Source: a bacterium | GTDB taxonomy: Bacteria; Electryoneota; Electryoneia; Electryoneales; Electryoneaceae | Reading direction: 5' to 3' | Length of the DNA: 64,000 nt | NCBI GenBank assembly: GCA_963669175.1 | Contig: OY769902.1 | Span: forward strand, 2,912,001-2,976,000 | Part shown: in pieces, positions 1 through 64,000 of the stretch | How positions within the stretch are numbered: the first letter of the stretch is position 1 | How the letters are laid out: every line of letters begins with the position of its first letter | Translations under genes and position numbers: made by a program | The notes under the pieces: generated by a model | What the model was told of the DNA's origin: nothing | What the model saw: the letters and a program-made list of their open reading frames with translations, nothing else | Databases searched by the model: none

Positions 1-354
1 ACGCTGACCCTGGCGCATTCCGTCCCGCGTGGAATATTCCTGTTGATCGTCTACAGCGATGGTCGTAAACGAGGGATGCGGCGCGCTCTCCAAGCCGACT
101 GGCATGAAGGCAGAATACAACGTGTAGCCTGGGAGACGCTGGAACAGCTTTGGACACGTCGGGTGCGACTGTCCGAACTGCGAGTTACCCTGTTTCGTTC
201 CACACCGCCACCTCAACAGTATTCCCTGTTTCGTTCGAGTGCTCTTGTGGGACGTGATGAAGTCCTGAGAAGCACCATGCAGGGGATGCGGGCGCGTTGG
301 GGGGAGAAGGCTGTATCCTTCGCTACCGCCTGTACGGTTCCGGCTCAATCATGA
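1..354 (+). CDS. 3' end of Y-family polymerase DinB/ImuB-like protein (5'-truncated by window)
   Basis: The C-terminus ...VRLSELRVTL...QQYSLF...MRARWGEKAV resembles the DinB/IMS little-finger C-terminus with a Q-x-S-L-F clamp-binding motif. Its stop overlaps the dnaE2 start (ATGA 351-354). Confidence 0.7.
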   Translation, partial: TLTLAHSVPRGIFLLIVYSDGRKRGMRRALQADWHEGRIQRVAWETLEQLWTRRVRLSELRVTLFRSTPPPQQYSLFRSSALVGRDEVLRSTMQGMRARWGEKAVSFATACTVPAQS

Positions 355-3300
355 GCGGGCGTTGCCGTCAGGAGGACTTTGTTCATCTCCATGTCCGCAC
401 ACCGTATTCTTTCTATGAAGGGGCGGGACGGATAGAGGAACTGGTCAGCGTGGCATCGGGATTGGAACAGCGGGCAATAGCGTTTACCGACCGGAACCGC
501 ACCAGTGGGCTGGTCCGTGGCTATAAAGCTGCCCGTGAAGCCGGATTACATCCTGTATTGGGATTACTGCTGGATGACCCCAAAGATGCCAATCGCACCC
601 TCATGCTTTGGGCGAGATCGCTGAAGGGATATGGAGTATTGGGACGGTTGGCTTCGGCACGTCAACTGGAACGCGGTTTTTCGCTGGACGAGATTGTTAG
701 AACATTAGATGATTCTGTAATCACTGCGACCTCGGATGTATCTCTTTTGACGTCACTGTACGAAAGCCTGCCCTCCGGATCGGTCTATGGCGAACTGACA
801 CTTCCGCAACATGAGCAGGACAAGCGACGGCTACGGACGCTGTATGAGTTCAGCCGGAAACGTCGTATTCCGATGGTCGTTACCGGAGCCGTATCCCATG
901 CCATCCCGGATCAGGCCGGCCTGGCACGTCTGCTTCGGGCCATCGGGGAACGTCAATTCCTGTTGAGGACTGCGGATAATCGTGAAACCGTGGCGCATCG
1001 TCCTCTTGATGATGGCGGCACTCTGCTTCGCGCTTATGAAGCGTTACCGGAAGCGCTGTACAATAGCCGCCTTATTGCGGAACAGTGCGAGGTGGATCTG
1101 CGATTGGGTGAGTTGAAATTCCCCGCGCCAAAACTGCCCAATGGAATTCGCCCGTTTGACGAGCTGAGAAGACGGAGCGAGGAAGGACTGATCAGACGAT
1201 ATGGACCAAATCCGAAACAGGCCGCACGTGAACGCTTGGCTTATGAACTGGGTGTGATCGACCATCTTGGTTTCACCGGGTACATTCTGACCGTACATGA
1301 TATTGCCAAAGAAGCGTGGCGACGGGGGGTACGAACGCTGGGACGAGGATCAGCAGCGAACAGCATGGTATGCTACTGTGTCGGGCTTACAGATATCTGT
1401 CCGCTACGATACAACCTGTATTTCGAGCGTTTTCTGAACCCGGAACGAAAGAGTCCGCCTGATATTGATCTCGATTTCTCCTGGCGGGATCGTGATGAAA
1501 TCCTGAACTACATTTTCGAAGAATACGGCCATGATCACGTGGGATTGATCTGTACGACCGTAACCTTCCGTACACGAGCGGCCATCCGTGAAACCGCCCT
1601 GGCTCGTGGAATTCCTGAAGATGAGATTACTCGTATCACCAGGCGGATTCCCTATTTCACCAATGGCACTCCTATCGATGAACTGAAGGATACCAAGCCG
1701 GAATGCCGAGACCTGCCGTTGGATCGTGAACCCTGGCTGAGCATTGTGAAAGAAGCTCAGAAACTGCGTGGTTTGCCACGTCATTTATCAATCCATGCTG
1801 GTGGAGTTGTGATCACACCCGGCCCGATTACCGACTGGACCGGGCTGGAGATGGCCTCCAAAGGATTCGTGGTTACTCAATACGATATGTACAGCACGGA
1901 GGATCTTGGCCTGGTAAAGATTGACCTGTTGAGCCAGCGAGCGCTCGGGGTATTGAAGGATGCGGTGAACAATATTGAGCGCAATGTAAACGAAACTAAT
2001 CCAGGAACGTCGGAGAAAAGAACAGGCAGAAAACGGCTGCCGCCCATACGTGATGCCATTGATGATATGGAGTTCCTGTTCCATGAGAAAGCGACCTGGG
2101 ACACGATCCGGACCGGGCAAAGTATGGGCTGCTTCTATATCGAATCGCCGGGAATGCGGGTACTGCAACAGAAACTGAATTGCGATAACTATGAGCTTCT
2201 GGTTGCTGCAAGTTCCATTATTCGTCCGGGTGTGAGTGAATCGGGGATGATGCAACAGTATGTCGATTGTGTGCGTGATCCTTCGAAAGCGATCTACCTG
2301 CATCCGAAAATGAAAGAAATTCTTGGCGATACATTCGGGGTGATGATCTACCAGGAGGATGTAATCAAGGTGGCTCATCATCTTGCCGGGATCTCACTGG
2401 GACGGGCGGACACCATGCGGCGAGCCATGAGTGGTAAGGGCACCCGTGAAGATATGCGCAGAATGGAAAACGAGTTTTTGCAAGGATGCCGTAAGAATGG
2501 AGTCGATTCGGATATCGCAAAGGAGATCTGGCGGCAGGTTGAATCCTTTGCCGGATATGCTTTCTGCAAGGCGCACAGCGCGTCGTTCGCGGTGCTTTCG
2601 GTACAGATTGCGTACCTGAGAACGCATTATCCTGCCGAGTTTATCGCGGGAGTTCTGGCGAATGGAGGCGGTTTCTACAGCCAGGCGGCATATGTGGAAG
2701 AAGCGAATCGGATGGAACTGACCGTCAAATTGCCGCATGTAAATAAGAGCGAACTGGAGCATTTCGGGTTTGAACGCATGGTTCAGCTTGGTTTGAAAGG
2801 TATCGGGGTGCTTCGTGACGATACCCCGCAGAGGATCCTTGACAATCGAACTCAAAACGGTCCTTTTACCGGGCTTGATGATTTTGTCCAGCGTGTTCAA
2901 CCGGCGCGGGATGAGATTGAAGCGTTGATCTTCTGCGGCGCTTTGGATGATCTGTGCGGGAATCGGCCTACACTGCTCCGCAGGGTAAAGGCCGGGTATG
3001 CAGCGATGAAACGTGCGCCCGGGCCACTCGCAATCGGCGTCGGAGGTGTGATGGATGCGCTGCCTGACTCGCCGGACTGGTCAGACATTGAGAAGGCGCT
3101 TGCGGAAAGGCGTATACTGGGATTCTCACCCGGCCCGCATCCTCTGGTGTTGCTGGACCTGCCCGAGGAGAATGTGATCCCGGCGCGTGACCTGTTACGG
3201 CATGAGGGGCATCGGATCAGTATGCTGGGGTGGGCGTACGCTTCGAAAAAAATCATCACCCGGCAAAAGAAGGAGACCATGCAATTCCTGTCCATGGAGG

Positions 3301-3506
3301 ATCTGACGGGAACTTTTGAAGTTACCCTGTTTCCACGGGTGTATCGAGAATATGCGACGATGCTGCATGGGCATGGACCGTTTCGAGTTACGGGAAGAGT
3401 AGAAGACGAGCAGGGAGTATGTACCCTGGTTGCAGAACGGGTTGAACTGGTGAGCGCAAAGCAGGCTTCACGTTTCGGGCGCGCTCGTCATGGTGGACGA
3501 CGGTGA
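351..3506 (+). CDS. dnaE2: Error-prone DNA polymerase III alpha subunit (DnaE2-type)
   Basis: PHP start FVHLHVRTPYSF, GRGSAANS, FERFLNPER, catalytic PDIDLD, YAFCKAHS and an OB-fold C-terminus. PHP metal ligands are degenerate relative to the dnaE at 28138. Start moved to ATG 351 (ATGA coupling). Confidence 0.88.
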   Translation: MSGRCRQEDFVHLHVRTPYSFYEGAGRIEELVSVASGLEQRAIAFTDRNRTSGLVRGYKAAREAGLHPVLGLLLDDPKDANRTLMLWARSLKGYGVLGRLASARQLERGFSLDEIVRTLDDSVITATSDVSLLTSLYESLPSGSVYGELTLPQHEQDKRRLRTLYEFSRKRRIPMVVTGAVSHAIPDQAGLARLLRAIGERQFLLRTADNRETVAHRPLDDGGTLLRAYEALPEALYNSRLIAEQCEVDLRLGELKFPAPKLPNGIRPFDELRRRSEEGLIRRYGPNPKQAARERLAYELGVIDHLGFTGYILTVHDIAKEAWRRGVRTLGRGSAANSMVCYCVGLTDICPLRYNLYFERFLNPERKSPPDIDLDFSWRDRDEILNYIFEEYGHDHVGLICTTVTFRTRAAIRETALARGIPEDEITRITRRIPYFTNGTPIDELKDTKPECRDLPLDREPWLSIVKEAQKLRGLPRHLSIHAGGVVITPGPITDWTGLEMASKGFVVTQYDMYSTEDLGLVKIDLLSQRALGVLKDAVNNIERNVNETNPGTSEKRTGRKRLPPIRDAIDDMEFLFHEKATWDTIRTGQSMGCFYIESPGMRVLQQKLNCDNYELLVAASSIIRPGVSESGMMQQYVDCVRDPSKAIYLHPKMKEILGDTFGVMIYQEDVIKVAHHLAGISLGRADTMRRAMSGKGTREDMRRMENEFLQGCRKNGVDSDIAKEIWRQVESFAGYAFCKAHSASFAVLSVQIAYLRTHYPAEFIAGVLANGGGFYSQAAYVEEANRMELTVKLPHVNKSELEHFGFERMVQLGLKGIGVLRDDTPQRILDNRTQNGPFTGLDDFVQRVQPARDEIEALIFCGALDDLCGNRPTLLRRVKAGYAAMKRAPGPLAIGVGGVMDALPDSPDWSDIEKALAERRILGFSPGPHPLVLLDLPEENVIPARDLLRHEGHRISMLGWAYASKKIITRQKKETMQFLSMEDLTGTFEVTLFPRVYREYATMLHGHGPFRVTGRVEDEQGVCTLVAERVELVSAKQASRFGRARHGGRR

Positions 3507-3636
3507 CGCTAACAGAACGAAAACAAATTGATAAGAGTGAGAAGAGATAGACTTCTGCTTGCGTAAAGGCGAGCTCAGTTCTATATTTCCAGACTACTTT
3601 GGAAACAAGTTTGTCACAAAGCAATAGGGGCGAAAC

Positions 3637-4656
3637 ATGAAACGATCGATGCTGGTGTTGCTCAGCGTAGCGTTTATCCTTGGATTGGCAGGCATGGCGC
3701 TGGCACAAACCCCGGAGATCGAAGCAAAGCTGCAAGAACGCGATGCTCTTCGTGAGAAGATGGCCAACGCGGGTGATGAAACTGAATACAATGCCTTGTT
3801 GGCACAGTGGAATACACTGAACAAGGAAATTGAACAGATGATGTCCGCGATTCAGGCAGATGGAGAGGCCAAATCACGCGCGATCAGCCTGTTTAATGAA
3901 GGTAACGAGGCCATGCGCGCCCGCCGCTATGATGTCGCGGTTCAGAAATACCAGGAATCAGTCAAGCTGAATCCACTGGAAGCACGCTCCTACTACATGC
4001 TTGGTGTTGCCCAGCAACGGATGCGCAACTATGAATCTGCGCTTGAAGCTTATACCCAGGCTACACAACTTGACAACAGCTATGCCAAGGCGCATAACGC
4101 TCGCGGTTTGGTGCTGCGCAGCATGGACCGCTTCGATGATGCCCTGACAGCCTTCCGTTCCACGCTCTCCTCAGAGACGGCAGAGCCGGATGAAAAGGCC
4201 GATGCCTATGCCGGTATGGGTGTTGTCTATTTCGATATGAAGGATTATGAAAAGGCCATTGGCGCTTACGAACAAGCCGTACAGGCCAACCCGGAAGATG
4301 CCGACGCCTATTACAACATGGGCAAAGCCTATGGCGCGCAGTCGAACTGGGAAAGCGCTGTAGAGGCTTATAAGAAATCGACTGAACTGGATGCGAAGGA
4401 TCACAAGTCCTGGACATCCCTGGCCGAAGCCTACAACAAGATCGGCAAGCATTCCGAAGCCGTTTCCGCCGCCAGCGCCGCTACAGGCGTACGCGCCAAC
4501 TATGCCCCGGCATGGTTCGAACTTGGCTGGGCCTACGAACGTATGGGGAACCTGCAGGATGCCCTGAGTGCTTACGAAAAAGCGAAAAATGATCGCCAGT
4601 ATCGTGAACCTGCACAATACCAGATTGACCGGATTAAAGAGGAGATGGGCCGTTAA
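3637..4656 (+). CDS. Secreted tetratricopeptide-repeat protein
   Basis: Sec signal peptide (MKRSMLVLL...ALA-Q) followed by about 7 TPR motifs (e.g. AYYNMGKAYGAQSNWESAVEAYKK). Confidence 0.85.
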   Translation: MKRSMLVLLSVAFILGLAGMALAQTPEIEAKLQERDALREKMANAGDETEYNALLAQWNTLNKEIEQMMSAIQADGEAKSRAISLFNEGNEAMRARRYDVAVQKYQESVKLNPLEARSYYMLGVAQQRMRNYESALEAYTQATQLDNSYAKAHNARGLVLRSMDRFDDALTAFRSTLSSETAEPDEKADAYAGMGVVYFDMKDYEKAIGAYEQAVQANPEDADAYYNMGKAYGAQSNWESAVEAYKKSTELDAKDHKSWTSLAEAYNKIGKHSEAVSAASAATGVRANYAPAWFELGWAYERMGNLQDALSAYEKAKNDRQYREPAQYQIDRIKEEMGR

Positions 4657-4677
4657 CCATCTTCTTCAGATAGATGT

Positions 4678-4705
4678 GAAACGGGCGCTTTCGAGCGCCC
4701 GTTTT
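4678..4705 (+). terminator. Intrinsic terminator after TPR gene
   Basis: AAACGGGCGC-TTTCGA-GCGCCCGTTTT hairpin with T-tract. Confidence 0.85.
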
Positions 4706-4881
4706 GTTGCATGGGAAAATGATGGGACAGCTACCTTTTTCGCAATATAGTATTCTGTAGATCAATAACCATGCAGTATTATCGAAGATGATCAGCCAAG
4801 ATCAGCCTGTTTTAAAGCGAAAAAGCGTAGCAGTCCCCATTTCCTACGGTGAAAAAATTGGACTGTTACCTTTTCTTTTTA

Positions 4882-5653
4882 TATAATGGTTCCCGAAAGC
4901 ATTTGCTGATTCAACAATTATCAGCCTGCTTCAGCAGGCTCCTCTTAGCACCCGGCTTCAGTCGGGGTGTAAAAGTGATGGCAATCATTCTGAGCGCGCT
5001 TTAGCGTGCTTGCCTGTTACAAATCCTGGGGCCGGAAAGCACCCTGAAGGGTGCTCACCACTTCTTTATAACCATGAACACCCCGGCTGAAGCCCTGTCT
5101 CTTGCTCACATCTTCGTGTTTCTGCCACCCCAGAGGGGGTGGTAAATTTTAGCGTAGGGTTGACGCTGTCTGTTTAGCGTCTACCCTACGAAAAAGATCA
5201 AACCTTATCTCAACCCTGGAAGGGTTGCATAACGTATAATTTACACCCAATTGGTTTGTATAGAATATAAAATACGTTATTTCCTGTATTTATTGAACGT
5301 ACTAATATGAATCGCGTATTATGCAACCCTTCCAGGGTTGATTATTCGTTAGAATACCTGACATAGTGTACAGGCCAAACAGACGGCCTGTACACTATGC
5401 TAAAATAGGGAATCCCGCCGGGATTCTAAAAATGCTATGTCCACAACTCTTTTACTGATACAGCTTTCAGAAGATGTGGGTAAGAGACAGGGCTGAAGCC
5501 GGGTGTTAAAAAGAGCAGGCTAAAACCTGCTAAAACTACCAGATAGCAGATTGAAGAAATTACAGTCCAGTAAAGCTTCCATTTGGGAGGAGTTTCACTA
5601 TGACAAGTATGCGAACAACAGAAAACCTACAACCAGTTTGAAACAGCAAGAAT
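4882..5653. mobile_element. MITE family A copy 1 (interrupted, right end truncated)
   Basis: Near-identical to 49122-49485 once the 5095-5490 insertion and one TSD copy are removed. It lacks the last ~15 bp of the right terminal repeat. Confidence 0.8.
5095..5490. mobile_element. 396-bp non-coding MITE with IS50/Tn5-like (IS4 family) ends and 10-bp target duplication
   Basis: TIRs CTGTCTCTTGCTCACATCTTC (5095-5115) and GAAGATGTGGGTAAGAGACAG (5470-5490). GGCTGAAGCC is duplicated at 5085-5094 and 5491-5500 but single in the empty site near 49323. Confidence 0.9.
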
Positions 5654-5790
5654 ATAAATGCAAAACAAGTTAATTAAGGTTGATGAAAAGGTACTGTACC
5701 GGATTTTTCGCCTTCTTGCCTATCTGTGAACACAACAACGTGAAGATTCTGAACAGGGGAAGTTGTTATGGATCGCTTTCCTGAAAAGAT

Positions 5791-6044
5791 AAAAAAAAAA
5801 GTCGCGGACAGGCCGCAGAAACCTGTCCGCAAATGATGGTGCCTAACCGAGGCGGGGCTCAGGGGCACGCAGTCCTGCATCTCAAAAGCCAAACATTGAG
5901 ACGGTAGGGAAAAACGTACCTTGGAGGCCAGCAATTCAACCTGAGGAAGATTGAACACTGGCGATAGCAAGGGAATTCTTTCTCAGCCGCTAAAAGCAAA
6001 GAAGTGTAAAAGAGCTCCTCGGCCTGCCTCCATCTGGTTGTGAA
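5791..6044 (-). ncRNA. Putative structured non-coding RNA (~250 nt), family not recognised
   Basis: Minus-strand -10 TATACT (6051-6056), a 5'/3' closing stem, 3-4 internal hairpins, and a GC terminator hairpin (5804-5830) with a 10-U tract. No convincing ORF. Confidence 0.55.
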
Positions 6045-6342
6045 CACGGGAGTATATCCCAATTCACATACTTATCATCGGCATCTCTACGTGATAGCTT
6101 TAGCTTTTTTTGACTTTTATTGAAAGAATTCTGATTTGTATGGTTGAAGAAAGCATGGTGGATTGGGGGTAACCTGTTGTGGTGTCGTTGTTTATGTGTA
6201 TGGCGAGACTCTTGGAGGTATTTCAAAATTAGCGAAAATGTGACTCTGTTGGTAAAGAAAGTTAGAGTTGCTGTGTAGGGATTGTGGCTGTGACGAATAC
6301 TTCACAAACAACGAAATGCCTGCTGGACCATATCGCAGAAAG

Positions 6343-6378
6343 AAAATCGGGTGACCACCAGGTGATCACCCGAAAAAT
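6343..6378 (-). terminator. Intrinsic terminator of the 2091-aa surface protein gene
   Basis: AAAATCGGGTGA...TCACCCGAAAAA hairpin with an A-run on the + strand. Confidence 0.7.
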
Positions 6379-6430
6379 ATGTCGTGTCACATCGCGACTA
6401 CATGCGATGTAAACCGGATTCAACCGTTCG

Positions 6431-9400
6431 CTATTTTATCAGCACCATTCGCTTCAGGTCGGTGAATGGGCCTGCTTGCAGACGGTAGAAGTACATGCCG
6501 CTGGCCAGCCTGGTTGCATCAAAAGTAACGGCATGGAAACCGGCTTCCATACGATGATTGACCAGTTCCATGACTTCCTGCCCCATCACGTTGTAAACTG
6601 TCAGCCTGACATCCTGCGCTTTTACCAGGTCAAACTTGATCTGGGTCGCCGGATTGAACGGGTTCGGGAAGTTCTGGTGCAGCGCGTACTTTGTGGGCAG
6701 GTCAGACGTTTCTTCATCAGCTCCGTAGTAGAAGATGATGGCAACATCGACAACAGGCGGATTGGCCCAGTGTGGACCACCAAAAACCAGCTCTGCGTTG
6801 ATCTCATCACCGGGTTCCAAATCAACCGTATCACCCTTGGTTTGCAGATCAACCGTGATCGTCAGGGTGGTGGATTCACCCGGTTCAAGGAGGCCGGTAT
6901 TGGGCTCGACAAAGAGCCACTCAAGCGGCATGACCGGACCTTCCCAGATGTTGATGTAGTCTGGCTCACCCTGCAGCACACTGGTGATGTCGTAACGAGC
7001 ATGGTGGAACCCCGGGTTGATCTCGAAACCGGCGGAAGAACCGTACTCCGGCAGGTAGAGTTCATGCAGGTTCATTTCCCAGGCCATCTCATCCATGCTG
7101 AACCGGTGTATATAACCGCCTTCGCCATCTTCGTTCTGCGCTAAAGCGTAGATGGTATAGCCTTCGATGTCGAATGGGTTATACGCCAGTCCCAGGAGCC
7201 CGCCGATTCCTTCCGGCATGGGCAGCCCGGAAGAGGCGCCGGAATTAATGTCGTAAAGTGCAAATATCGACTCACCGTCTGACAGGAAAATGTAGCCGGA
7301 ATCATAGTCATAGGCCATTGCACGGCCATAGACGCCAACATTGCCAATCCACTGGTGTGTTGTCAGATCTCGCGAGAAGCGGAAAATGTCACCATCTTCG
7401 TTACAGCCGAACAGTTCTGTGGTTTCAGGGTCATAGGCCATATCCATAATGGCTGATGTGCTGTTGCCCAGCATATCATCAGGATAGGTTCGTGCGGCAA
7501 TCGGTGAACCGTCATGGCTGAACTGGTAGAGGAAATTATCGCCCACATCCTCTGACAGCGCCACGGCTGACACATAGATCCCGTCATCAAGGGTCACTGC
7601 GCCCATGATCCCATCATTCTCGGTTAATGATCCTGCATCGAAGGCAAGCAATGGATCAAACAGTTCATCCAGTTCGCCGCTGACCTGGACTTGCGGTCCA
7701 CGGTTCTGAGCTTTAATGCACAGGTTTGGCCCGGTAAAGGTCGTCCGTTTGGTCATCATCCTTCCGGTGCGTTGAACAACCGGGCTGGCATTCGTTATCC
7801 GTGGTTTACTGGTCTTTTTGTTCGCGTGGAATACAGCATTGTCAACAACCCAGAGATAGGCGCCATATTGCAATGGTCCTGATCCGTTGCTTTCAAGATC
7901 AATATCTGCGAAGCCCGTGGAATCACCTACCATACTATCAATGTCGACCAGAATCTCCAGCGATGTATTGGAGATTTCACCGTCGGGGAAGGACATGGGA
8001 TGGCCGGACTCGTTGGTGAAGTTCACGCTGAGGGTGTCGAACGGCAACAGGGTAACTTCGTAATCTTCATCCCAGTAGTAGATGTATTCGCAACGGATGG
8101 TATTGGTAACCAGTGTATCCGCTGGGATGTTGATCAGGCAATAATACCCGTTGGCGTCTGTATAGGTTTGCATTTCAGGATATTCCAGTACGGAGACCAG
8201 CGCTCCTTCCATGGGCTGATCTTCTGTATCAAACACAAACCCTTCGATCGCCCCACGTGAATCAGGCATGACACCCCAAATCTCCATATTGTCAATGGCA
8301 GCGCCATAATAACCATTGGCGCTTGTATCAGTGCCATGGCGGAATTTCAGGTGGATAGAATCTGCTTCCGCGTATTGCGTCAGATCGAATTCCACACGCT
8401 GCCATCCTCCAGAAGACTGGGTGAAACCTGGCGTGTTGTCCAGGCCTACAACGGTGGCATCGGGATAACCACCAATTGGTGCAATAATGGTCCAGGTGTC
8501 TCCATTGTCAGTCGATATCTGGACATTGTAGCCATCGTACCCGCTCTCATAGGCAATCCAGTGATAATATCCGAGCATGAGATTCTCGCTGATAGGCTCC
8601 CATCCATGGAGGCTTATCATCGAACCGTCATCACTATTCTGGTAATCCGATTCAAGGTAGGTAGCCCACACATAATCCCCTTCATAAGCTTCACCCGGGC
8701 CTGTTGTCGGTTCGCCACATTCCCAGATTGATTCAGGCTCGAAGGTGATATCTTCTTCGGGCACAGCATCCGGTTCAAACCCGCTGAAGAATGGGGGATT
8801 ACCTATCCTGGTGCTTACAGTAAGCACGGAGTCGGATTTATTCATCACTTCGTCAAAAGCAATGATGGCATAAGTATAGTAAGCCGGTTCTATAACACTT
8901 TCATCCCAGGTGGTGGTCTCTGCATCCAGAGTATCCAGAAAGGTAGTGCCACGATACAGAACATAGCCTGCGAGATCGACGCACGGTGAACCGTCAGCGT
9001 TTGTTGTTGGCGCATCCCAGGTAATCGTTGCTGTCTGCGTCAGGTGATCAATGTCAGTCACTTCAAAATCAGAAACACCGGAGGGCGCCATGTTAAATAC
9101 AGCAGTGACAGTCTGGCTTGGATTGGATTCAAATTCAACACCTTCGCTGTCAACCCAGGCTGTAGCGAAAATCATGATATCGCTGTTTTCCAGGTCAGAT
9201 CCAAGATCGAGGAAAAAAGCATCTACCTCAATAGGATCCTCGTTTGCCTGGGAATAGTTTTCGCCTCCATCTGTTGAATACCAGATGTAGTATCCAAGGA
9301 ATTCATCCAGCTCGTTGCGGTTAATGATTCCCTGGCTCCAACCTTGGCGAATTGGCGCTTTGGGGGTATTCAGCGCTGCAACATGACCGTAAAACGGCGA

Positions 9401-12400
9401 CTGATGCGTAGCTGCAACCGGACGCACATCAGAACGCGAGAAATCAGCATTCATACCTGGCGTGAAAGTGTAATCCTGATTTATCTGACCTTCAGAATAA
9501 ACACTTACACGGACCAGCGGATCACCGGTATTTTCAACATGTCGCCATGTATTGTCATCCGTGGAATAGTGGAGAAGCCCCTCATACGCGGCGTCTGCAT
9601 CAACACAGACAGCCTCCCGGCCGCCGCTCTGGGAAAGCCCGGCCCAGAACCTGCCTTCAACTGGTGTGGCTGGATTAACAAGGACCAGCCCATTTTCCGG
9701 TGTCACGATATTTTCGTACAGCAGCGATCCTGGCTGACCATTCTTGTCTGCAAAGATTTTTACTGTGACAGGGTCTGCCGTTGCATCCGGCCACGCGCCC
9801 CATACGCTTGACGGATCTGCTACCTGCCATTCAAGCTGGGCGACAATACCTTCCGAAGAGACCTCAAAGGGGACGGCCCAAGTGACATCTTCTCCTGCGG
9901 CGGGAAGGGTCCAGGCATCAGCCGCGATCCCATCATCGTACTGCATGGCCAGCATGTTGTCGTAGCTGCCGGGAACACCCAGAGCCAGGCCAACGCCATC
10001 ATCATAGTCCCCATCCCAACTGATCAATCTTGGGGCAGTGCGACAGCTAACAGGTGTAAGAACAAAATCGGTCTCTATCTCAAATTCACCTTCTTCCCAT
10101 TGGACATCTTCAACTGAACCTTGCTCGTAACCGTTGGCTTGGCAGAGCAGTGTGTAGGGAGCATTGGCCGTATTGGCCAGCAGGATTTCGTAGTAACCTT
10201 CTTCGTTACTGATGCCAAATGCAGCGGGATCTTCCTGGATGAATACATAAGCATCTGCAACGGGGTTGCCATCAATATCTTCAACCCATCCGATGACATT
10301 GCCATATTCTTCTACATAACGTAGCTGGTAGGTCGTTTCATTGGTAATATCAGCCATGGCGAAAGTCGTTCCGACAGTCCCATCCTGATTCTCAACGCCT
10401 GCGATAGCTCCTGCACGATTATAATAGACCCAGTCATCCGCTTCTTCGTAATTGAAGTAGATGACGTCCGTATCACAATCCAGTACAACCTCATAGCTGT
10501 ATCGGTAACCCGTATTGCCTGAATAGGGCCGTAACAGGAATTGGATAATGATCTGGTTTTCATCTTCGTCCACATAATACCAGATACCAACCCCATCGCC
10601 TGCTTCACCGCCATGGTAGTCGCCGTTTAACGGAACGATAGTTGCGTTTGGATTGCTGGTTGCAGGGAGCGTAACACCAATGTTATTGCTGGTGAAATCG
10701 ATAAAACTCATCCAGCCATTGGTACAGGCGGCAAAACTGGAATACTCGGTGCCGTAGAAATTGAATGACAACGGATCTACGCTGATTTCTCCCGAATTGG
10801 AATCATCACCTGCATCGATGGCAACAGAACCTTCGCCGCCATTATTCGGGTTGATCTCGATCCAGTCGTAATCAATCTCCGTCAGGATGTAACCGCCAGG
10901 GGGAAGGGGGCGTACATCAACCGGGTCCGAAAAGACAAGATAGTCTTCGCCGTAACCGTAGTCCGCAGCAACAGCTACCTGGTACAGATGACCGTTGTCC
11001 AGGCCTGGCAGGGTATAACTGTTCCCGGTTATCAGGAGATCAGCCTGGTATTCCCCATCAAGGCTGATGCGATAGCCGAGAATAGTTTCGATTTCGTCCA
11101 GCTCGTCGGGGTGGTCTGCGAGTGTCCTGTTTTCTTCTCTTTCAAGGAGGTTTTCCAGTGAATGCAAACGCTGTATAACTTCAGGCAGTTTTGCCAATTC
11201 CTGGGGAACAGCGCGCCGTTGAATATCTGCGATAGAAGCATAGTAGTTGTTGATCTCCTCTCGAAGCGCAAGGAGGTTTACTTCCTGGGGAGTGTTGCTG
11301 GGCGCTTCCCAGGAAAGTTCAGCCAAACCATTACCACCGGAAGCGTTAAAAGCCGAAGGAGGGTAGACTTCATGTAGTGTCCATTCTACTTCCAACCCCT
11401 CAACACCCAGATCTACCTCATAGAGATACCGGTCGTGGTATCCTTCCGAACCTGCTGGATCGTGGCTGATGTATACATTATAAAGTCCGACAATCTGTTC
11501 GCCCAGGTCAAACTCGCCGTTGACGTCGGTCGTTGTTGAAACGCCAATCTCATAGAGTGAAATGGTTGCGTCTGCGACAGGCGTGTTTGGGGTGTCGGCA
11601 GAGTACAATGTTCCGGAGAAGAAACCTGTAGTGGTTTCCACATCCATCTCAAAATCGATGACATAGGTGCTGTCTTCCACGACGATGACAGATTCTACCA
11701 TTTCAGGCGAATAGCCGGAACGCCATACAACGACATCGAATGTGTCCTCAACACCGAGAGTAAGCGAGTAATAGCCATTCGTGTCAGTAACTGCTTCATC
11801 GAACAGGATTTCCGTATCTTCATAATAAAGAAGCACATGCGCATCGTCGAGTGAATCACCATTAACGCTTTCTGTTACCGTTCCAGTAATATATGCATCC
11901 TGGAATGAATAGAATTTTATTGCCAATCCGCCATATGGGTAATTTGCAGGATCATTGTTAAAAGAGGCTGTCAACCCAATGCTGCCATCTTCATTCTCTA
12001 TGCCTACCGTTTCACTATCGAAAGAGCCAGCAACACCGGTATAGTCTTCATGATACTGCAAGATGATATTGCCGTTAGGATAGAGGATCGCCTCATATTT
12101 CTGGTCAACCTGGATTACAAAACGACCATCATCGAGTAATTCATAGTACATGTAAGTTGACCAGTCAACGATATGATCATCCCAGTTAATTGCAATCATA
12201 TTATCAGGCGCTATTCCATCAGGCAGTTCGCTGTTGGTCCATTCGACTTCTTCATTGTCGAAGGAGAACCAACCATGGGCGCAGAACCAGAACTGGTCAT
12301 ACTCAATACTATAGAATGAGAAGTCAAAATCAAGGTCGTAAGGCCCCTGAACAACATCAGCTTGCCAGCCATCAGTTTCAGTTCCTGTTTCACTGATGTC

Positions 12401-12706
12401 GATCCAGTCGTATTCAGGCCCGTTATCTTCCTGTGAATCAATAAATTCGTAACCGAATTCGTCCGGACCACCCATCTCATCAAGCTCGTTTCCTGAACCT
12501 CCAAGAATACTCGCTCCGCGCAGGAGTACCAGTTGCGCTTCTGTTAACGCTTCAATGCCTTCCGTTTCCAGAATGAGTGTTGCTTCATCCAGTTGACGGT
12601 AAAATTCCTGGCGTTCAGGGGACAGGCTGGCGGGATCAGTTGCAGCAAAAGCAACTGAAACACCAAGCAGAAGGGAAACAACCAGGATTAATCGGTGTAC
12701 TCTCAT
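6431..12706 (-). CDS. Large secreted multidomain surface protein with T9SS-type C-terminal sorting domain (carboxypeptidase-regulatory-like, FN3, beta-sandwich and propeller-like domains)
   Basis: Signal peptide, GGPDEFGY domain start, several 'G.I.G.V.D...P...A.V' repeats, FN3 motifs, C-terminal NFPNPFNPATQIKF...SGMYFYRL...KRMVLIK. RBS GGAGG. Confidence 0.85.
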   Translation of the reverse strand: MRVHRLILVVSLLLGVSVAFAATDPASLSPERQEFYRQLDEATLILETEGIEALTEAQLVLLRGASILGGSGNELDEMGGPDEFGYEFIDSQEDNGPEYDWIDISETGTETDGWQADVVQGPYDLDFDFSFYSIEYDQFWFCAHGWFSFDNEEVEWTNSELPDGIAPDNMIAINWDDHIVDWSTYMYYELLDDGRFVIQVDQKYEAILYPNGNIILQYHEDYTGVAGSFDSETVGIENEDGSIGLTASFNNDPANYPYGGLAIKFYSFQDAYITGTVTESVNGDSLDDAHVLLYYEDTEILFDEAVTDTNGYYSLTLGVEDTFDVVVWRSGYSPEMVESVIVVEDSTYVIDFEMDVETTTGFFSGTLYSADTPNTPVADATISLYEIGVSTTTDVNGEFDLGEQIVGLYNVYISHDPAGSEGYHDRYLYEVDLGVEGLEVEWTLHEVYPPSAFNASGGNGLAELSWEAPSNTPQEVNLLALREEINNYYASIADIQRRAVPQELAKLPEVIQRLHSLENLLEREENRTLADHPDELDEIETILGYRISLDGEYQADLLITGNSYTLPGLDNGHLYQVAVAADYGYGEDYLVFSDPVDVRPLPPGGYILTEIDYDWIEINPNNGGEGSVAIDAGDDSNSGEISVDPLSFNFYGTEYSSFAACTNGWMSFIDFTSNNIGVTLPATSNPNATIVPLNGDYHGGEAGDGVGIWYYVDEDENQIIIQFLLRPYSGNTGYRYSYEVVLDCDTDVIYFNYEEADDWVYYNRAGAIAGVENQDGTVGTTFAMADITNETTYQLRYVEEYGNVIGWVEDIDGNPVADAYVFIQEDPAAFGISNEEGYYEILLANTANAPYTLLCQANGYEQGSVEDVQWEEGEFEIETDFVLTPVSCRTAPRLISWDGDYDDGVGLALGVPGSYDNMLAMQYDDGIAADAWTLPAAGEDVTWAVPFEVSSEGIVAQLEWQVADPSSVWGAWPDATADPVTVKIFADKNGQPGSLLYENIVTPENGLVLVNPATPVEGRFWAGLSQSGGREAVCVDADAAYEGLLHYSTDDNTWRHVENTGDPLVRVSVYSEGQINQDYTFTPGMNADFSRSDVRPVAATHQSPFYGHVAALNTPKAPIRQGWSQGIINRNELDEFLGYYIWYSTDGGENYSQANEDPIEVDAFFLDLGSDLENSDIMIFATAWVDSEGVEFESNPSQTVTAVFNMAPSGVSDFEVTDIDHLTQTATITWDAPTTNADGSPCVDLAGYVLYRGTTFLDTLDAETTTWDESVIEPAYYTYAIIAFDEVMNKSDSVLTVSTRIGNPPFFSGFEPDAVPEEDITFEPESIWECGEPTTGPGEAYEGDYVWATYLESDYQNSDDGSMISLHGWEPISENLMLGYYHWIAYESGYDGYNVQISTDNGDTWTIIAPIGGYPDATVVGLDNTPGFTQSSGGWQRVEFDLTQYAEADSIHLKFRHGTDTSANGYYGAAIDNMEIWGVMPDSRGAIEGFVFDTEDQPMEGALVSVLEYPEMQTYTDANGYYCLINIPADTLVTNTIRCEYIYYWDEDYEVTLLPFDTLSVNFTNESGHPMSFPDGEISNTSLEILVDIDSMVGDSTGFADIDLESNGSGPLQYGAYLWVVDNAVFHANKKTSKPRITNASPVVQRTGRMMTKRTTFTGPNLCIKAQNRGPQVQVSGELDELFDPLLAFDAGSLTENDGIMGAVTLDDGIYVSAVALSEDVGDNFLYQFSHDGSPIAARTYPDDMLGNSTSAIMDMAYDPETTELFGCNEDGDIFRFSRDLTTHQWIGNVGVYGRAMAYDYDSGYIFLSDGESIFALYDINSGASSGLPMPEGIGGLLGLAYNPFDIEGYTIYALAQNEDGEGGYIHRFSMDEMAWEMNLHELYLPEYGSSAGFEINPGFHHARYDITSVLQGEPDYINIWEGPVMPLEWLFVEPNTGLLEPGESTTLTITVDLQTKGDTVDLEPGDEINAELVFGGPHWANPPVVDVAIIFYYGADEETSDLPTKYALHQNFPNPFNPATQIKFDLVKAQDVRLTVYNVMGQEVMELVNHRMEAGFHAVTFDATRLASGMYFYRLQAGPFTDLKRMVLIK

Positions 12707-12884
12707 CGCATGCCTCCACTTGCTGGTATCTGGAATTTCTTTTTAGCGCAAGACTGAGACGATTGCACTGGTGGCAGGCGCAAATTAGTGCAGGCAATCA
12801 AGTGGTAATATCTTAAACTGCATACTTTATAGGCATTGGTCAAGTCCTTTCTGCAAACCAAAATGTTTTTTTCTTGAAAAGGAG

Positions 12885-15059
12885 TTATCTCAGGAGTATC
12901 AGGGATAATGAAATGATTCCTGCAAGGAAGGTTGGCCAGGATAATCCGAGCAATGGGATAATCAGTACTGTTATTATTGTGGCGCCAAGAAGCCCCCCAA
13001 GAAGATCAGAAGCGTAAAGAGGTGATATGGTCGTTATTGGTTTATCGTGCTTTTTTCTTCCGGCAAGGCTGAAAAGACCGCCTGATAGAAATCCGGCAAT
13101 ACCTTGAGCGAGGTACCAGGAAAAGGCCGGGAAATGCTGATCGTGGGTTAAAGCGAAGGCTAAACTGACGCAAAGCAGCGCAAGTGTAACGGGTAAACCA
13201 TAGCTGATAATTCTATTGCCAAGACGATCCTCATACTTGCTGATTACCCAGGCGCCTGCGCTCAGGCCGATCATATATGCTGTCAGTAACAATCCAATTC
13301 TGCCGAACAGGATACCATACTTCACCTGGTAATGAATCAAAATCACCGTCTCGAGGGTCATGCCGATAAAACCGGAAGCGAAGGCCAGGACAATCCCGGA
13401 AGCCAGAGACGGGAGATAGCGCTTTATCACGAGATTGATCACGCAAGCCAGAAGCAGAATGAAGAACAACGCCAGGAAACTCTGTCTCGGTGATAGATTT
13501 TCCAGGTAAAAAGTTCCCAGTTTTGGCAAGAACCTTGAGAACCAGTTTTGCAACGTAAACCCATACGCAGAGGGATGAAGATCCGTGTTGGGCTTGACCT
13601 TTTTCGTTTCCAGTCGCTGCCCGAATTGTCTATTGCGCTCATTTGTTATCCTGTATTCTAAGTAGGGAGAAGTAACCAAACTGGTTGACAGTTGGGCATC
13701 AACAAAGCGCTGAATCATGGTGGCTTTATCCGGGAATGGCGAATTCATTTTCCCCATATACAAATCTGTCTGCCCGGCCAGAACCCGTGTGTTTGTGAAG
13801 GCATTTTGCATTGCGGAATAGATACTGCTGTTCTGTTGTTCGATTGCTGGCGTCCAGTAATTCTCTGCGGATGGCATTCCAAAGGCAAAGACCCCGTTGC
13901 TGGATAGATTTTTCGCAACCAGTGCAAAAAAATCTTCCGTATAGTAGCGATTATTCTGAAGCGAAGAGGGGGGTGGCATACCACATACAATCAAATCGAA
14001 AGGCAACTCACGTCTACGCAGGAAATCACGGGCATCACAGAAATAGGTGTGTACACGAGGATCGGCCAACAGAATGCTGTCCTGCGAAGGAAAGGACATT
14101 CCCGACTGGCTGACCAGCATTTTGTCGATTTCAACGTAATTAACTCGATCTGGCTGATATTTCATTACTTCGCGCAATATTCCTGAAGAACCACCGCCCA
14201 GGATCAGAACATCATGAATGCTGTCGGTGCATGCCGCCGCAAGATGTACCAGGGGCTCGGTTTCTACACTCTCCGTATCGTAATGAAGAGCATTATTGAT
14301 GAAAACCACAGTTTGACCATATTCCCGGGTTGTCGCGATTCGACCGTATGGAGTATCGACGGTAGAAATAGTAAGAGTGGATGGATGTGCCCAGCTTTGT
14401 AATAACAGGTCCGTTTGAGAACTTATTCCGAAAGCAATAATAAGAAGGAGAAACCAAACGATCGAAAGCGGTTTTTTGCAACACCGAATACTTTTTAATC
14501 TCGGGGCCACGAGGATTGGCGGAACAAGCATGCAGATCAACGATTGAGAATAATTTGAGATGTGAAATGCCAACAGGATTGTTGAGGTGATTCCGCCCAG
14601 CGCACTGCCAAGACTTTCCCAGGCGTAAGCTTTCCCCAGATTTCCGCCAGCAGCAATGTATCTACCCGCTGCAAGACGGAAAAGGAAGCCCAGCAACAGG
14701 CCAGGTATGAACAAAGCCAGGATAATCAAGGCCAGTTGTTGCCCCAGTGGCAGGAATGCTCCTGACGTACCCCCGAACAGGATGTGAGAATACCGGGTGA
14801 AAATAAGTGTCCCCGGAATCATCGCCCCTGCAAGGACAAAGAGGGGGCGGAACAAGTGGGGTGAAAACGATTTTGAAAGTGCGGTGGATAATGCGCCGAT
14901 ACCATTCCAGAACATCCACGCCGCCAAACCGAGAAGATAGATCATTTCAACGCCAAAACCGGCAATCAGCAATTCACGCAGCAGCACAACCTGCCCTAGC
15001 AGGGCAAGAAAACCAGTAAAGATGAGCTCAATGATCCCGGTTCTTTGAGCGTTGTTCAT
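12885..15059 (-). CDS. Membrane-fused spermidine-synthase-like (SAM-binding fold) protein
   Basis: About 7 N-terminal and 6 C-terminal TM helices around a domain with LILGGG, VEID and DAR motifs. ATGA overlap with the upstream gene. Confidence 0.8.
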   Translation of the reverse strand: MNNAQRTGIIELIFTGFLALLGQVVLLRELLIAGFGVEMIYLLGLAAWMFWNGIGALSTALSKSFSPHLFRPLFVLAGAMIPGTLIFTRYSHILFGGTSGAFLPLGQQLALIILALFIPGLLLGFLFRLAAGRYIAAGGNLGKAYAWESLGSALGGITSTILLAFHISNYSQSLICMLVPPILVAPRLKSIRCCKKPLSIVWFLLLIIAFGISSQTDLLLQSWAHPSTLTISTVDTPYGRIATTREYGQTVVFINNALHYDTESVETEPLVHLAAACTDSIHDVLILGGGSSGILREVMKYQPDRVNYVEIDKMLVSQSGMSFPSQDSILLADPRVHTYFCDARDFLRRRELPFDLIVCGMPPPSSLQNNRYYTEDFFALVAKNLSSNGVFAFGMPSAENYWTPAIEQQNSSIYSAMQNAFTNTRVLAGQTDLYMGKMNSPFPDKATMIQRFVDAQLSTSLVTSPYLEYRITNERNRQFGQRLETKKVKPNTDLHPSAYGFTLQNWFSRFLPKLGTFYLENLSPRQSFLALFFILLLACVINLVIKRYLPSLASGIVLAFASGFIGMTLETVILIHYQVKYGILFGRIGLLLTAYMIGLSAGAWVISKYEDRLGNRIISYGLPVTLALLCVSLAFALTHDQHFPAFSWYLAQGIAGFLSGGLFSLAGRKKHDKPITTISPLYASDLLGGLLGATIITVLIIPLLGLSWPTFLAGIISLSLILLR

Positions 15060-16606
15060 TGCCTGTTCCGGTCAATATCGGATTCGCTGAACACGATTGC
15101 CTGAAATGTGTAGAATTCCATTGTTTTGCTGGTGCGCCATGTGTTCTGGCTCAGGCCCGCTTTTCGGCAGAGGTGATCCAGCGTCTCGTCAACATTCCAT
15201 CCCTGTTCCGGAGCGACCTGGGGAAGGTAGACCGCAGATGAACGGCCATCGCGGATCAGAACACCATCACGTCCGATTACTATCGATTCCGGTCCCTCAA
15301 CCCTGGTGTAGGGTGTCAGCACAGAAATCTCGATCTCAATATCATCCAGTTCATCCTGCCTGAGTTGGGAAAACCTGCGGTCACTAAACGCTGCCTGTAG
15401 AGCCATGGTTGAAACCGTCTGAACCAGGGGCAGGTCTTCCGCCATATGACCAATACAGCCACGCAACTGGTGGTTCTTGTTCAGGGTGACAAACGCTCCC
15501 TGCAGACGGTTTAATTCCGGATTATTGCTTCGAGGCAGGGGATAGGTATCAGATTGAAAAACCTGTTCCAGGGTGGTTCTGGCTAATTGCAGAAGCTCTT
15601 TTTTCCCGTCTTCTGAAAGCGATTGCGGATCAGTTTCAGTATGCGCTTTTTCGTATGAATCTTTCCAGTTTATACCCGGATCATCGTTGAAGAATCCCAC
15701 CGCCATGTAGCCGACAACACGATTATGATCCCCAACAGCAGCATCACCGGAATTGGCGTAACTGATCGGCACAGCATGTTTTGCGCCCAGTGCTTTAGAT
15801 GCGATCATCGTAGCCAGTATCGGTCCTTCACCACAGGCGCAAGTGGACAGAGCCGGCAAGCCAAGCCGCATCTGGTTACGGATGGTTTCTCTGACTTTTT
15901 CCGGGGAGAAGGTCGCTACAGCTTCCATCAGGCCATGATCTACACGCAGGGCATCTTCATAGTTCGGGTAATGAGAAAGGTCTGTCGAAGCGACCAGCAG
16001 AGGCTTTCTATCTTTCAGAGTTGTTACAAGCGCTTCGCCGAAATCACGGCATAAATCCCAATCGGGGCCACTGATCACCACGGGAAGGATGGGAGTATCC
16101 GGGAAGAGTGCCTGGATAAACGGCAGCTCGACCTCAATACTGTGTTCATCCGTATGAAGCGTCGCATCCAGCTTGAAGCGTTCATCGGCTTCGGACAGGT
16201 CTGTAGCCAGTTGCCGATCAACCGGAGCGATTCCCAGGGGAGTCTCAAAACCGCTGCCATTATAAATGGAAACACCACGAAAAGAACCGCTGGTATGGTT
16301 TGTTCCCAAGATGACAATGATGTCGTAGTCATGCTCGGCAGCCTGTTTGAACGCATCGGCAGCAATCTGGGCGGAATACACATAACCGGCATGCGGGACG
16401 ATAATCCCGACAGGTGTCGAGCCTGAAGCGGGCAGAGCATGCTCAAGATAGCTCCGTACCGCCGACTCAAGTTTGTCCTTTTCCGCAGGATAAAACTGAC
16501 CGGCGCGAACAGGTTGACGGATTGAACCGGAATAGGATGTTCCTGTCTGTGCCTGACACCCCGTTACCAGGAACAGGATTGTGAGAAGTACGGTTAGACG
16601 TTTCAT
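15056..16606 (-). CDS. AmmeMemoRadiSam protein B (MEMO1) - protein A (AMMECR1) fusion, predicted lipoprotein
   Basis: R.PVRAGQFYP, PHAGYVYS, EHSIEVELPF, STDLSHY and ACGEGP (MEMO); GAFVTL...LRGCIG, DRRF, IEISVL and YLPQVA (AMMECR1). Start at ATG 16606 after GGAGG gives MKRLTVLLTILFLVTG-C lipobox. Confidence 0.88.
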   Translation of the reverse strand: MKRLTVLLTILFLVTGCQAQTGTSYSGSIRQPVRAGQFYPAEKDKLESAVRSYLEHALPASGSTPVGIIVPHAGYVYSAQIAADAFKQAAEHDYDIIVILGTNHTSGSFRGVSIYNGSGFETPLGIAPVDRQLATDLSEADERFKLDATLHTDEHSIEVELPFIQALFPDTPILPVVISGPDWDLCRDFGEALVTTLKDRKPLLVASTDLSHYPNYEDALRVDHGLMEAVATFSPEKVRETIRNQMRLGLPALSTCACGEGPILATMIASKALGAKHAVPISYANSGDAAVGDHNRVVGYMAVGFFNDDPGINWKDSYEKAHTETDPQSLSEDGKKELLQLARTTLEQVFQSDTYPLPRSNNPELNRLQGAFVTLNKNHQLRGCIGHMAEDLPLVQTVSTMALQAAFSDRRFSQLRQDELDDIEIEISVLTPYTRVEGPESIVIGRDGVLIRDGRSSAVYLPQVAPEQGWNVDETLDHLCRKAGLSQNTWRTSKTMEFYTFQAIVFSESDIDRNRQ

Positions 16607-16684
16607 GCCATCGCCTCCAATTGCCACGGGAGTGTAATGTAACTGAAGCGATGAAATACTTCAAATAATTGTGGATACTTGGAT

Positions 16685-16726
16685 AAAACAAAAGCAGGGA
16701 TCGATCCACGGCGGTCAATCCCTGCT
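16685..16726 (-). terminator. Intrinsic terminator of the C10 peptidase gene
   Basis: AGCAGGGAT...ATCCCTGCT stem preceded by an A-run on the + strand. Confidence 0.65.
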
Positions 16727-16748
16727 GAATAAAGCTATGTCTAGAAGA

Positions 16749-18524
16749 TTACTTGCTATACACAATCTTCTGAATCTGCTGATGTGCATTATTCAAGCGT
16801 GCGTCAATGAAGTAAATACCGGTCGCCAGGTCGGAGGCATCAAAACGGAAAGAGTATTCACCGGTTGAATAATGTCCTGCGCCAATAACAGCCACTCTTT
16901 CACCGAGGACATTATATAGATGAAGAGTAACATCTCCTGCTTCGGGTAAAGCTACGGTAATCGAAGTGGAAGAATTAAACGGATTCGGGTAGACTGAAGA
17001 CACCTCGAAATGATCCGGGATACGGCTGTCTTTTGTTTCCGGAGTTGCTGTCTCTTCCCAGACTACTACGGCTGGTGGCGAGGGGAAAGATTCTCCGTCG
17101 GGATACTGTGCTGTAACCGTGTAGCTGTAGGAACCATATTCCGTAAGCAAATTCACGACTGTTTCTGTTACAGCAATCGAAATCCATGTACCATCACGAT
17201 AAATCTTGTAGTATTCAAAACCACCTTCTTCCGGGGCTTGCCAGGTCAGGGTGACATTGCCTGTTTCCGGATCAACATTTCCGGCCAGCGCTGTCGGCGC
17301 GGCGAGGTCGGATGGATCCGCTTCCGGCATGAGATTGATTGTAGCGCATTCCACATTCGGATTGGGAAGCGGCCAGGAATCAAATGTATACCACTGGTTG
17401 GCGTAGCCGCCCCAGCCGTAATTCATGTACACCTGGTTGTAGCCGCCCACAACACGATACCCGGCGCAGGCAATTGCATGCTGGTCAATGCCGTACACCA
17501 TCGGACGTTCCTCATCCAGCTCAGCACAAAGAACAGCAAACCATGCGTCGGCGCCGTAATAGTCTCGACGTTCTGCCAGATCAGCAGACTCCACAAACCT
17601 GAAGTGCGCTGACATCGCCCCGGCCACATCCTGCATGAAAGCGCCGCTGCCTTCGTTGTCATAGTCCATCTCGACAGCCACACCAAGCTCATAATTGAGC
17701 TCGGCTATGGCGTCTATTTCAACTTGTGTCGGGCTGTTGCTGTAATAACCGTAAATATGGTCCCAATCATAGGGATCACTGAAGTCGGCGGACAATTCAT
17801 GCGCAGTAACACCGTCTTCCATCCAGGTATAGGTATGAGAACCTTCTCCCATCGGCGGCCATTGCCAGTAAAGGCAAACCATACCCATGGCTGTGGCGAC
17901 ACAACCAACCGGGCATCGTTCATAACCGTTGACAGGAACATAAGAGTTGTAAGGATATCCCTGGTGCCAGATAATCCCCTGCAACAGGTTCACCCCCGGA
18001 GTGTATTCGTCCAACTCGGAAACAGGCAGGCTGCTTCTGAAGTCCGAGTAGTTATCCCGGGTGTAGGCCTGCCAAAGGTTCGAAGCACGATCTACCTCAG
18101 ATTCCATCACGCCATTGGCCTGCCACTGCGCACGGTTTTCACCAAGTTCCTCAATCTGTTCCATCTTTTGGGCCAGCAGCTCAATCAGGATTTCGCCGGG
18201 CGAATCGGGGCCGTCAAAACTGAGAATGCCCTCATGCCAGGAAGCTTTCACCGGCGGCAGCAGGGAAGAGGCGGTGATAACAGCGTAGCCAGTGGGTGCG
18301 AACTCCATGTAATAGCCTACGATGTTGCCATTGTGCAACAGTGCTTCAGCGTTTTCAACAGCTTCCGGCTGTATGGTCCATTCACCCACCTCATGCATAT
18401 AGGTGGCATAATTCCATGCAACCGTATTCGCCTCTTCCATCGAAATGTCAACACTGGCAAAGACAAATGCAGGAATAACAAGCATTACCAGCAGGATGGC
18501 AGGCATTCTATGTAACCCGTTCAC
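16749..18524 (-). CDS. Peptidase C10 (streptopain-like cysteine protease) with propeptide, FN3 domain and T9SS-type CTD
   Basis: WHQGYPYN, catalytic PVGCVATAMG, HAIACAGY and MNYGWGG. N-terminal pro-domain; C-terminal YPNPFNSST...GIYFI. Confidence 0.9.
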   Translation of the reverse strand: MNGLHRMPAILLVMLVIPAFVFASVDISMEEANTVAWNYATYMHEVGEWTIQPEAVENAEALLHNGNIVGYYMEFAPTGYAVITASSLLPPVKASWHEGILSFDGPDSPGEILIELLAQKMEQIEELGENRAQWQANGVMESEVDRASNLWQAYTRDNYSDFRSSLPVSELDEYTPGVNLLQGIIWHQGYPYNSYVPVNGYERCPVGCVATAMGMVCLYWQWPPMGEGSHTYTWMEDGVTAHELSADFSDPYDWDHIYGYYSNSPTQVEIDAIAELNYELGVAVEMDYDNEGSGAFMQDVAGAMSAHFRFVESADLAERRDYYGADAWFAVLCAELDEERPMVYGIDQHAIACAGYRVVGGYNQVYMNYGWGGYANQWYTFDSWPLPNPNVECATINLMPEADPSDLAAPTALAGNVDPETGNVTLTWQAPEEGGFEYYKIYRDGTWISIAVTETVVNLLTEYGSYSYTVTAQYPDGESFPSPPAVVVWEETATPETKDSRIPDHFEVSSVYPNPFNSSTSITVALPEAGDVTLHLYNVLGERVAVIGAGHYSTGEYSFRFDASDLATGIYFIDARLNNAHQQIQKIVYSK

Positions 18525-18721
18525 GTTTTCGGCTCCTTGTGTACTTCAGGTGTTCCAGGCAATATCAAACTTGGACTCTTCTTCAATTGTAGATAGAAAA
18601 AAAGCAATAATCATGACAGATAATACCGCTTAAGCGAATTCGGAATATTATAATCACCTCTTTATTGTCATATATAATATTCATACAAATAGTATAATTG
18701 TGTTATTATAGAATATAATAT

Positions 18722-19684
18722 TTATGAAAATTGACTGCCAATGTCATTTCTTCTCACTTTTTCGCGAAGATATTTTACTGCTCCATCAAAACTAGGATAA
18801 ATCGTTGAAGCGTTTATTGAATAGTTATCCAAGATATCAAGTAAACTCAATATCTCATTTCCAGGCAATGTTATTTTTACTATTATTGCATGATTCTTAA
18901 TATTATCTATTTCTTCATATCCTTTTCCATTTTCCATTTGATCAATGGCCTCCGGAGCACTTGGACCATAATCAGAAATTATTGTAAATACTGCTTGCTG
19001 GGCTGACAAGTTTCTATTGATGCCTCCTGGTAGTTCAATAATATCTAATAGATTTCCTCTTCTTTCTATGATGTTAATAGCCCAAACTGCGATTTTATTG
19101 CTTGCAATATAGTCTTTGTCGTGATTTAATAAGTTACTAGCAGCAAAATAGGCAGCAATTAGTGGATTTCTTGTCCAATCAAGCAATCTAGTAGGTAAAC
19201 CATGATGCCTTGCTAAACCTAAAGCGTCCATATGCTCTTCAGACAGCCAAGGTCTAAATTGGTAAACCTCATTTGTAGACGGATTTTTATATCTTCTGTT
19301 TAAAAACAAACTTCTAAATGCAAAGCTGTCACCTGGTATTGTTAATCCAGTTATCCTGCCAACAGTTTCAACAAACAACCTAAGTGCATTTCTTTCGGCA
19401 TGTTTTATATTATCCTTTGAATATAGATCACCACCAATTTCTTTATACGAAATACTATGCAGGGATTTCAAAAAAGCATTTGAATCACCTCTGAAAGCCG
19501 TTGGCACCAACCCCAAATCGGTTTTTGGCTGTCCCCTAAAAATCCATCTTTGGGGATAGGGAGTGCTATCCCAATGCGACTGTTCTTGTCTAAGAAGGTC
19601 TACTAATTCCTGTGACGTCTCACAATTAACAGAGTAGACTCTGTTTTCTTCGTTGAATAAAAAAGTCTCGTGATTATCACTCAT
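18722..19684 (-). CDS. FRG domain protein (AT-rich, likely horizontally acquired)
   Basis: WIFRGQ, ARHHGLPTRLLDWT.NPL.A.YFA and NRNLSAQQAVFT motifs. Visibly AT-rich; start overlaps the murA stop. Confidence 0.85.
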   Translation of the reverse strand: MSDNHETFLFNEENRVYSVNCETSQELVDLLRQEQSHWDSTPYPQRWIFRGQPKTDLGLVPTAFRGDSNAFLKSLHSISYKEIGGDLYSKDNIKHAERNALRLFVETVGRITGLTIPGDSFAFRSLFLNRRYKNPSTNEVYQFRPWLSEEHMDALGLARHHGLPTRLLDWTRNPLIAAYFAASNLLNHDKDYIASNKIAVWAINIIERRGNLLDIIELPGGINRNLSAQQAVFTIISDYGPSAPEAIDQMENGKGYEEIDNIKNHAIIVKITLPGNEILSLLDILDNYSINASTIYPSFDGAVKYLREKVRRNDIGSQFS

Positions 19685-20934
19685 TCCTGTTCCCTTTTAA
19701 TCTTTGCACCCAGCGCCAGAAGCTTGGCTTCCAGGTTTTCATAGCCACGATCCAGGTGATAAATACGTCGTATATCGGTGCGTCCCTGTGCGGCCAGAGC
19801 AGCGATTACAAGACAGGCAGAGGCACGCAGGTCTGTGGACATTACTGTCGCGCCTTGAAGCCTGTCCGGCCCACGTACTCGTGCGGTATTGTCTTTCATG
19901 GAAATCCGTCCACCTAGGCGCATCAGTTCTGCAACATGGGTGAAGCGGTCTGGGTAGATAGTGTCGGTGATCAAGGAGACTCCGCTTGCTCCGGTCATCA
20001 GCGCGATCCACTGCGCCTGCATATCTGTAGGAAAGCCGGGATAAACGGCCGTTTCCACATCTACCGAACGAAGTTCGCCGTCACAGGTAACTTGAATGCC
20101 TTCCGTAGTCACAATAAACTTGATTCCCGCTTCAGCCGCCTTGGCCAGCACCATGGTAAGGTGTTCAGGCTCCGCGCCCTTGAGCATGATGTCACCGCCA
20201 GTCAGGCCCGCAGCAACAAGATAGGTGCCCGCCTCGATCCGGTCCGGAATGACACGGCAGTTCACCGGTTCCAGCGAGTCCACGCCCTGAATGGTCAGGG
20301 TTGAACTCTTTTCACCGTCAATCTTCGCGCCCATTTTGTTCAGGACACGGACCAGGTTGGTAATTTCCGGTTCACGCGCCACATTCTCCAGTACCGTTTC
20401 ACCTCTGGCTTTCACTGCCGCCAGAATGATATTCACCGTAGCGCCAACGGAAGGGAAAGGGAGGACATAGTGTGCGCCGTGCATATCTTCAGCGCTTGCT
20501 ATGATATAGCCCGATTCCAGCTCGACCTTTGCCCCGAGCGCTTCCAGTCCTTTCAGGTGAATATCTACCGGACGCGGTCCCCAGGCGCAGCCACCGGGCA
20601 GCGATACTTTCGCTTTGCCCAACCGTCCGAGTAAACCGCCCAACATGTAAAAGGAGGCGCGCATGGTACGGACCAGCTCGTAGGGCGCTTCGGCATTCTC
20701 GATTTTTGTGGCGTCGATATCAACGCTATGATCATGAAATGTGACTTTGACACCGGTATGCTCGATAACCCGTCCCATGGTATGAACATCAACCAGTTGT
20801 GGGATATTCTCGACAGTTGACTTGCCTTCAGCCAGTAATGCCGCGGCCATCAGGGGGAGGGTTGCGTTTTTAGAGCCTGCGATAGCGACGTCGCCCTGGA
20901 GGGGGACTCCACCTTCAATGATCAGCTTATCCAT
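19681..20934 (-). CDS. murA: UDP-N-acetylglucosamine 1-carboxyvinyltransferase
   Basis: GSKNA, MRAS, catalytic LPGGCAWGPRPVD, GFPTDMQAQ, DLRA and HLDRGYE. Confidence 0.97.
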   Translation of the reverse strand: MDKLIIEGGVPLQGDVAIAGSKNATLPLMAAALLAEGKSTVENIPQLVDVHTMGRVIEHTGVKVTFHDHSVDIDATKIENAEAPYELVRTMRASFYMLGGLLGRLGKAKVSLPGGCAWGPRPVDIHLKGLEALGAKVELESGYIIASAEDMHGAHYVLPFPSVGATVNIILAAVKARGETVLENVAREPEITNLVRVLNKMGAKIDGEKSSTLTIQGVDSLEPVNCRVIPDRIEAGTYLVAAGLTGGDIMLKGAEPEHLTMVLAKAAEAGIKFIVTTEGIQVTCDGELRSVDVETAVYPGFPTDMQAQWIALMTGASGVSLITDTIYPDRFTHVAELMRLGGRISMKDNTARVRGPDRLQGATVMSTDLRASACLVIAALAAQGRTDIRRIYHLDRGYENLEAKLLALGAKIKREQE

Positions 20935-21090
20935 AAGGATGTATCCGGTTTCGGTTGTTCGTGACTAACCTGCCCAAGATAAAGCAACTGGCGCAAAAAG
21001 CCAAAGGGATAAGAAGGTGAAATTCAGCGTATCGGTGGTGATACAATATGGCATCAGGATATGATAGTTATGCCCATATCAGATATTCCC

Positions 21091-21335
21091 GTTCTCGATA
21101 TTATCACTTTATAATGGAGATTGCAGGGAAAAGGGGACGGGATCCTTTTCCTCGCGCTTAGGCAGAAGATTTCTGAAGTATTCCTGAAAAAGGAAACTGT
21201 CCCCTTTTCCTTGTAATTCCTGCCTGCTCTTAAGGAAAAAGGGTACAGCCACCTTTCCCGGTCCAATCTCACACCGGGAAGGCTTTGCCCCAGGGAACGG
21301 AAACTGTCCCCTTTTTCCATCTCCTTTATTCCAAC
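21091..21335. repeat. REP-like repeat family B copy 1
   Basis: ATGGAGATTG..GGAAAAGGGGACGGGATCCTTTTCC...AAAAGGAAACTGTCCCCTTTTCC...; recurs at 43013 and 51745. Confidence 0.85.
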
Positions 21336-21355
21336 GGTATCAGCATTCTCGCTGT

Positions 21356-21476
21356 CGTCAGGTCACAACGTGATGCCAGATGACGATAAATCGTACGGAA
21401 TAGCAGGTATGAGCCGGACAAGTGTCTGAAATTACGGAGAAGAACAAGAAATAGGCATCACGTCAAGATCTGACGA
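21356..21476. repeat. Inverted-repeat doublet downstream of recN
   Basis: TCGTCAGGTCACAACGTGATGCC pairs with GGCATCACGTCAAGATCTGACGA about 75 bp later. Confidence 0.6.
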
Positions 21477-21525
21477 AACGTGCTCGTCGAGAATATGCAC
21501 AAATACTTGTGAGCAGCCAATAATC

Positions 21526-23178
21526 TCAATGTTGTTCTGTGATCAGCTCACGTGCGCCAGCGCGTGCGGCGTCTGTCAGTTCCTCGCCACCGACAAGACG
21601 TGCGATTTCATCGACCTGGTCATCGCTTCCCACATCCACCGGACGTGCGAGAACAGTTGTCGAATTGACTGCCTGCTGCTTTTCAATAACAAGATGGTGA
21701 TCGGCGAGGCTGGCGATCTGAGGGAGATGGGTGACCAGCAGAACCTGGCGGTGAGTAGACAGCTCTTTCAGGCGCAATCCAACCTGTCGTGCTGTTCGGC
21801 CGGAAATACCCGTATCAATCTCATCGAAAATTAAGGCCGGTGGTGTTTTTTCTGCGGGACTGAGGCTTTTCAATAATAACATGATGCGTGATAGTTCGCC
21901 TCCGCTGGCGACATCCTGAACTGGTTTTACCGGCTGGCCGGGATTGAAGGAAATATGGAATTCGTACCTGTCCCAACCCGCAGGCCCGACTCGATGCTTC
22001 CCGGTTTTTGGAAAACGGACCAATTCCCCCTCTTCCGGGCATTGCATCAACTTGAACTCCGGTTTGGCAACACCGACAGTTTTCAGGCCTTCACGAATCC
22101 GTGCCGTTATTGAGGTGACAGCTTCTGATCGTTTTTCCGAGATGTGAAGCAACCGTGATTCCCAGTCTGCGATGTGATCGTTGATCTGTTTCTCGATACT
22201 CTTCTTGTCACGTTCCAATTGTTCACTGCCACTTTGCCGTTGCTGGAGGTTTTGCCAGTTTTCCAGCAAGGTTTCCATGCTGCCGCCGTACTTCCGAATC
22301 AGGCGAGACAGATGCCCTCTTCGGTCACGCAGCTCCTCCAGGCGTTCCGGGTCCAGCTCAACATCATTCTGCATGTGGTCCAGGTCACGGCTGGCCTCCT
22401 GCATCGCAGTCAACGCCTGTTCCAGGAGCTCAAGGGGCGGCGAGATGCGGTCATCAATACGAGTGAGTCGTTTCAATTCCTGGGCTACGGAACCGAGCCG
22501 CATGATGATAGTATCGTCGCCCTGATCCAGCCCTTCAACCGCTTGTGCCAGTCCAAGCAGCAACGATTCCGCGCCTTCCAGTCTACGGATCTCCGCATCA
22601 AGAACTGTCGCTTCATTTTCTTCCGGTTGAAACTCTTCGATCTCCTGTAATTGGAATGATGCCAGCTCTTCTGTTTCACGTAAACGCTGAAGCTTTGCTT
22701 CAAGAAAACGTAATTTTTCACGCAACGTCTGCCATCGTTGAAAATCTGTTCCAACCTCTGCCACTTGTACGGTCAGTCCTGCCAGCCTGTCAAGGTGATG
22801 CAGATGTGTGACAGGATCGAGCAGGGTTGCGCCTTCGCGTTGTGCAGTCAGGTCAACACGGATTTCTGCGGAGTCACGAAGTTCAGTTATGGTACAGGGG
22901 GAGCCGTTGATCCAGGCTTTGCTGCGGCCATCCGGCCTGATTTCACGTTTAAGAATGAAAGGTTCTGAATCAGGATTTCGAAATTCAGCTTCAATAATTG
23001 CAGGATTTTGCTCCACCATGTTCGGTTTGGCACGAGCGCCCAAAGCCAGAGAAATCGCCCCCACAAGGATTGATTTTCCCGCCCCGGTCTCACCGGTGAT
23101 GATATTGAGCCCTGTACCGAATGTCAGTTCGATATCCTTGATCAGGGCGAAATCGGTGATGTGCAGGCGCGTCAGCAT
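21526..23178 (-). CDS. recN: DNA repair protein RecN
   Basis: Walker A TGETGAGKS, coiled coil, ASGGELSR signature, IFDEIDTG and VTHLPQIA. Confidence 0.96.
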   Translation of the reverse strand: MLTRLHITDFALIKDIELTFGTGLNIITGETGAGKSILVGAISLALGARAKPNMVEQNPAIIEAEFRNPDSEPFILKREIRPDGRSKAWINGSPCTITELRDSAEIRVDLTAQREGATLLDPVTHLHHLDRLAGLTVQVAEVGTDFQRWQTLREKLRFLEAKLQRLRETEELASFQLQEIEEFQPEENEATVLDAEIRRLEGAESLLLGLAQAVEGLDQGDDTIIMRLGSVAQELKRLTRIDDRISPPLELLEQALTAMQEASRDLDHMQNDVELDPERLEELRDRRGHLSRLIRKYGGSMETLLENWQNLQQRQSGSEQLERDKKSIEKQINDHIADWESRLLHISEKRSEAVTSITARIREGLKTVGVAKPEFKLMQCPEEGELVRFPKTGKHRVGPAGWDRYEFHISFNPGQPVKPVQDVASGGELSRIMLLLKSLSPAEKTPPALIFDEIDTGISGRTARQVGLRLKELSTHRQVLLVTHLPQIASLADHHLVIEKQQAVNSTTVLARPVDVGSDDQVDEIARLVGGEELTDAARAGARELITEQH

Positions 23179-23311
23179 TTTTATCCCATTCCGTTTCGAA
23201 ACACGAGGGAATATACAATTTTTATTGAAAGCTTCCCAAGGTGTACCGGTCCAAAGAAAAACACCCCTGCACCGGGAGGCGCAAGGGTGTGGATGAAACG
23301 AAAAGTTTAGC

Positions 23312-23911
23312 TTATCCGCTGTATTCCTGGTAATCCGCGATCATGGCTTCCATCTGCTTATGAGCAGCTTGCAAGTCATTGGAATAGATACGAATGTCAT
23401 GATACAGACCATAGCTGTCCTTTACATGGTCTTTCAGAGTCGCTTCACGACGGAAGCCCAGCCGCTTGGCCATACGAATAGCGCCATGCTGCCCTGTTTG
23501 CAAATATATATACAGTTTTTCAATACCTACCGAATCCGCATATGGAATAGACTCTTCCATCAGGTGAGTCGCGATGCCGAGATTGCGATAGTCCGGATGG
23601 GTTACTGTTCTGAATTCAGCCGTATGATGCAACCATTTTGCTCGATTTCGAACCAGGATCATCGAAGAAATGATCTTGTCCTCATGCCAACCGGCAAGAC
23701 GATAAACAAATTCGTCGCTGATCTGACGTTTGATCCTCTGTTCATAAAAAGGATCGGAAAAGTCATCCTGCAACAGCATGCGATCGCTCTTGGGAAGTAC
23801 TTCATGAAGCTCTTTCAGTGCAGGGATATCCTGGGCACGCAAGGGTTTCACGGTGATTTCACAATCGTGACGGCACATGATTTTCTTTGGGAAACGACGC
23901 TTCGTAACCAT
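23312..23911 (-). CDS. GNAT-family N-acetyltransferase
   Basis: HPDYRNLGIAT motif A and LGFRREATLKDHV. Putative promoter TTGACA-18-TACCAT (23940-23969); terminator ~23257-23290. Confidence 0.8.
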   Translation of the reverse strand: MVTKRRFPKKIMCRHDCEITVKPLRAQDIPALKELHEVLPKSDRMLLQDDFSDPFYEQRIKRQISDEFVYRLAGWHEDKIISSMILVRNRAKWLHHTAEFRTVTHPDYRNLGIATHLMEESIPYADSVGIEKLYIYLQTGQHGAIRMAKRLGFRREATLKDHVKDSYGLYHDIRIYSNDLQAAHKQMEAMIADYQEYSG

Positions 23912-24397
23912 CTATCCTCCCGTGGTTAGTATCCAAATAATGGTACGACTTAACCATTGGACCTGTCAAGCAAAGAACACGAGGAATCAGGTTGGGGGTG
24001 AGCCGCAAACCAGTATTGGAAGTCAATTCAAACGAGTTGCTCGTGGCTTGTTACCTGATAACCGGTCAAGTGTGAGTGTTTCAGTATGGAACACACCGGG
24101 AGACAGAATGAGTAAAAATTCACATTTGTTTCAATATTGAACAGTATTGCATATCAGAAATGTGAGCTCTGTTCCAGAATTGTTAAGAATAAGGATTCAG
24201 TATTAGTATACTGTGAGGGGTAAGATTTTATATTTTTAATAATCATTAGGTTATGTGAAGGAGTGTCTCTCGGAGGGCATTTTCGGAATGTGATTTGCAA
24301 AATTATGGCATAGAAGCAGCGAACTGGATCAAAGTGATACAGTAAGCGTAAAAACAGACATTGAATTCTATCCATAAACAACCTGAGGGGGTCCAAG

Positions 24398-24742
24398 ATG
24401 AGCAAGAGCATTGATCTGAACAAGGTACAGATGCCGAACCTTTCGGACATCGAAGATGATCTGAAGCGTTGGGAAGACCAGATTGCCAACTGGGCGAAGC
24501 GTATTCCCTGGTCACAACCGACACAGCGCAAAGATGCAATGATCACGGCCAAATTCCTGCGCAAACTGGTGGCGGAAGCCTGGATTCATACACTGGCGGC
24601 TAAGACACGTGGTTCCGATCCCATGGATCATTCAGCCTTTCGTGCACGTCGCATTCATCGTCAACTGAACCAGTACGGTCCGGTTCTGGCCGAACGGATG
24701 GAAGCACGTCTGCCGCAGTCCGTACCGAGCATCGCAGCGTAA
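24398..24742 (+). CDS. Hypothetical protein (114 aa)
   Basis: RBS GAGGGG, host-like codon use, followed by terminator CGCCCCG-AATTC-CGGGGCG-TTTTT (24769-24792). Confidence 0.65.
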   Translation: MSKSIDLNKVQMPNLSDIEDDLKRWEDQIANWAKRIPWSQPTQRKDAMITAKFLRKLVAEAWIHTLAAKTRGSDPMDHSAFRARRIHRQLNQYGPVLAERMEARLPQSVPSIAA

Positions 24743-24835
24743 GTTCTCGCTGACATCGAAGTTTTCCACGCCCCGAATTCCGGGGCGTTTTTACTTGGGG
24801 CAGTGGGCTTTGTACAGTCCTGAACAGCGATGATT

Positions 24836-25870
24836 TCAATCCGACCCAAACCGTGACTGGAGCACCAGAATTTCCAGCCGGTCGAACTGGTCACGCATCT
24901 CGGCGCTGGAGCGAAGTTCAGTCCTGAATGCACGTCGCAAGTGGGCAATGGCGCTGCCCGTACTGTTCAAGCGATCGCCCAGGCCGGCGATACCGGATTC
25001 ATCCAGGGCATAACGTGAGGCCAGTTCCACGAGGAATTTCCGTCCCGGATGACGACTGCGAGCTTTGGTCAGGGAGATTTGTGTCGTATCAAAGAAGTTG
25101 GCGACCTGTTTCAGAATAAGACCGAAGCGTTCATCGCCGGATAAATCCGTGGTTAGTTTCGACAGTTCAGCTTCCTGAGGGCGTAGTTTTACGGCACGGC
25201 GTCCCTTTACGATACTCATGTAATGGGTAACAAAATCGGCGCTGCCGAACAGGGCCATGCCATGTACGTGGTCCAGTACGTCACCGTTCCGTTTCTTCAT
25301 ACCTTCGATAATGTAATCTGCGAACAGGTTGACCGGGTCTTTGTCCGGTAGCGTGAATCGTTGTAACACCGTTTCCCGATCAAACCCGGGCGGCGGGGCA
25401 ATGGAACCGATGAAGATGGGGTAGGAGGTCCAACGGTTGGTGGAGATTTCGCCCCATTTCCGCCCTTCGCTCTGGTTGCTCCAGTGATGACCGATGATTG
25501 GCGCCAGGTGAACACGCTGCAGGATGGGGAAGAAAGGCGCGCCCTCTTCGATCAGGATTTCGCGATGACGGTCATGGATCAACGGACGCGCACGTTCGGA
25601 ACGTGCCCGCAACCGGTTGAAAAAACCGGCCAAGGTCCGGTGTACAAAGCCGGATAATGGATCAGGCCCGCCACGAACAAACAGCAGCGCGGACGTCTGC
25701 ATCAGGGCAAACGCGTAAATCCGTACGTCAGCGGAAAAAGCCGATTCACCAAGCGACAGGAGAAACAGGGCGCGTTCCTCTTCATTTGCGAAAAGGACTT
25801 CACCCGCTTTTGCCTGTACCTGGATCAGGTAGGTCCCACCGGGGACATGAATGCGAACTGGTCTTGCCAT
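24836..25870 (-). CDS. Catalytically inactivated RAYT/Y1 (IS200-like HUH) transposase homolog with DnaA-C-like C-terminal helical domain
   Basis: MARPVRI..PG.TY, LF..EEER..FL, YAFALM, HLAP, RWTSY and LFGSADFV scaffold matches RAYTs, but the HUH His pair and catalytic Tyr are absent. Confidence 0.7.
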   Translation of the reverse strand: MARPVRIHVPGGTYLIQVQAKAGEVLFANEEERALFLLSLGESAFSADVRIYAFALMQTSALLFVRGGPDPLSGFVHRTLAGFFNRLRARSERARPLIHDRHREILIEEGAPFFPILQRVHLAPIIGHHWSNQSEGRKWGEISTNRWTSYPIFIGSIAPPPGFDRETVLQRFTLPDKDPVNLFADYIIEGMKKRNGDVLDHVHGMALFGSADFVTHYMSIVKGRRAVKLRPQEAELSKLTTDLSGDERFGLILKQVANFFDTTQISLTKARSRHPGRKFLVELASRYALDESGIAGLGDRLNSTGSAIAHLRRAFRTELRSSAEMRDQFDRLEILVLQSRFGSD

Positions 25871-25925
25871 GAGACGAAAGGTAGCCGATCAGTTGGTCCT
25901 GAGCAAGCGTGAACAACAGCGTAAA

Positions 25926-27074
25926 TCATTCCTTCCCGGTGATCTCAAACATCTTTTCCAGGGCGATAAGGGAATAATGCTTGACATCGTCATCCACTTC
26001 GATTTTGTGCTGCAGCCTGCCATTCAGCAGGGCTTTTAAACTGTCACGTAACGCTTCCGGTGTAATCCGGAACATGGTAGAACAGAGACAGGCGTACGGA
26101 GCCAGGCTGTATACTTCAACTCCACGTGGTTTGTGATCAATTGCCAGACGTGAAACCAGGTTATGCTCTGTGCCTACCGCCCACTTACTGCCCGGTTCAG
26201 CCTGCTTCAGCATCTTGGTGATGTACCCGGTCGAACCGGCGTAATCGGCTTGCTGCACCACCTCGAACATACATTCCGGGTGTACCAGGATATTGATATC
26301 CGCAAAACGCTTGCGCCAGTAAACAGCATGCTGCGGCTGGAAATGCTGATGCACCGAACACCAGCCGCGCCACAGGATGACCTTCGCATTACGGATCTGC
26401 TCTTCGGTATTGCCGCCCAGGTATTGATCCGGATCCCACAAAATCATGTCGTCAAGGGGAATGCCAAGCTTGTAACTGGTATTGCGACCAAGATGTTGAT
26501 CAGGGAAGAAGAAGATTTTCTCAGTACGTTCCAGCCCCCATTTGACCACCTTGTCGGCGTTGGCGGAGGTGCAAATGGTGCCGCCGTTTTTACCGACATG
26601 GGCCTTAACATCTGCCGTAGAATTGATGTAGGTGATCGGAGTGACTGTTGAAACATCAATCACAGTGGAAAGCTGACGCCAGGCTTCGGTAACCTCCTCG
26701 ACAGGCGCCATATCTGCCATGGTACACCCGGCGCGAAGATCCGGCAACACGACCGGAACATCCCTGGGTGTGAGCATATCGGCTGTCTCTGCCATGAAAT
26801 GAACACCCAGGAAAATCACATTCTTGACCTGTTCCAATGCTGCGGCATGCTGGCTCAAGGCAAGTGAATCTCCAATGACATCAGCGAACTGAATCACCTC
26901 GGCGCGCTGGTAGGCATGCCCCAGGATGATAGTTTCCGGTCCTGCCTGTTTGCGAAGATCAGCTATCTCTTCCAGTAAGGCACGTTCAACCGGGGGATCG
27001 CCCATGTATTTGATTTCATTGATCGGTTGCTCCGGATTCCAGCGTATTTCAAGGCGTTCACTATCTGAAGACAT
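25926..27074 (-). CDS. nadA: Quinolinate synthase
   Basis: ILGHAYQ, GDSL.LS, GVHFMAETA, AGCTMAD, YINS, CTSANA, PDQHLGRN, WRGWCSVH, HPEC and CSTM. Confidence 0.96.
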   Translation of the reverse strand: MSSDSERLEIRWNPEQPINEIKYMGDPPVERALLEEIADLRKQAGPETIILGHAYQRAEVIQFADVIGDSLALSQHAAALEQVKNVIFLGVHFMAETADMLTPRDVPVVLPDLRAGCTMADMAPVEEVTEAWRQLSTVIDVSTVTPITYINSTADVKAHVGKNGGTICTSANADKVVKWGLERTEKIFFFPDQHLGRNTSYKLGIPLDDMILWDPDQYLGGNTEEQIRNAKVILWRGWCSVHQHFQPQHAVYWRKRFADINILVHPECMFEVVQQADYAGSTGYITKMLKQAEPGSKWAVGTEHNLVSRLAIDHKPRGVEVYSLAPYACLCSTMFRITPEALRDSLKALLNGRLQHKIEVDDDVKHYSLIALEKMFEITGKE

Positions 27075-27265
27075 GAGCAGACTCCATGTGAAAAATGGTT
27101 CAACCTGTTGAGTGTAAAAGAGTAAGCTTGAATATAAGGCACTGCGGCGGGGAAGGTAACCACAAGTTCAGGAACGAAGAGCGTGAATTTTGAATTGTAA
27201 ATGACAGGCTCTTCGTGGGAATGAATACCTCGTGCTCGTGACATATTCGGGCTGAAAAAGCGAGC

Positions 27266-27296
27266 AAAAATATACCCCGGCAAAATGCCGGGGTAA
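27266..27296 (-). terminator. Intrinsic terminator of the 72-aa gene
   Basis: TACCCCGGCA-AAA-TGCCGGGGTA hairpin with an adjacent A-run. Confidence 0.7.
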
Positions 27297-27371
27297 GCGA
27301 TCTGAAGTCACTCTTCAAATCACAGGTATACTGGTACCAGGAAAAAAAACCAACACGTATGTGTGTGTCAG

Positions 27372-27590
27372 TTATTCCGTGTCCGTGGCCGCTGCGGCTG
27401 CTAATGCCTGGGCTTCAGGGCTGATGCTTACGCTGTCGGACGGGTTCAGACCCGTACCTGTCGCGCCAGCAGCCATACCGGCGAAAACCTGGGCGCCACC
27501 GCCATGTACTTCACCACGAAGTGCGGCACGGAACATTTCTGCATCGCTCATGCCCTGGGGGGCCGTCGGTGCGCTCATGCCACCTTCCAT
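27372..27590 (-). CDS. Small Ala/Gly-rich hypothetical protein with DxVxISxxA motif
   Basis: RBS AAGGAG, sigma28-like promoter upstream and terminator downstream. Confidence 0.65.
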   Translation of the reverse strand: MEGGMSAPTAPQGMSDAEMFRAALRGEVHGGGAQVFAGMAAGATGTGLNPSDSVSISPEAQALAAAAATDTE

Positions 27591-27641
27591 TTTGCACTCC
27601 TTTCGTTTACTGCACTAAGACAGAAGTCTACTCATTATTTC

Positions 27642-27669
27642 CTATCGGCAGGTTGACGTCTGCTCTTTA
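27642..27669 (-). promoter_or_regulatory. Putative sigma28 (FliA) promoter
   Basis: Minus strand TAAA-N16-GCCGATAG (consensus TAAA-N15-GCCGATAA). Confidence 0.6.
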
Positions 27670-28137
27670 ACAATAACAATTGGAAACAGTGATTTTCTCT
27701 CTAAGTTACTTCCATTGGAGAGGTTACGATTTGGCTCGGAGAGTGTATTTGCTTCGATTACTTCAAATATTCGTAAGACTTTACTCCAGGAATACTTAAA
27801 GGAGGCGGGGTGTTTTGGGCTAAATAATTCTATTTCGGCATTCACTTTATTTTTGCTCTCGGAGTGCTCCTGTTTAGTCGCCTGGCATGCCTCCAGAACA
27901 TGAAATCGAGACTTTCGAGAAATGTGCTCGAACGGTTTTTCGAGTGGCATTACAGCCGTCTGTATTCTATCTTTGCTGGTGTTGTGAAAACCAGTAGGAT
28001 TTGTAAATATTTGTAAAAATGTAAAATAAGCTAAGTTGTTGTACTTCTTATTGATACTGGCAAGCTGTTGCTTTATCAGGAATTCCGGGGAGAATTCTTC
28101 GCTTCACCGTTGACCAACTGCATGTCGAGGGGCATTC

Positions 28138-31100
28138 ATGGATTTTGTTCACCTGCATAACCACACAGATTATAGTTTTCTTGACGGGGCGACGAAAGTC
28201 AAGGATCTGACACGGAAAGCCAAAGAGCTTGGCATGCCGGCCGTAGCGTTAACCGATCACGGCAACCTGTGTGGCGCGGTTGAGTTTTATCGAGAAGCGC
28301 AGAAAAATGAGATCAAACCGATCATCGGCGCTGAATTATACCTCACAGAGGGATCTCGTTTTGATAAAGGGCCGGATGTATACGGGAAAAGGCGGCCACG
28401 TTTTCACCTGCTTGCCTTAGCCAAGAACCAGATTGGTTACAAAAACCTGATCAAACTTTCATCTGCCGGTTATCTCGAGGGATTTTATCATAAACCCCGC
28501 ATCGACCTGGAGTACCTGGAGCAGCATCGTGAAGGACTGATCGTGACCACCGGTTGCCTTCAGGGAATTATCCCGCAGGCTTTCCTGAAGCGTTCGGAGA
28601 AAGAGGCAATTGAGCTGGCCGGCTGGTTCAATGAACTGTTCGGGGATGATTTTTATTTCGAGTTGCAGGATCATGGCATTGACGAGCAGCACCAGGTCAA
28701 CCGTTTCATCATTGACCTGGCGAAGAAGATGAACAAGAAGCTCATCGCCACCAACGATGTTCACTACCTGGAAAAAGGGCACGCCGATCCGCATGATATC
28801 CTGCTCTGTGTCCAGACTCGAAGTGATCGAAATGATACCAACCGCTTCAAGTTCCACGGCGATGAATTCTATCTGAAAACACCGGAGGAGATGGCAGCAA
28901 TATTCAAGGATTACCCGGAAGCGTTGACCAATACCGTTGAAATCGCTGAGAAGTGTGACGTCCATTTCAACTTCAAAGACAAACATTTTCCCTATTATCC
29001 GCTTCCCCCGGAAGCGAAAGAAAAAACGCATGCGGAATACCTGTATGAACTATGTGAAGCCGGGTTGCCAAAACGCTATGGCGACAAGGTTACACCGGAA
29101 ATCAGACAGCGTCTTGAAACCGAGATGGGCATTATCAAGCAGAAGCAACTGGCGGACTATTTCCTGATCGTTCGTGACTTCATCATCCATGCCAAGAACC
29201 AGGGAATCCCAGTGGGGCCGGGACGTGGTAGCGCTGCGGGAAGCCTGGTGAGTTACCTGATCGAGATTACAAATATTGACCCGATTCGTTACGAGTTGCT
29301 GTTCGAACGGTTTATCAATCCCGAACGTGAGAGTTATCCTGATATTGATGTTGACTTTGCTGACACCCGTCGAGCCGAGGTCATCGAATATGTCAAGCAG
29401 AAGTATGGTCAGGAGAATGTCTGCCAGATCATGACTTTCGGCCGGATGCTGAGTAAGGGCGTGGTGCGAGATGTGGGGCGTGTCATGCAGATTCCGTTGC
29501 CGGAAGTTGACGCTATCGCCAAGCTCATTCCTGAAGGGCCGAAGGTCACCCTGAAGAGCGCCCTGGAAGATAGCCAGGAACTAAGCGATCTGATAAACAG
29601 CCGTGGTGAATACAAAGAGCTGATGAAGAGCGCCCTGGTCCTGGAGGGGACAATCCGGAATGCCGGGGTTCATGCTGCGGGGGTAGTGATTACGCCTGAA
29701 CCGCTGAATGAACTGGTGCCGCTCTTCAAACCGCCGAACGGGGATGTTACTACCCAGTTTGATATGAAGCATGTGGAAATGATCGGCCTGTTGAAGGTGG
29801 ACTTCCTGGGACTTAAAACCCTGTCCATCCTGGAGAAGGCGGTCAACCTGATCAAACGGAAGGGAATTGATCTCGAGTTGGAGGATATTCCCATTGAGGA
29901 CAAGGAGACGTACGAACTCTTTGGCCGTGGGGATACCATCGGCATCTTCCAGTTTGAATCTGGCGGAATGCGTGAAAGCCTGAAGAAGTTGAAGCCGGAA
30001 CGCCTGGAAGACCTGACCGCAATGAACGCGCTGTATCGTCCCGGTCCGATGGAAAACATCGACACCTTCATTCGCAGGAAGCACGGCAAAGAGAAGATCA
30101 CGTATCTGCACCAGATGCTGGCCAGTATCCTGGATGAGACTTATGGCATTATCGTCTACCAGGAACAGGTCATGCAGATCGCCAACAAGCTTTCGAACAT
30201 GAGCCTTGGCCGAGCGGATGTGCTGCGCCGTGCGATGGGGAAGAAGAAGCAGGCACTCATGGATGAGATGAAGCCTGAGTTTGTTGAAGGCTGCGGACAG
30301 AATGGAATCAACGCGAAAACCGCCTCAGAAATCTGGGACTTGATTGAGAAGTTCGCGAAATACGGCTTCAACAAGTCTCACGCTGCAGGTTACGCTCTCG
30401 TCGCATACCAGACCGGCTTTTTGAAGACGCACTACCCGGCGGAGTTCATGGCGGCGAGTATGTCCACACGAAAAGACAACACGGAAGAAGTTGTCCTGTT
30501 CCTGGAAGAATGCAAACGGATGGGCGTGGACGTTTTACCGCCGGATGTAAACGAATCGGAAGAAGACTTCAGCGTGACCGAAGATGGAGCTGTCCGTTTC
30601 GGGATGGCTGCCATCAAGAATGTGGGCGGACCGGCTATACAGGCGATCATGGGGGAGCGTGAAACTCGTCAGCGTTTCCAGGATTTGTATGAACTCGCCG
30701 AGTGCGCGGTTTGTAGCCCGTTGATCAACCGTCGTGTTCTGGAGAACCTGATCCTGGCGGGAGCGTGTGACAGCCTGAACGGCCACCGTCAGCAACAACT
30801 TGCGGCCTTGGATCAGGCGCTCGCCTATGCCCACCAGTTAAAGCAGGAGAAGGCACAGGGGCAATTCAGCATGTTCGGGGAAGAGTGTGATGATGGCGTC
30901 GCTTTGCCACGTCCTGAAATGCCGGATGTGGAAGAAATGCCCGCCCATGAAAGATTGGCCGAGGAGAAGGCGCGGCTGGGCTTCTATTTCTCCGGGCATC
31001 CCCTGTTCAAGTACCGCCGTGAGATCGAGTCGTTCGGAACGATTGATGTTGCCAACCTCAGCAATGGCCACCCAGACCAGGAAGTACGGTTGGTCGGTAT

Positions 31101-31578
31101 CCTGGTTTCGGTCGAACGTCGCCAAACGAAAAAAGGCGATGTGATGGGCCGTGGCAAATTTGAGGACTTGTCCGGTGTTGTAGGCGTCGTCATTTTCCCG
31201 AAAACCTTTGATAGTATTAAAGATCGCCTGGTGAAAGATGTTCCTGTCCTGATGACTGGGAAACTCCAGAAGCGGGATGACAATTGCGAAATCATCGTGG
31301 ATGATGTTCAGACCCTTGAAGATGCTATGGAAAAGCTGACACGGATGATCCGGGTGTCTATCGATGAGGAGATCGCGGGGAAAGACTATTTGCAACTGGA
31401 AAACATCATTCGTGAGAATCCCGGACCGGCACGCTTGCAGATCTGGTTCCACCGTGAAGATGGCACCTGTTTCCGGACAGTATCGGGACGCTATTCCCTC
31501 GCGCCACGGTTTGATTCCATTGCGGAATTACGTGATGTGATCGGGGAAGAGGCGGTTACGATCATGGCTATGGGGTAG
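28138..31578 (+). CDS. dnaE: DNA polymerase III alpha subunit (replicative DnaE1)
   Basis: Intact PHP HLHNHTDYS/TDHG, GRGSAAGS, PDIDVD, YGFNKSH, clamp motif QFSMF, OB fold and C-terminal domain. Confidence 0.97.
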   Translation: MDFVHLHNHTDYSFLDGATKVKDLTRKAKELGMPAVALTDHGNLCGAVEFYREAQKNEIKPIIGAELYLTEGSRFDKGPDVYGKRRPRFHLLALAKNQIGYKNLIKLSSAGYLEGFYHKPRIDLEYLEQHREGLIVTTGCLQGIIPQAFLKRSEKEAIELAGWFNELFGDDFYFELQDHGIDEQHQVNRFIIDLAKKMNKKLIATNDVHYLEKGHADPHDILLCVQTRSDRNDTNRFKFHGDEFYLKTPEEMAAIFKDYPEALTNTVEIAEKCDVHFNFKDKHFPYYPLPPEAKEKTHAEYLYELCEAGLPKRYGDKVTPEIRQRLETEMGIIKQKQLADYFLIVRDFIIHAKNQGIPVGPGRGSAAGSLVSYLIEITNIDPIRYELLFERFINPERESYPDIDVDFADTRRAEVIEYVKQKYGQENVCQIMTFGRMLSKGVVRDVGRVMQIPLPEVDAIAKLIPEGPKVTLKSALEDSQELSDLINSRGEYKELMKSALVLEGTIRNAGVHAAGVVITPEPLNELVPLFKPPNGDVTTQFDMKHVEMIGLLKVDFLGLKTLSILEKAVNLIKRKGIDLELEDIPIEDKETYELFGRGDTIGIFQFESGGMRESLKKLKPERLEDLTAMNALYRPGPMENIDTFIRRKHGKEKITYLHQMLASILDETYGIIVYQEQVMQIANKLSNMSLGRADVLRRAMGKKKQALMDEMKPEFVEGCGQNGINAKTASEIWDLIEKFAKYGFNKSHAAGYALVAYQTGFLKTHYPAEFMAASMSTRKDNTEEVVLFLEECKRMGVDVLPPDVNESEEDFSVTEDGAVRFGMAAIKNVGGPAIQAIMGERETRQRFQDLYELAECAVCSPLINRRVLENLILAGACDSLNGHRQQQLAALDQALAYAHQLKQEKAQGQFSMFGEECDDGVALPRPEMPDVEEMPAHERLAEEKARLGFYFSGHPLFKYRREIESFGTIDVANLSNGHPDQEVRLVGILVSVERRQTKKGDVMGRGKFEDLSGVVGVVIFPKTFDSIKDRLVKDVPVLMTGKLQKRDDNCEIIVDDVQTLEDAMEKLTRMIRVSIDEEIAGKDYLQLENIIRENPGPARLQIWFHREDGTCFRTVSGRYSLAPRFDSIAELRDVIGEEAVTIMAMG

Positions 31579-31581
31579 CCG

Positions 31582-32031
31582 ATGCGGGTGTTGCTGCAAC
31601 GAGTGTCTGAAGCATCGGTAACCGTTAACGATAACCTGGTATCCAGCATCGGCCCAGGTCTTCTGTTGCTAGTCGGAGTACGTGAGGGCGATGGCGAGCC
31701 TGAAGCACAATGGCTGGCAAATAAAATCGCAGGCTTGCGTGTGTTCGAAGATGAAGAGGATAAACTGAATCTGTCCATTCAGGATGTCGGTGGCGAAATT
31801 CTGTCAGTCAGCCAGTTTACCCTCTATGGTGACACGCGCAAAGGTAAACGACCTTCCTTCTCCCATGCGGCGCATCCTTCCCTTGCAGAACCCCTTTGCG
31901 CACAATTCGCGGATATGCTGCGGAAACAGGGGATCACGGTTCGCGAAGGGGTGTTCGGCGCCATGATGAAGATCGCCCTGATCAACGATGGCCCGGTTAC
32001 ACTGATGCTGGAAAAAGAAGCCGTCAGGTAG
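31582..32031 (+). CDS. dtd: D-aminoacyl-tRNA deacylase
   Basis: [18 protein letters not shown] and NDGPVT. Confidence 0.96.
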
Positions 32032-32085
32032 TCGTATCGCTTATTTATGCACGTCAGGGTGGCCTGATCCGCAGGTGATGAAGTA

Positions 32086-32533
32086 TCCGCTTTCGTGGTC
32101 TGTATTCGGCGAAAAATGGGACTGTTACCTTTTCGAGTTCGCAGATACTGGACAGTTAATTCAGGGGGGACGAAAAGGTAACTGTACCAGATTTTTCGCC
32201 TGTTTAGCTTGTGTGAACGCCACTGAGATTAGTTCCAGGTGTGAGAATGTTGGGCCGCCCAAAGTATGAATAATCATAGTGTTGAAGTGGAATGCTGGAA
32301 AATGCTGGGACAGCCACCTTTTTCGCGACACGTTTCCCGGAAACAGATAACCAGCGTACAAATCAATCATGCTCAAGCAACATCAGTCTGTCCTATAGCG
32401 AAAAAGAGTGGCAGTCCCCATTTTCCTATCCAATCCCGACTCACTCGTAGTCGCGTCATGGATTGTCACTTCAGCACAGTATCCATCTTGAAACGACAGC
32501 GTCAGTTCCATCACGTGTGAGTCGTGCCACCCA
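32086..32533 (+). repeat. 448-bp direct repeat (REP-like family C) copy 1
   Basis: TCCGCTTTCGTGGTCTGTATTCGGCG...GCCACCCA, highly similar to 35001-35448; contains two palindromic doublets. Confidence 0.9.
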
Positions 32534-32648
32534 AGCTTATCACAATTCCAAGTGTGAATATTTGTTCTAACAGTTGCCCCGAATACCCGATCCCCACTAT
32601 TTTCTTACACAGTTCCGCATCCCCGCTGGACTAAATCGGATAGAGAAG

Positions 32649-34991
32649 ATGACACGTACCTCGCTCACCCATTTGCGGTTGATCCTGATCGCCATCCTGT
32701 GTGTTCTCTGCCTGCTCCCATCCTTGCTCCTTGCCGAGGGAAGGACGCCTTGGGACTATGGTGTCGATTGGCAGGGTGACAGTTTTATTTACAGGTATGA
32801 TATCGCCAACCTGATTGATTCTTGCTATTTGTATGTACAGGATTACTACGGGCTTCGCCTTTACCGGATAGACATTGAAGGTGAACAGGCGCAACTGGAA
32901 CTGCTGGATACCGAGCGTGCTTTCGGTGCTTATCCGACTCAGATGAAGTTCTATGGCGATACCTTGTTTGTGGGAACAGCGACCAGAGTTCACCTTTTTA
33001 CACGTGACGATGAAAGCCTGGCGCATATCCGTGAAGAGTTTCACTACGGTCTAAGTCCAAGGTGTATTACGGATGATTCGCTGATGGTGACTGACCGGGG
33101 AATTGTCAGCATACGTAACGATTTTGAACCGGAACTTCTTTGCCAGGGATATTTCTACCAGAACCACATCATTGTAGAAGATCATTTGTATTACGGAGTT
33201 CCATCGCCACAGGATGATTATCCATTAATCGTTTGTGATATTTCAGACCCACGTCACCCTCAGCAAGTCCAATATGTTGACACACTTCCATTTGGCTATG
33301 GATTTGAATACCATCATCCGGTTTACTTGGATAGTGTGATCGCATTTCCCAGTTGGGGATATGTCAATTTTGCCCGTTTGGATGAAAACTTGGAAGTAAT
33401 GGATACGTATGCATGGGATTTTATGGCTCAGTATCCGTATCATTATCCAGACTTTGATAATTATGGTTGGATTGGTGTGATCAGTGATACGTTGATTGGA
33501 GTATTTTCTGGATATTCGGGTTATAATCAATATCCTATACTTTCTTTGTTTGACCCGGATTTGCCTCTCGATGAAATGCACATCGCCACGATAGGATTCT
33601 ATGACAATTGGAACATCAGTGGTTATACGAGTTCTACCGCATGTACTTCGCACGATTCGTTGCTTCTAGTTAATAATATGTATTGGCCAATGACACGCCT
33701 CTATTGGATTGCCAGTCTGGATACAGCGGTTTGTCTTTTCGATACAACCAATTGGAATTACCCATATTATCATCCTACAAGTTCTTTTCCCTATCTCGAA
33801 GGCGGTATCTTAATTACAAATGAGGAATACGAAGCACTGACAATACATTCATTAACAGAAGGGTATACTCCAACACAAATAGTATCTAAGCAAAATTACA
33901 GGACGTATGTTTGTGATTATTATAGTCCCTACTTGTTGTCTTTATCACATTTACCAGGTGAAAGCGGACACAATCATTGGTATATTCAATCGCATTTTCA
34001 AAGTGACACTTTGGCAATGGTTTGCGATTTGGGGAGTTATGGAAATAGTGCTTTTCACAGCCCGCATGCTTGCTTGAAGCGCCTGAATGGTTCTTTGTAT
34101 TGCGCTATCCGGTATTATGAAGGGCTCGATATCTTTCAAATCTATCCCGATAGCGCTTCTCTGATATATACGCTTGAGTTGCCGGAAGTACTAAACTACG
34201 TCCAGAAGGGACTTGTTTGGGATGATGATGGCATCTTCCTGATGCAAAATGACAGCTTGAAATGGTTCGTGCCAGATTTGCCCGATACCTGCTATTTACG
34301 TGATAAAGAAGTCTTTCACCCTGTAAGTAGCGCCAATGCACCGGCGAACCCAATGAAGAAGAGCGAAAACTGGCTTGCCATTGGCAACCGCCTGTTCCGT
34401 TTCGAAGGAGATTCACTCCAGTTTGCTTGTGTCTTTCCCCATGGCCCCAATGATGCAGCTTCAAAGGTTTTAGAGCTCGAAGAAGACCGTGTTGTTCTAT
34501 GGACCAATGAACTCATCGGCCCAACCGTGACTGTACTGAACCTTCATGAGGATTGTTTCACCGATACTACCGCTTACATCATAGAAGGTGGCTATGAAGC
34601 TGATATTCTTGGAGACACCCTCTGGATTATTGGTGTGAACGGCCTAATGCGTTTTGAACTGACCGGATATTCGGATGCGCCGGAGGAAATCAAGGCTTCT
34701 TCCACGCTTCCCACAACCACACAGCTTGAACCGGCTTTCCCGAATCCTTTCAACCCTTCGGTTACCATTCCCTTTTCCCTGGCATCCTCTCAGCGACTCT
34801 CTATCGAGATCTTCGATATACTGGGGCGTCGCGTCACGACACTTACGGAAGGGCTGATTCCCGCCGGGCATCACCAGGTGCAATGGCAGGGAAAATCATC
34901 TTCTGGACAAATGGTCTCGGCAGGGACGTACTTTGTAAGGATGCGTTATAATGGAGGTGAATCCGTAAGGAAAGTTCTGTTGTTGAAATAA
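32649..34991 (+). CDS. Secreted beta-rich protein with T9SS-type/FlgD-Ig C-terminal domain
   Basis: Signal peptide from ATG 32649 (MTRTSL...LLA-E), LVIVD-like repeats (LIVCDISDPRHP), C-terminal AFPNPFNPSV...AGTYFVR...RKVLLLK. Confidence 0.8.
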   Translation: MTRTSLTHLRLILIAILCVLCLLPSLLLAEGRTPWDYGVDWQGDSFIYRYDIANLIDSCYLYVQDYYGLRLYRIDIEGEQAQLELLDTERAFGAYPTQMKFYGDTLFVGTATRVHLFTRDDESLAHIREEFHYGLSPRCITDDSLMVTDRGIVSIRNDFEPELLCQGYFYQNHIIVEDHLYYGVPSPQDDYPLIVCDISDPRHPQQVQYVDTLPFGYGFEYHHPVYLDSVIAFPSWGYVNFARLDENLEVMDTYAWDFMAQYPYHYPDFDNYGWIGVISDTLIGVFSGYSGYNQYPILSLFDPDLPLDEMHIATIGFYDNWNISGYTSSTACTSHDSLLLVNNMYWPMTRLYWIASLDTAVCLFDTTNWNYPYYHPTSSFPYLEGGILITNEEYEALTIHSLTEGYTPTQIVSKQNYRTYVCDYYSPYLLSLSHLPGESGHNHWYIQSHFQSDTLAMVCDLGSYGNSAFHSPHACLKRLNGSLYCAIRYYEGLDIFQIYPDSASLIYTLELPEVLNYVQKGLVWDDDGIFLMQNDSLKWFVPDLPDTCYLRDKEVFHPVSSANAPANPMKKSENWLAIGNRLFRFEGDSLQFACVFPHGPNDAASKVLELEEDRVVLWTNELIGPTVTVLNLHEDCFTDTTAYIIEGGYEADILGDTLWIIGVNGLMRFELTGYSDAPEEIKASSTLPTTTQLEPAFPNPFNPSVTIPFSLASSQRLSIEIFDILGRRVTTLTEGLIPAGHHQVQWQGKSSSGQMVSAGTYFVRMRYNGGESVRKVLLLK

Positions 34992-35000
34992 GGAAATGCT

Positions 35001-35448
35001 TCCGCTTTCGTGGTCTGTATTCGGCGAAAAATGGGACTGTTACCTTTTCGAGTTCGCAGATACTGGACAGTGAATTCAGGGGTGACGAAAAGGTAACTGT
35101 ACCAGATTTTTCGCCTGTTTAGCTTGTGTGAACGCCACTGAGATTAGTTCCAGGCGTGAGAATGTAGGGTCACCCAAAGTAAGAATAATCATAGTGTTGA
35201 AGTGGAATGCTGGAAAATGCTGGGACAGCCACCTTTTTCGCGACACGTTTTCCAAGTACACTTTACATATGCATAATTCAAGCATGATTTACAATCATCG
35301 CCACTCAAGCATGCGAAAAAGAGTGGCAGTCCCCATTTTCCTGCCACATTCCCGACTCACTCATAGTCGCGTCAAGGATTGTCACTTCAGCACAGTACCC
35401 ATCACGAACGACAGCGTCAGTTCCATCACGTGTGAGTCGGGCCACCCA
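35001..35448 (+). repeat. 448-bp direct repeat (REP-like family C) copy 2
   Basis: Same orientation and length as 32086-32533; differs mainly in the hairpin spacers. Confidence 0.9.
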
Positions 35449-35553
35449 GACCTCGGCTATTCAGACAAAAACTAGAAGTTCAGGAAAGAAGATAGAAGTG
35501 TATTTATATGGTTATTATAAAAATAACTGGAACCTCATTATTTCTACCTCCTC

Positions 35554-35596
35554 TTGACACTGCACTCCTGTTCACCTATCTTTTGTTTAGTAAACA
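35554..35596 (+). promoter_or_regulatory. sigma70 promoter of lexA with candidate operator
   Basis: TTGACA(35554)-17-TATCTT(35577), followed by palindrome TGTTTA-G-TAAACA (35584-35596). Confidence 0.7.
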
Positions 35597-35686
35597 TATG
35601 ATACCCTTTGTGTGGATTCGACGTAAAGGGGGACTGGGCGTAAAGAAGGCAGGTCGCTTACGTCGCAGACAGACCTGGAGGTCAGC

Positions 35687-36412
35687 ATGGCCAAGAAATT
35701 GACAGATAGACAACGCTCTGTGTTGGTTCGGATCGGAGAAGGATTGCGCGATCATAACTATCCGCCGACGTTGCGCGAGATAGGTGAAGAGGAAGGCATT
35801 CGTTCGACCAATGGCGTACGCAGTGTGCTTGAAGCCCTGGAGAAAAAGGGGTACATCACACGCAAGCGTTACCAGAGCCGTGCGATTGAACTGACGGATC
35901 GTGGCAAGGATGAAGTCGTGCAGGTGTTGGGAACGGACAATTCTGACGAACCTTACATGGATGAGTCGGGTGCTGCTGCCAGGACGATTTCGCTGAATGC
36001 TACAGTTGATGAGGCCAGAAACGTGGTCACGATTCCTGTCCTGGGACGTGTCGCTGCAGGTTTGCCTTTGCTGGCGGAGCAGAATATTGATGAGCATGTG
36101 GCGCTGGATGCCGAATACGCTCCGCATGGCGAGACCTTTGCCTTACGGGTCAAAGGTGAATCCATGATCGAGGAGGGCATTCATAACGGTGATGTGGTTT
36201 TCTGTCGTGTGCAGGAAAACGCTGAGCCCGGTGAAATTGTAGTCGCCTTGATCGGCGATGAAGCTACGGTGAAGTACTATTACCCGGAAAAGAACCGTGT
36301 GGTTCTGAAGCCGGCGAACCAGTATTTCGGGCCGATTGTAGTCGAAGCGGATACACCTGGTTTCCGTATTCTGGGCAAGGTTGTCGGTTTATATCGCCGT
36401 TACATGAAGTAA
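35687..36412 (+). CDS. lexA: SOS repressor LexA
   Basis: LTDRQ, YPPTLREIG, cleavage site VAAG, catalytic GESM and ATVK. Confidence 0.96.
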   Translation: MAKKLTDRQRSVLVRIGEGLRDHNYPPTLREIGEEEGIRSTNGVRSVLEALEKKGYITRKRYQSRAIELTDRGKDEVVQVLGTDNSDEPYMDESGAAARTISLNATVDEARNVVTIPVLGRVAAGLPLLAEQNIDEHVALDAEYAPHGETFALRVKGESMIEEGIHNGDVVFCRVQENAEPGEIVVALIGDEATVKYYYPEKNRVVLKPANQYFGPIVVEADTPGFRILGKVVGLYRRYMK

Positions 36413-36512
36413 CAATAGTCAGTCAACTTGGATATTGCTGGCAAAATATTGTTATTGCATATATTAGGGAATTGTTAATCCGATTTTTCCTTGTGGCTTC
36501 AGGGACGTTTAC

Positions 36513-36542
36513 TTGACAGCTTCTGTTTGGCAGGGGTATATT
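36513..36542 (+). promoter_or_regulatory. sigma70 promoter
   Basis: TTGACA-18-TATATT upstream of the DUF151 gene. Confidence 0.55.
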
Positions 36543-36620
36543 GTTCGCCTTGGCAACAGAAGCTTTTTTCTTTATCTACCTAGTGATACGCTGGCTTCAG
36601 ACACCGCAAAGGAGTAGAAC

Positions 36621-37172
36621 ATGATCCCCGTTGAAGTGTCAGGCATCTCCATCAGCCCACCTTATCAGGGGTATGTGGTGATTTTGAAGGAGAAAGATGG
36701 GGATCAGTGGTTACCCATTTTTATCGGGGCATCGGAAGCGCATACCATCTCGCTGCTGTTGCAGGGGCTGAAATATGTGCGTCCCTTAACCTACGATTTG
36801 TTCTACAACCTCCTCGATGCATCATCATCCACGGTCGAGAAAATTGAGGTGACCAAGCTGGAAGAGAACACGTTCTATGCGTTGGTGTATCTTAACACTC
36901 CCGATGGTATCAAGGAAATTGATGCGCGTCCCAGCGATGCTATCGCCCTGGCGCTGAAATTCGAAGCGCCCATTTTTGTTGCGCCGACTGTGTTTACTGA
37001 AGCCGGTATGCGTGGCGAAATTGCCCAGACGGAAAATGTTGATCCGGATGATCGTCTTTCCGAGCTGAACCAGAAATTACAGGAAGCGGTTGAGGCGGAA
37101 GCGTACGAAGAAGCGGCGCGTATCCGTGATGAAATCAAGGAACTGGAACAGGCAAGGAAGAAAGAGAATTAG
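36621..37172 (+). CDS. Bifunctional nuclease family protein (DUF151) with UvrB/C coiled motif
   Basis: LPIFIG, RPLTYDL, IDARPSDAIALAL and EAYEEAARIRDEI. Confidence 0.9.
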   Translation: MIPVEVSGISISPPYQGYVVILKEKDGDQWLPIFIGASEAHTISLLLQGLKYVRPLTYDLFYNLLDASSSTVEKIEVTKLEENTFYALVYLNTPDGIKEIDARPSDAIALALKFEAPIFVAPTVFTEAGMRGEIAQTENVDPDDRLSELNQKLQEAVEAEAYEEAARIRDEIKELEQARKKEN

Positions 37173-37197
37173 TTTCAGTTTGTAGTCCGCGAATACT

Positions 37198-37226
37198 ACC
37201 CTGCGCCGGAAGACGCAGGGTTTTTT
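37198..37226 (+). terminator. Intrinsic terminator
   Basis: ACCCTGCG-CCGGAAGA-CGCAGGG-TTTTTT. Confidence 0.8.
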
Positions 37227-37227
37227 A

Positions 37228-37737
37228 GGTGCCTCGCTATTTCGTGTGGGTACGCAACATCAGGAAATAGTTTTGATGTGTATAATCACGGCCACAATTT
37301 ATTGTGCATAGGCTTTCCATTGATGCAGGCCACCTCGAAGAGGTGAAATTTGAATAGCGTGGTGCGTAAGCGCCGGGAGAACGGTTGCCCATTTCTCTTC
37401 GATCCCGAAGGGATCGCACAAAATCTACGGAAGATATCTTAACCAACGCTTGCCCCGTTCTATTCAACATCTTGCTTTTCTTACAAACGCCTGATGTGAA
37501 TTGTTATTACGTTCTCCCGGAACCCTATGCTACCAGTGCGTCCCCGTCAGGGACGATTTCCCATAGCGATGTTGTGTTCCCGGCGCTTCCGCACCACGCT
37601 ATTCAAATGGCCCACCTTCGGTGGACTTGCAATGGAACCAGACCTCATTGACTGATTCCTATGTAACAACTCGATATTCTATTGTCGTGTCGCATCACTG
37701 TGTGAACCTCTTTACCCACACGAAACAGCAAAGCACC
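37228..37737. mobile_element. ~510-bp MITE with ~25-bp TIRs, inserted in the terminator T-tract
   Basis: Left GGTGCCTCGCTATTTCGTGTGGGTA versus right (reverse complement) GGTGCTTTGCTGTTTCGTGTGGGTA. Flanks GTTTTTTA / TTTTTTTA; internal REP-like palindromes; no credible ORF. Confidence 0.75.
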
Positions 37738-37764
37738 TTTTTTTATCTGTGAGTAGGAAGAAGT

Positions 37765-39027
37765 TCACGCCATGGGAATCCGAACCGTAAAGGTTGTCCC
37801 TTTCCCAGGTTCACTGTCAACTGTAATGGTACCATTTACGGCAGAGATAGATTCTCGGCACATCCATAACCCCAGTCCAGTGCCGACCGGCTTGTCCGAA
37901 GACTGGTTTTTATTTTGAGTTGTCGGTTTGGTCGAGAAGAAAGGATCAAAGATGCGGTCCTGAATTTCCGGGGGAATACCTGGACCATTATCACGAACGA
38001 CCAGTTCAGCAAACCCGTCATTGCAACGAGTGGATATTTCCATTTTCTGATCTTTCTGATTGAACATCGCATCCAGTGCATTTCTTATCAAATTCTGGAA
38101 TACTTGTGAGATATCACCGGCAACCACATGTACCAGTAATGGCGCCGGGTGAAGCGAGACTTTCTTTACCACCTTATTCTTGAATACCAGGTCAGACTTC
38201 ATGAAGGCGATTTCAGTGGCGATAAGGTGATTCAGGTCTATATCCTTCTGAGTTTCGCTTTTATCCTGACGGCTTTTTGTCAGCATGGAAGTAATGATAT
38301 CATTCAGGGTGTTATTGGAATTTTCTATCATCTTCACGGCCCGCAGGATTCTTTCCAGCAATTCTTCACTTGCCTTACAGTCCGGCGCTGCATGATCAGC
38401 ATTTTTGAATTTATCGACAGCGACATTGATCATCTGGGCGCTCATCATACTGGCAGAAAGCGGGTTTTTTAAATTGTGAACAATGCCCTGTACCAGTTGT
38501 CCGAATATGGCTTGACGCTCACTCACGATCAGGTCACGAGTGCGTTTTTCCAGCAGATCTTCCAGTTGACGGTTATAGGTATGTATAATTTCACGTGCTT
38601 TTTTCAGTTCCAGGTGAGTATGGATTCGTGCGAGGATCTCGCGTACCTGGAAAGGTTTGGAAACATAATCAACCGCCCCGAGCTCAAACCCCTTTACTTT
38701 ATCTTCGACAGCATCCTTGGCAGTAAGGAAGATAACCGGAATATCGGACGTAACCGGGTTGGCTTTTAGGCGGCGGCATACTTCATAGCCATCCATCTCC
38801 GGCATCATGATATCAAGCAGTATGAGATCAATGTGTTTGTCCTGAATGCTTTGCAGCGCATTTACACCACTGGTGGCAAAATGAATATCATAGCCCTCAT
38901 CAGACAGGATCGTCAGCATCAACTGAATGTTCTTCAAGACATCATCTACCACCATGATTGAGGGGGCGGATTCTTCTTTGTGAAGGATGATGTTTTCGTT
39001 GCCGTTCATGGTTGCGCTTTCCTGCAT
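37765..39027 (-). CDS. Hybrid response regulator / histidine kinase
   Basis: Receiver VVDD, LLDIMMP and SKPF; H-box HNLKNPL; NLIRNA, DNGPG, FDPFFSTK and GTGLGL. Confidence 0.9.
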   Translation of the reverse strand: MQESATMNGNENIILHKEESAPSIMVVDDVLKNIQLMLTILSDEGYDIHFATSGVNALQSIQDKHIDLILLDIMMPEMDGYEVCRRLKANPVTSDIPVIFLTAKDAVEDKVKGFELGAVDYVSKPFQVREILARIHTHLELKKAREIIHTYNRQLEDLLEKRTRDLIVSERQAIFGQLVQGIVHNLKNPLSASMMSAQMINVAVDKFKNADHAAPDCKASEELLERILRAVKMIENSNNTLNDIITSMLTKSRQDKSETQKDIDLNHLIATEIAFMKSDLVFKNKVVKKVSLHPAPLLVHVVAGDISQVFQNLIRNALDAMFNQKDQKMEISTRCNDGFAELVVRDNGPGIPPEIQDRIFDPFFSTKPTTQNKNQSSDKPVGTGLGLWMCRESISAVNGTITVDSEPGKGTTFTVRIPMA

Positions 39028-39409
39028 GTATGTTTCCAGTGGAACGATCCATCCGGATCAGGCCACAATTGAATCGCTGGTATGGATGCGAGAAGCTGTT
39101 CATCAATGTGCGATAAGAGCCTGATATCCAGATAAATGTTCGCGATTTTGTAATCGTTCCAATGTTGGAAGTGTTTGTGGCATCTGCAAGCGTGAAATCC
39201 AGTAAAAATGGCTCCACTAGTGGAAAGCATCTCATATTTCAGGAGACTAACGGTTCCGACTAAAATTCAGATACACAACGCATTCAGTTCGAATCAGTCA
39301 TCGAAGTACTTGTGATATTAAGTATTCATGTTTTGCGGTGTATTGCAGCCTTTCGTACATTGCACCTGTCAGTTGTGTCACGGGGAATTCAGAGCCAGGG
39401 AAAGCGCCA

Positions 39410-42400
39410 ATGTATGTCATGGTCCAGGAACAGGCAGGCAGGGAAGGACTCTTTAATCTTTTATCAGGTTCAAGAGAGTATGATAATGTTGTGCTATTTC
39501 AGGAGTTCCCTGAAGGCATGCCCTTGTTCAATGAAGATCCGTACAAGGTTGTGTTTCTTGCCTTTGAACCACCCTACGAAGACTCGCTTGAAATCATTCG
39601 AAAACTGCTGGAGTTCAAGCCTGGCGTTGCTATTGTTCTGGTCACTACTGAAGATTGTCCTGCCAGAGTCATTGTAAAGGCGATGTCTGAAGGCGCTTGT
39701 TCAATCCTGTTCCGACCGGTTAAAGAGCAGGACGTTTCAGAGCTGGCATCCGTAATACGCAAATGGCACAAACATCATGAAACAACCAATGAGGTGCAGG
39801 GAAGACTGGAAGCTCTGATCGATACCAGCCCGAACCTGTTTATCATGATTGATAATGATAACAGGTTTTTGTACGCCAACAGCGCATTGACCGATTATTT
39901 TGACTTGCGTGTTGATCAGGTCTTCGGGATGAATTTCGATGATTTTATCGAGCAAACAGCAGATTATTTTGAATCCCCGGAATTGTACCGTCGCATTTTA
40001 CGCCAGGAAGATCTTTCCCAATTCGAACGATCTGCGACAGATGTGATTGAATTGACTCGTTCGGGTATCCAGAAGATACGTCCGAGCAGGCAAGTCCTGA
40101 CATTCATTCCCGCCCCCATTGAGTCGCGATCAGGCGAACTGCTCGGGACTGTATGGTCCTTCATCGATGTGACTGAAATCAGGAAGAGTACTGAACTGCT
40201 GCGGACAATGGTTGAGTTTTCACCTATCCCGGCTGTTGTAAGCAGGCTGGAAGATGGCGCAATTCTTTTCGCAAATGAGCCGCTTGCCAACCTGATAGGG
40301 GTTCCTGCCGATAAGATTATCGGCCAGAAAACTCCAGACTATTACACAGATGAGCGAACACGTGATCGCATCAAGAAGATCCTGCTGGAGAAAGGCAATG
40401 TTCGAAATTATGAAGTACAACTAAACAGGGCTGATGGTAAAACCTTATGGATGATCTTCAACCTGGTGAAGGCTGACCTTAATGGCGAAGAGGTCATTAT
40501 TGGTTCCCTTTTCAACATTGAAGAGAGGAAAAGAGCAGAGGACGAGCTTCGCTGGGAGAGAAACTTTGTCAATGCGGTTGTCGATACTGCGGCAGCGTTG
40601 ATTGTGGTTATGGATCAGACTGGTAATGTTATTCGCTTCAATCGAACATGTGAAATAATAAGTGGTTATTCGGCAGAGGAAGTTGTTGGGCGTGAGTTCT
40701 TTGATCTGCTTTTGCCGAAAGAAGAGGTGAAAGACGTCCGCAGGCGCTTCCTGGAAATCGTAGAGGGGCAGGTTCCGAAGTTTGGTGAAAACCACTGGAT
40801 TACGCGTGATGGTGAAGAACGGCTGATATCCTGGTCCAACACGGTTATCAGTGATACACAGGGTATGGGAACTTTTATTGTCGCTATTGGCATTGATATT
40901 ACAGAAGCGCGGATAGCAGAAGAGCGCTTGCGATTATATCACCGGATTTTCCAGGCGGCGAATGACGGCATCATGATCGCAGATGCAACCGGGAATGTAC
41001 TTGAGATTAATCCTTCCCAGCGTGAAAGAATGGGCGATATCACCAAGAAAAAAAATCTTCATGAGAAACTGGATACTGAATCTTACCTTGCTTTGCATGA
41101 TGCCATTGAGAAAGAGGGTGAGTTTCATAACGAGTTGAAGATCAAAACAGATGAAGGTTGTGAAGCGACCATAGACCTGTCCCTGTTTCCGATCCATGAC
41201 GATGAAGGTGAAGTGCAGTATTATGTCGGAATGGGGCGTGATATTACCCAACGTCGCAAGGATCAGGAAACGATTGCCATGCGGCTTCGTTATGAGATCG
41301 GGCTGGCCGGATGCTCGCAGACACTGCTGGAAACGGGTGAATTCAGACCGGTTCTGACAAGAGCAATCCAGCATCTGAAATCTCCCACACAGGTTGATCG
41401 AGTTCTCCTGCAATTGTTTGCACAGGCTGATAGCAGTCCATTGGCGCCAGATTCGCCTATCTTAATTGGTGATGTGGATACGCTGCCAGATCACGGGGCA
41501 GAAATTGTCCAATTTGAAAATCCGGAAATGGAAAACTGTGCTGCACTACTATCACAGAAGAAACCGGTTTTCAAAACCAAAGATGATTCTCCGGCAGAAT
41601 GCGCTGCTTTGTTGAGTGAGAACATCCAGTCTGTTCTTCTTCTTCCCATTTTTGTGGATGAAAAATGGGTGGGTGTTTTACGATTTGAGGATCAAAACCC
41701 GGATGCGGTATGGGGTGATGAAGAGCTTCGTATGCTTCAGACTGCAGCGCAGATGATCGGTGGCTACCTGGCTCGTAGAAAAGCTATTAACGCTCTCCAG
41801 TTCAGTGAGAAGAGGTTCAGAACCCTTGTTGAAAATATCAAGGATCTGATTTTCTCGCTGGATGCAGAGGGAAGAATATCTTATCTGTCGCCCCAATTCG
41901 AAGTTCTGACCGGCTTCAAGGTTGAAGACTATATCGGTAAAAGCAGCGGTGATATGTTACCCGATAAAATGCACAAGGAAACACACCTGGCCTGGATACA
42001 ATTGGGAGCCGGGCTTTCCGGGATTCCGGACGAGAACTTCGAGTTCAAGCTTGCCACAGCTTCAGGTGAAGAAAAGTGGTTTGTCTCGCATTCTTCTACC
42101 CTGGTGGACAAAGATGGCAAAGTGCTGGAGATTATCGGCGCGGCACATGAAATCACCACACTGAAGAAAATGATGGAAGATCTAGAGAAAGCGAACCTTC
42201 ACTTGCGTGAAACCCAGGGCCAGCTTGTCCAATCGGAAAAGATGGCTTCTTTGGGGATGCTTGTCGCCGGAATCGCCCATGAGATCAATACGCCGATCGG
42301 GGCGGTCAGCAGTATGCACAACACGCTTATGCTGGCGTTGGATAAACTGAAGGATGCCCTGGAAGAGGTCAGTAGTCAGGACGATAAACTGGCCAAGACT

Positions 42401-42982
42401 ATCCGTACCATGATGCGTGTCATCGAAGATGCCAATAATGTTATTCACAATGGCACGGAACGGGTTACTACGATTGTCCGGCGTTTACGATCCTTCGCAC
42501 GTCTTGATGAAGCGGAACTGAAAGAGTGCAACATCCATGAAGGACTGGAGGATACACTGACCCTGGTCCATCATGAGATCAAGCATAATATCACTGTGAA
42601 CCGTGAGTTCGGTGATTTGCCGGAGCTGGCCTGTTTCCCTGGACAGATGAACCAGGTTTTCCTCAATATCCTGATCAATGCCAAGCAGGCGATCAAAGGC
42701 AAGGGTGAAATCACCATCAAGACCTGGACAGAGGGGAAACGCGCTTTCATTTCCTTTACCGACACTGGCGTAGGAATTGACACAAAGAACCTGGCCAAGA
42801 TTTTCGATCCCGGCTTCACAACCAAAGGCGTGGGCGTGGGAACAGGATTGGGGCTGTCCATTTGTTACCAGATCATGCGTGACCATCATGGCATGATTAC
42901 CGTGTCAAGTGAAGTAGGAAAGGGAACCACATTCACCTTGATGCTCCCAACCAACCTGGATGAAATCCTGGAAAATACCTGA
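39410..42982 (+). CDS. Cytoplasmic multi-PAS/GAF sensor histidine kinase with degenerate N-terminal receiver
   Basis: About 5 PAS domains, GAF, H-box AHEINTP, NILINA, DTGVG and GTGLGL. Start uncertain (39338 or 39410). Confidence 0.88.
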   Translation: MYVMVQEQAGREGLFNLLSGSREYDNVVLFQEFPEGMPLFNEDPYKVVFLAFEPPYEDSLEIIRKLLEFKPGVAIVLVTTEDCPARVIVKAMSEGACSILFRPVKEQDVSELASVIRKWHKHHETTNEVQGRLEALIDTSPNLFIMIDNDNRFLYANSALTDYFDLRVDQVFGMNFDDFIEQTADYFESPELYRRILRQEDLSQFERSATDVIELTRSGIQKIRPSRQVLTFIPAPIESRSGELLGTVWSFIDVTEIRKSTELLRTMVEFSPIPAVVSRLEDGAILFANEPLANLIGVPADKIIGQKTPDYYTDERTRDRIKKILLEKGNVRNYEVQLNRADGKTLWMIFNLVKADLNGEEVIIGSLFNIEERKRAEDELRWERNFVNAVVDTAAALIVVMDQTGNVIRFNRTCEIISGYSAEEVVGREFFDLLLPKEEVKDVRRRFLEIVEGQVPKFGENHWITRDGEERLISWSNTVISDTQGMGTFIVAIGIDITEARIAEERLRLYHRIFQAANDGIMIADATGNVLEINPSQRERMGDITKKKNLHEKLDTESYLALHDAIEKEGEFHNELKIKTDEGCEATIDLSLFPIHDDEGEVQYYVGMGRDITQRRKDQETIAMRLRYEIGLAGCSQTLLETGEFRPVLTRAIQHLKSPTQVDRVLLQLFAQADSSPLAPDSPILIGDVDTLPDHGAEIVQFENPEMENCAALLSQKKPVFKTKDDSPAECAALLSENIQSVLLLPIFVDEKWVGVLRFEDQNPDAVWGDEELRMLQTAAQMIGGYLARRKAINALQFSEKRFRTLVENIKDLIFSLDAEGRISYLSPQFEVLTGFKVEDYIGKSSGDMLPDKMHKETHLAWIQLGAGLSGIPDENFEFKLATASGEEKWFVSHSSTLVDKDGKVLEIIGAAHEITTLKKMMEDLEKANLHLRETQGQLVQSEKMASLGMLVAGIAHEINTPIGAVSSMHNTLMLALDKLKDALEEVSSQDDKLAKTIRTMMRVIEDANNVIHNGTERVTTIVRRLRSFARLDEAELKECNIHEGLEDTLTLVHHEIKHNITVNREFGDLPELACFPGQMNQVFLNILINAKQAIKGKGEITIKTWTEGKRAFISFTDTGVGIDTKNLAKIFDPGFTTKGVGVGTGLGLSICYQIMRDHHGMITVSSEVGKGTTFTLMLPTNLDEILENT

Positions 42983-43012
42983 TTTTGCAGGTTAGCAGGT
43001 AGTTGTATTGCT

Positions 43013-43305
43013 GTTCTGGATTGTATTCCGTCATAATGGAGATTGTCGGGAAAAGGGGACGGGATCCTTTTCCTCACGCTTATACAGAATATTTCTGAAG
43101 TATTTCTGGAAAAGGAAACTGTCCCCTTTTCCGTGTAAGTCCTGCCTGCTCTAAAGAAAAAGGTTACAGCCACCTTTTCCGGTCCATGCTCACAGCGGGA
43201 AGGCTTTGCCCCAGGGAAAGGAAATTGTCCCCTTTTTCCATCTCCTTTTTTCCAACTAAATAATTGATCTTTCGCTGATATGCTACATGACCATATGACG
43301 GATTA
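43013..43305. repeat. REP-like repeat family B copy 2
   Basis: Similar to 21091-21335; shares the tail TGATCTTTC.CTGATATGCTACATGACCATATGACGGATTA with copy 3. Confidence 0.85.
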
Positions 43306-43484
43306 ATCATGGGAATGGCTTTGGTAAATCCCGAAAGTCCCTGCTGAAGCAGGCTGATTACTATTCAAATCAGCAAAAACTCTTGGAACTACTATATTCA
43401 TCTGAAGGCCCCAAGTACCCTCGAATACTGCATCTCGTGTATTGCTAGAAGCCATTTTCCATATCCAATCCTTATATTGTTGAC

Positions 43485-45554
43485 TTGAAAGGGGTTGGAA
43501 ACGTGGAAACCGAAAACTCGGAATATGACTTTCGAAACCAGGGGCGTTCCCCGGCAAAGCTGAGCGGCGTCCTTCTTGCCGGGTTTGCTGTCCCTTATCT
43601 GATCAGTGGAATTCTAAACACCTTCATTGTAGCCCATTGGAATACTTACACAATTATTACCGTTGCCCTGACTTCGCTATTCTTTCTTCTTTCCGGATGC
43701 CTTGTCCCAAAATCCCCTGTGCTGGGTAGAGTTGTTGGCATCGCAGGTTTGGCGGGAGTGGTTGCCCTGTCAATCGGGCATCTGCTGATAAGTCCCGGAC
43801 TATCGCTGGCGCTGGCAATCGTTGTCGTAGGATCGATAGCTCATTTTGTCAGCGCCACAACGAAACCTGCTCCGATACAACATGACGCTGATTTTGTCTA
43901 CTTCCGTGTACGGAGTGCGATCTTGACAACAATCGGGATCGGGTTGTTTTCCGTGATGTTCCTGGCCTGTTGTTACCTGGCGTCTTTGATACCGGTATTG
44001 ATCAGTACCGCTGTGGTTTACCTGCTGATACTGCACTCGTTGATAAGGAAATCCGGCGAACGCAATGGGCGATGGTATTTTCTTGTTATCAGTCTTGTCG
44101 TTGCGTCAATAACAGGATCATTCTTCTTGTCGTTCCCCGTTGTTGCGCTGAGTATATTTCAAGTTCCATTGTTTGCTTATTTCCTGTTGGAACGAGTTCC
44201 AGCCAGGATGCAAATATCGCATTCGTGGTGGGAGCCTGTGTTTGAACGTCCGGGCAGGTTGCTGATCGGGACGTTTGCGGTTCTTTGTTTCGTTGGGGCA
44301 ATCCTGTTGAATCTTCCTGCGGCTTCGGCGCACAATGAAGAGATTCATATTCTTGATGCTGTTTTTACTGCGGTTAGCGCTGTATGCGTTACAGGCCTGA
44401 TTGTTCTGGACACTCCGCATGACTTCTCCCTGTTCGGACAGGTGATTATCCTGATCCTGATTCAGATTGGCGGCTTGGGAATTATGACGTTTTCCACTGC
44501 GGCGATTCGCGCATTGGGGAAGAGGATGGGGGTCAGGTATGAGGCTGCTGTCGCCAGCCTGATCAGCCAGCAGGATCGAAGCAAGCTGTACAGCGCGGCC
44601 AAGACGATTATACTCCTGACGTTCCTGTCCGAGTTCGTTGGAGCGCTTCTCCTGGCTATTGGTTTCCTCGTAGAAGGGGATACGGTATTACAAGCGGTTT
44701 GGCGCGGGTTATTCACCTCCGTTTCCGCTTTTTGTAACGCAGGATTCGCACTGCAATCGGATAGCCTCATCCCATACAACACCAATCCGCTGATTCTGCA
44801 AACCGTTAGCGTCCTGATTATTCTTGGGGGGCTTTCGCCAGTGGCTGTAGTGGCTATCCCGGCATTGGTATCAAGGCATCGGCACCAGGTATCCGTGCAG
44901 GCAAAACTGGCGCTTGTTGTATCCCTGATTTTACTCGTGGCCGGATTCTTCTTCTTTTTTATGGTTGAGTATGCCAACACGCTGTCCGGATTACCGCTGT
45001 TACAGAAAATCGGGAACGCCTGGTTTCAATCGGTGACACTCAGAACGGCGGGATTCAATTCAATTGACATCGCCAAAACCTATCCGGCCACGCAGTTCAT
45101 CATGATGATCTGGATGTTCATCGGTGGTAGTCCGGGCGGTACCGCGGGCGGGATAAAAACGACTACCATTGCTGTTGTCCTGCTGGCTGCAATCAACGCG
45201 GCTCGTGGACGAAGCGCGATAAACATTTTCCGTAAACGAATTCCCCTACAGACATTATATAAAGCTCTGGCCATAACCACGCTGGGGAGTCTGGGAGTGA
45301 TCGCGGGTATAATAGCAATGCAGGTTACGCAACCCATTCCGGCCCACGCGATTGTGTTTGAGGTTCTTTCTGCAACAGGAACCGTAGGCCTGACTGTTGG
45401 TGCAACATCACAGTTGGATGGAATCGGAAAGATTATCATTATTGCCTGTATGTTTGTGGGACGTGTCGGCACGCTGACATTCTTTGTCTTTCTGACCGAC
45501 CGTGTAAGCCCAAAAGTGTTGAAACGTCCGGAAGAAGAAGTGGACGTTGGGTAG
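43485..45554 (+). CDS. Trk/Ktr K+ transporter membrane subunit (TrkH/KtrB) with extra N-terminal TM region
   Basis: AVSAVCVTGL, SAFCNAGF, LRTAGFN, GGSPGGTAGGIK and SATGTVGLT. Start uncertain. Confidence 0.9.
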   Translation: MKGVGNVETENSEYDFRNQGRSPAKLSGVLLAGFAVPYLISGILNTFIVAHWNTYTIITVALTSLFFLLSGCLVPKSPVLGRVVGIAGLAGVVALSIGHLLISPGLSLALAIVVVGSIAHFVSATTKPAPIQHDADFVYFRVRSAILTTIGIGLFSVMFLACCYLASLIPVLISTAVVYLLILHSLIRKSGERNGRWYFLVISLVVASITGSFFLSFPVVALSIFQVPLFAYFLLERVPARMQISHSWWEPVFERPGRLLIGTFAVLCFVGAILLNLPAASAHNEEIHILDAVFTAVSAVCVTGLIVLDTPHDFSLFGQVIILILIQIGGLGIMTFSTAAIRALGKRMGVRYEAAVASLISQQDRSKLYSAAKTIILLTFLSEFVGALLLAIGFLVEGDTVLQAVWRGLFTSVSAFCNAGFALQSDSLIPYNTNPLILQTVSVLIILGGLSPVAVVAIPALVSRHRHQVSVQAKLALVVSLILLVAGFFFFFMVEYANTLSGLPLLQKIGNAWFQSVTLRTAGFNSIDIAKTYPATQFIMMIWMFIGGSPGGTAGGIKTTTIAVVLLAAINAARGRSAINIFRKRIPLQTLYKALAITTLGSLGVIAGIIAMQVTQPIPAHAIVFEVLSATGTVGLTVGATSQLDGIGKIIIIACMFVGRVGTLTFFVFLTDRVSPKVLKRPEEEVDVG

Positions 45555-45570
45555 AGAGTGGGGTGTTGTG

Positions 45571-46230
45571 ATGAAAAAACAGGCTATTGTCATAGGCTTG
45601 GGCAACTTCGGGATGTCGTTGGCACGTTCGCTGTCCGAGCGTGGTGTGGAAGTGCTGGCGATTGACGACCGTGAAGATCATGTTCATATCGCTGCGGGGT
45701 TTGTCGCGGAGGCGCTGTGTTTTGATGCCACAGAGGAGGAAGCGCTTGCGAAAACACTGCCCGGCAAACGTGATGTCTGTATCTGCGCGATGGGCAATGA
45801 ATCCCGGGAAGCATCGATTATCTGCACTGCACTGCTGCGTCAACTTGGCGCTTTACGTGTAATAGCACGAGCCAATGACATGGTCCATGCACGTATCCTG
45901 ACCCTGGTCGGGGCGCACCGAATTATTAACCCTGAAAAAGAGTTCGGGGAACGCTTTGCCAACCAGATTATCTACGATAATATCAAGGCGGAAATGACAC
46001 TCGGAGAAGGGATTCTGATCACAGAGGCAAAAGCGCCCAGCTCTTTCATTGGCAAAGATCTGAACCACCTCCAGTTACCTAACCGGTTTAACCTGACTGT
46101 GGTAGCGGTAAGACGTGCCAAATCCGGTGAAGTGATCCTGCCCAGTCCTAAACTTGTCATCGAAGAAGATGATTTTCTTGTTGTGGTATCCAAGGAAGGC
46201 GCTGTGCTTGAAATGATGGCAAGGAGCTGA
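45571..46230 (+). CDS. TrkA/KtrA RCK regulatory subunit
   Basis: VIGLGNFG nucleotide-binding motif, IINPE and TrkA-C domain. Confidence 0.9.
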   Translation: MKKQAIVIGLGNFGMSLARSLSERGVEVLAIDDREDHVHIAAGFVAEALCFDATEEEALAKTLPGKRDVCICAMGNESREASIICTALLRQLGALRVIARANDMVHARILTLVGAHRIINPEKEFGERFANQIIYDNIKAEMTLGEGILITEAKAPSSFIGKDLNHLQLPNRFNLTVVAVRRAKSGEVILPSPKLVIEEDDFLVVVSKEGAVLEMMARS

Positions 46231-46232
46231 TC

Positions 46233-46922
46233 ATGCGAATTCAACAATATCTGAACCTGATTGTCGGCTCGCTGGTGCTACTGAACATTTTACTGGCATT
46301 TGGTGCGATCGGCCTGCTGGTACGTATGGAACCGGCCATCGAAAGAATTCTTGAAGAGAATGTCTATTCTACTGTCGCTGCTGAAGAAATCCTTGCGGAA
46401 ATCGCTGCGCAAGAAGGAAACGAGTTTTCCGTATCCAGCCTTGAACGAATAGATAATGCCTTGAACCGTGCGAAAGTGAATATCACCGAAGATGATGAGA
46501 TCCCGGTTCTGGACCGCATCGAAAAAAACCTGGAAGCCTATCAGAATAGTAAACCCCAGGCAAGGAGAGCTCTAATAGATGACCTGTTATTACTAATAGA
46601 AATCAACAGGAAGGCGATGCACCGTGTTGACCAGGACGCGAAAAGACTTAGTATGGCCGGCGCCTGGGCAGCGGCGTTCATCGGCTTTGTGTCTTTTGTC
46701 GTAAGTCTGCTAATTATCAGGCAACTGCGGATTCGGATCGTTTCCCCGATTGTTGAACTTTATACCGTGCTGGAAAGCAATCGACGTGGTGATCATTTTC
46801 GCCGGTGTAACTCAAAGCAGGCTTCACCTGAAATCCAGCAGATTCACTATTCCATCAACAGGTTGCTGGACGAGAGGATTGCTTTCGAGCGACCGGAGGA
46901 AATCGGAAAAGGAGTGGAATGA
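46233..46922 (+). CDS. Two-TM four-helix-bundle sensor-like membrane protein with HAMP-like end and no output domain
   Basis: TM-periplasmic helical domain-TM-IVSPIVEL...EIQQI...NRLL; 2 bp after trkA. Confidence 0.65.
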   Translation: MRIQQYLNLIVGSLVLLNILLAFGAIGLLVRMEPAIERILEENVYSTVAAEEILAEIAAQEGNEFSVSSLERIDNALNRAKVNITEDDEIPVLDRIEKNLEAYQNSKPQARRALIDDLLLLIEINRKAMHRVDQDAKRLSMAGAWAAAFIGFVSFVVSLLIIRQLRIRIVSPIVELYTVLESNRRGDHFRRCNSKQASPEIQQIHYSINRLLDERIAFERPEEIGKGVE

Positions 46923-46944
46923 CAGGGCATAACTTGCCAGGGTA

Positions 46945-47307
46945 TCACCGTGGACGAAATGCGTCAATCATGTGTGTGACAACAGGTTCAGGTTCCATTA
47001 CAACCAGGCAGATATCATAACGCAGGGTTGGAAGCGGTTCGGGAAGACGGTTTAACAGGACATTCCCCAGGCGGATCAGTTGTTTTTGCTTGGATGGGGG
47101 AACACGGTCGAATCTATCCAGGCTTTCCCGATTGGAGACAGTGCGCACTTCAACAATGACCAGTTCGTCACCGTCACGCATCAACAGGTCAATCTCGCCC
47201 TGTTTGAATCGAAGGTTACGTTCCAGCAGTTTCATCTTTGCCTTCTTACGAAGGTATTTCTCTGCCAGTTTTTCGCCCTTCTGACCGATGTTTTTTCGTT
47301 CGTCCAC
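46945..47307 (-). CDS. yraN: YraN/UPF0102 family protein
   Basis: GQKGEKLA.KYL, ERN, GEIDL, VEVR and RYD. Confidence 0.9.
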   Translation of the reverse strand: MDERKNIGQKGEKLAEKYLRKKAKMKLLERNLRFKQGEIDLLMRDGDELVIVEVRTVSNRESLDRFDRVPPSKQKQLIRLGNVLLNRLPEPLPTLRYDICLVVMEPEPVVTHMIDAFRPR

Positions 47308-47364
47308 GTTTTATATCCGTTGGATGTTAAGAACCTTGGATGATCTTCCTGAACCCGAAATGGT

Positions 47365-47452
47365 GCCACCTCTTCAGGGTGGAGGTTACAAGATTATTCC
47401 GTTTCCCGTGGCTTACGCCACGCGCTATTCATGTGTCGCCCCTTCGGGGCTT
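47365..47452. repeat. REP/BIME-like palindromes
   Basis: CCACC-TCTTCA-GGGTGG, CCGTGGC-TTAC-GCCACG and GCCCC-TTC-GGGGC; related to the palindromes at 37331-37378. Confidence 0.6.
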
Positions 47453-47657
47453 TTAAGATGGTTTAAATAATATTTAAATAAAATAATATTGATGGTAAGT
47501 AGTATAATAAGTGATATAATATATGGTACGATATTTGATATAATATGTGGTAATAGTAATTGTAATATAATATTATTTTTGTAATATAATGTGTAAATAT
47601 TTAATGGTATCTATTGCATAGTAATAGGGGTACTCAATAGATTATAATTCTTATAAT

Positions 47658-49120
47658 GCTCGGTTTTGCTCATTTTAGCGGATCAAGCGGCTTTGTGAAT
47701 AAGGAATTTAAGGATATTGCTTTTCTTTTTTAAGAATCCGCGTGGCTGCTTGCATTCGGGAAAAATCGCCTGCATCCACAATTCAGCACGCAATGCCTGA
47801 TGCACGTCTGAGAAACTGGGTTCCAGTTTTGTGTACCACTCTGTTTGCGCAACAGCTTTCTGCTCTGGCTGCTGACTATACCAAACAACCATCAGACTGA
47901 ACAAGCCAAACAGCAGGGGCACTGTTCTTTGAATCGATTTTTTTGACCAGTTTTCTGTCGTTTCGATACGCAGATGTTTCCGTGACTCTTCAAACGTGGT
48001 TTCCAACGCCCATCGTCGTACATATGAGCTGACAACCTGGGCCGGGGTTAAGTCTGTTTTGGATGTAGATAAGACAATGTCCTTGTTTTTGCCGTCGGGA
48101 TCACGCGCCACCACCCAGCGTATCAGGACAACATCTTCCCCGGAACGGTACCAGCAGCCAACACCGGAAAGCAGCAACAGGTCTTTTGTCTTGTTCCCAT
48201 ACCAGAGGCAAGACGCTTTTTCCCAGGCAGCATCCGGCTTTTTCGCCTCTTGTCCCGGTGCGGGCAAACGGTCACCGACTTTGCGCGGACGTCCACGTTT
48301 CCCGTTCGGTGGAGGCGGCGGATCATGCAGCACCGTATCCATACGCGAATGCCCGATGATAGCAAGACGGTTCTCTTTCGCCACGAAACGGTGAAGTTCG
48401 TGGGAGTTCAACGTACCGTCGGCAAGGATAAGGAAACGGCGGTCCGGGAACCATCGAAGCAGCAGACGCGCCCCGAGAATGATCAGGTGTACAGGACTGC
48501 GGTACTTCGATTCCGGAACACGCTTTTTGGCGATCTCCGGAAACACGAATACAGGAAGCGCCCAGATCTGCGAACGATAACGGGTGCGCAAACCAATCGA
48601 AATCACCATCCATTGAAGACCGCGAGCATAAACGACTTTTGTCCCTGCTTTGCCCGAACGGACGGGATCGCGGTGAACGGATATCTGGTAAACATGCTTT
48701 CCCCAACGACGGATCAGGGTATCATCCACGATCAGAAGGATCGGATCACGTTCGGCAATCTGATCAAGTATCAAAGAGCAGAGAATCTTTGCCAGTTTCA
48801 GGGCGGACCAGTTGGCAGACGAAAGAAAATGGTGATAACAAGACCAACTCTTCGCTACCGGTCCGGGAAATACACGTAATAACTGACAGACTGTCTGACG
48901 ACCGAAATTCAATACAGCGCCGATAGCCAACAGTACAAAATTCTCATAAACAGGCTTCCGAAACACCGGACGAAAACTTGCAAGTAACTCAAAAAATGAC
49001 GATGTTATGACAGGCATGGTTATCTCCTTTACAACTGAAGAGATTTGGCGTCTTCTTGGTTGTAAAATGAACCATGCCTTTTACTTTTTGCAAGACCTGA
49101 GTAATTCAACAAAACCGAGT
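47658..49120 (-). mobile_element. IS701-family insertion sequence
   Basis: TIRs GCTCGGTTTTGCTCA / (reverse complement) ACTCGGTTTTGTTGA; ATAAT duplicated at 47653-47657 and 49121-49125. Confidence 0.85.
47683..49017 (-). CDS. IS701-family DDE transposase
   Basis: LLIVDDT, HRDPVRS, ILADG, GRPRK.G and YVRRWALETTFEE; ORF intact. Confidence 0.9.
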   Translation of the reverse strand: MPVITSSFFELLASFRPVFRKPVYENFVLLAIGAVLNFGRQTVCQLLRVFPGPVAKSWSCYHHFLSSANWSALKLAKILCSLILDQIAERDPILLIVDDTLIRRWGKHVYQISVHRDPVRSGKAGTKVVYARGLQWMVISIGLRTRYRSQIWALPVFVFPEIAKKRVPESKYRSPVHLIILGARLLLRWFPDRRFLILADGTLNSHELHRFVAKENRLAIIGHSRMDTVLHDPPPPPNGKRGRPRKVGDRLPAPGQEAKKPDAAWEKASCLWYGNKTKDLLLLSGVGCWYRSGEDVVLIRWVVARDPDGKNKDIVLSTSKTDLTPAQVVSSYVRRWALETTFEESRKHLRIETTENWSKKSIQRTVPLLFGLFSLMVVWYSQQPEQKAVAQTEWYTKLEPSFSDVHQALRAELWMQAIFPECKQPRGFLKKKSNILKFLIHKAA

Positions 49121-49121
49121 A

Positions 49122-49500
49122 TAATGGTTCCCGAAAGTATTTGCTGATTCAACAATTATCAGCCTGCTTCAGCAGGCTCCTCTTAGCACCCGGCTTCAGC
49201 CGGGGTGTAAAGGTGATGGCAATCATTCTGAGCGCGCTTTAGCGTGCTTGCCTGTTACAAATTCTGGGGCCGGAAAGCACCCTGAAGGGCGCTCACCACT
49301 TCTTTATAACCATGAACACCCCGGCTGAAGCCGGGTGCTAAAAAGAGCAGGCTAAAGCCTGCTAAAACTACCAGATAGCAGATTGAAGCAATTACAGTCC
49401 AGTAAAGCCTCCATTTGGGAGGAGTTTCACTATGACAAGTATGCGAACAACAGAAACCCTACAACCAGTTTGAAACAGCAAGAATTTTCGAGAAACCCTA
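49122..49500. mobile_element. MITE family A copy 2 (complete, empty of the Tn5-like insertion)
   Basis: Imperfect ~29-bp TIRs TAATGGTTCCCGAAAGTATTTGCTGATTC versus (reverse complement) TAGGGTTTCTCGAAAATTCTTGCTGTTTC; internal CCGGCTTCAGCCGG/CCTGC-TTCA-GCAGG palindromes. Confidence 0.75.
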
Positions 49501-49501
49501 A

Positions 49502-49599
49502 AATTTTTAATTTTTAATTCTTAATTCTTAATTCTTAATTCTTAATTCTTAATTCTTAATTCTTAATTCTTAATTCCTAATTCCTAATTCCTAATTCTT
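49502..49599. repeat. Heptamer tandem repeat (AATTCTT-type, 14 units)
   Basis: AATTTTT x2, AATTCTT x8, AATTCCT x3, AATTCTT x1; runs into the pgpA stop codon. Confidence 0.95.
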
Positions 49600-50130
49600 G
49601 AAGATTCCTGCAAGTTTCATCAGCCCGAACAGGCTCAATCGTGCCAGGATTCCCGCCGCTGTATCATCGAGTGTCACTCCCCAGCCGCCGGGCAGGGATT
49701 CGACATGCTTTCGAATCAGGGGTAGTTTCCAGGCGTCAAAGAACCGGAACAGGGCAAAGGCAGCGAGCATGGGCAACGGTTTCCGTGGGATACCCAGCAA
49801 AGCGATAGCCTGACCGGCGAACTCGTCAATCGTTACACGTCCCGGGTCCGGTCCCCACATACGTTCGCCCCAGGCAGAAGTAGGGACGCTTATCACATGC
49901 ATCAGGAGCATGGTGAACCATTCCGCTTTACGATTCTTCGGAACAAACAGCCACCACAATAGGAGGAATAAGGCGCTGCCTGCAGTTCCCTGTCCCTTCG
50001 GTACATAGCCGGTTCCCAGCCCGGTTCCCAGTATGCAGGTCAATCGTTGCGCCCAGCATGGTGGAGGTGTGCCGACAGGTTCCCCGGTGATTCCGGATTT
50101 TGTTACACTCTTCTTATGTTGATCAGCCAT
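49591..50130 (-). CDS. pgpA: Phosphatidylglycerophosphatase A
   Basis: G.GY.PKGQGTAGS, DPGRVTIDEFAG, FRFFDAWK and GWGVTLDD. Confidence 0.9.
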   Translation of the reverse strand: MADQHKKSVTKSGITGEPVGTPPPCWAQRLTCILGTGLGTGYVPKGQGTAGSALFLLLWWLFVPKNRKAEWFTMLLMHVISVPTSAWGERMWGPDPGRVTIDEFAGQAIALLGIPRKPLPMLAAFALFRFFDAWKLPLIRKHVESLPGGWGVTLDDTAAGILARLSLFGLMKLAGIFKN

Positions 50131-50145
50131 GGCTAACCTTTGGTG

Positions 50146-50592
50146 TTAATCGTTCAGGTATTTTTCCGGATCGTACTTCATCATCAGGTCGGAGGCTGGC
50201 GTGTAGGGACCAAAGCCATAGCGTTCATACAGGGAGTGCGCATCGTCTGTAGCCAGCATCCAGCGTCGCACCGGTTTGAACTGTGGATAGTCAAGAATAG
50301 TTTCGACCAGCCATTTGCCGAGTCCCTGTCCACGGTATTCCTTCAACACAAACACATCCATCAGGTAGGCGATAGCGCTGAGGTCGGACAGCACCCGTGC
50401 AAATCCGATCATTCGGTCTCCCTCGAACAGGCCGAAGGAAAAGGAATGATCAATCGAACGCTGCACTCGTTCACGCTTAATTCCCTTTGCCCAGTAGCTT
50501 TGCGTGAGAAAAGCATGCACAACATCGGTGTCAATCCGGGTTCGATCATCCGAGATGGAATAGGCGTCCCGAATGGAAATATCTTCTGCCAT
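50146..50592 (-). CDS. GNAT-family N-acetyltransferase
   Basis: SYWAKG, IGFARV.SD, DVFVLKEYRGQGLG and DAHSLYERYGF. Confidence 0.9.
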   Translation of the reverse strand: MAEDISIRDAYSISDDRTRIDTDVVHAFLTQSYWAKGIKRERVQRSIDHSFSFGLFEGDRMIGFARVLSDLSAIAYLMDVFVLKEYRGQGLGKWLVETILDYPQFKPVRRWMLATDDAHSLYERYGFGPYTPASDLMMKYDPEKYLND

Positions 50593-50732
50593 GACTTCTC
50601 CAACCGTTTTTGATCTTGTACATTACAAAAGAATTGCCTTGTATTGAAAGGGGAGGCGGTGCTCTTTCCTCGACAAACAGCAAATGCGACATTACAGCGC
50701 AGGCAGTCGATGTAAACTGGATGGGGGATGGC

Positions 50733-51536
50733 ATGAAGTTGAAAGCGAAATATGGTGACTGGGCGTTGATCACTGGCGCGTCTTCCGGGATCGGGATGGC
50801 GTATGCACGTGCGCTGGCGAAACAACGTATCAACCTGATTCTGGTAGCGAGGCGACGCAACCGACTGGAGACACTTGCGCTTGGTCTGCAAAGTCGCCAC
50901 AGAATCCAGGTGGTCACTATAGTCGCGGACTTGTCCAAGGATGATTTTATTGAGAAAATCATGCGACGTGTCAGCGATAAGAATATCGGCATGTTGATTC
51001 ATTCTGCCGGCTTCGGCAACAGCCAGTTTTTCCATCAGGCCAATCTCAAGAAAGAAGCGGATATGGTGCGGGTCAATTGCCTCGCGCTGGTTCGACTGAC
51101 CCGTTACCTGGTACGTCCCATGGTGCGTCGTCGTCGTGGCGCTGTCATCTTCGTCAGCTCCATCGCGGCCGCTCAACCCATGCCGAAAATGGCGACCTAT
51201 GCGGCTACGAAAGCCTTTGTGCAGGCGTTGGGTGAAGGGTTGGCCTTTGAATTAAAACGGTCCGGTGTGGATGTGCTTACGGTGCAGCCGGGACTTACCG
51301 CGACTGAATTCCAGAAGAAATCAGGTTTGAAGAAGGTCAGCCACACGATCTATGCTCGCAGTCCCGAGCAGGTTGTGGCAACTTCAATGGCACACCTGGG
51401 GAAAAAGCAGGTCGTTGTTGACGGATGGTTGAATAAGGTTACAGTGTGGGGTGCACGCATTGGCCCACGTAACTATGTGAAACGGATTGCCTACCTGTGG
51501 GTTCGTGTCTTCGGAGAGATCCGTTTCAAAGGGTAG
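50733..51536 (+). CDS. Short-chain dehydrogenase/reductase
   Basis: ALITGASSGIG, VSS and YAATK; start placed at ATG 50733. Confidence 0.9.
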   Translation: MKLKAKYGDWALITGASSGIGMAYARALAKQRINLILVARRRNRLETLALGLQSRHRIQVVTIVADLSKDDFIEKIMRRVSDKNIGMLIHSAGFGNSQFFHQANLKKEADMVRVNCLALVRLTRYLVRPMVRRRRGAVIFVSSIAAAQPMPKMATYAATKAFVQALGEGLAFELKRSGVDVLTVQPGLTATEFQKKSGLKKVSHTIYARSPEQVVATSMAHLGKKQVVVDGWLNKVTVWGARIGPRNYVKRIAYLWVRVFGEIRFKG

Positions 51537-51744
51537 GTTACAATGGAATGTATTCAAAGGATGAATGTATTTACAGGATGAACAGGATAAGAAGGATATT
51601 CAGGATGACAAGATAAATGAATGTTGAAAACATAAATAAACGGATGGTTAAAGAAAAAGATAACAGATAAAGATAGACATGGTGTGTGATATTTGATATA
51701 AACCCTGCTTGTAAAGAAAGAATGGATAAATTACTGATATAGCT

Positions 51745-51930
51745 GTTCTCGACATTATTCCGTCACAATGGAGATTGCCGGGAAAAGGGGACGGAATCCT
51801 TTTCCTTGCGCTTATACAGAATATTTTAAAGTATTTCTGGAAAAGGAAACTGTCCCCTTTTTCCATCTCCTTTATTCCAACTATATAACTGATCTTTCAC
51901 TGATATGCTACATGACCATATGACGGATTA
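51745..51930. repeat. REP-like repeat family B copy 3 (internally deleted)
   Basis: Lacks the segment between the two GGAAACTGTCCCCTTTT copies present in copies 1 and 2. Confidence 0.8.
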
Positions 51931-51956
51931 ATAATTGGAATGACTACATTTAACAT

Positions 51957-51983
51957 AAACCCTGCTTGCACAGCAAGCAGGGG
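51957..51983 (-). terminator. Putative terminator of the 3221-aa gene
   Basis: CCCTGCTTGC-ACA-GCAAGCAGGG hairpin. Confidence 0.65.
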
Positions 51984-52051
51984 CAAATTTCAGGAGTATA
52001 TTGTTAATCCTTTTTCACCTTTTTCACTTTGTGTACTTTTTTCACTTCTTC

Positions 52052-55000
52052 CTACCTCACCAGGATCATCTTCTTCCGCACATTCATCTTTCCCGAAACC
52101 TGGGCATGGATGAAGTAGACACCACTTGGCAGTCCCTGGGCATTGAAGGAGAATTTGTGATACCCTTCCGGGTAACGTCCGTCGGCCAGCTCCTGCACCC
52201 GACGTCCCAGGACATCATAGATGCGTACCGTCAGTGTTGCTGAATGCGGCAGTGATACCACAACATTTGCTGTCGCGTTGAATGGGTTCGGATAGGTTCC
52301 CGGTACACCATAAGCTGTCGGCACGCCGCTCCAGGGATCCGGCACAGGGTTGTAATACAGGACGAAGAAGCCAAGCGTATCGGATGCCCAGGTTCCGTCC
52401 GTATTGCTGTCCGGGACAAAAACTGACCAGTAATACTGCCGGTAGGATTGCAGGCTGTCCGTACTGAACAGGGTATCGGTTAAGCCATCAGCAATACACC
52501 ACGCGGTTGAGAAATCAGGCAGTGTGTCGATCCAAACTTCATATCGCACGCTGTCATAGGGGTCAGGGTCAAACGAAGGCGCCCAGGAGAACTCCAGCTC
52601 ATCCAGACGGACCGAGTCCCCATCAGCAGGCGCATACAGGTCAAACGCGACCGGTGCATCCGGAATGTCTGTGATAAAGTGCCAGATACCGGAACCTGGG
52701 GGATTTGCAACCGTCATAAGTCCGAAATCATCTACCGCATATACTTTCCAGAAGATAGTTGAATCATCCGGTAGTGATCCGGTGCTGTTGTTCAGAACAG
52801 AATCCATCCCGGTTACGAGGTATTGCGTGTTGTTCGTATAGACAACAACGCTGTCCTGCAAGTCGGATGAGGTTGCCCAGATAACCTTGTAGCGAACGTG
52901 ATCACGAATATCGGAATCGATGGATTCTGTCCATTCCAGCAGGGCAAATGGCGTACGAATCGTATCGCCATTCGCCGGTGCGAGTTGCGCGAAGGGGCCG
53001 GGAGGATCAGGTTTCAGCGCCCAGAAACTGTAGGTCTGCTTGGACCAGGTGCCGGTGGTGTTGGTGTCCTGCGCACGAACTTTCCACCAGTACATCGTAG
53101 TATCCTGCAATTCATGGATGTCGATGTAAGGCGTAGCGACTGTAATGGAATCTATATGCCCGGCAAACGCTTCATCCTGGGCCAGGTAGACCACGTACTC
53201 AACAGTGTCATTTGAATCCGGATCAACCGCTTCTTCCCAATCCAGGCGCAGCCCAAGGGTGCTGGCCAGTGAACCATTGTCCGGGCTCAACAGGTTGAAT
53301 GCGGAAGGTGGACGTTCCAGTGAAACATAAAAACGATGAGTATGATTAGCCCAGGTGCCGCGTGAGTTGGTATCCTGCGCGCGCACCTTCCACCAGTAAT
53401 TCACATGGTTCAATAACCCTGTCATGTTATAATCCGGGGAATAGGCTATGGCTGAATCGAGACCATTGCTGAAATCTTCGTTCAGCGCCCAGTAGACCAC
53501 GTAATACACCGCATCACCGGGATCAGGATCTGCTGCTGCTTCCCAAAGCAGGTTCACACCCTCGTCATGGACGACATCACCATCTTCCGGTGACAGCAGC
53601 TCGAATTGTGCCGGCGGTTCGCCGATCTGGACGTTGAACGACCAGCCTTCTTCCTGGTTGCACAGGCGCTGGCTGTTGTAACGATCCTTCGCGTAGACGC
53701 GCCAGTAGATTGTTGTCCCATCCGGCAAATCATCAAGGTTGTCATCGTTGGTAGTCTTGTTGTCAGATGAGAAACTCGATGCGTTTGAACCTGATTCGAA
53801 CGTCTGACCGGTCGTGACCTGGTTCTCTGCCGCTTCGAATATGCCGACTCGATTCTGATTATTCTGTCGCCTTCCGGAAGTTGAAACAACGGTTGAACCG
53901 GATGACGAATATGTACTAATCGCAGATCCGGAATGTTTATTGGATCGTCCGGCGCGTGGTCCTCGTTGTGAAACCTTACCGAGTTCCTGCTCAGGATCAG
54001 GTGTCGAGTTCGTCAATTCATTGTTCGGCAACTCCGAGATCAGGAAAGTAGTGTCGCCGACTTCCTGGAAAGCGTTGTTCTCGAACTGGTTGTCCGTCGC
54101 CCATTCAACGATATAGGTTACATGATCGTTAGGATCGTTGTCCGTGGTGCTGTACCAGGAAACCCGGACCGTATCATCGTGGAAAATGGAGTTGTCATCC
54201 GGCCCGGCAAGGCTGAACGGATTCGGTGCGACCGGGATGAAGGTGTACAAACGGAATATGGTGTCTGACCACCTGCCCAGACCGTCGTTGTCCTCCGCGT
54301 AAACCTTCCAGAAACGGTTAGAACGATTGGGAAGGTTAGTCAACGCGATTGTCGTGTCCTGCGTTGTCAACGTATCCAGATTCTGACTGAACGCCTGATC
54401 GGATGCGGTGATTATGCTGTATGTGATCAACGCTTCAGGGTCGGGATCAAATGCGCTGGCCCAGACCAATGTTGTATCTCCGGTCCAGCAGGTGTCGCCA
54501 TCTGCCGGGCTGAGCAGGGTGAAAGTTTCCGGCGGCTCCGGCAGATACACAGTGAAAGACCACCCGGTGTCCGGATCGGCAAAGCGTTCAAGATCATAGA
54601 TGTCATGCGCACGCACCCGCCAGAAAATCGTGGAATCATCCGGCAGTTCATCGAGGCCGTTTCCGGCAAGTACTTCGGCCAGGTCCGTAATGGTATAGCT
54701 GGTGTCAGTTATCGAATCTGCGCTGAAGAAAGCACTGAATTCCGGATCAAGCGACCAGAACACTTCGTAGACAAAATCTTCATCAGCGTTGGGATCTGTG
54801 CTCGGTGTCCAATGTACCGTAACCGTATCGCTTTCAACTCTGCTGTCTGGCATGGGATCAGCCAGGGAGAAGGCGAAGGGACCGTCAGGAATAAATATCC
54901 GGACGGCAACAGTATCCGTGTATACATCGAAGCCGTGAGTGTCAAACGCGTGCACATTGATGTAGTACAGGGAATCATCCAGCAGGCCACGAATCATCAG

Positions 55001-58000
55001 GCTGGTATCTGCCAGGATCATGGCGCTGCATGGTTCGGCGAATTGACGGTCCGTATCCCAGAGGATCTCGTACAATACACTGTCGCCCGGGTCCGGTTCT
55101 ATTGAAGAAGTCCAGGTAACCAGCAGGGAATCTGTCCAGCAGGTGTCGCCATCGGCCGGGGAAACAAGTGAGAAACCGGTTGGCGGTTCGAAGATGTAGA
55201 CATCAAACTGCCACCCATTTACCGGGTTTGAACAGGTCGTTGCGCCGCTGACCGAAGTGGCAAACACACGCCAGTAAACAGAGATGTCATCCGGTAGCTC
55301 ATCGAGGTCTCCGTTGAAGACTACATCCTGCAAGTCCGAAATGGAGAAGGAGGTGTCTGCCGTGCTTCCGGTATAGGATACAGCGAACAACGGGTCTGTA
55401 GCCCATTCAACGGTGTATGTGACGGCGCCACCGTTCAGGGGATCGGAAGATGAATTCCAACGTACTAACACTGTATCGTTATGCGTCTGGGTTCCGTTGA
55501 CCGGTTGAGCCAGTCCAAACGGCAGCGGCGCATCCGGGTTTTCTACAGTGAATATAAACGTATCCGTAGACCATGTTCCCGGTGTGTTGCTGTCCTGGGC
55601 GCGAACTTTCCAGGAGTAGGTGGTGTTACTGATCAGGTCCGAAGCAGCATAGCTGGTGTCGGTTACGATTGTTGAGTCTACTGTCATGGTGAAAGTCGGA
55701 TCAAGCGCCCACCAGACCACATAGCCCAGTGTGTCACCGGGATCAATTTCGCCCGCTGATTCCCAAACAAATGTCGTGTCTGATCCGTGGACAGTAGATT
55801 CATCAGCAGGTGACAAAAGGTTAAACGCTACAGGCGGATCATAGAGGTAAACATTGAAACGATAGCCTGCAACCGGATCGCAGCGGGTTTGATAACCATC
55901 CGGATCTTCCGCCAGCACACGCCAGTACACCGGGGCATCATCGGGAAGTTCATCCAGATTTTCCCAGAACTGCGGATCGGAAAGGTCAGCTATGGTAAAG
56001 AAGGTATCCGTTGTTGTAGCGGAATAAGCGGTACTGTACAGGGCATCGGGTGACCATTGGACAGTGTAGGTTATATCGCCGCCCTGCGGATCAACTGACG
56101 GATTCCAGCGAACTGTCACTGTGTCGTTATGAACTTCTGCATCGTTTGCCGGAGACGCCAGCGCAAACAGTGAAGGGGCATTGGTGACATTGGTATGCAT
56201 CACCCAGGTTGCATCGGACCATGTGCCCGGGGAATTGCTGTCCTGGGCGCGTACCTTCCACCAATACGAAACGCCGCTGATAATATCAAAGGTATAGGTT
56301 GTGTCTTCACCGGTATTCGATGAATCCACATCCAGTGAGAAATTGCTGTCTGACGCCAGCCAGATACGGTAGGTGACATTGTCGCCTGGGTCGGTATCGT
56401 AGGTCGACTCCCAGGTCATGGTCTGGGCGCCGCTGGTGACAGTTGCTTCGTTCAATGGCGAAAGCAGGCTGAACGGTTCCGGCATGGACGGGAAGTTGGC
56501 CAGGAAATGGAAAACCTCCGTGGACCAGGTGCCGTTGGTGTTGTTGTCCCGGGCACGAACTTTCCAGTAATAGGTTGAATCATCCAGCAGACCGGAGATG
56601 TGATAACTGGTGTCCGCAGTGATCACGGAATCAAGCCCACTGGTAAACGTATTGTCAAATGCCCACCATACAACATAATCGACCGCGTCATCCGGATCTG
56701 GTTCTGCAGCCGTTTCCCATACCAGCGTAGTATCCCCGCCGAAGTATACCGTATCGCCATTGCCCGGACTCAGGAGGGAGAAGGGGGTTGGCGGGTCGGC
56801 GAAGTAGACGGTAAATGACCAGCCGTTGAAAGGCGTCGCGTTAGTGGTTAAACCAAGACGGTCTGTAGCGGTGACACGCCAGAAGACGGTTGAATCTTCC
56901 GGGATTTCATCCAACTGGTTTTGCAGGCCATTGATGGTGTAAGAAGTGTTTCGCGTGGTACCCGTGTACGATGTGGCGAAGGTAGGATCGGTAGACCATT
57001 CCACGGTATAGGTAATCGTATCACCGGGATCAGGATCAATACTCTGGGTCCAGGATACGGTAACACTATCATCCGCGACGTTGCTGCCATTGGCCGGACT
57101 TGCCAGTGAAAACGCGCTTGGAGCGCCGGGGATATGAACATGCAGGCGATTGACCTGGCTGGACCAGCGACCCGCTGTGTTGGTGTCGTTCGCCCGGACC
57201 TTCCAGTAATAATCGTTGTCATCATTCAGATTGTTGAGTGCCATGGCGGTTACAGGACCAACAGTTGCCATTGAATCAAGGTTCTGAGTAAATGCGGCAT
57301 TAGTGGCAATCCACACAACATAATTGACAATCGCATCACCGGGATCGAGGTCGGTTGCCGCTTCCCAGGTCAGGGTCGTATCGCCGCTGTAACAGGTATC
57401 GCCGTCGTCTGGTGACAACAGGCTGAACGGTTGCGGTGGAATCCAGAAACGGGTATAGAACGACCAGCCGGAATTTGGCGTGCATAGTGTTTCATTCCCA
57501 AGCCTGTCAATCGCCTTTATGCGCCAGTAAATATTCGTTGAATCGGGCAGGTTTGGGAGTGTATAGGTCAGGTTCCCGGTTATCGCAGAGTTGACCAGTC
57601 CCGAGAAATCGTTCTGTTCGGACCATTCGACTCGGTATCGCAGCACATCGCCCGGATCAGGATCGATGGCGGCGTTCCACGATACCAGTTGCGAATTATA
57701 ATGAACCGTATCCTGGTTCGCAGGGGCGGCCAGGGTGAAAGCGCCGGGCGATTCATGGATGTATACCGGGATTCGCCAGGTTTGTGTTGACCATGTACCC
57801 GTAGTATTGGTGTCCTGCGCACGAACCTTCCACCAGTAGGTATGGTCATCAAGCATACCGTTCAAAGCATATGTGGTCAGCGCTGTGGAAGCGGAATCGA
57901 GGTTCTGGGTGAAAGCCGCATCCGTTGCCCACCAGACCCGGTAGGTAATCGCATCACCGGGATCAGAATCGGTGGCGGCCTGCCAGGTCAGGGTCGTATC

Positions 58001-61000
58001 ACCGGTCCAGCAGGTGTCCATGTCAAACGGTGATGACAGGCTGAAAGCATTGGGCGGATCGGGGATCGCGGCAACGTAAAACGACCAACCGGAGGATGGG
58101 ATGCCATCGATGCTTGTTCCGAAACGGTCCGCAGCACGCACCCGCCAGTAGATCCGGGCATCATCAGGAAGCTCATCCAGCTCGTTGACAATATTCTGCA
58201 TGTCGGTGATCGTCAGGAAAGTGTCCGTAGTCGCGCCATGGTAATAGGTTGCGAAACCGGGATTCAACGACCAATTTACCGTATAGGTAATCACATCGCC
58301 GGGATCGGCATCGGCTGACGCTGTCCAATGAACTCTGACGGTGTCGTTATAGATAATTGCTTCATCTGCGGGAAGCGCAAGATTGAAAGCTGTCGGTCCA
58401 TCCGGGATATAGACATGGAAACGATTGGTTTGCGTTGACCAGGTGCCCGTGGTATACAAATCCTGCGCCCTGACTTTCCAGTACCAGGTAGAATTGTCCG
58501 GCCGGTTATTCAGAGGATGAGTTGTTCCGGCAACTGTGGCCGAGTCGAGATCCTGCGTAAACGCAGCATTACTAGCCCACCATACGACATAATGCACAAC
58601 ATCGTTCGGGTCGGTATCCACTGCCGCCTGCCAGGCCAGGGTTGTATCGCCATCCCAACAGGTATCGTTGTTGGTGGGGGACAGTAGGCTGAAGGCATTG
58701 GGCGCTGTCGGGATATAGACATGAAAAGAACGTGTATCCGTGGACCAGCGACCGGATGAATTGCTGTCCTGCGCCCGGACTTTCCAGAAATACGTAGTAT
58801 GATCATTCAAGTTGTTCAGATCATATGTAGTTTGTCCCGCCGCGACGGAAGCGGAATCAAGGTTCTGGGTAAAGGCCGCGTTGGTTGCCCACCAGATGAC
58901 ATAGTTCTGGATAGCGTCCCCGGGATCGGGGTCGCTTGTTGCCTGCCATGTGAGTGTCGTATCGCCGGTCCAGCAGGTGTCGCCCGTATCCGGTGACAAC
59001 AGGGTAAAGGGGGCAGGCGGTTGGGTGATATAAATGTCAAATGACCAACCGGCCGCTGGGGTTGCCCAGGTCTGTTCACCATAACGATCTGTTGCCAGGA
59101 CACGCCAGTATATGGTCGTGTCATCGGGTAATTCATCCAGCTCGTTGGAAACGATATTCTGAAAATCTGTTATTTCAAGCGAGGTTTCGGTAGTCGAACC
59201 GGTGTAGAAACTTGAGAAATCCGCATGACCGGACCATTGCACATGGTAGGTGACAAGATCATCCGGGTCGGGATCAATGGACGTTGTCCATTGAACTGTA
59301 ACCGTATCATCATTGATCACAGCGCCGTCAGCCGGTGAGGACAATGAAAACGGCCCCGGCGGTTCCGGCGAATAGACTTTGAGATGATTGACCTGGTTGG
59401 CCCAGGTGCCGTTGGTATTGCCGTCCTGCGCTCGCACACTCCAGTAATAGGTCTGATCATCGAGCATGTTGAGCAGTTCATAGGTGGTATCCGGGACGTT
59501 CACCGAAGCGCTGTCCAGATTCTGGCTGAAAGTCGCGTTAGTTGCCCACCAGATTACGTAACGCTGTACCGCATCTCCCGGATCGGGGTCTGTGGTTGTG
59601 CGCCAGACAAGGGTTGTATCCCCGGTCCAGCAGGTATCCGTGTTCAGTGGCGTAACAAGATCAAAGGCCAGGGGAGCGTCAAAGAGATACACATTGAAAG
59701 ACCAGCCCGCGACCGGTGTTGCCCAGGTTTCGTTTCCGAATCGGTCTATCGCCTTTACCCGCCAATAGATGGTCGTGTCATCCGGTAGCTCGTCCAGTTC
59801 ATCCAGTCCGCCCAGCAGCAGGTCGTGCAGGTCGGAAATGACGAAAAATGTATCTGAGGTCGATCCTGAATAGAAACTGGAGAAGTTGCTGTGCTGGGAC
59901 CAGTTGATATGGTAGGTAATGGGATCGCCAGGGTCAGGATCTATCGAACGTTCCCAGGAAACCGTAACCGTATCGTTATGCACATCGCTGGTATTGGCTG
60001 GAGCATCCAACGCGAAGGCGCCGGGTGCATCCGGGATATAAACATGGAAATATCGTGTCTGGGTTGACCAGGTTCCGGTAGTGTTGCCATCCTGCGCACG
60101 GACTTTCCAGTACCATGTGGAATTGTCAGCGAGATTGACAAGGTTTAATGACGTAGTTGGAACATTTACTGAAACAGAATCGAGATTCAGTGTAAATGCT
60201 GCGTCGGTAGCGTACCAGACCACATAACGCAAAACCTGGTCACCGGGATCAGGGTCCGTTGCCGCCTGCCATGTCAGGGTTGTATCCCCGGTCCAGCAGG
60301 TGTCGCCGTTGAGGGGGCTGGTCAGGTTAAACGGATTTGGCGGATCGGGATGGTACTCCGTATAAAATGTCCAGCCAGTGTCCGGTGTCGCCCATGTCTG
60401 GAAATTATAGTTATCCTGCGCATAAACACGCCAATAATAAAGCGCATTATCGGTCAATTCATCCAGGTCATTGCTGTTGTCAGAGATGTTGTAGGTGGTA
60501 TTGCTTGTTGAGCCGGTCCAGTGGGGTGTGAAGTTTTCATTCAAAGACCACTGCACGTAGTAAGTTACGTCATCATCCGGATCGGGGTCGCTAGAGGCTG
60601 TCCAACTCACGGTAACAGTATCTTCGCCGAGTATGGCGAAATTGGCTGGCGACTGCAAATCAAACGCAGTTGGCGGTTCATTAATAAAAACACGAAAGCG
60701 ATATGTAGATGTACTCCATCGTCCTTCAGAGTTTGTATCAATTGCTTTCACTTTCCAGTAGTAGGTCTGATCATCACTGAGTTCGGCAATGTTTACTGAA
60801 GTCGCCGGCGGATCGACATCGGCTGAATCCAGTCCCACGGTAAAGGCCGCATTCCTTGCCCAATAAACACGATAGAAAAGAGAATCACCCGGGTCAGGTT
60901 CTGTCGAGGATTGCCATGTCAATGTTGTGTTGTCTTGCCAGACTGTATCCGTATCTCCCGGACTCAACAGATCGAATACAGATGGAGGTTCCGGGATATA

Positions 61001-61717
61001 CACATGTATCTGCCAGGTTTCCTGGGACCAGGTCTGGCCATGTGGCTGACCGTCTGTGGCGAGGATTTTCCAATAGTAGGTCTGATCATCAAGCATTCCT
61101 GCGCGATTATGAGTCGTATCGCCGGTAATCGGGTTGGTCACATTCTGGGTAAAGAGTGGATCTGTGGCCATGTAAACGCGATAGTTTACATTCAATCCTT
61201 CATCAGGGTCGCTGGAGGATGACCAGGTCAGAGTTGTGTCACCGGTCCAGCAAGTGTCCCCGTTGGCCGGAGCAAGCAGGTGAAAATCTGTCGGTGGAGC
61301 ATTCAGGTCGATATAAAACCACCATCCCGCCTGGGGGGTAGCCCAGGTTTCATCATTTTCATTATCAACGGCCTTTACACGCCAATACACACGGGTGGAA
61401 TCGGGAAGCTCATCCAGCTCTTCCAGGTTGAAGCCCTGTACTATCTGGTCGGCAAGATCCGTGATGGCGTAATTGCTGTTAATGGTCGTTCCACTGTAAA
61501 AGCTTGAAAAATCGGCATGAGTTGACCATTGGACATGATACAATATTTGACCGCCATCGGGATCAACCGAAGCGCCCCACCACACATAAACGGTGTCATT
61601 CTGAACTGTAGTTTCGTTTACAGGTGAAATGAGGTTAAAAGCAACTGGTGGTTGCGCATAAGCGGAAAGGCTTACTATAACCAGAAATATAAAGACTGTT
61701 GAAAGTCGCTTCATCAT
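52052..61717 (-). CDS. Giant secreted protein with ~28 FN3-like repeats of two types and T9SS-type CTD
   Basis: Signal peptide; repeats begin P..F.L.SP and contain DPDPGD and YYW[KR]V.A.D; C-terminal TYPNPFNATA...SGVYFI...KKMILVR. Confidence 0.9.
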   Translation of the reverse strand: MMKRLSTVFIFLVIVSLSAYAQPPVAFNLISPVNETTVQNDTVYVWWGASVDPDGGQILYHVQWSTHADFSSFYSGTTINSNYAITDLADQIVQGFNLEELDELPDSTRVYWRVKAVDNENDETWATPQAGWWFYIDLNAPPTDFHLLAPANGDTCWTGDTTLTWSSSSDPDEGLNVNYRVYMATDPLFTQNVTNPITGDTTHNRAGMLDDQTYYWKILATDGQPHGQTWSQETWQIHVYIPEPPSVFDLLSPGDTDTVWQDNTTLTWQSSTEPDPGDSLFYRVYWARNAAFTVGLDSADVDPPATSVNIAELSDDQTYYWKVKAIDTNSEGRWSTSTYRFRVFINEPPTAFDLQSPANFAILGEDTVTVSWTASSDPDPDDDVTYYVQWSLNENFTPHWTGSTSNTTYNISDNSNDLDELTDNALYYWRVYAQDNYNFQTWATPDTGWTFYTEYHPDPPNPFNLTSPLNGDTCWTGDTTLTWQAATDPDPGDQVLRYVVWYATDAAFTLNLDSVSVNVPTTSLNLVNLADNSTWYWKVRAQDGNTTGTWSTQTRYFHVYIPDAPGAFALDAPANTSDVHNDTVTVSWERSIDPDPGDPITYHINWSQHSNFSSFYSGSTSDTFFVISDLHDLLLGGLDELDELPDDTTIYWRVKAIDRFGNETWATPVAGWSFNVYLFDAPLAFDLVTPLNTDTCWTGDTTLVWRTTTDPDPGDAVQRYVIWWATNATFSQNLDSASVNVPDTTYELLNMLDDQTYYWSVRAQDGNTNGTWANQVNHLKVYSPEPPGPFSLSSPADGAVINDDTVTVQWTTSIDPDPDDLVTYHVQWSGHADFSSFYTGSTTETSLEITDFQNIVSNELDELPDDTTIYWRVLATDRYGEQTWATPAAGWSFDIYITQPPAPFTLLSPDTGDTCWTGDTTLTWQATSDPDPGDAIQNYVIWWATNAAFTQNLDSASVAAGQTTYDLNNLNDHTTYFWKVRAQDSNSSGRWSTDTRSFHVYIPTAPNAFSLLSPTNNDTCWDGDTTLAWQAAVDTDPNDVVHYVVWWASNAAFTQDLDSATVAGTTHPLNNRPDNSTWYWKVRAQDLYTTGTWSTQTNRFHVYIPDGPTAFNLALPADEAIIYNDTVRVHWTASADADPGDVITYTVNWSLNPGFATYYHGATTDTFLTITDMQNIVNELDELPDDARIYWRVRAADRFGTSIDGIPSSGWSFYVAAIPDPPNAFSLSSPFDMDTCWTGDTTLTWQAATDSDPGDAITYRVWWATDAAFTQNLDSASTALTTYALNGMLDDHTYWWKVRAQDTNTTGTWSTQTWRIPVYIHESPGAFTLAAPANQDTVHYNSQLVSWNAAIDPDPGDVLRYRVEWSEQNDFSGLVNSAITGNLTYTLPNLPDSTNIYWRIKAIDRLGNETLCTPNSGWSFYTRFWIPPQPFSLLSPDDGDTCYSGDTTLTWEAATDLDPGDAIVNYVVWIATNAAFTQNLDSMATVGPVTAMALNNLNDDNDYYWKVRANDTNTAGRWSSQVNRLHVHIPGAPSAFSLASPANGSNVADDSVTVSWTQSIDPDPGDTITYTVEWSTDPTFATSYTGTTRNTSYTINGLQNQLDEIPEDSTVFWRVTATDRLGLTTNATPFNGWSFTVYFADPPTPFSLLSPGNGDTVYFGGDTTLVWETAAEPDPDDAVDYVVWWAFDNTFTSGLDSVITADTSYHISGLLDDSTYYWKVRARDNNTNGTWSTEVFHFLANFPSMPEPFSLLSPLNEATVTSGAQTMTWESTYDTDPGDNVTYRIWLASDSNFSLDVDSSNTGEDTTYTFDIISGVSYWWKVRAQDSNSPGTWSDATWVMHTNVTNAPSLFALASPANDAEVHNDTVTVRWNPSVDPQGGDITYTVQWSPDALYSTAYSATTTDTFFTIADLSDPQFWENLDELPDDAPVYWRVLAEDPDGYQTRCDPVAGYRFNVYLYDPPVAFNLLSPADESTVHGSDTTFVWESAGEIDPGDTLGYVVWWALDPTFTMTVDSTIVTDTSYAASDLISNTTYSWKVRAQDSNTPGTWSTDTFIFTVENPDAPLPFGLAQPVNGTQTHNDTVLVRWNSSSDPLNGGAVTYTVEWATDPLFAVSYTGSTADTSFSISDLQDVVFNGDLDELPDDISVYWRVFATSVSGATTCSNPVNGWQFDVYIFEPPTGFSLVSPADGDTCWTDSLLVTWTSSIEPDPGDSVLYEILWDTDRQFAEPCSAMILADTSLMIRGLLDDSLYYINVHAFDTHGFDVYTDTVAVRIFIPDGPFAFSLADPMPDSRVESDTVTVHWTPSTDPNADEDFVYEVFWSLDPEFSAFFSADSITDTSYTITDLAEVLAGNGLDELPDDSTIFWRVRAHDIYDLERFADPDTGWSFTVYLPEPPETFTLLSPADGDTCWTGDTTLVWASAFDPDPEALITYSIITASDQAFSQNLDTLTTQDTTIALTNLPNRSNRFWKVYAEDNDGLGRWSDTIFRLYTFIPVAPNPFSLAGPDDNSIFHDDTVRVSWYSTTDNDPNDHVTYIVEWATDNQFENNAFQEVGDTTFLISELPNNELTNSTPDPEQELGKVSQRGPRAGRSNKHSGSAISTYSSSGSTVVSTSGRRQNNQNRVGIFEAAENQVTTGQTFESGSNASSFSSDNKTTNDDNLDDLPDGTTIYWRVYAKDRYNSQRLCNQEEGWSFNVQIGEPPAQFELLSPEDGDVVHDEGVNLLWEAAADPDPGDAVYYVVYWALNEDFSNGLDSAIAYSPDYNMTGLLNHVNYWWKVRAQDTNSRGTWANHTHRFYVSLERPPSAFNLLSPDNGSLASTLGLRLDWEEAVDPDSNDTVEYVVYLAQDEAFAGHIDSITVATPYIDIHELQDTTMYWWKVRAQDTNTTGTWSKQTYSFWALKPDPPGPFAQLAPANGDTIRTPFALLEWTESIDSDIRDHVRYKVIWATSSDLQDSVVVYTNNTQYLVTGMDSVLNNSTGSLPDDSTIFWKVYAVDDFGLMTVANPPGSGIWHFITDIPDAPVAFDLYAPADGDSVRLDELEFSWAPSFDPDPYDSVRYEVWIDTLPDFSTAWCIADGLTDTLFSTDSLQSYRQYYWSVFVPDSNTDGTWASDTLGFFVLYYNPVPDPWSGVPTAYGVPGTYPNPFNATANVVVSLPHSATLTVRIYDVLGRRVQELADGRYPEGYHKFSFNAQGLPSGVYFIHAQVSGKMNVRKKMILVR

Positions 61718-62327
61718 GGTTCAGGCTCACAAAGATCGCTTGAAAACTTGTACAGACCCAATAACAGTATCACAAGCTCAGTAACCCTCAATTGTTCGAA
61801 CAAATGCTCTAACAAACCTTCAAACTTCGCATTGCCCCATATGTTTACTTCTAAACATACTCCAAGTGTCACTCATCTATGATGAAATGTGCGTAGGAAA
61901 ACCGTCAAGAAGCGTGACGTAAAAGTACTTGGAAATAAACAACTAACATTTCCAAGGATGGGGAGAATGTCTGCGCCTGCGTGCAAGCCAATATACAAAA
62001 AGAACACTCTGAATGCACTCAATATGTGCCTTCAGAAAGAAGAATAAGAAGTTTTTTCGTATAGTCTGGTGAGCAATATCACATGGTAAAAATATCTGTG
62101 CAAAAACAGAAAATCTTTCATGATCACTTTTGATTTCAGAAGGTGGAAGAATACATTGGACAATCGATTGGGGCCTCTATTGCCGTGTAGTATTTCTCTG
62201 GCGCCAAGCTCCGCGGGAATCGTGAATTGTATATTTTACCTGTACCGATATCAGCGCGTCAGTTACTTTGTGAGTCAGATCACGCCTGGTACAGATACGT
62301 AGAAACTCCATTTCATCGAGGTCGCAT

Positions 62328-62714
62328 ATGAAGATCTTATACATCGATGATGACCAGACGATGCGAAAAATCGTCAAACACATTGTAGATGTTATTGGTG
62401 CAGAGCTTCTTGAGGCGGAAGATGGGAGGGGCGGTCTGCGTTTGCTTGAAGATATCGATGGCAAAGTGGACTTGATTCTTCTGGATTGGATAATGCCTGA
62501 AATGAATGGCATGGAGTTCTTGCAGGCTGCAAAAGCAGATGGCAGGTTTAAGGAAATTCCTGTTATCATGCTGACAGGTGTGACGCAGAAAGAAAAGATG
62601 ATAGACGCAATTCGTGCAGGAGCCAAACAGTATATTACCAAACCGTTCACCAGCGAAGAATTATTGACAAAACTGGTGCAGGCACTTGGACTGGATAGCC
62701 TGGAGATGTTGTGA
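62328..62714 (+). CDS. Single-domain CheY-like response regulator
   Basis: YIDD, LLDWIMP, LT and YITKPF. Confidence 0.9.
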   Translation: MKILYIDDDQTMRKIVKHIVDVIGAELLEAEDGRGGLRLLEDIDGKVDLILLDWIMPEMNGMEFLQAAKADGRFKEIPVIMLTGVTQKEKMIDAIRAGAKQYITKPFTSEELLTKLVQALGLDSLEML

Positions 62715-63571
62715 GAGATCAGATTATTCATGAGCTGTCTTTGAAGGCAGATTTACCGCCTCTTCCTGATATTCTTATACGACTGGACCAACTGATAAAC
62801 GATCCCAATGTGTCCATCAATGCTATTGCGGATCTGTTATCCACAGAACCGGCGCTCTCGGGCAAAGTGATCCAACTGGCCAATAGTGCATATTATGGTG
62901 GCGGGAGAATAGATGTTGAAAACCTGCGGGGCGCTGTGCTTCGTCTGGGGTTGGCTGAAATCCGTAAAATGGTATATGCGATCAAACTCGGTTCCATGTT
63001 CTGGGATCAAGGTATTGTTGATCAGCGGAAATTCTGGCGGCATAATCTTGGTGTTGCCCTGTTGACGCAGAAGCTTGCCGCACGTGGGAACGCGCAGATT
63101 GCTGACCGGGAAGCGGCCTATGTTGCCGGGTTGATGCATGATGTTGGCATTATGGTGTTTGGGTATATTATTCCTGAAGTTTACAGCGCTTTTCTTGCCA
63201 AAGCTGCCGAAATTGATAAGCCGTTGCATGTGCAGGAAAAGGAGACTTTTGGTATTGATCATTCCGAACTCGGTGCATTATATATACAAAGATGGTGGAA
63301 GATTGAACAAGCTGTTGAATTGGCAGTAGCGCAACACCATTTCCCAATCCACCGGGATGATGAATTCCGTTTGATCGGGCAACTTGTGAATGTGGCCAAT
63401 GCCATTTGCAATAATCAGGGATATGAGAACGGAATCCAGGTGTTTCCGCAGATGTTCAGTGATACGGCCTGGGAGCAGATAGGCCTGAATATTTCAGAAG
63501 CAAAAGCAATTTTCCAGGATGTAAAAGATGCAATTGCGCAATCCGAAGAGTTACTGGCGCCAATGGCATAG
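62711..63571 (+). CDS. HDOD domain protein
   Basis: LPPLP, LANSAYYG, AVLRLG, FWRH, AGLMHDVG, DHSELG and HH. Confidence 0.9.
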   Translation: MRDQIIHELSLKADLPPLPDILIRLDQLINDPNVSINAIADLLSTEPALSGKVIQLANSAYYGGGRIDVENLRGAVLRLGLAEIRKMVYAIKLGSMFWDQGIVDQRKFWRHNLGVALLTQKLAARGNAQIADREAAYVAGLMHDVGIMVFGYIIPEVYSAFLAKAAEIDKPLHVQEKETFGIDHSELGALYIQRWWKIEQAVELAVAQHHFPIHRDDEFRLIGQLVNVANAICNNQGYENGIQVFPQMFSDTAWEQIGLNISEAKAIFQDVKDAIAQSEELLAPMA

Positions 63572-63651
63572 TTGAATAATCACTGTTGCTTAAAATCTTA
63601 TTATTGAACCATATACGTGTTTCCATGTGCATAATCTTCACAAAGCTTCAC

Positions 63652-63680
63652 TTGACTTTTCCCACTTTCCGCAGTACACT
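63652..63680 (+). promoter_or_regulatory. sigma70 promoter of Rrf2 gene
   Basis: TTGACT-17-TACACT; RBS AGGAGG at 63706-63711. Confidence 0.6.
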
Positions 63681-63719
63681 CTACTTTGAGGACAAAGTGA
63701 CCATCAGGAGGATAATACG

Positions 63720-64000
63720 ATGTTGACGACGACTTCCGAGTATGCCATTCGAGCCTTGGGATATCTGGCAACCAAGGATCGTGATACTCGGGTTGGCTCT
63801 GATGAGATTTCTGAAGCAACGAGAGTACCGAAAAGATTCTTGCTCAAGATTCTGAATACGTTGAAAAACCAGGGGATTTTGAAAACCAGCCGAGGAATAG
63901 GCGGCGGTTTCTCGCTGGCGATGGAGCCAGGCGAGATCAAACTGATCGACATTGTTTCGATTTTTGAAGATCTGAACAGGCATAAGCATTGTCTTTCCGG
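63720..64000 (+). CDS. Rrf2-family transcriptional regulator (3'-truncated; absent from the ORF track)
   Basis: Translates MLTTTSEYAIRALGYLA...VPKRFLLKILNTLKNQGILKTSRGIGGGFSLA...HKHCLS. Confidence 0.88.
   Translation, partial: MLTTTSEYAIRALGYLATKDRDTRVGSDEISEATRVPKRFLLKILNTLKNQGILKTSRGIGGGFSLAMEPGEIKLIDIVSIFEDLNRHKHCLS

Follow-up and report, generated by a model that had tools for sequence, protein, structure and literature searches.

[quoted passage not shown] We think it somewhat better than an even chance, as predicted from sequence, that ELDE is a shared proteolytic maturation site. Acting after export, a shared endopeptidase that recognises the acidic tetrapeptide would then strip propeptides from the N-terminus, those of C25-like, S8, C10 and C1 zymogens among them, and would in addition cut or nick surface proteins of several domains where these domains join. 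The analogy is with Porphyromonas gingivalis, whose gingipains, specific for Arg/Lys, carry out their own maturation as well as that of other T9SS cargo. Three parts of this model we infer: that cutting takes place at the motif, which bond it affects and that one enzyme does all of it. Should ELDE indeed be cut, a simple sequence rule would predict, for about 86 secreted proteins encoded in this genome, where the mature chain begins and which domain products result, and the rule would reach many more proteins in related uncultured protein-degrading bacteria. It would also mean that the logic of one specificity maturing a whole T9SS secretome, familiar from the gingipains of an oral pathogen, evolved a second time, with opposite charge, in an environmental lineage far removed from it, and would imply a protease with a long and unusual recognition site, useful as a tool and interesting to enzymologists.

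The window, a stretch of 64,000 nucleotides, encodes three motif-bearing T9SS cargo proteins on its minus strand, each matched at the C-terminus by PF18962 and TIGR04183 (the T9SS type A sorting domain, here CTD); over the motif region itself, no curated model was found in NCBIfam. P0001 (6431..12706), of 2091 aa, combines NIDO-like GGPD, CarboxypepD_reg, InhA-like MAM and fn3 domains with the CTD and has four copies of ELDE, where 0.095 are expected from its own composition. The first (aa 74-77; 12476..12487) closes the N-terminal pro-region immediately upstream of MGGPDEFGYEFIDS, at a position that reads ELDE, ELDR or ELDD in close homologues and ILDQ, VLDS or LLGR in other lineages. The second (aa 535-538; 11093..11104) lies 0-4 residues ahead of an fn3-like domain, the third (aa 1132-1135; 9302..9313) is followed by FLGYYIWYSTDG in a context shared with 7 paralogs, and the fourth (aa 1678-1681; 7664..7675) belongs to an RGPxxxxxx-ELDE-LFD linker whose context cluster has 15 members. 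P0002 (16749..18524) is a C10 cysteine peptidase of the streptopain/interpain type with fn3 and CTD, in which ELDE (aa 170-173; 18006..18017) occupies the propeptide/catalytic junction, the Pfam C10 domain starting at aa 186. A second ELDE (aa 335-338; 17511..17522; two exact copies in all against 0.015 expected) lies within the catalytic domain and was rejected as a junction motif, because it is part of an ELDE-xRP helix conserved in C10 enzymes of other phyla.

The third protein, P0003 (52052..61717), comprises 3221 aa of alternating fn3-like units, ten of which ('type B') have xLD[ED] upstream of LPDDxxIYWRV: ELDE four times (once after an overlapping GLDE, and four exact copies where 0.023 are expected), DLDE twice, and GLDE, QLDE, NLDE and NLDD. 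In the unit that we modelled, ELDE (aa 859-862; 59132..59143) stands at the end of an insertion, variable in length, that separates strands E and F. The other nine copies, spanning 53729..61420, are ELDE at aa 100, DLDE at 417, GLDE and ELDE at 637/640, ELDE at 1179, QLDE at 1601, NLDE at 1920, DLDE at 2137, GLDE at 2354 and NLDD at 2660, this last preceded by a low-complexity insertion of about 100 aa. LDE is invariant in 11/11 aligned fn3 units, right behind a length-variable gap. All the copies listed in the original prediction are present in the window at the positions given there, but that list missed the second ELDE of P0002, and its ten copies in P0003 are not independent, since they represent one homologous position in a repeated fn3-like unit.

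To place these proteins in their genome, T9SS cargo was defined as the 337 CTD proteins retrieved by an iterated HMM (PF18962 alone gives at least 150 matches over its cut-off). Exact ELDE occurs 158 times in this set against 8.1 expected, a 19.6-fold excess (per-protein shuffles give an expectation of 8.4), and its 86 carriers put it first among tetrapeptides ranked by number of CTD proteins, the next being found in 60, 60 and 55. The corresponding ratios are 1.5 for other signal-peptide-like proteins, 2.1 for membrane proteins and 1.65 for the rest. A genome-wide comparison of CTD proteins with other proteins had been suggested as a check, and it bears out the claim of a mark that acts at the protein level and is common to unrelated T9SS cargo: the enrichment is confined to the CTD class, and grouping by flank homology resolves the copies into 39 contexts, the largest being the fn3 E-F loop (40/158) and 24 being singletons. 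The degenerate definition originally given, x-L-D-[E/D], did not survive. Matches to.LD[ED] exceed shuffles only 1.6-fold and are mostly noise, and the loose pattern also catches unrelated structural L-x-D-D positions in the other type of fn3 unit. Other orderings of the ELDE residues lie between 0.6- and 2.2-fold in 10/11 cases across the 337 CTD proteins. The eleventh, EDEL, is seen 36 times (4.5-fold), a figure that includes any overlap with ELDE; EDEL also arises where ELDE precedes Leu (LDEL, 94 observed) and in ELDELDE tandems.

We regard it as very improbable that paralogy, composition or DNA repeats produced this count, an explanation that is close to refuted. It can appeal to the 134 copies that fall in the 15 multi-member context clusters, to the internal repeats that account for the ten copies of P0003 and to a somewhat increased use of CTG-GAT at ELDE sites (0.43 versus 0.33 in the background). 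Against this, 39 independent contexts stand where only about eight occurrences are expected in total, the motif is kept among paralogs that are only 37-57% identical, and an independent sample from another genus gives the same result. At the DNA level, the 158 sites are encoded by 27 distinct 12-mers, 219 of the 241 genomic matches to the DNA pattern are in frame, and codon-pair use is near background once weighted by context; these figures rule out a DNA repeat or recombination signal and agree with the earlier observation that codons vary between copies.

The ELDE mark is restricted to one family of the phylum. In that independent sample, from a genome of the same family and another genus (G003), 17 of 61 sampled CTD proteins carry ELDE (20 copies observed, 1.8 expected), and it is again the top tetrapeptide, at the same classes of junction. 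Three other families of the phylum yielded none in 52, 22 and 26 sampled CTD proteins (0/100), and a generalised L-D junction motif was not enriched in other families either. Across 40 relatives, the ratio of ELDE to EDLE by DNA pattern is 2.9 in the window's genome, with a median of about 1.5 in the family and about 1.15 elsewhere, a measure too crude to serve as a presence/absence profile for a protease. In a 21-member family gathered by whole-length homology, 16 members have ELDE, two ELNE, two ELD[VM] and one QLEE, and mean column conservation rises from 0.30 over the 30 upstream columns to 0.93 in the motif and is 0.73 downstream. We found no description of an ELDE motif in the literature, alone or with type IX secretion, and nothing relevant in work on N-terminomics and T9SS. 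A paper on a related candidate taxon contains none of the terms T9SS, type IX, gingipain, C25 and propeptide in its main text.

Judged from sequence alignments and predicted structures, ELDE is located at the propeptide/catalytic junction of C25-like, S8 and C10 peptidases, and probably also of C1 peptidases, where it lies upstream of the PPVGNQ..C motif. The proposal that the motif marks the ends of propeptides and linkers is supported. In three peptidase families, homology places ELDE on known maturation sites. Two C25-like proteins (L002 and L016) have ELDE between the Pfam domains Propeptide_C25 and Peptidase_C25, and a third (L019) has it just behind Propeptide_C25, with only a C25 fragment left. 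The AF2 model of one C25-like protein (pLDDT 89) matches both the pro-domain (TM ~0.8) and the mature domain (TM 0.67) of RgpB in Foldseek, so that the gingipains of P. gingivalis are resembled in both architecture, a C25 pro-domain followed by a catalytic domain, and fold. Extrapolated by alignment, the mature RgpB chain begins at aa 259, within ELDE 257-260, and the upstream ELDE aligns within 1-3 residues of the Arg in the inhibitory loop of its pro-domain. RgpB has two autoprocessing sites, Arg126 and Arg229 (PMC4357240). The C25-like proteins resemble RgpB in having two marked sites, some 97-100 residues apart, that align to these positions, with ELDE or close variants in place of Arg. 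A third marked site farther along, between domains, is a further resemblance to the gingipain system, which includes the RgpA and Kgp polyproteins. As in that system, further cargo proteins that are unrelated bear the mark too, but here it is an acidic four-residue motif, whereas the gingipain mark is a single basic P1 residue. A further difference lies in the enzymes themselves, quite apart from the fact that cutting here is predicted from sequence. The Cys of the catalytic dyad is present in 17/20 aligned C25-like paralogs and the His, at the RgpB-aligned column, in only 1/20, most having R-G-[Y/F]. We therefore refer to these proteins as C25-like rather than as gingipains, and self-processing by them is doubtful given that 19/20 lack the catalytic His.

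The same coincidence is seen in C10 and S8 peptidases. P0002 matches Peptidase_C10 (PF01640, E = 3e-44) and, in the PDB, interpain A and streptopain; its Cys208 and His349, invariant in an alignment of C10 homologues (A1), are presumably the catalytic pair. Residue 1 of mature SpeB extrapolates by alignment to aa 172, within ELDE 170-173, and at the aligned position its three closest homologues read QLDE, ELDD and QLDE followed by YTP. Among the 120 listed of 143 matched database homologues, P0002 stands alone in carrying ELDE at the junction. Known C10 enzymes self-activate and prefer a hydrophobic residue at P2. In an S8 peptidase, residue 1 of subtilisin BPN' aligns to aa 184, within ELDE 183-186, and in one S8 subfamily the motif overlaps this start of the mature chain; exact ELDE is found at the junction in just 3/12 S8 paralogs, and 6/12 have no related motif nearby. 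Whereas subtilisins cut their own propeptide with their own specificity, ELDE is common also to cysteine peptidases and to non-enzymes.

An alternative is that ELDE is an uncut structural boundary element, namely an acidic N-terminal cap, a Ca2+-binding element or a first-strand element needed for folding or stability downstream, on which the Glu-rich cargo of this lineage converged from an older L-D core. We consider this unlikely. Part of ELDE may nevertheless be structural, because an L-D core is present at homologous junctions in lineages without ELDE: ILDQ or VLDS before GGPD, MLDT, SLDQ or RLDD in the GDT family, and at the C25 junction [A/T/E]LD[D/G] in 4/6 sequences of family f6 and LDLE in 3/3 from f4 and f7, compared with E-[L/I]-D-x in 13/13 best hits from family f1 (12 relatives and the window's own genome). 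The motif is moreover continuous with the conserved domain downstream, it abuts the conserved acidic LPDD turn in fn3 units, and Glu makes up 6-7.5% of cargo in this family versus 2.5-3.5% in the three other families sampled. A purely structural role does not readily explain why one exact tetrapeptide should precede at least 39 unrelated contexts, in folds that include C25, S8, C10, C1, fn3, NIDO-like and others, why exported proteins of other classes and cytoplasmic proteins, though similarly acidic, are not enriched, why 10 of 11 other residue orderings are unenriched, or why the motif should fall on cleavage sites known from three families of enzymes.

Predicted order around the motif divides between these two readings. 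It had been claimed that each copy closes a probably disordered segment and expected that AlphaFold models would place the motif at the ends of low-pLDDT loops. This fits the fn3 unit of P0003 (AF2, pLDDT 88 overall), in which model residues 73-77 fall below 50, ELDE occupies 77-80 and strand F 85-94; the five residues below 50 thus run through the first residue of the motif, which argues against a structural element. It also fits site 1 in the modelled C25-like protein, where pLDDT dips to 73. It does not fit site 2, a block at pLDDT 83-86 that forms the end of a short helix and not a loose linker and that favours the structural reading, and over all ELDE sites the composition of the flanks is nearly symmetric, the slight asymmetry being a small effect as a test of disorder. 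Two further observations weigh against the maturation-site reading: a cut in the fn3 E-F loop would nick the domain and would not release it, and at 8/158 sites Pro comes next, which would be unfavourable for cleavage directly after the last Glu.

A second alternative would have ELDE serve for docking or recognition by a partner other than a protease, such as a chaperone in the periplasm or at the surface, a modifying enzyme or a factor that sorts or anchors T9SS cargo. The strict confinement of ELDE to T9SS cargo, the conservation of a linear motif beside variable flanks and the failure of our family searches to produce a protease candidate are all compatible with this, but we hold it to be quite improbable. 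The placement of the motif follows zymogen maturation sites and keeps no fixed distance to the signal peptide or CTD, there are up to about ten copies per protein, and carriers make up only 86 of the 337 cargo proteins, so that ELDE is not needed for secretion itself. Nor is any modification directed at Glu, Leu or Asp within an ELDE-like motif known to us, which counts against docking.

If ELDE is a maturation site, the enzyme responsible might be an 'ELDE-ase' specific to the family, recognising a four-residue acidic site, activating the zymogens of four peptidase families and trimming or nicking surface adhesins, across a quarter or more of the cargo that the T9SS exports; we put this forward tentatively, as a possibility on the doubtful side of even. 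Caspases and granzyme B provide a precedent for Asp-directed tetrapeptide sites, such as DEVD and IETD, and ELDE and these sites alike are acidic four-residue motifs whose third or fourth residue is Asp. Unlike in the caspase system, no secreted caspase-like enzyme was found in the genome, and the caspase-fold protease that was originally envisaged found no support. Searches for C25, C14, C13 and C11 proteases, which had been suggested as a check, did return C25-like and C14 genes, but none that fits, and adding S1 to the families searched in the genome brought no candidate. PF03415 (C11) and PF01650 (C13) have no match in this genome, which is 95.9% complete, and the two C14 ORFs (PF00656), which carry FGE-sulfatase-like or WD40-like parts when their sequences are read by eye, both lack a CTD. 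Among C14, C13 and C11 peptidases, no candidate was found with the export signal and CTD expected of a secreted clan CD acid-specific maturase. Nor did a glutamyl endopeptidase of the V8 type (S1B) turn up: the only S1 ORFs (PF00089, PF13365) are two of 405-420 aa that lack a CTD and that we call HtrA-like from their length and an apparently PDZ-like C-terminal sequence, with no other secreted S1 protein. The C25 profile has 23 matches, mostly without His, and the single paralog with a His-Cys pair had no PDB sequence match from which its S1 pocket could be read. In the boldest version of the model, the ELDE-ase would be one of the non-canonical C25-like proteins, with an aromatic residue after Arg at the position of the catalytic His and a Lys at that of RgpB Asp163, which would reverse the charge of the S1 pocket and make it an 'acid gingipain'. 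Lys is aligned with Asp163 in 10/20 C25-like paralogs, in a stretch of low alignment confidence and in proteins without the catalytic His.

Every copy that the original prediction had placed in this stretch, where x-L-D-[E/D] was taken to mark propeptide and loop-insertion ends, is present at its stated coordinates, in three of the window's four proteins with a T9SS type A C-terminal sorting domain (CTD). The 2091-aa cargo protein P0001 (6431-12706, minus strand) carries ELDE at aa 74, 535, 1132 and 1678, the C10 peptidase P0002 (16749-18524, minus strand) has its junction ELDE at aa 170, and the 3221-aa cargo protein P0003 (52052-61717, minus strand) has ten xLD[ED] copies, which are genuine but recur at the equivalent position of an fn3-like repeat and are not ten separate events. 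From their own composition, exact ELDE is expected 0.095, 0.015 and 0.023 times in P0001, P0002 and P0003 respectively, against 4, 2 and 4 observed; the fourth CTD protein has none. Some occurrences are ordinary. The second ELDE of P0002 (aa 335; 17511-17522, minus strand) lies inside the catalytic domain, and is unrelated to the junction motif because the surrounding ELDE-xRP helix motif is common to C10 enzymes of other phyla (e.g. PrtT-type proteins).

Across the window's genome, a crude ORF set (first ATG/GTG/TTG start, greedy longest-first, non-overlapping) comprised 4268 ORFs, and an HMM iterated from three window CTDs gave a T9SS cargo set of 337; Pfam's own CTD model scored at least 150 of 340 candidates above its cut-off. 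Cargo contains 158 exact ELDE, in 86 of the 337 proteins, versus 8.1 expected from per-protein composition (19.6x; the null from per-protein shuffles is 8.4), and the 3931 other ORFs contain 61 versus 36.3 expected (1.7x). When proteins were classed by a crude hydrophobicity rule, the ratio was 19.6x for CTD proteins, 1.5x for other signal-peptide-like proteins, 2.1x for membrane proteins and 1.65x for the rest. The proposed enrichment in cargo beyond composition is thus confirmed for the exact tetrapeptide; the loose pattern.LD[ED] reaches only 1.6x over shuffles. An unbiased tetrapeptide scan of cargo, with the last 90 residues cut off, is topped by ELDE (86 proteins), followed by DELD and GDTL (60 each) and DPDG (55). 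Among the eleven alternative orders of these four residues, E, L, D and E, ten stand at 0.6-2.2x in cargo; the last, EDEL, reaches 4.5x (36 observed), part of which may stem from overlap with ELDE, as EDEL is also produced by ELDE followed by Leu (LDEL has 94 occurrences) and by ELDELDE tandems. ELDE is preceded by D/N/G/S at 111 of the 158 sites and followed by L/F/Y/I at 98.

That this excess reflects paralogy, composition or DNA repeats is close to excluded. Many sites are related: when they are linked by BLASTP matches between their 60-residue flanks, on either the upstream or the downstream side, the 158 fall into 39 contexts (sizes 40, 15, 15, 11, 9, 7, 7, 6, 5, 4, 4, 4, 3, 2 and 2, plus 24 singletons), versus around 8 chance occurrences expected in total. 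The motif is also conserved at the protein level, as had been proposed, and is no DNA repeat: the sites use 27 distinct 12-mers, 219 of 241 DNA-pattern matches in the genome are in frame within called ORFs, and context-weighted codon pairs at ELDE sites are near background. For 36 of the 86 proteins, the first ELDE is found among the N-terminal 100 residues. Tandem overlapping ELDELDELDE, with a three-residue period, stands just before a folded strand in two proteins, and shorter ELDELDE doublets likewise precede a folded strand in several others, all outside the window (loci of the window's genome including G000:C1:1023382-1038915 and 5406689-5415358). Such (ELD)n-E tandems are uninformative on the scissile bond.

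We consider ELDE best explained as a putative shared maturation site for T9SS cargo, an interpretation to which we give slightly better than an even chance, because it is confined to cargo, stands before unrelated folds, is conserved where the upstream sequence drifts, and in three enzyme families lands where relatives are known to be cut. The expected position at propeptide and domain boundaries was borne out by a Pfam run on representatives of 20 loci and by the listed contexts, which place ELDE where domains begin. In one C25-like protein, Propeptide_C25 covers aa 111-230 and Peptidase_C25 aa 282-594, with ELDE at 161 and 257. Among its 18 paralogs found with phmmer, the junction ELDE (near aa 188-257) is present in 15, two have ELDD or NLDE there and one has no xLD[ED]; an upstream ELDE, approximately 97-100 residues before the junction, is found in 8 (with ELDD, GLDE or ALDE in 4 more) and a third, near aa 1210-1300, in 9. 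An AlphaFold2 model of the pro-domain and catalytic part (30-sequence alignment; pLDDT 89.3, pTM 0.89) matches RgpB (entry 4IEF) with a TM score of 0.67 for the mature domain and about 0.8 for the pro-domain. In the three enzyme families (C25, C10 and S8) ELDE coincides with the cleavage position of characterised relatives: by ungapped extrapolation, accurate to a few residues, mature residue 1 of RgpB (residue 24 aligns with aa 282) maps to aa 259, inside ELDE 257-260, that of streptopain (253-residue chains; residue 11 aligns with P0002 aa 182) to aa 172, inside ELDE 170-173, and that of subtilisin BPN' (residue 6 aligns with aa 189 of an S8 subtilase) to aa 184, inside ELDE 183-186. The mature start of interpain A lies around 7 residues earlier on P0002 than that of streptopain. 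Papain-like C1 proteins carry ELDE ahead of the PPVGNQ..C motif, and the PDB alignment stops short of that region. The upstream C25-like ELDE aligns ('sge.lde') with 'RAEnPDQ' of the RgpB pro-domain chain. A review describes an RgpB prodomain of 229 residues with autoprocessing sites at Arg126 and Arg229, Arg126 lying on an inhibitory loop that enters the S1 pocket, where it is bound by Asp163 (PMC4357240). Going by a count of chain positions, the Arg aligned with the upstream ELDE would be this Arg126.

In non-enzymes, ELDE stands immediately before the GGPDxFGY start of NIDO-like domains, before fn3 starts (FLGYxxxYSTDG) and before a GDTxxVGxTYW domain. LDE is invariant in all 11 aligned fn3 units of P0003, after a length-variable gap, and an AlphaFold2 model of one unit (pLDDT 88.4) places ELDE (residues 77-80) in the E-F loop (strand E, 64-67; strand F, 85-94). 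The idea that a disordered segment precedes each copy fits this unit, where pLDDT drops below 50 at residues 73-77; over all sites the upstream flank is only slightly more disorder-prone in composition than random positions (0.54 vs 0.49), and C25-like site 2 is ordered in the model. That ordered site counts against maturation, as does the L-D core at several homologous junctions in lineages without ELDE; furthermore, the most populous context lies in a loop within an fn3 domain, and cleavage there would nick that domain and do no more. Two other explanations therefore keep some probability: that ELDE is a structural cap, which we regard as unlikely, and that it is a docking site for a non-protease factor, which seems to us slightly more doubtful still. 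If ELDE is a maturation site, Pro as the following residue at 8 of the 158 sites speaks against cleavage immediately behind the final Glu.

Conservation was followed in the GDT-type family, defined by whole-length homology to one of its proteins (N-terminally complete members at ≥35% identity, three truncated sequences left out), where 16 of 21 members have ELDE and the others ELNE (2), ELD[VM] (2) or QLEE (1). Mean column conservation is 0.30 over the 30 columns before the motif, jumps to 0.93 within it and is still 0.73 after it. Ten more distant members are without ELDE; in five of them M/S/R-L-D or V-D stands at roughly the corresponding position (e.g. PPMLDTIG, SLDQPVG, RLDDPIG, PAVDTIG; by eye, unaligned). 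The three nearest homologues of P0002 have QLDE, ELDD and QLDE at the junction, each followed by YTP, with nothing similar in farther ones. At the C25-like junction, E-[L/I]-D-[E/D/Q/G] occurs in 13/13 best hits of the window's family (12 relatives and the genome itself; two further genomes gave no match). Other families of the phylum have [A/T/E]LD[D/G] in 4/6 (f6), LDLE in 3/3 (f4 and f7), or a mixture of ELDI, LDL, LALD, LVLE and others without L-D (f5, six hits; f2, four).

Relatives were also compared directly, using the best 150 PF18962 matches in four genomes and keeping ORFs of ≥200 aa that matched our own CTD model (six with an open frame <250 aa were dropped). In another genus of the same family, ELDE is again the tetrapeptide found in most sampled CTD proteins (17/61; 20 observed vs 1.8 expected), at the same C1, S8, C25-like and GDT junctions; in three other families it is absent from those sampled (0/52, 0/22 and 0/26; 0.1 expected in each). 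Cargo Glu content differs approximately twofold (6-7.5% in the two genomes of the window's family vs 2.5-3.5% in the other three). Whole-genome DNA-pattern ELDE/EDLE ratios (2.9 in the window's genome, 0.8-2.1 in 15 family members, 0.6-2.2 in 25 others) agree only roughly with the sampled-cargo result. The number of cargo proteins is very large in all five genomes, with 199-556 CTD candidates at first look. GGPD (NIDO-like) homologues in other lineages (P0124-P0152) have PP-x-[I/L]-L-[D/G]-x-G before GPDxFGY, and this different recurrent stretch hints at other lineage-specific junction motifs. The homologous proteins are labelled 'Calditrichota bacterium' or 'Candidatus Electryonea clarkiae'. 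The paper on the latter taxon reports that it lives by degrading proteins and exports many S8 proteases (PMC9324843); the terms T9SS, type IX, gingipain, C25 and propeptide have 0 occurrences in its main text.

Maturation at ELDE would resemble that by gingipains in acting on a secretome at a lineage-specific site, and the putative specificity is new; no published description of the motif, alone or in a T9SS context, was found in the literature searched, and NCBIfam has no model over the motif region. The caspase-fold Asp/Glu protease originally proposed found no support in the window's genome (95.9% complete), where C11 and C13 have no match and the two C14 ORFs, with N-terminal hydrophobic segments and FGE-sulfatase-like or WD40-like parts (read by eye), are without a CTD. 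The only two S1 ORFs, also without a CTD, appear HtrA-like, judging by their length and by a C-terminal sequence that looks PDZ-like by eye. A C25 family search gave 23 matches, the best-scoring being PorU-like, with a CTD and no ELDE (G000:C1:1039270-1043157, plus strand); its gene lies around 350 bp downstream of that for a 5177-aa fn3-repeat protein with 10 ELDE (G000:C1:1023382-1038915, plus strand). In an alignment of 20 C25-like paralogs (the 18 from phmmer and two Pfam-identified members), Cys is kept in 17/20 and His at the RgpB catalytic-His column in only 1/20; most show R-G-[Y/F/W] in place of gingipain's G-His, and 10/20 have Lys at the column of the Arg-binding RgpB Asp163, where alignment confidence is low (examples lie outside the window at G000:C1 220765-225900 and 651071-681682). 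Those without the catalytic His may be pseudo-proteases or of a non-canonical catalytic type. No supported maturase candidate thus emerges among the C11, C13, C14, S1 and C25 matches of this genome. The S2 pocket of C10 and C1 peptidases prefers hydrophobic residues, a preference that Leu at P2 would satisfy were the cut to fall after Asp, and we take P0002 and the C1 enzymes as a lead only.

The window is otherwise an ordinary chromosomal stretch, with two dnaE-type, lexA, EPSP-synthase-family (PF00275), nadA, trkAH and sensor kinase genes. The DNA polymerase III alpha-type genes (297-3506 and 28138-31578, both plus strand) encode 1069 and 1146 aa; the shorter scores lower for each Pfam domain that the two share and is possibly a DnaE2-type, error-prone polymerase gene. 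LexA is encoded within the same 36-kb stretch (35687-36412, plus strand), and a DDE-superfamily transposase gene (PF13546; 47683-49017, minus strand) lies between the trk genes and the P0003 gene.

What the first reader, a model, noticed from the sequence alone, without database searches (positions are those of the whole stretch)
24836..25870. Full-length but catalytically dead RAYT/HUH transposase: possible domesticated DNA-binding protein
Seen versus the known RAYT pattern: YH[V/I]..RG is YLIQVQA, the HUH motif LM.NH.HL is LMQTSALL, and the catalytic R-Y-I-H-L-N-P is QRVHLAP. The 344-aa frame, W.SY motif, [I/L].G...F linker and C-terminal DnaA-domain-IV-like helices are nevertheless intact. 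It lies directly downstream of nadA in core DNA with no flanking REPs. Inference: loss of all catalytic residues without frameshifts suggests exaptation as a regulator or hairpin-binding protein, perhaps acting on the abundant GGGACAG/CTGTCCC REP-like clusters in this genome.
Basis: partly seen in the sequence, partly recalled or inferred. Interest (0 to 1): 0.7.

Follow-up and report, generated by a model that had tools for sequence, protein, structure and literature searches.

The report
Catalytically dead, domesticated HUH transposase gene
This gene descends from a transposase of the REP/TIR-associated tyrosine type, has lost every residue needed to cut DNA, and is nevertheless kept intact as a single-copy core gene across a whole bacterial family, so it most likely now serves the host as a DNA-binding protein.

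Summary
Window 24836-25870 (-) encodes a 344-aa protein. Its N-terminal 200 residues fold like E. coli TnpA_REP and its C-terminal 95 like DnaA domain IV (both Z 14.5). It is a full-length homologue (hhalign E 1.8e-53) of the ~330-aa Y1_Tnp + Bac_DnaA_C transposases, called TIRYT or TnpA_REP subclass 2.1 in the literature. The HUH histidines are Ser/Asn and Leu, the catalytic Tyr is an invariant Arg and the metal-ligand Asn is Ala/Ser in every readable clade member. The gene is not decaying. It is single-copy and stop-free in 16 of 16 genomes of one GTDB family and in 0 of 63 genomes of the phylum's other families. It follows nadA in 14 of 16, dN/dS is 0.066, and all 13 distinct upstream sequences read carry the same promoter architecture. 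There are no flanking REPs or inverted repeats. The best reading is a non-catalytic, transposase-derived DNA-binding protein whose target is unknown. This is a new variant of a known kind.

The parts
24836..25870 (-). Coding sequence of the 344-aa catalytically dead TIRYT-like protein (called X in this report)
   Evidence: ORF. 23 orthologues at 43-74% identity. hhalign E 1.8e-53 to intact Y1_Tnp + DnaA_C relatives.
25265..25870 (-). N-terminal HUH/Y1-transposase-fold domain (aa 1-202)
   Evidence: VIA-align Z 14.5, rmsd 2.8 A, 157 of 165 residues of 4er8_A (TnpA_REP with REP hairpin), model range 1-202. Foldseek top hit 4er8_A, E 2.1e-4. NCBIfam REP_Tyr_transpos only 15.6 bits against a cut-off of 80.
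25685..25693 (-). Former HUH motif, now Ser60-Ala61-Leu62
   Evidence: Aligned to H-x-H of intact relatives. Codons read.
25514..25516 (-). Former catalytic Tyr codon, now Arg119 (invariant in the clade)
   Evidence: Codon read.
25133..25264 (-). Linker (aa 203-246) holding the superfamily-wide L.G...F motif, followed by a variable, lower-confidence stretch
   Evidence: G209 invariant and F213 nearly invariant across dead and intact members. pLDDT 62-74 for aa 221-250. Linker dN/dS 0.22.
24848..25132 (-). C-terminal DnaA-domain-IV-like helix-turn-helix domain (aa 247-341)
   Evidence: Z 14.5, rmsd 1.6 A, 93 of 96 residues of 3pvp_A; Z 13.5 to 1j1v_A. Clade profile against 1j1v, E 8.6e-4. Wider profile, E 3.4e-11.
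25878..25906 (-). The gene's own promoter-like element: TTGCTC (25901-25906), 17-nt spacer, TACCTT (25878-25883), then 7 nt to the ATG
   Evidence: The same layout (CTTG, exactly 17 nt, TAnnTT, 5-8 nt, ATG) is read by eye in all 13 distinct upstream sequences printed. It is not picked up by the generic sigma-70 scan. A leaderless transcript is inferred, not shown.
25926..27074 (-). nadA (quinolinate synthase), the upstream neighbour; context only
   Evidence: Pfam NadA, E 6.9e-92. Immediately upstream of X in 14 of 16 family genomes.
24768..24788 (+). G+C-rich palindromic terminator-like hairpin between the convergent orf114 and X
   Evidence: On the X strand there is no T-run after it.

Best explanation
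X is a host gene that descends from a TIRYT-type transposase (Y1 HUH nuclease domain plus a DnaA-domain-IV-like helix-turn-helix domain). An ancestor of one bacterial family fixed it and has inherited it vertically since.

The two metal-binding histidines, the Asn metal ligand and the nucleophilic tyrosine are all replaced. The canonical HUH cleavage-joining reaction is therefore impossible, and the gene is no longer part of a mobile element.

Both DNA-binding modules remain under strong purifying selection. These are the HUH-fold sheet with the stretch around strand beta4 and the helices after the former Tyr helix, and the DnaA-IV-like HTH. The most likely function is non-catalytic, sequence- or structure-specific DNA binding, as a regulator or chromosome-associated factor. 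The gene is expressed from its own promoter placed directly before the start codon.

Shown here: homology, fold, loss of catalytic residues, conservation, single copy, synteny, absence of element ends.
Inferred: loss of nuclease activity, DNA binding, leaderless transcription.
Unknown: the DNA target.
For: Homology and fold:
- hhalign probability 100%, E 1.8e-53, 336 columns against 31 intact relatives.
- 35 of 36 distant relatives scanned carry Pfam Y1_Tnp. 25 of 36 give a Bac_DnaA_C match at E <= 0.01; 10 of these reach Pfam's gathering score.
- Z 14.5 to TnpA_REP 4er8_A and Z 14.5 to the DnaA DNA-binding domain 3pvp_A. Model pLDDT 85.4.

Catalytic loss:
- H15, G20, H60, H62, Y119 and N123 are invariant in 31 intact relatives.
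- In the clade they are L, A/S/V, S/N, L, R and A/S.

Function retained:
- Present once, without stops, in 16 of 16 genomes of GTDB family f1 (11 genera) and in 0 of 63 genomes of the 8 other families of the phylum. Single copy in the window's own genome.
- dN/dS 0.066 overall for the closest pair: 0.063 for the N-domain and 0.023 for the C-domain.
- The most conserved stretch is aa 100-150 (D100, R101, R103, R119, P124, G127, W130, S134, E135, R137, G140, W147, S149 invariant). In E. coli TnpA_REP, DNA-contacting residues lie in beta1, around beta4 and in the C-terminal part (passage in PMC8266576).
- R3, R6, R101, P124 and G209 are shared by dead and intact members; W147, S149 and R277 are nearly invariant.

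Not mobile:
- nadA lies upstream in 14 of 16 genomes.
- No REP core within 1.5 kb and no bracketing inverted repeats.

Own promoter: the same architecture in all 13 distinct upstream sequences read, including the two relocated copies.
Against: - No experiment or RNA evidence. The one RNA run laid gave contigs over the neighbouring orf114 only, which says nothing either way.
- No DNA target was found.
- Invariant D100, near-invariant H102 and H121, and invariant E135 could in principle form a new metal site.
- dS is saturated for most pairs, so the dN/dS figure rests mainly on one same-genus pair.
- All carriers belong to one family. Conserved synteny therefore shows stability, not function.
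Confidence: 0.7

Rival explanations
1. It is still an enzyme. The HUH fold has acquired a different active site (for example D100/H102/H121/E135 with another nucleophile) and still cuts or processes nucleic acid.
For: The former active-site region is the most conserved part of the protein. It holds clade-specific invariant or near-invariant charged residues: D100, H102, R103, R119, E135, R137. Four distant relatives keep HUH but have His or Ala at the Tyr column, so variant chemistries may exist in the superfamily.
Against: All three canonical metal ligands and the Tyr are replaced together. No invariant Tyr lies on the former catalytic helix. In an RRM-like strand order, beta4 is not adjacent to the HUH strand; this is inferred from the secondary-structure order, not measured.
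Confidence: 0.1
2. It is a transcriptional regulator of nadA or NAD biosynthesis, explaining the conserved nadA-X adjacency.
For: nadA is immediately upstream in 14 of 16 family genomes. X carries an HTH domain. Some nadA leaders share a conserved stretch containing a GGTTGAACC palindrome.
Against: X has its own promoter. In two genomes it lies on another contig than nadA, next to prolyl-tRNA synthetase or a dioxygenase gene. The nadA leader motif is absent from at least 4 of the f1 leaders printed. Five genomes of families f4 and f5 have this nadA type without X. Gene order within one family is weak evidence.
Confidence: 0.1
3. One reading: it binds the abundant GGGACAG/CTGTCCC REP-like repeats of this genome.
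For: GGGGACAG is enriched in the window: 7 found against 1.67 expected. It fits the GGGGWSAS motif reported for TIRs of TIRYT genes (passage in PMC3733652). The two repeat families carrying it (89 and 80 copies) lie next to none of the 10 intact Y1 genes.
Against: AAAAGGGGACRG occurs 221 times here but 0-4 times in each of the 15 other family genomes, including one assembled in 2 contigs and the same-genus genome. All of them keep X with conserved DNA-binding residues. GGGGWSAS shows no family-specific excess over its reversed control: ratios 0.9-2.5 in f1 against about 0.7-1.9 elsewhere. With 13 repeat families, one chance fit to an 8-mer degenerate motif is not unlikely (my estimate).
Confidence: 0.04
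4. It is a decaying relic of a transposase (simple loss of function).
For: All catalytic residues are gone. No Pfam model recognises it.
Against: Intact and single-copy in 16 of 16 genomes across 11 genera. dN/dS 0.066. 33 invariant columns among 23 sequences. Conserved promoter.
Confidence: 0.02

Closest known systems
TIRYT / TnpA_REP subclass 2.1 (Y1 HUH transposase with C-terminal Bac_DnaA_C or HTH domain; Di Nocera 2013 PMC3733652; Quentin 2018 PMC6006769; passages read)
   Same: Same length and two-domain architecture. Full-length profile homology. Shared N-terminal MARP.R, GR, H.(N)P, WSS and L.G...F motifs, and the DnaA-IV-like C-terminus.
   Different: Both papers state that HUH and the catalytic Tyr are conserved in all their members. 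Here both are lost. There are no flanking TIRs or REPs, the gene is single-copy and vertically inherited, and a long stem branch (1.45 changes per column) separates the clade.
E. coli TnpA_REP (RAYT), PDB 4ER8
   Same: Best structural match of the N-terminal 200 residues (Z 14.5, rmsd 2.8 A, 157 aligned). Also a single-copy 'domesticated' host gene.
   Different: TnpA_REP is catalytically active (Y115F abolishes activity; passage in PMC8266576). It is flanked by REPs and lacks the DnaA-like domain. Sequence identity is 12-14%.
DnaA domain IV (PDB 3PVP, 1J1V)
   Same: Fold of aa 247-341 (rmsd 1.6 A). By the alignment, the positions of E. coli R399 and H439 are Arg (R271) and His (H310) in X.
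   Different: The positions aligned to D433/H434/T435 are gap/Gly/Ser, so DnaA-box specificity is not expected. The role of those DnaA residues is recalled, not taken from a call. There is no AAA+ domain.
Other degenerate members of the same superfamily (for example representatives P0043, P0050, P0062)
   Same: Same architecture with HUH and Tyr both replaced.
   Different: Unrelated lineages. On a FastTree tree the 13 'both lost' rows need at least 9 changes, and the X clade is a separate 100%-supported group. Whether those lineages are conserved or decaying was not examined.

Membership tests
HUH Y1 transposases (Pfam Y1_Tnp PF01797; NCBIfam REP_Tyr_transpos NF047646) | HUH-nuclease / IS200-like fold | tested here: met
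   4er8_A: Z 14.5, rmsd 2.8 A, 157 aligned. IS608/ISDra2 TnpA: Z 8-9.7.
HUH Y1 transposases (Pfam Y1_Tnp PF01797; NCBIfam REP_Tyr_transpos NF047646) | His-hydrophobic-His metal-binding motif | tested here: not met
   S60-A61-L62 in X. S/N-x-L in all 22 readable clade members.
HUH Y1 transposases (Pfam Y1_Tnp PF01797; NCBIfam REP_Tyr_transpos NF047646) | Nucleophilic Tyr on helix alphaD with Asn four residues on (Y---NP) | tested here: not met
   Arg119 in all 24 readable members. Asn column is Ala or Ser.
HUH Y1 transposases (Pfam Y1_Tnp PF01797; NCBIfam REP_Tyr_transpos NF047646) | Score above the curated model cut-off | tested here: not met
   Pfam: no hit at E <= 10. 1 of 23 clade members hits Y1_Tnp, at E 0.13. 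NCBIfam: 15.6 bits against a cut-off of 80.
TIRYT / TnpA_REP subclass 2.1 | Y1 domain followed by a Bac_DnaA_C/HTH C-terminal domain, about 320-340 aa | tested here: met
   hhalign E 1.8e-53 over 336 columns. Both folds found.
TIRYT / TnpA_REP subclass 2.1 | Conserved HUH and catalytic Tyr (stated for all members in PMC3733652 and PMC6006769) | tested here: not met
TIRYT / TnpA_REP subclass 2.1 | Gene flanked by terminal inverted repeats, often with GGGGWSAS | tested here: not met
   No inverted repeat brackets the gene. The flanks are nadA and a convergent conserved ORF.
DnaA domain IV (Pfam Bac_DnaA_C PF08299) | Domain IV fold | tested here: met
   3pvp_A: Z 14.5, rmsd 1.6 A, 93 of 96 residues. 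1j1v_A: Z 13.5.
DnaA domain IV (Pfam Bac_DnaA_C PF08299) | Score above Pfam gathering threshold | tested here: not met
   0 of 23 clade members pass; best E 0.14. The clade profile does match 1j1v at E 8.6e-4.
DnaA domain IV (Pfam Bac_DnaA_C PF08299) | DnaA-box-contacting signature residues | tested here: inconclusive
   By the alignment, the R399 and H439 equivalents are kept and the D433/H434/T435 equivalents are not. The roles of these residues are recalled from the literature, not taken from a call.

The most novel reading that the evidence does not exclude
X is the founding example of a bacterial host factor made from a catalytically dead HUH (Y1) transposase. It would keep the ancestral ability to recognise a single-stranded DNA hairpin or motif through the HUH fold, with Arg119 now contacting the phosphate that Tyr once attacked. 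It would anchor to duplex DNA through the DnaA-IV-like domain, and so act at replication forks or other places where single-stranded DNA is exposed. Repeated independent loss of the catalytic residues in this superfamily (at least 9 events among 126 tree rows) would then mark a general route from transposase to DNA-binding protein in bacteria, paralleling transposase-derived transcription factors of eukaryotes.
Probability: 0.15. Interest if true: 0.8.

Novelty: new variant of a known kind. Interest (0 to 1): 0.55.

Why it matters
RAYT/TnpA_REP proteins are the textbook 'domesticated' bacterial transposases, yet all described members keep their catalytic residues and are thought to still move REP sequences. 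Here a relative has gone further. Its chemistry is abolished, it has no associated repeats, it is inherited strictly vertically and it is under strong constraint. That pattern is typical of eukaryotic transposase-derived DNA-binding proteins and is rarely documented in bacteria.

The clade escapes Pfam entirely and is labelled 'hypothetical protein' in public records. About one in five distant representatives in the hit list also lack HUH and/or Tyr, so the phenomenon may be recurrent. The list is biased by the dead query.

The protein is a clean test case: one gene, one family, and a clear prediction of DNA binding without cleavage.

Tried and rejected
- **Link to the GGGACAG repeats.** I defined the repeat families genome-wide and counted AAAAGGGGACRG in 79 genomes of the phylum. 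The repeat is specific to this genome, so it cannot be the conserved target.
- **Ancestral TIR motif GGGGWSAS.** Counted in the same 79 genomes against its reversed control. There is no family-specific excess.
- **Shared operator upstream of X.** Reading the upstream regions showed only the -35/-10 elements as common to all. An ACCTCGCGGAG-like stretch occurs in a few loci only.
- **nadA leaders.** A 9-mer search allowing one mismatch and comparison with leaders from genomes with unlinked X or without X. A conserved leader with GGTTGAACC exists in a subset only, which neither supports nor excludes regulation.
- **Rfam scan of 20000-32000.** Only a sub-threshold anti-hemB hit (23.5 bits against 49.5). 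No NAD riboswitch.
- **Expression.** Of 5 runs found, 4 were laid. The genome's own run covers everything. An RNA metatranscriptome and a small run of unknown kind gave contigs on orf114 and nadA but none on X. Contigs cannot show absence, so there is no conclusion.
- **PADLOC.** No defence-system match for X or orf114.
- **Earlier notes of this scan.** Nothing near this place.
- **Model coordinates.** Not present in the script box, so residue distances could not be measured.
- **Literature.** Searches 'RAYT + DnaA + transposase', 'TIRYT', 'HUH + transposase + domesticated + catalytically inactive' and 'RAYT + domesticated + HUH'. Their listings named no paper describing a catalytically dead RAYT or TIRYT. 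I read passages of only three papers; supplements (for example the TIRYT alignment, Additional file 5 of PMC3733652) were not read.

Full report
**1. The observation**

Window 24836..25870 (minus strand) is a 344-aa ORF starting MARPVRIHVP.
- Y14-LIQVQ-A20
- L56-MQT-S60-A-L62-L
- Q118-R119-VHLA-P124
- W147-TSY
- L207-FG209SAD-F213

I verified the codons for S60/A61/L62 and R119/V120/H121 against the sequence.

Pfam finds nothing even at E <= 10. NCBIfam gives only a sub-threshold REP_Tyr_transpos match (E 0.011, 15.6 bits against a cut-off of 80).

**2. What it is related to**

A word-indexed search found 22 other close relatives (43-74% identity, 249-355 aa). All are 'hypothetical protein' where named.

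An exhaustive HMMER search of 1.84 billion representatives gave 1067 hits at E <= 0.001. Beyond the close clade these are mostly 310-345-aa proteins at 21-34% identity. I scanned 36 of them against Pfam:
- 35 carry Y1_Tnp.
- 25 give a Bac_DnaA_C match at E <= 0.01, and 10 of these reach the gathering score.

A profile of the X clade aligns end to end with a profile of 31 catalytically intact relatives (hhalign probability 100%, E 1.8e-53, 336 columns).

This architecture is described in the literature as TIRYT (Di Nocera et al. 2013, PMC3733652) and as TnpA_REP subclass 2.1 (Quentin et al. 2018, PMC6006769). I read passages of both. Both state that HUH and the catalytic Tyr are conserved in all their members.

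**3. Fold**

AlphaFold2 on the 23-sequence alignment gave pLDDT 85.4 and pTM 0.71.
- Foldseek's best PDB hit is 4er8_A, E. coli TnpA_REP bound to a REP hairpin (E 2.1e-4, target TM 0.72). DnaA DNA-binding domain 3pvp_B has target TM 0.83.
- VIA-align: residues 1-202 against 4er8_A, Z 14.5, rmsd 2.8 A, 157 aligned of 165.
- VIA-align: residues 247-341 against 3pvp_A, Z 14.5, rmsd 1.6 A, 93 of 96. 1j1v_A scores Z 13.5.
- By sequence, the clade profile matches E. coli DnaA domain IV at E 8.6e-4. The wider family profile matches at E 3.4e-11.

**4. Catalytic residues**

In 31 intact relatives H15, G20, H60, H62, Y119 and N123 (numbering of X) are invariant.

In a 169-sequence alignment:
- All 22 clade members readable at the HUH columns have S or N, then x, then L.
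- All 24 readable at the Tyr column have Arg.
- The Asn column is Ala or Ser.

Of the 144 distant representatives:
- 113 keep both HUH and Tyr.
- 15 lack both.
- 12 lack the His pair only (one of these through truncation).
- 4 lack Tyr only.

This list is biased, because the query itself is a dead member.

On a FastTree tree of 126 rows, the X clade is one group with 100% local support and a stem of 1.45 changes per column. The 13 'both lost' rows need at least 9 changes. The 126 rows were 10 clade members plus the 116 distant representatives of 295-380 aa; 28 distant and 15 clade sequences were left out. This is FastTree only, with several long branches flagged, so 'independent losses' is provisional.

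**5. Decay or domestication**

*Distribution.* A profile search of 79 genomes of the phylum found one full-length, stop-free copy in 16 of 16 genomes of GTDB family f1 (11 genera, including the window's genome). It found none in the 63 genomes of the other eight families at E <= 1e-5. The only extra hits were five short Y1 ORFs (124-232 aa) in three genomes. The window's genome has one copy; the second weak hit is the DnaA-like C-terminus in a 481-aa frame.

*Synteny.* nadA lies immediately upstream in 14 of 16 genomes. Where the contig is long enough, the order nadA - X - convergent orf114 - GNAT acetyltransferase - recN is kept. In the other two genomes X lies on a different contig from nadA. 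There it is divergent from a prolyl-tRNA synthetase gene or a 4-hydroxyphenylpyruvate-dioxygenase-like gene.

*Selection.* dS is saturated for most pairs. For the closest pair (same genus, 85% amino-acid identity) dN/dS is 0.066: 0.063 for the N-domain, 0.22 for the linker and 0.023 for the C-domain. For the own-genus pair the N-domain has dN 0.143 and dS 3.4.

*Conservation within the protein.* The clade alignment has 33 invariant columns. They are densest in aa 100-150, the former active-site strand and the helices after it.

Simple decay is therefore excluded.

**6. Not a mobile element any more**

- None of 13 high-copy repeat cores lies within 1.5 kb of X, whereas several intact Y1 genes of the genome are flanked by their own repeat family.
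- No inverted repeat brackets the gene.
- The other ten Y1 genes of the genome are 143-260 aa and lack the DnaA-like domain. All keep HUH and Tyr, except one with H-V-N.

**7. Expression signals**

All 13 distinct upstream sequences printed share the same layout, read by eye: CTTG, an exactly 17-nt spacer, TAnnTT, then 5-8 nt to the ATG. Two of the 15 printed were duplicates. The layout holds in the two relocated copies as well.

In the window the elements are TTGCTC (25901-25906) and TACCTT (25878-25883). The -35 element starts 19 nt after the nadA stop.

Several orthologous loci have a terminator-like hairpin between nadA and this promoter (read).

I infer independent transcription with little or no leader. 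This is not shown. The generic sigma-70 scan did not call the site, and no RNA evidence was obtained.

**8.

The genome is rich in REP-like families: 13 cores with 73-108 copies each. Two of them, GGAAAAGGGGACGGGATCC... and GGAAAAGGGGACAGTTTCC..., form inverted doublets, for example at window 21120-21320. GGGGACAG fits the GGGGWSAS motif reported for TIRYT inverted repeats.

However, AAAAGGGGACRG occurs 221 times here and only 0-4 times in each of the other 15 family genomes. That includes the same-genus genome (4 copies) and a 2-contig assembly (1 copy). GGGGWSAS shows no family-specific excess.

A protein whose DNA-binding residues are conserved across the family cannot have a genome-specific repeat as its conserved target. 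A secondary interaction in this genome is not excluded.

**9. Mechanism proposed**

*Shown.* The protein has the fold and full-length homology of a Y1 + DnaA-IV transposase, lacks the metal ligands and the nucleophile, and is a constrained, vertically inherited single-copy gene.

*Inferred.* It binds DNA without cutting it, through two modules.
- *HUH-fold module.* In E. coli TnpA_REP the DNA contacts come from beta1, the surroundings of beta4 and the C-terminal part (passage in PMC8266576). The corresponding stretch is the most conserved part of X.
- *DnaA-IV-like HTH.* By the alignment it keeps Arg and His at the positions of E. coli DnaA R399 and H439 but not at D433/H434/T435. The roles of those residues are recalled, not taken from a call. 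A target other than the DnaA box is therefore expected.

No intact full-length paralogue exists in any of the 79 genomes. A role as a repressor of a co-resident active transposase is therefore unlikely.

The target remains unknown. I put 0.7 on 'non-catalytic DNA-binding host protein'.

**10. Comparison and novelty**

X works like, and descends from, TIRYT/RAYT proteins. It fails their defining catalytic features, their model cut-offs and the association with repeats. It should therefore not be filed as a transposase.

Four literature searches listed no paper describing a catalytically dead RAYT or TIRYT. I read passages of only three papers and no supplements, so a mention elsewhere cannot be excluded.

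I rate it a new variant of a known kind, of moderate interest. The family is narrow (one GTDB family; 23 sequences among 5.8 billion clusters). The case is unusually clean, and catalytic loss seems recurrent in the superfamily.

Noticed in passing
window 21120-21320; genome-wide in G000: The genome is very rich in REP-like repeats: at least 13 distinct cores with 73-108 copies each. Two related families (GGAAAAGGGGACGGGATCC..., 89 copies; GGAAAAGGGGACAGTTTCC..., 80 copies) form inverted doublets downstream of recN. They lie next to none of the 10 Y1 transposase genes and are virtually absent from the 15 sister genomes.
   Followed up: partly
G000:C1:2242307-2242885 (outside the window): A classical REPtron: a 184-aa RAYT with intact HUH and Tyr, flanked on both sides by 7 copies of the palindromic repeat CCGACAGCAAGCAGTCGG within 1.5 kb. 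Two other Y1 genes are flanked by their own repeat families.
   Followed up: partly
window 24398-24742 (+): A conserved 114-aa ORF convergent with X, 60-62% identical in the sister loci. It has no Pfam or PADLOC match. Two contigs of a wetland metatranscriptome run cover it at 95-99% likeness.
   Followed up: partly
window 27075-28137: About 1 kb without a convincing ORF between the divergent nadA and dnaE. It holds two terminator-like hairpins on the minus strand (27273-27295, 27348-27373), a sub-threshold Rfam hit (anti-hemB, 23.5 bits), and a nadA leader (ACAACAGGTTGAACC...TTTCACATGG) that is conserved in a subset of sister genomes.
   Followed up: partly
window 24791-24840: In contigs of a marine metagenome run (X3) holding a relative at 90-95% likeness, 48 nt between the 3' end of X and the orf114 terminator are replaced by 1429 other letters. 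This is an insertion or replacement just downstream of X (table 5).
   Followed up: no
G000:C1:1916482-1917315 (outside the window): A 260-aa RAYT-like ORF whose HUH motif reads H-V-N (second His lost) while Tyr and NP are kept. It may be another member on the way to inactivation.
   Followed up: no
proteins P0043, P0050, P0062 (one search hits): A second, unrelated clade of the Y1 + DnaA_C superfamily in which HUH and Tyr are both replaced (D-V-D/H, S-A-E/W, Q-V-K/W). The three group together with 99% local support on the FastTree tree.
   Followed up: no
L070 = G034:C29:436811-440956: One sister genome carries a second nadA copy, 50% identical to the window's nadA, on another contig.
   Followed up: no
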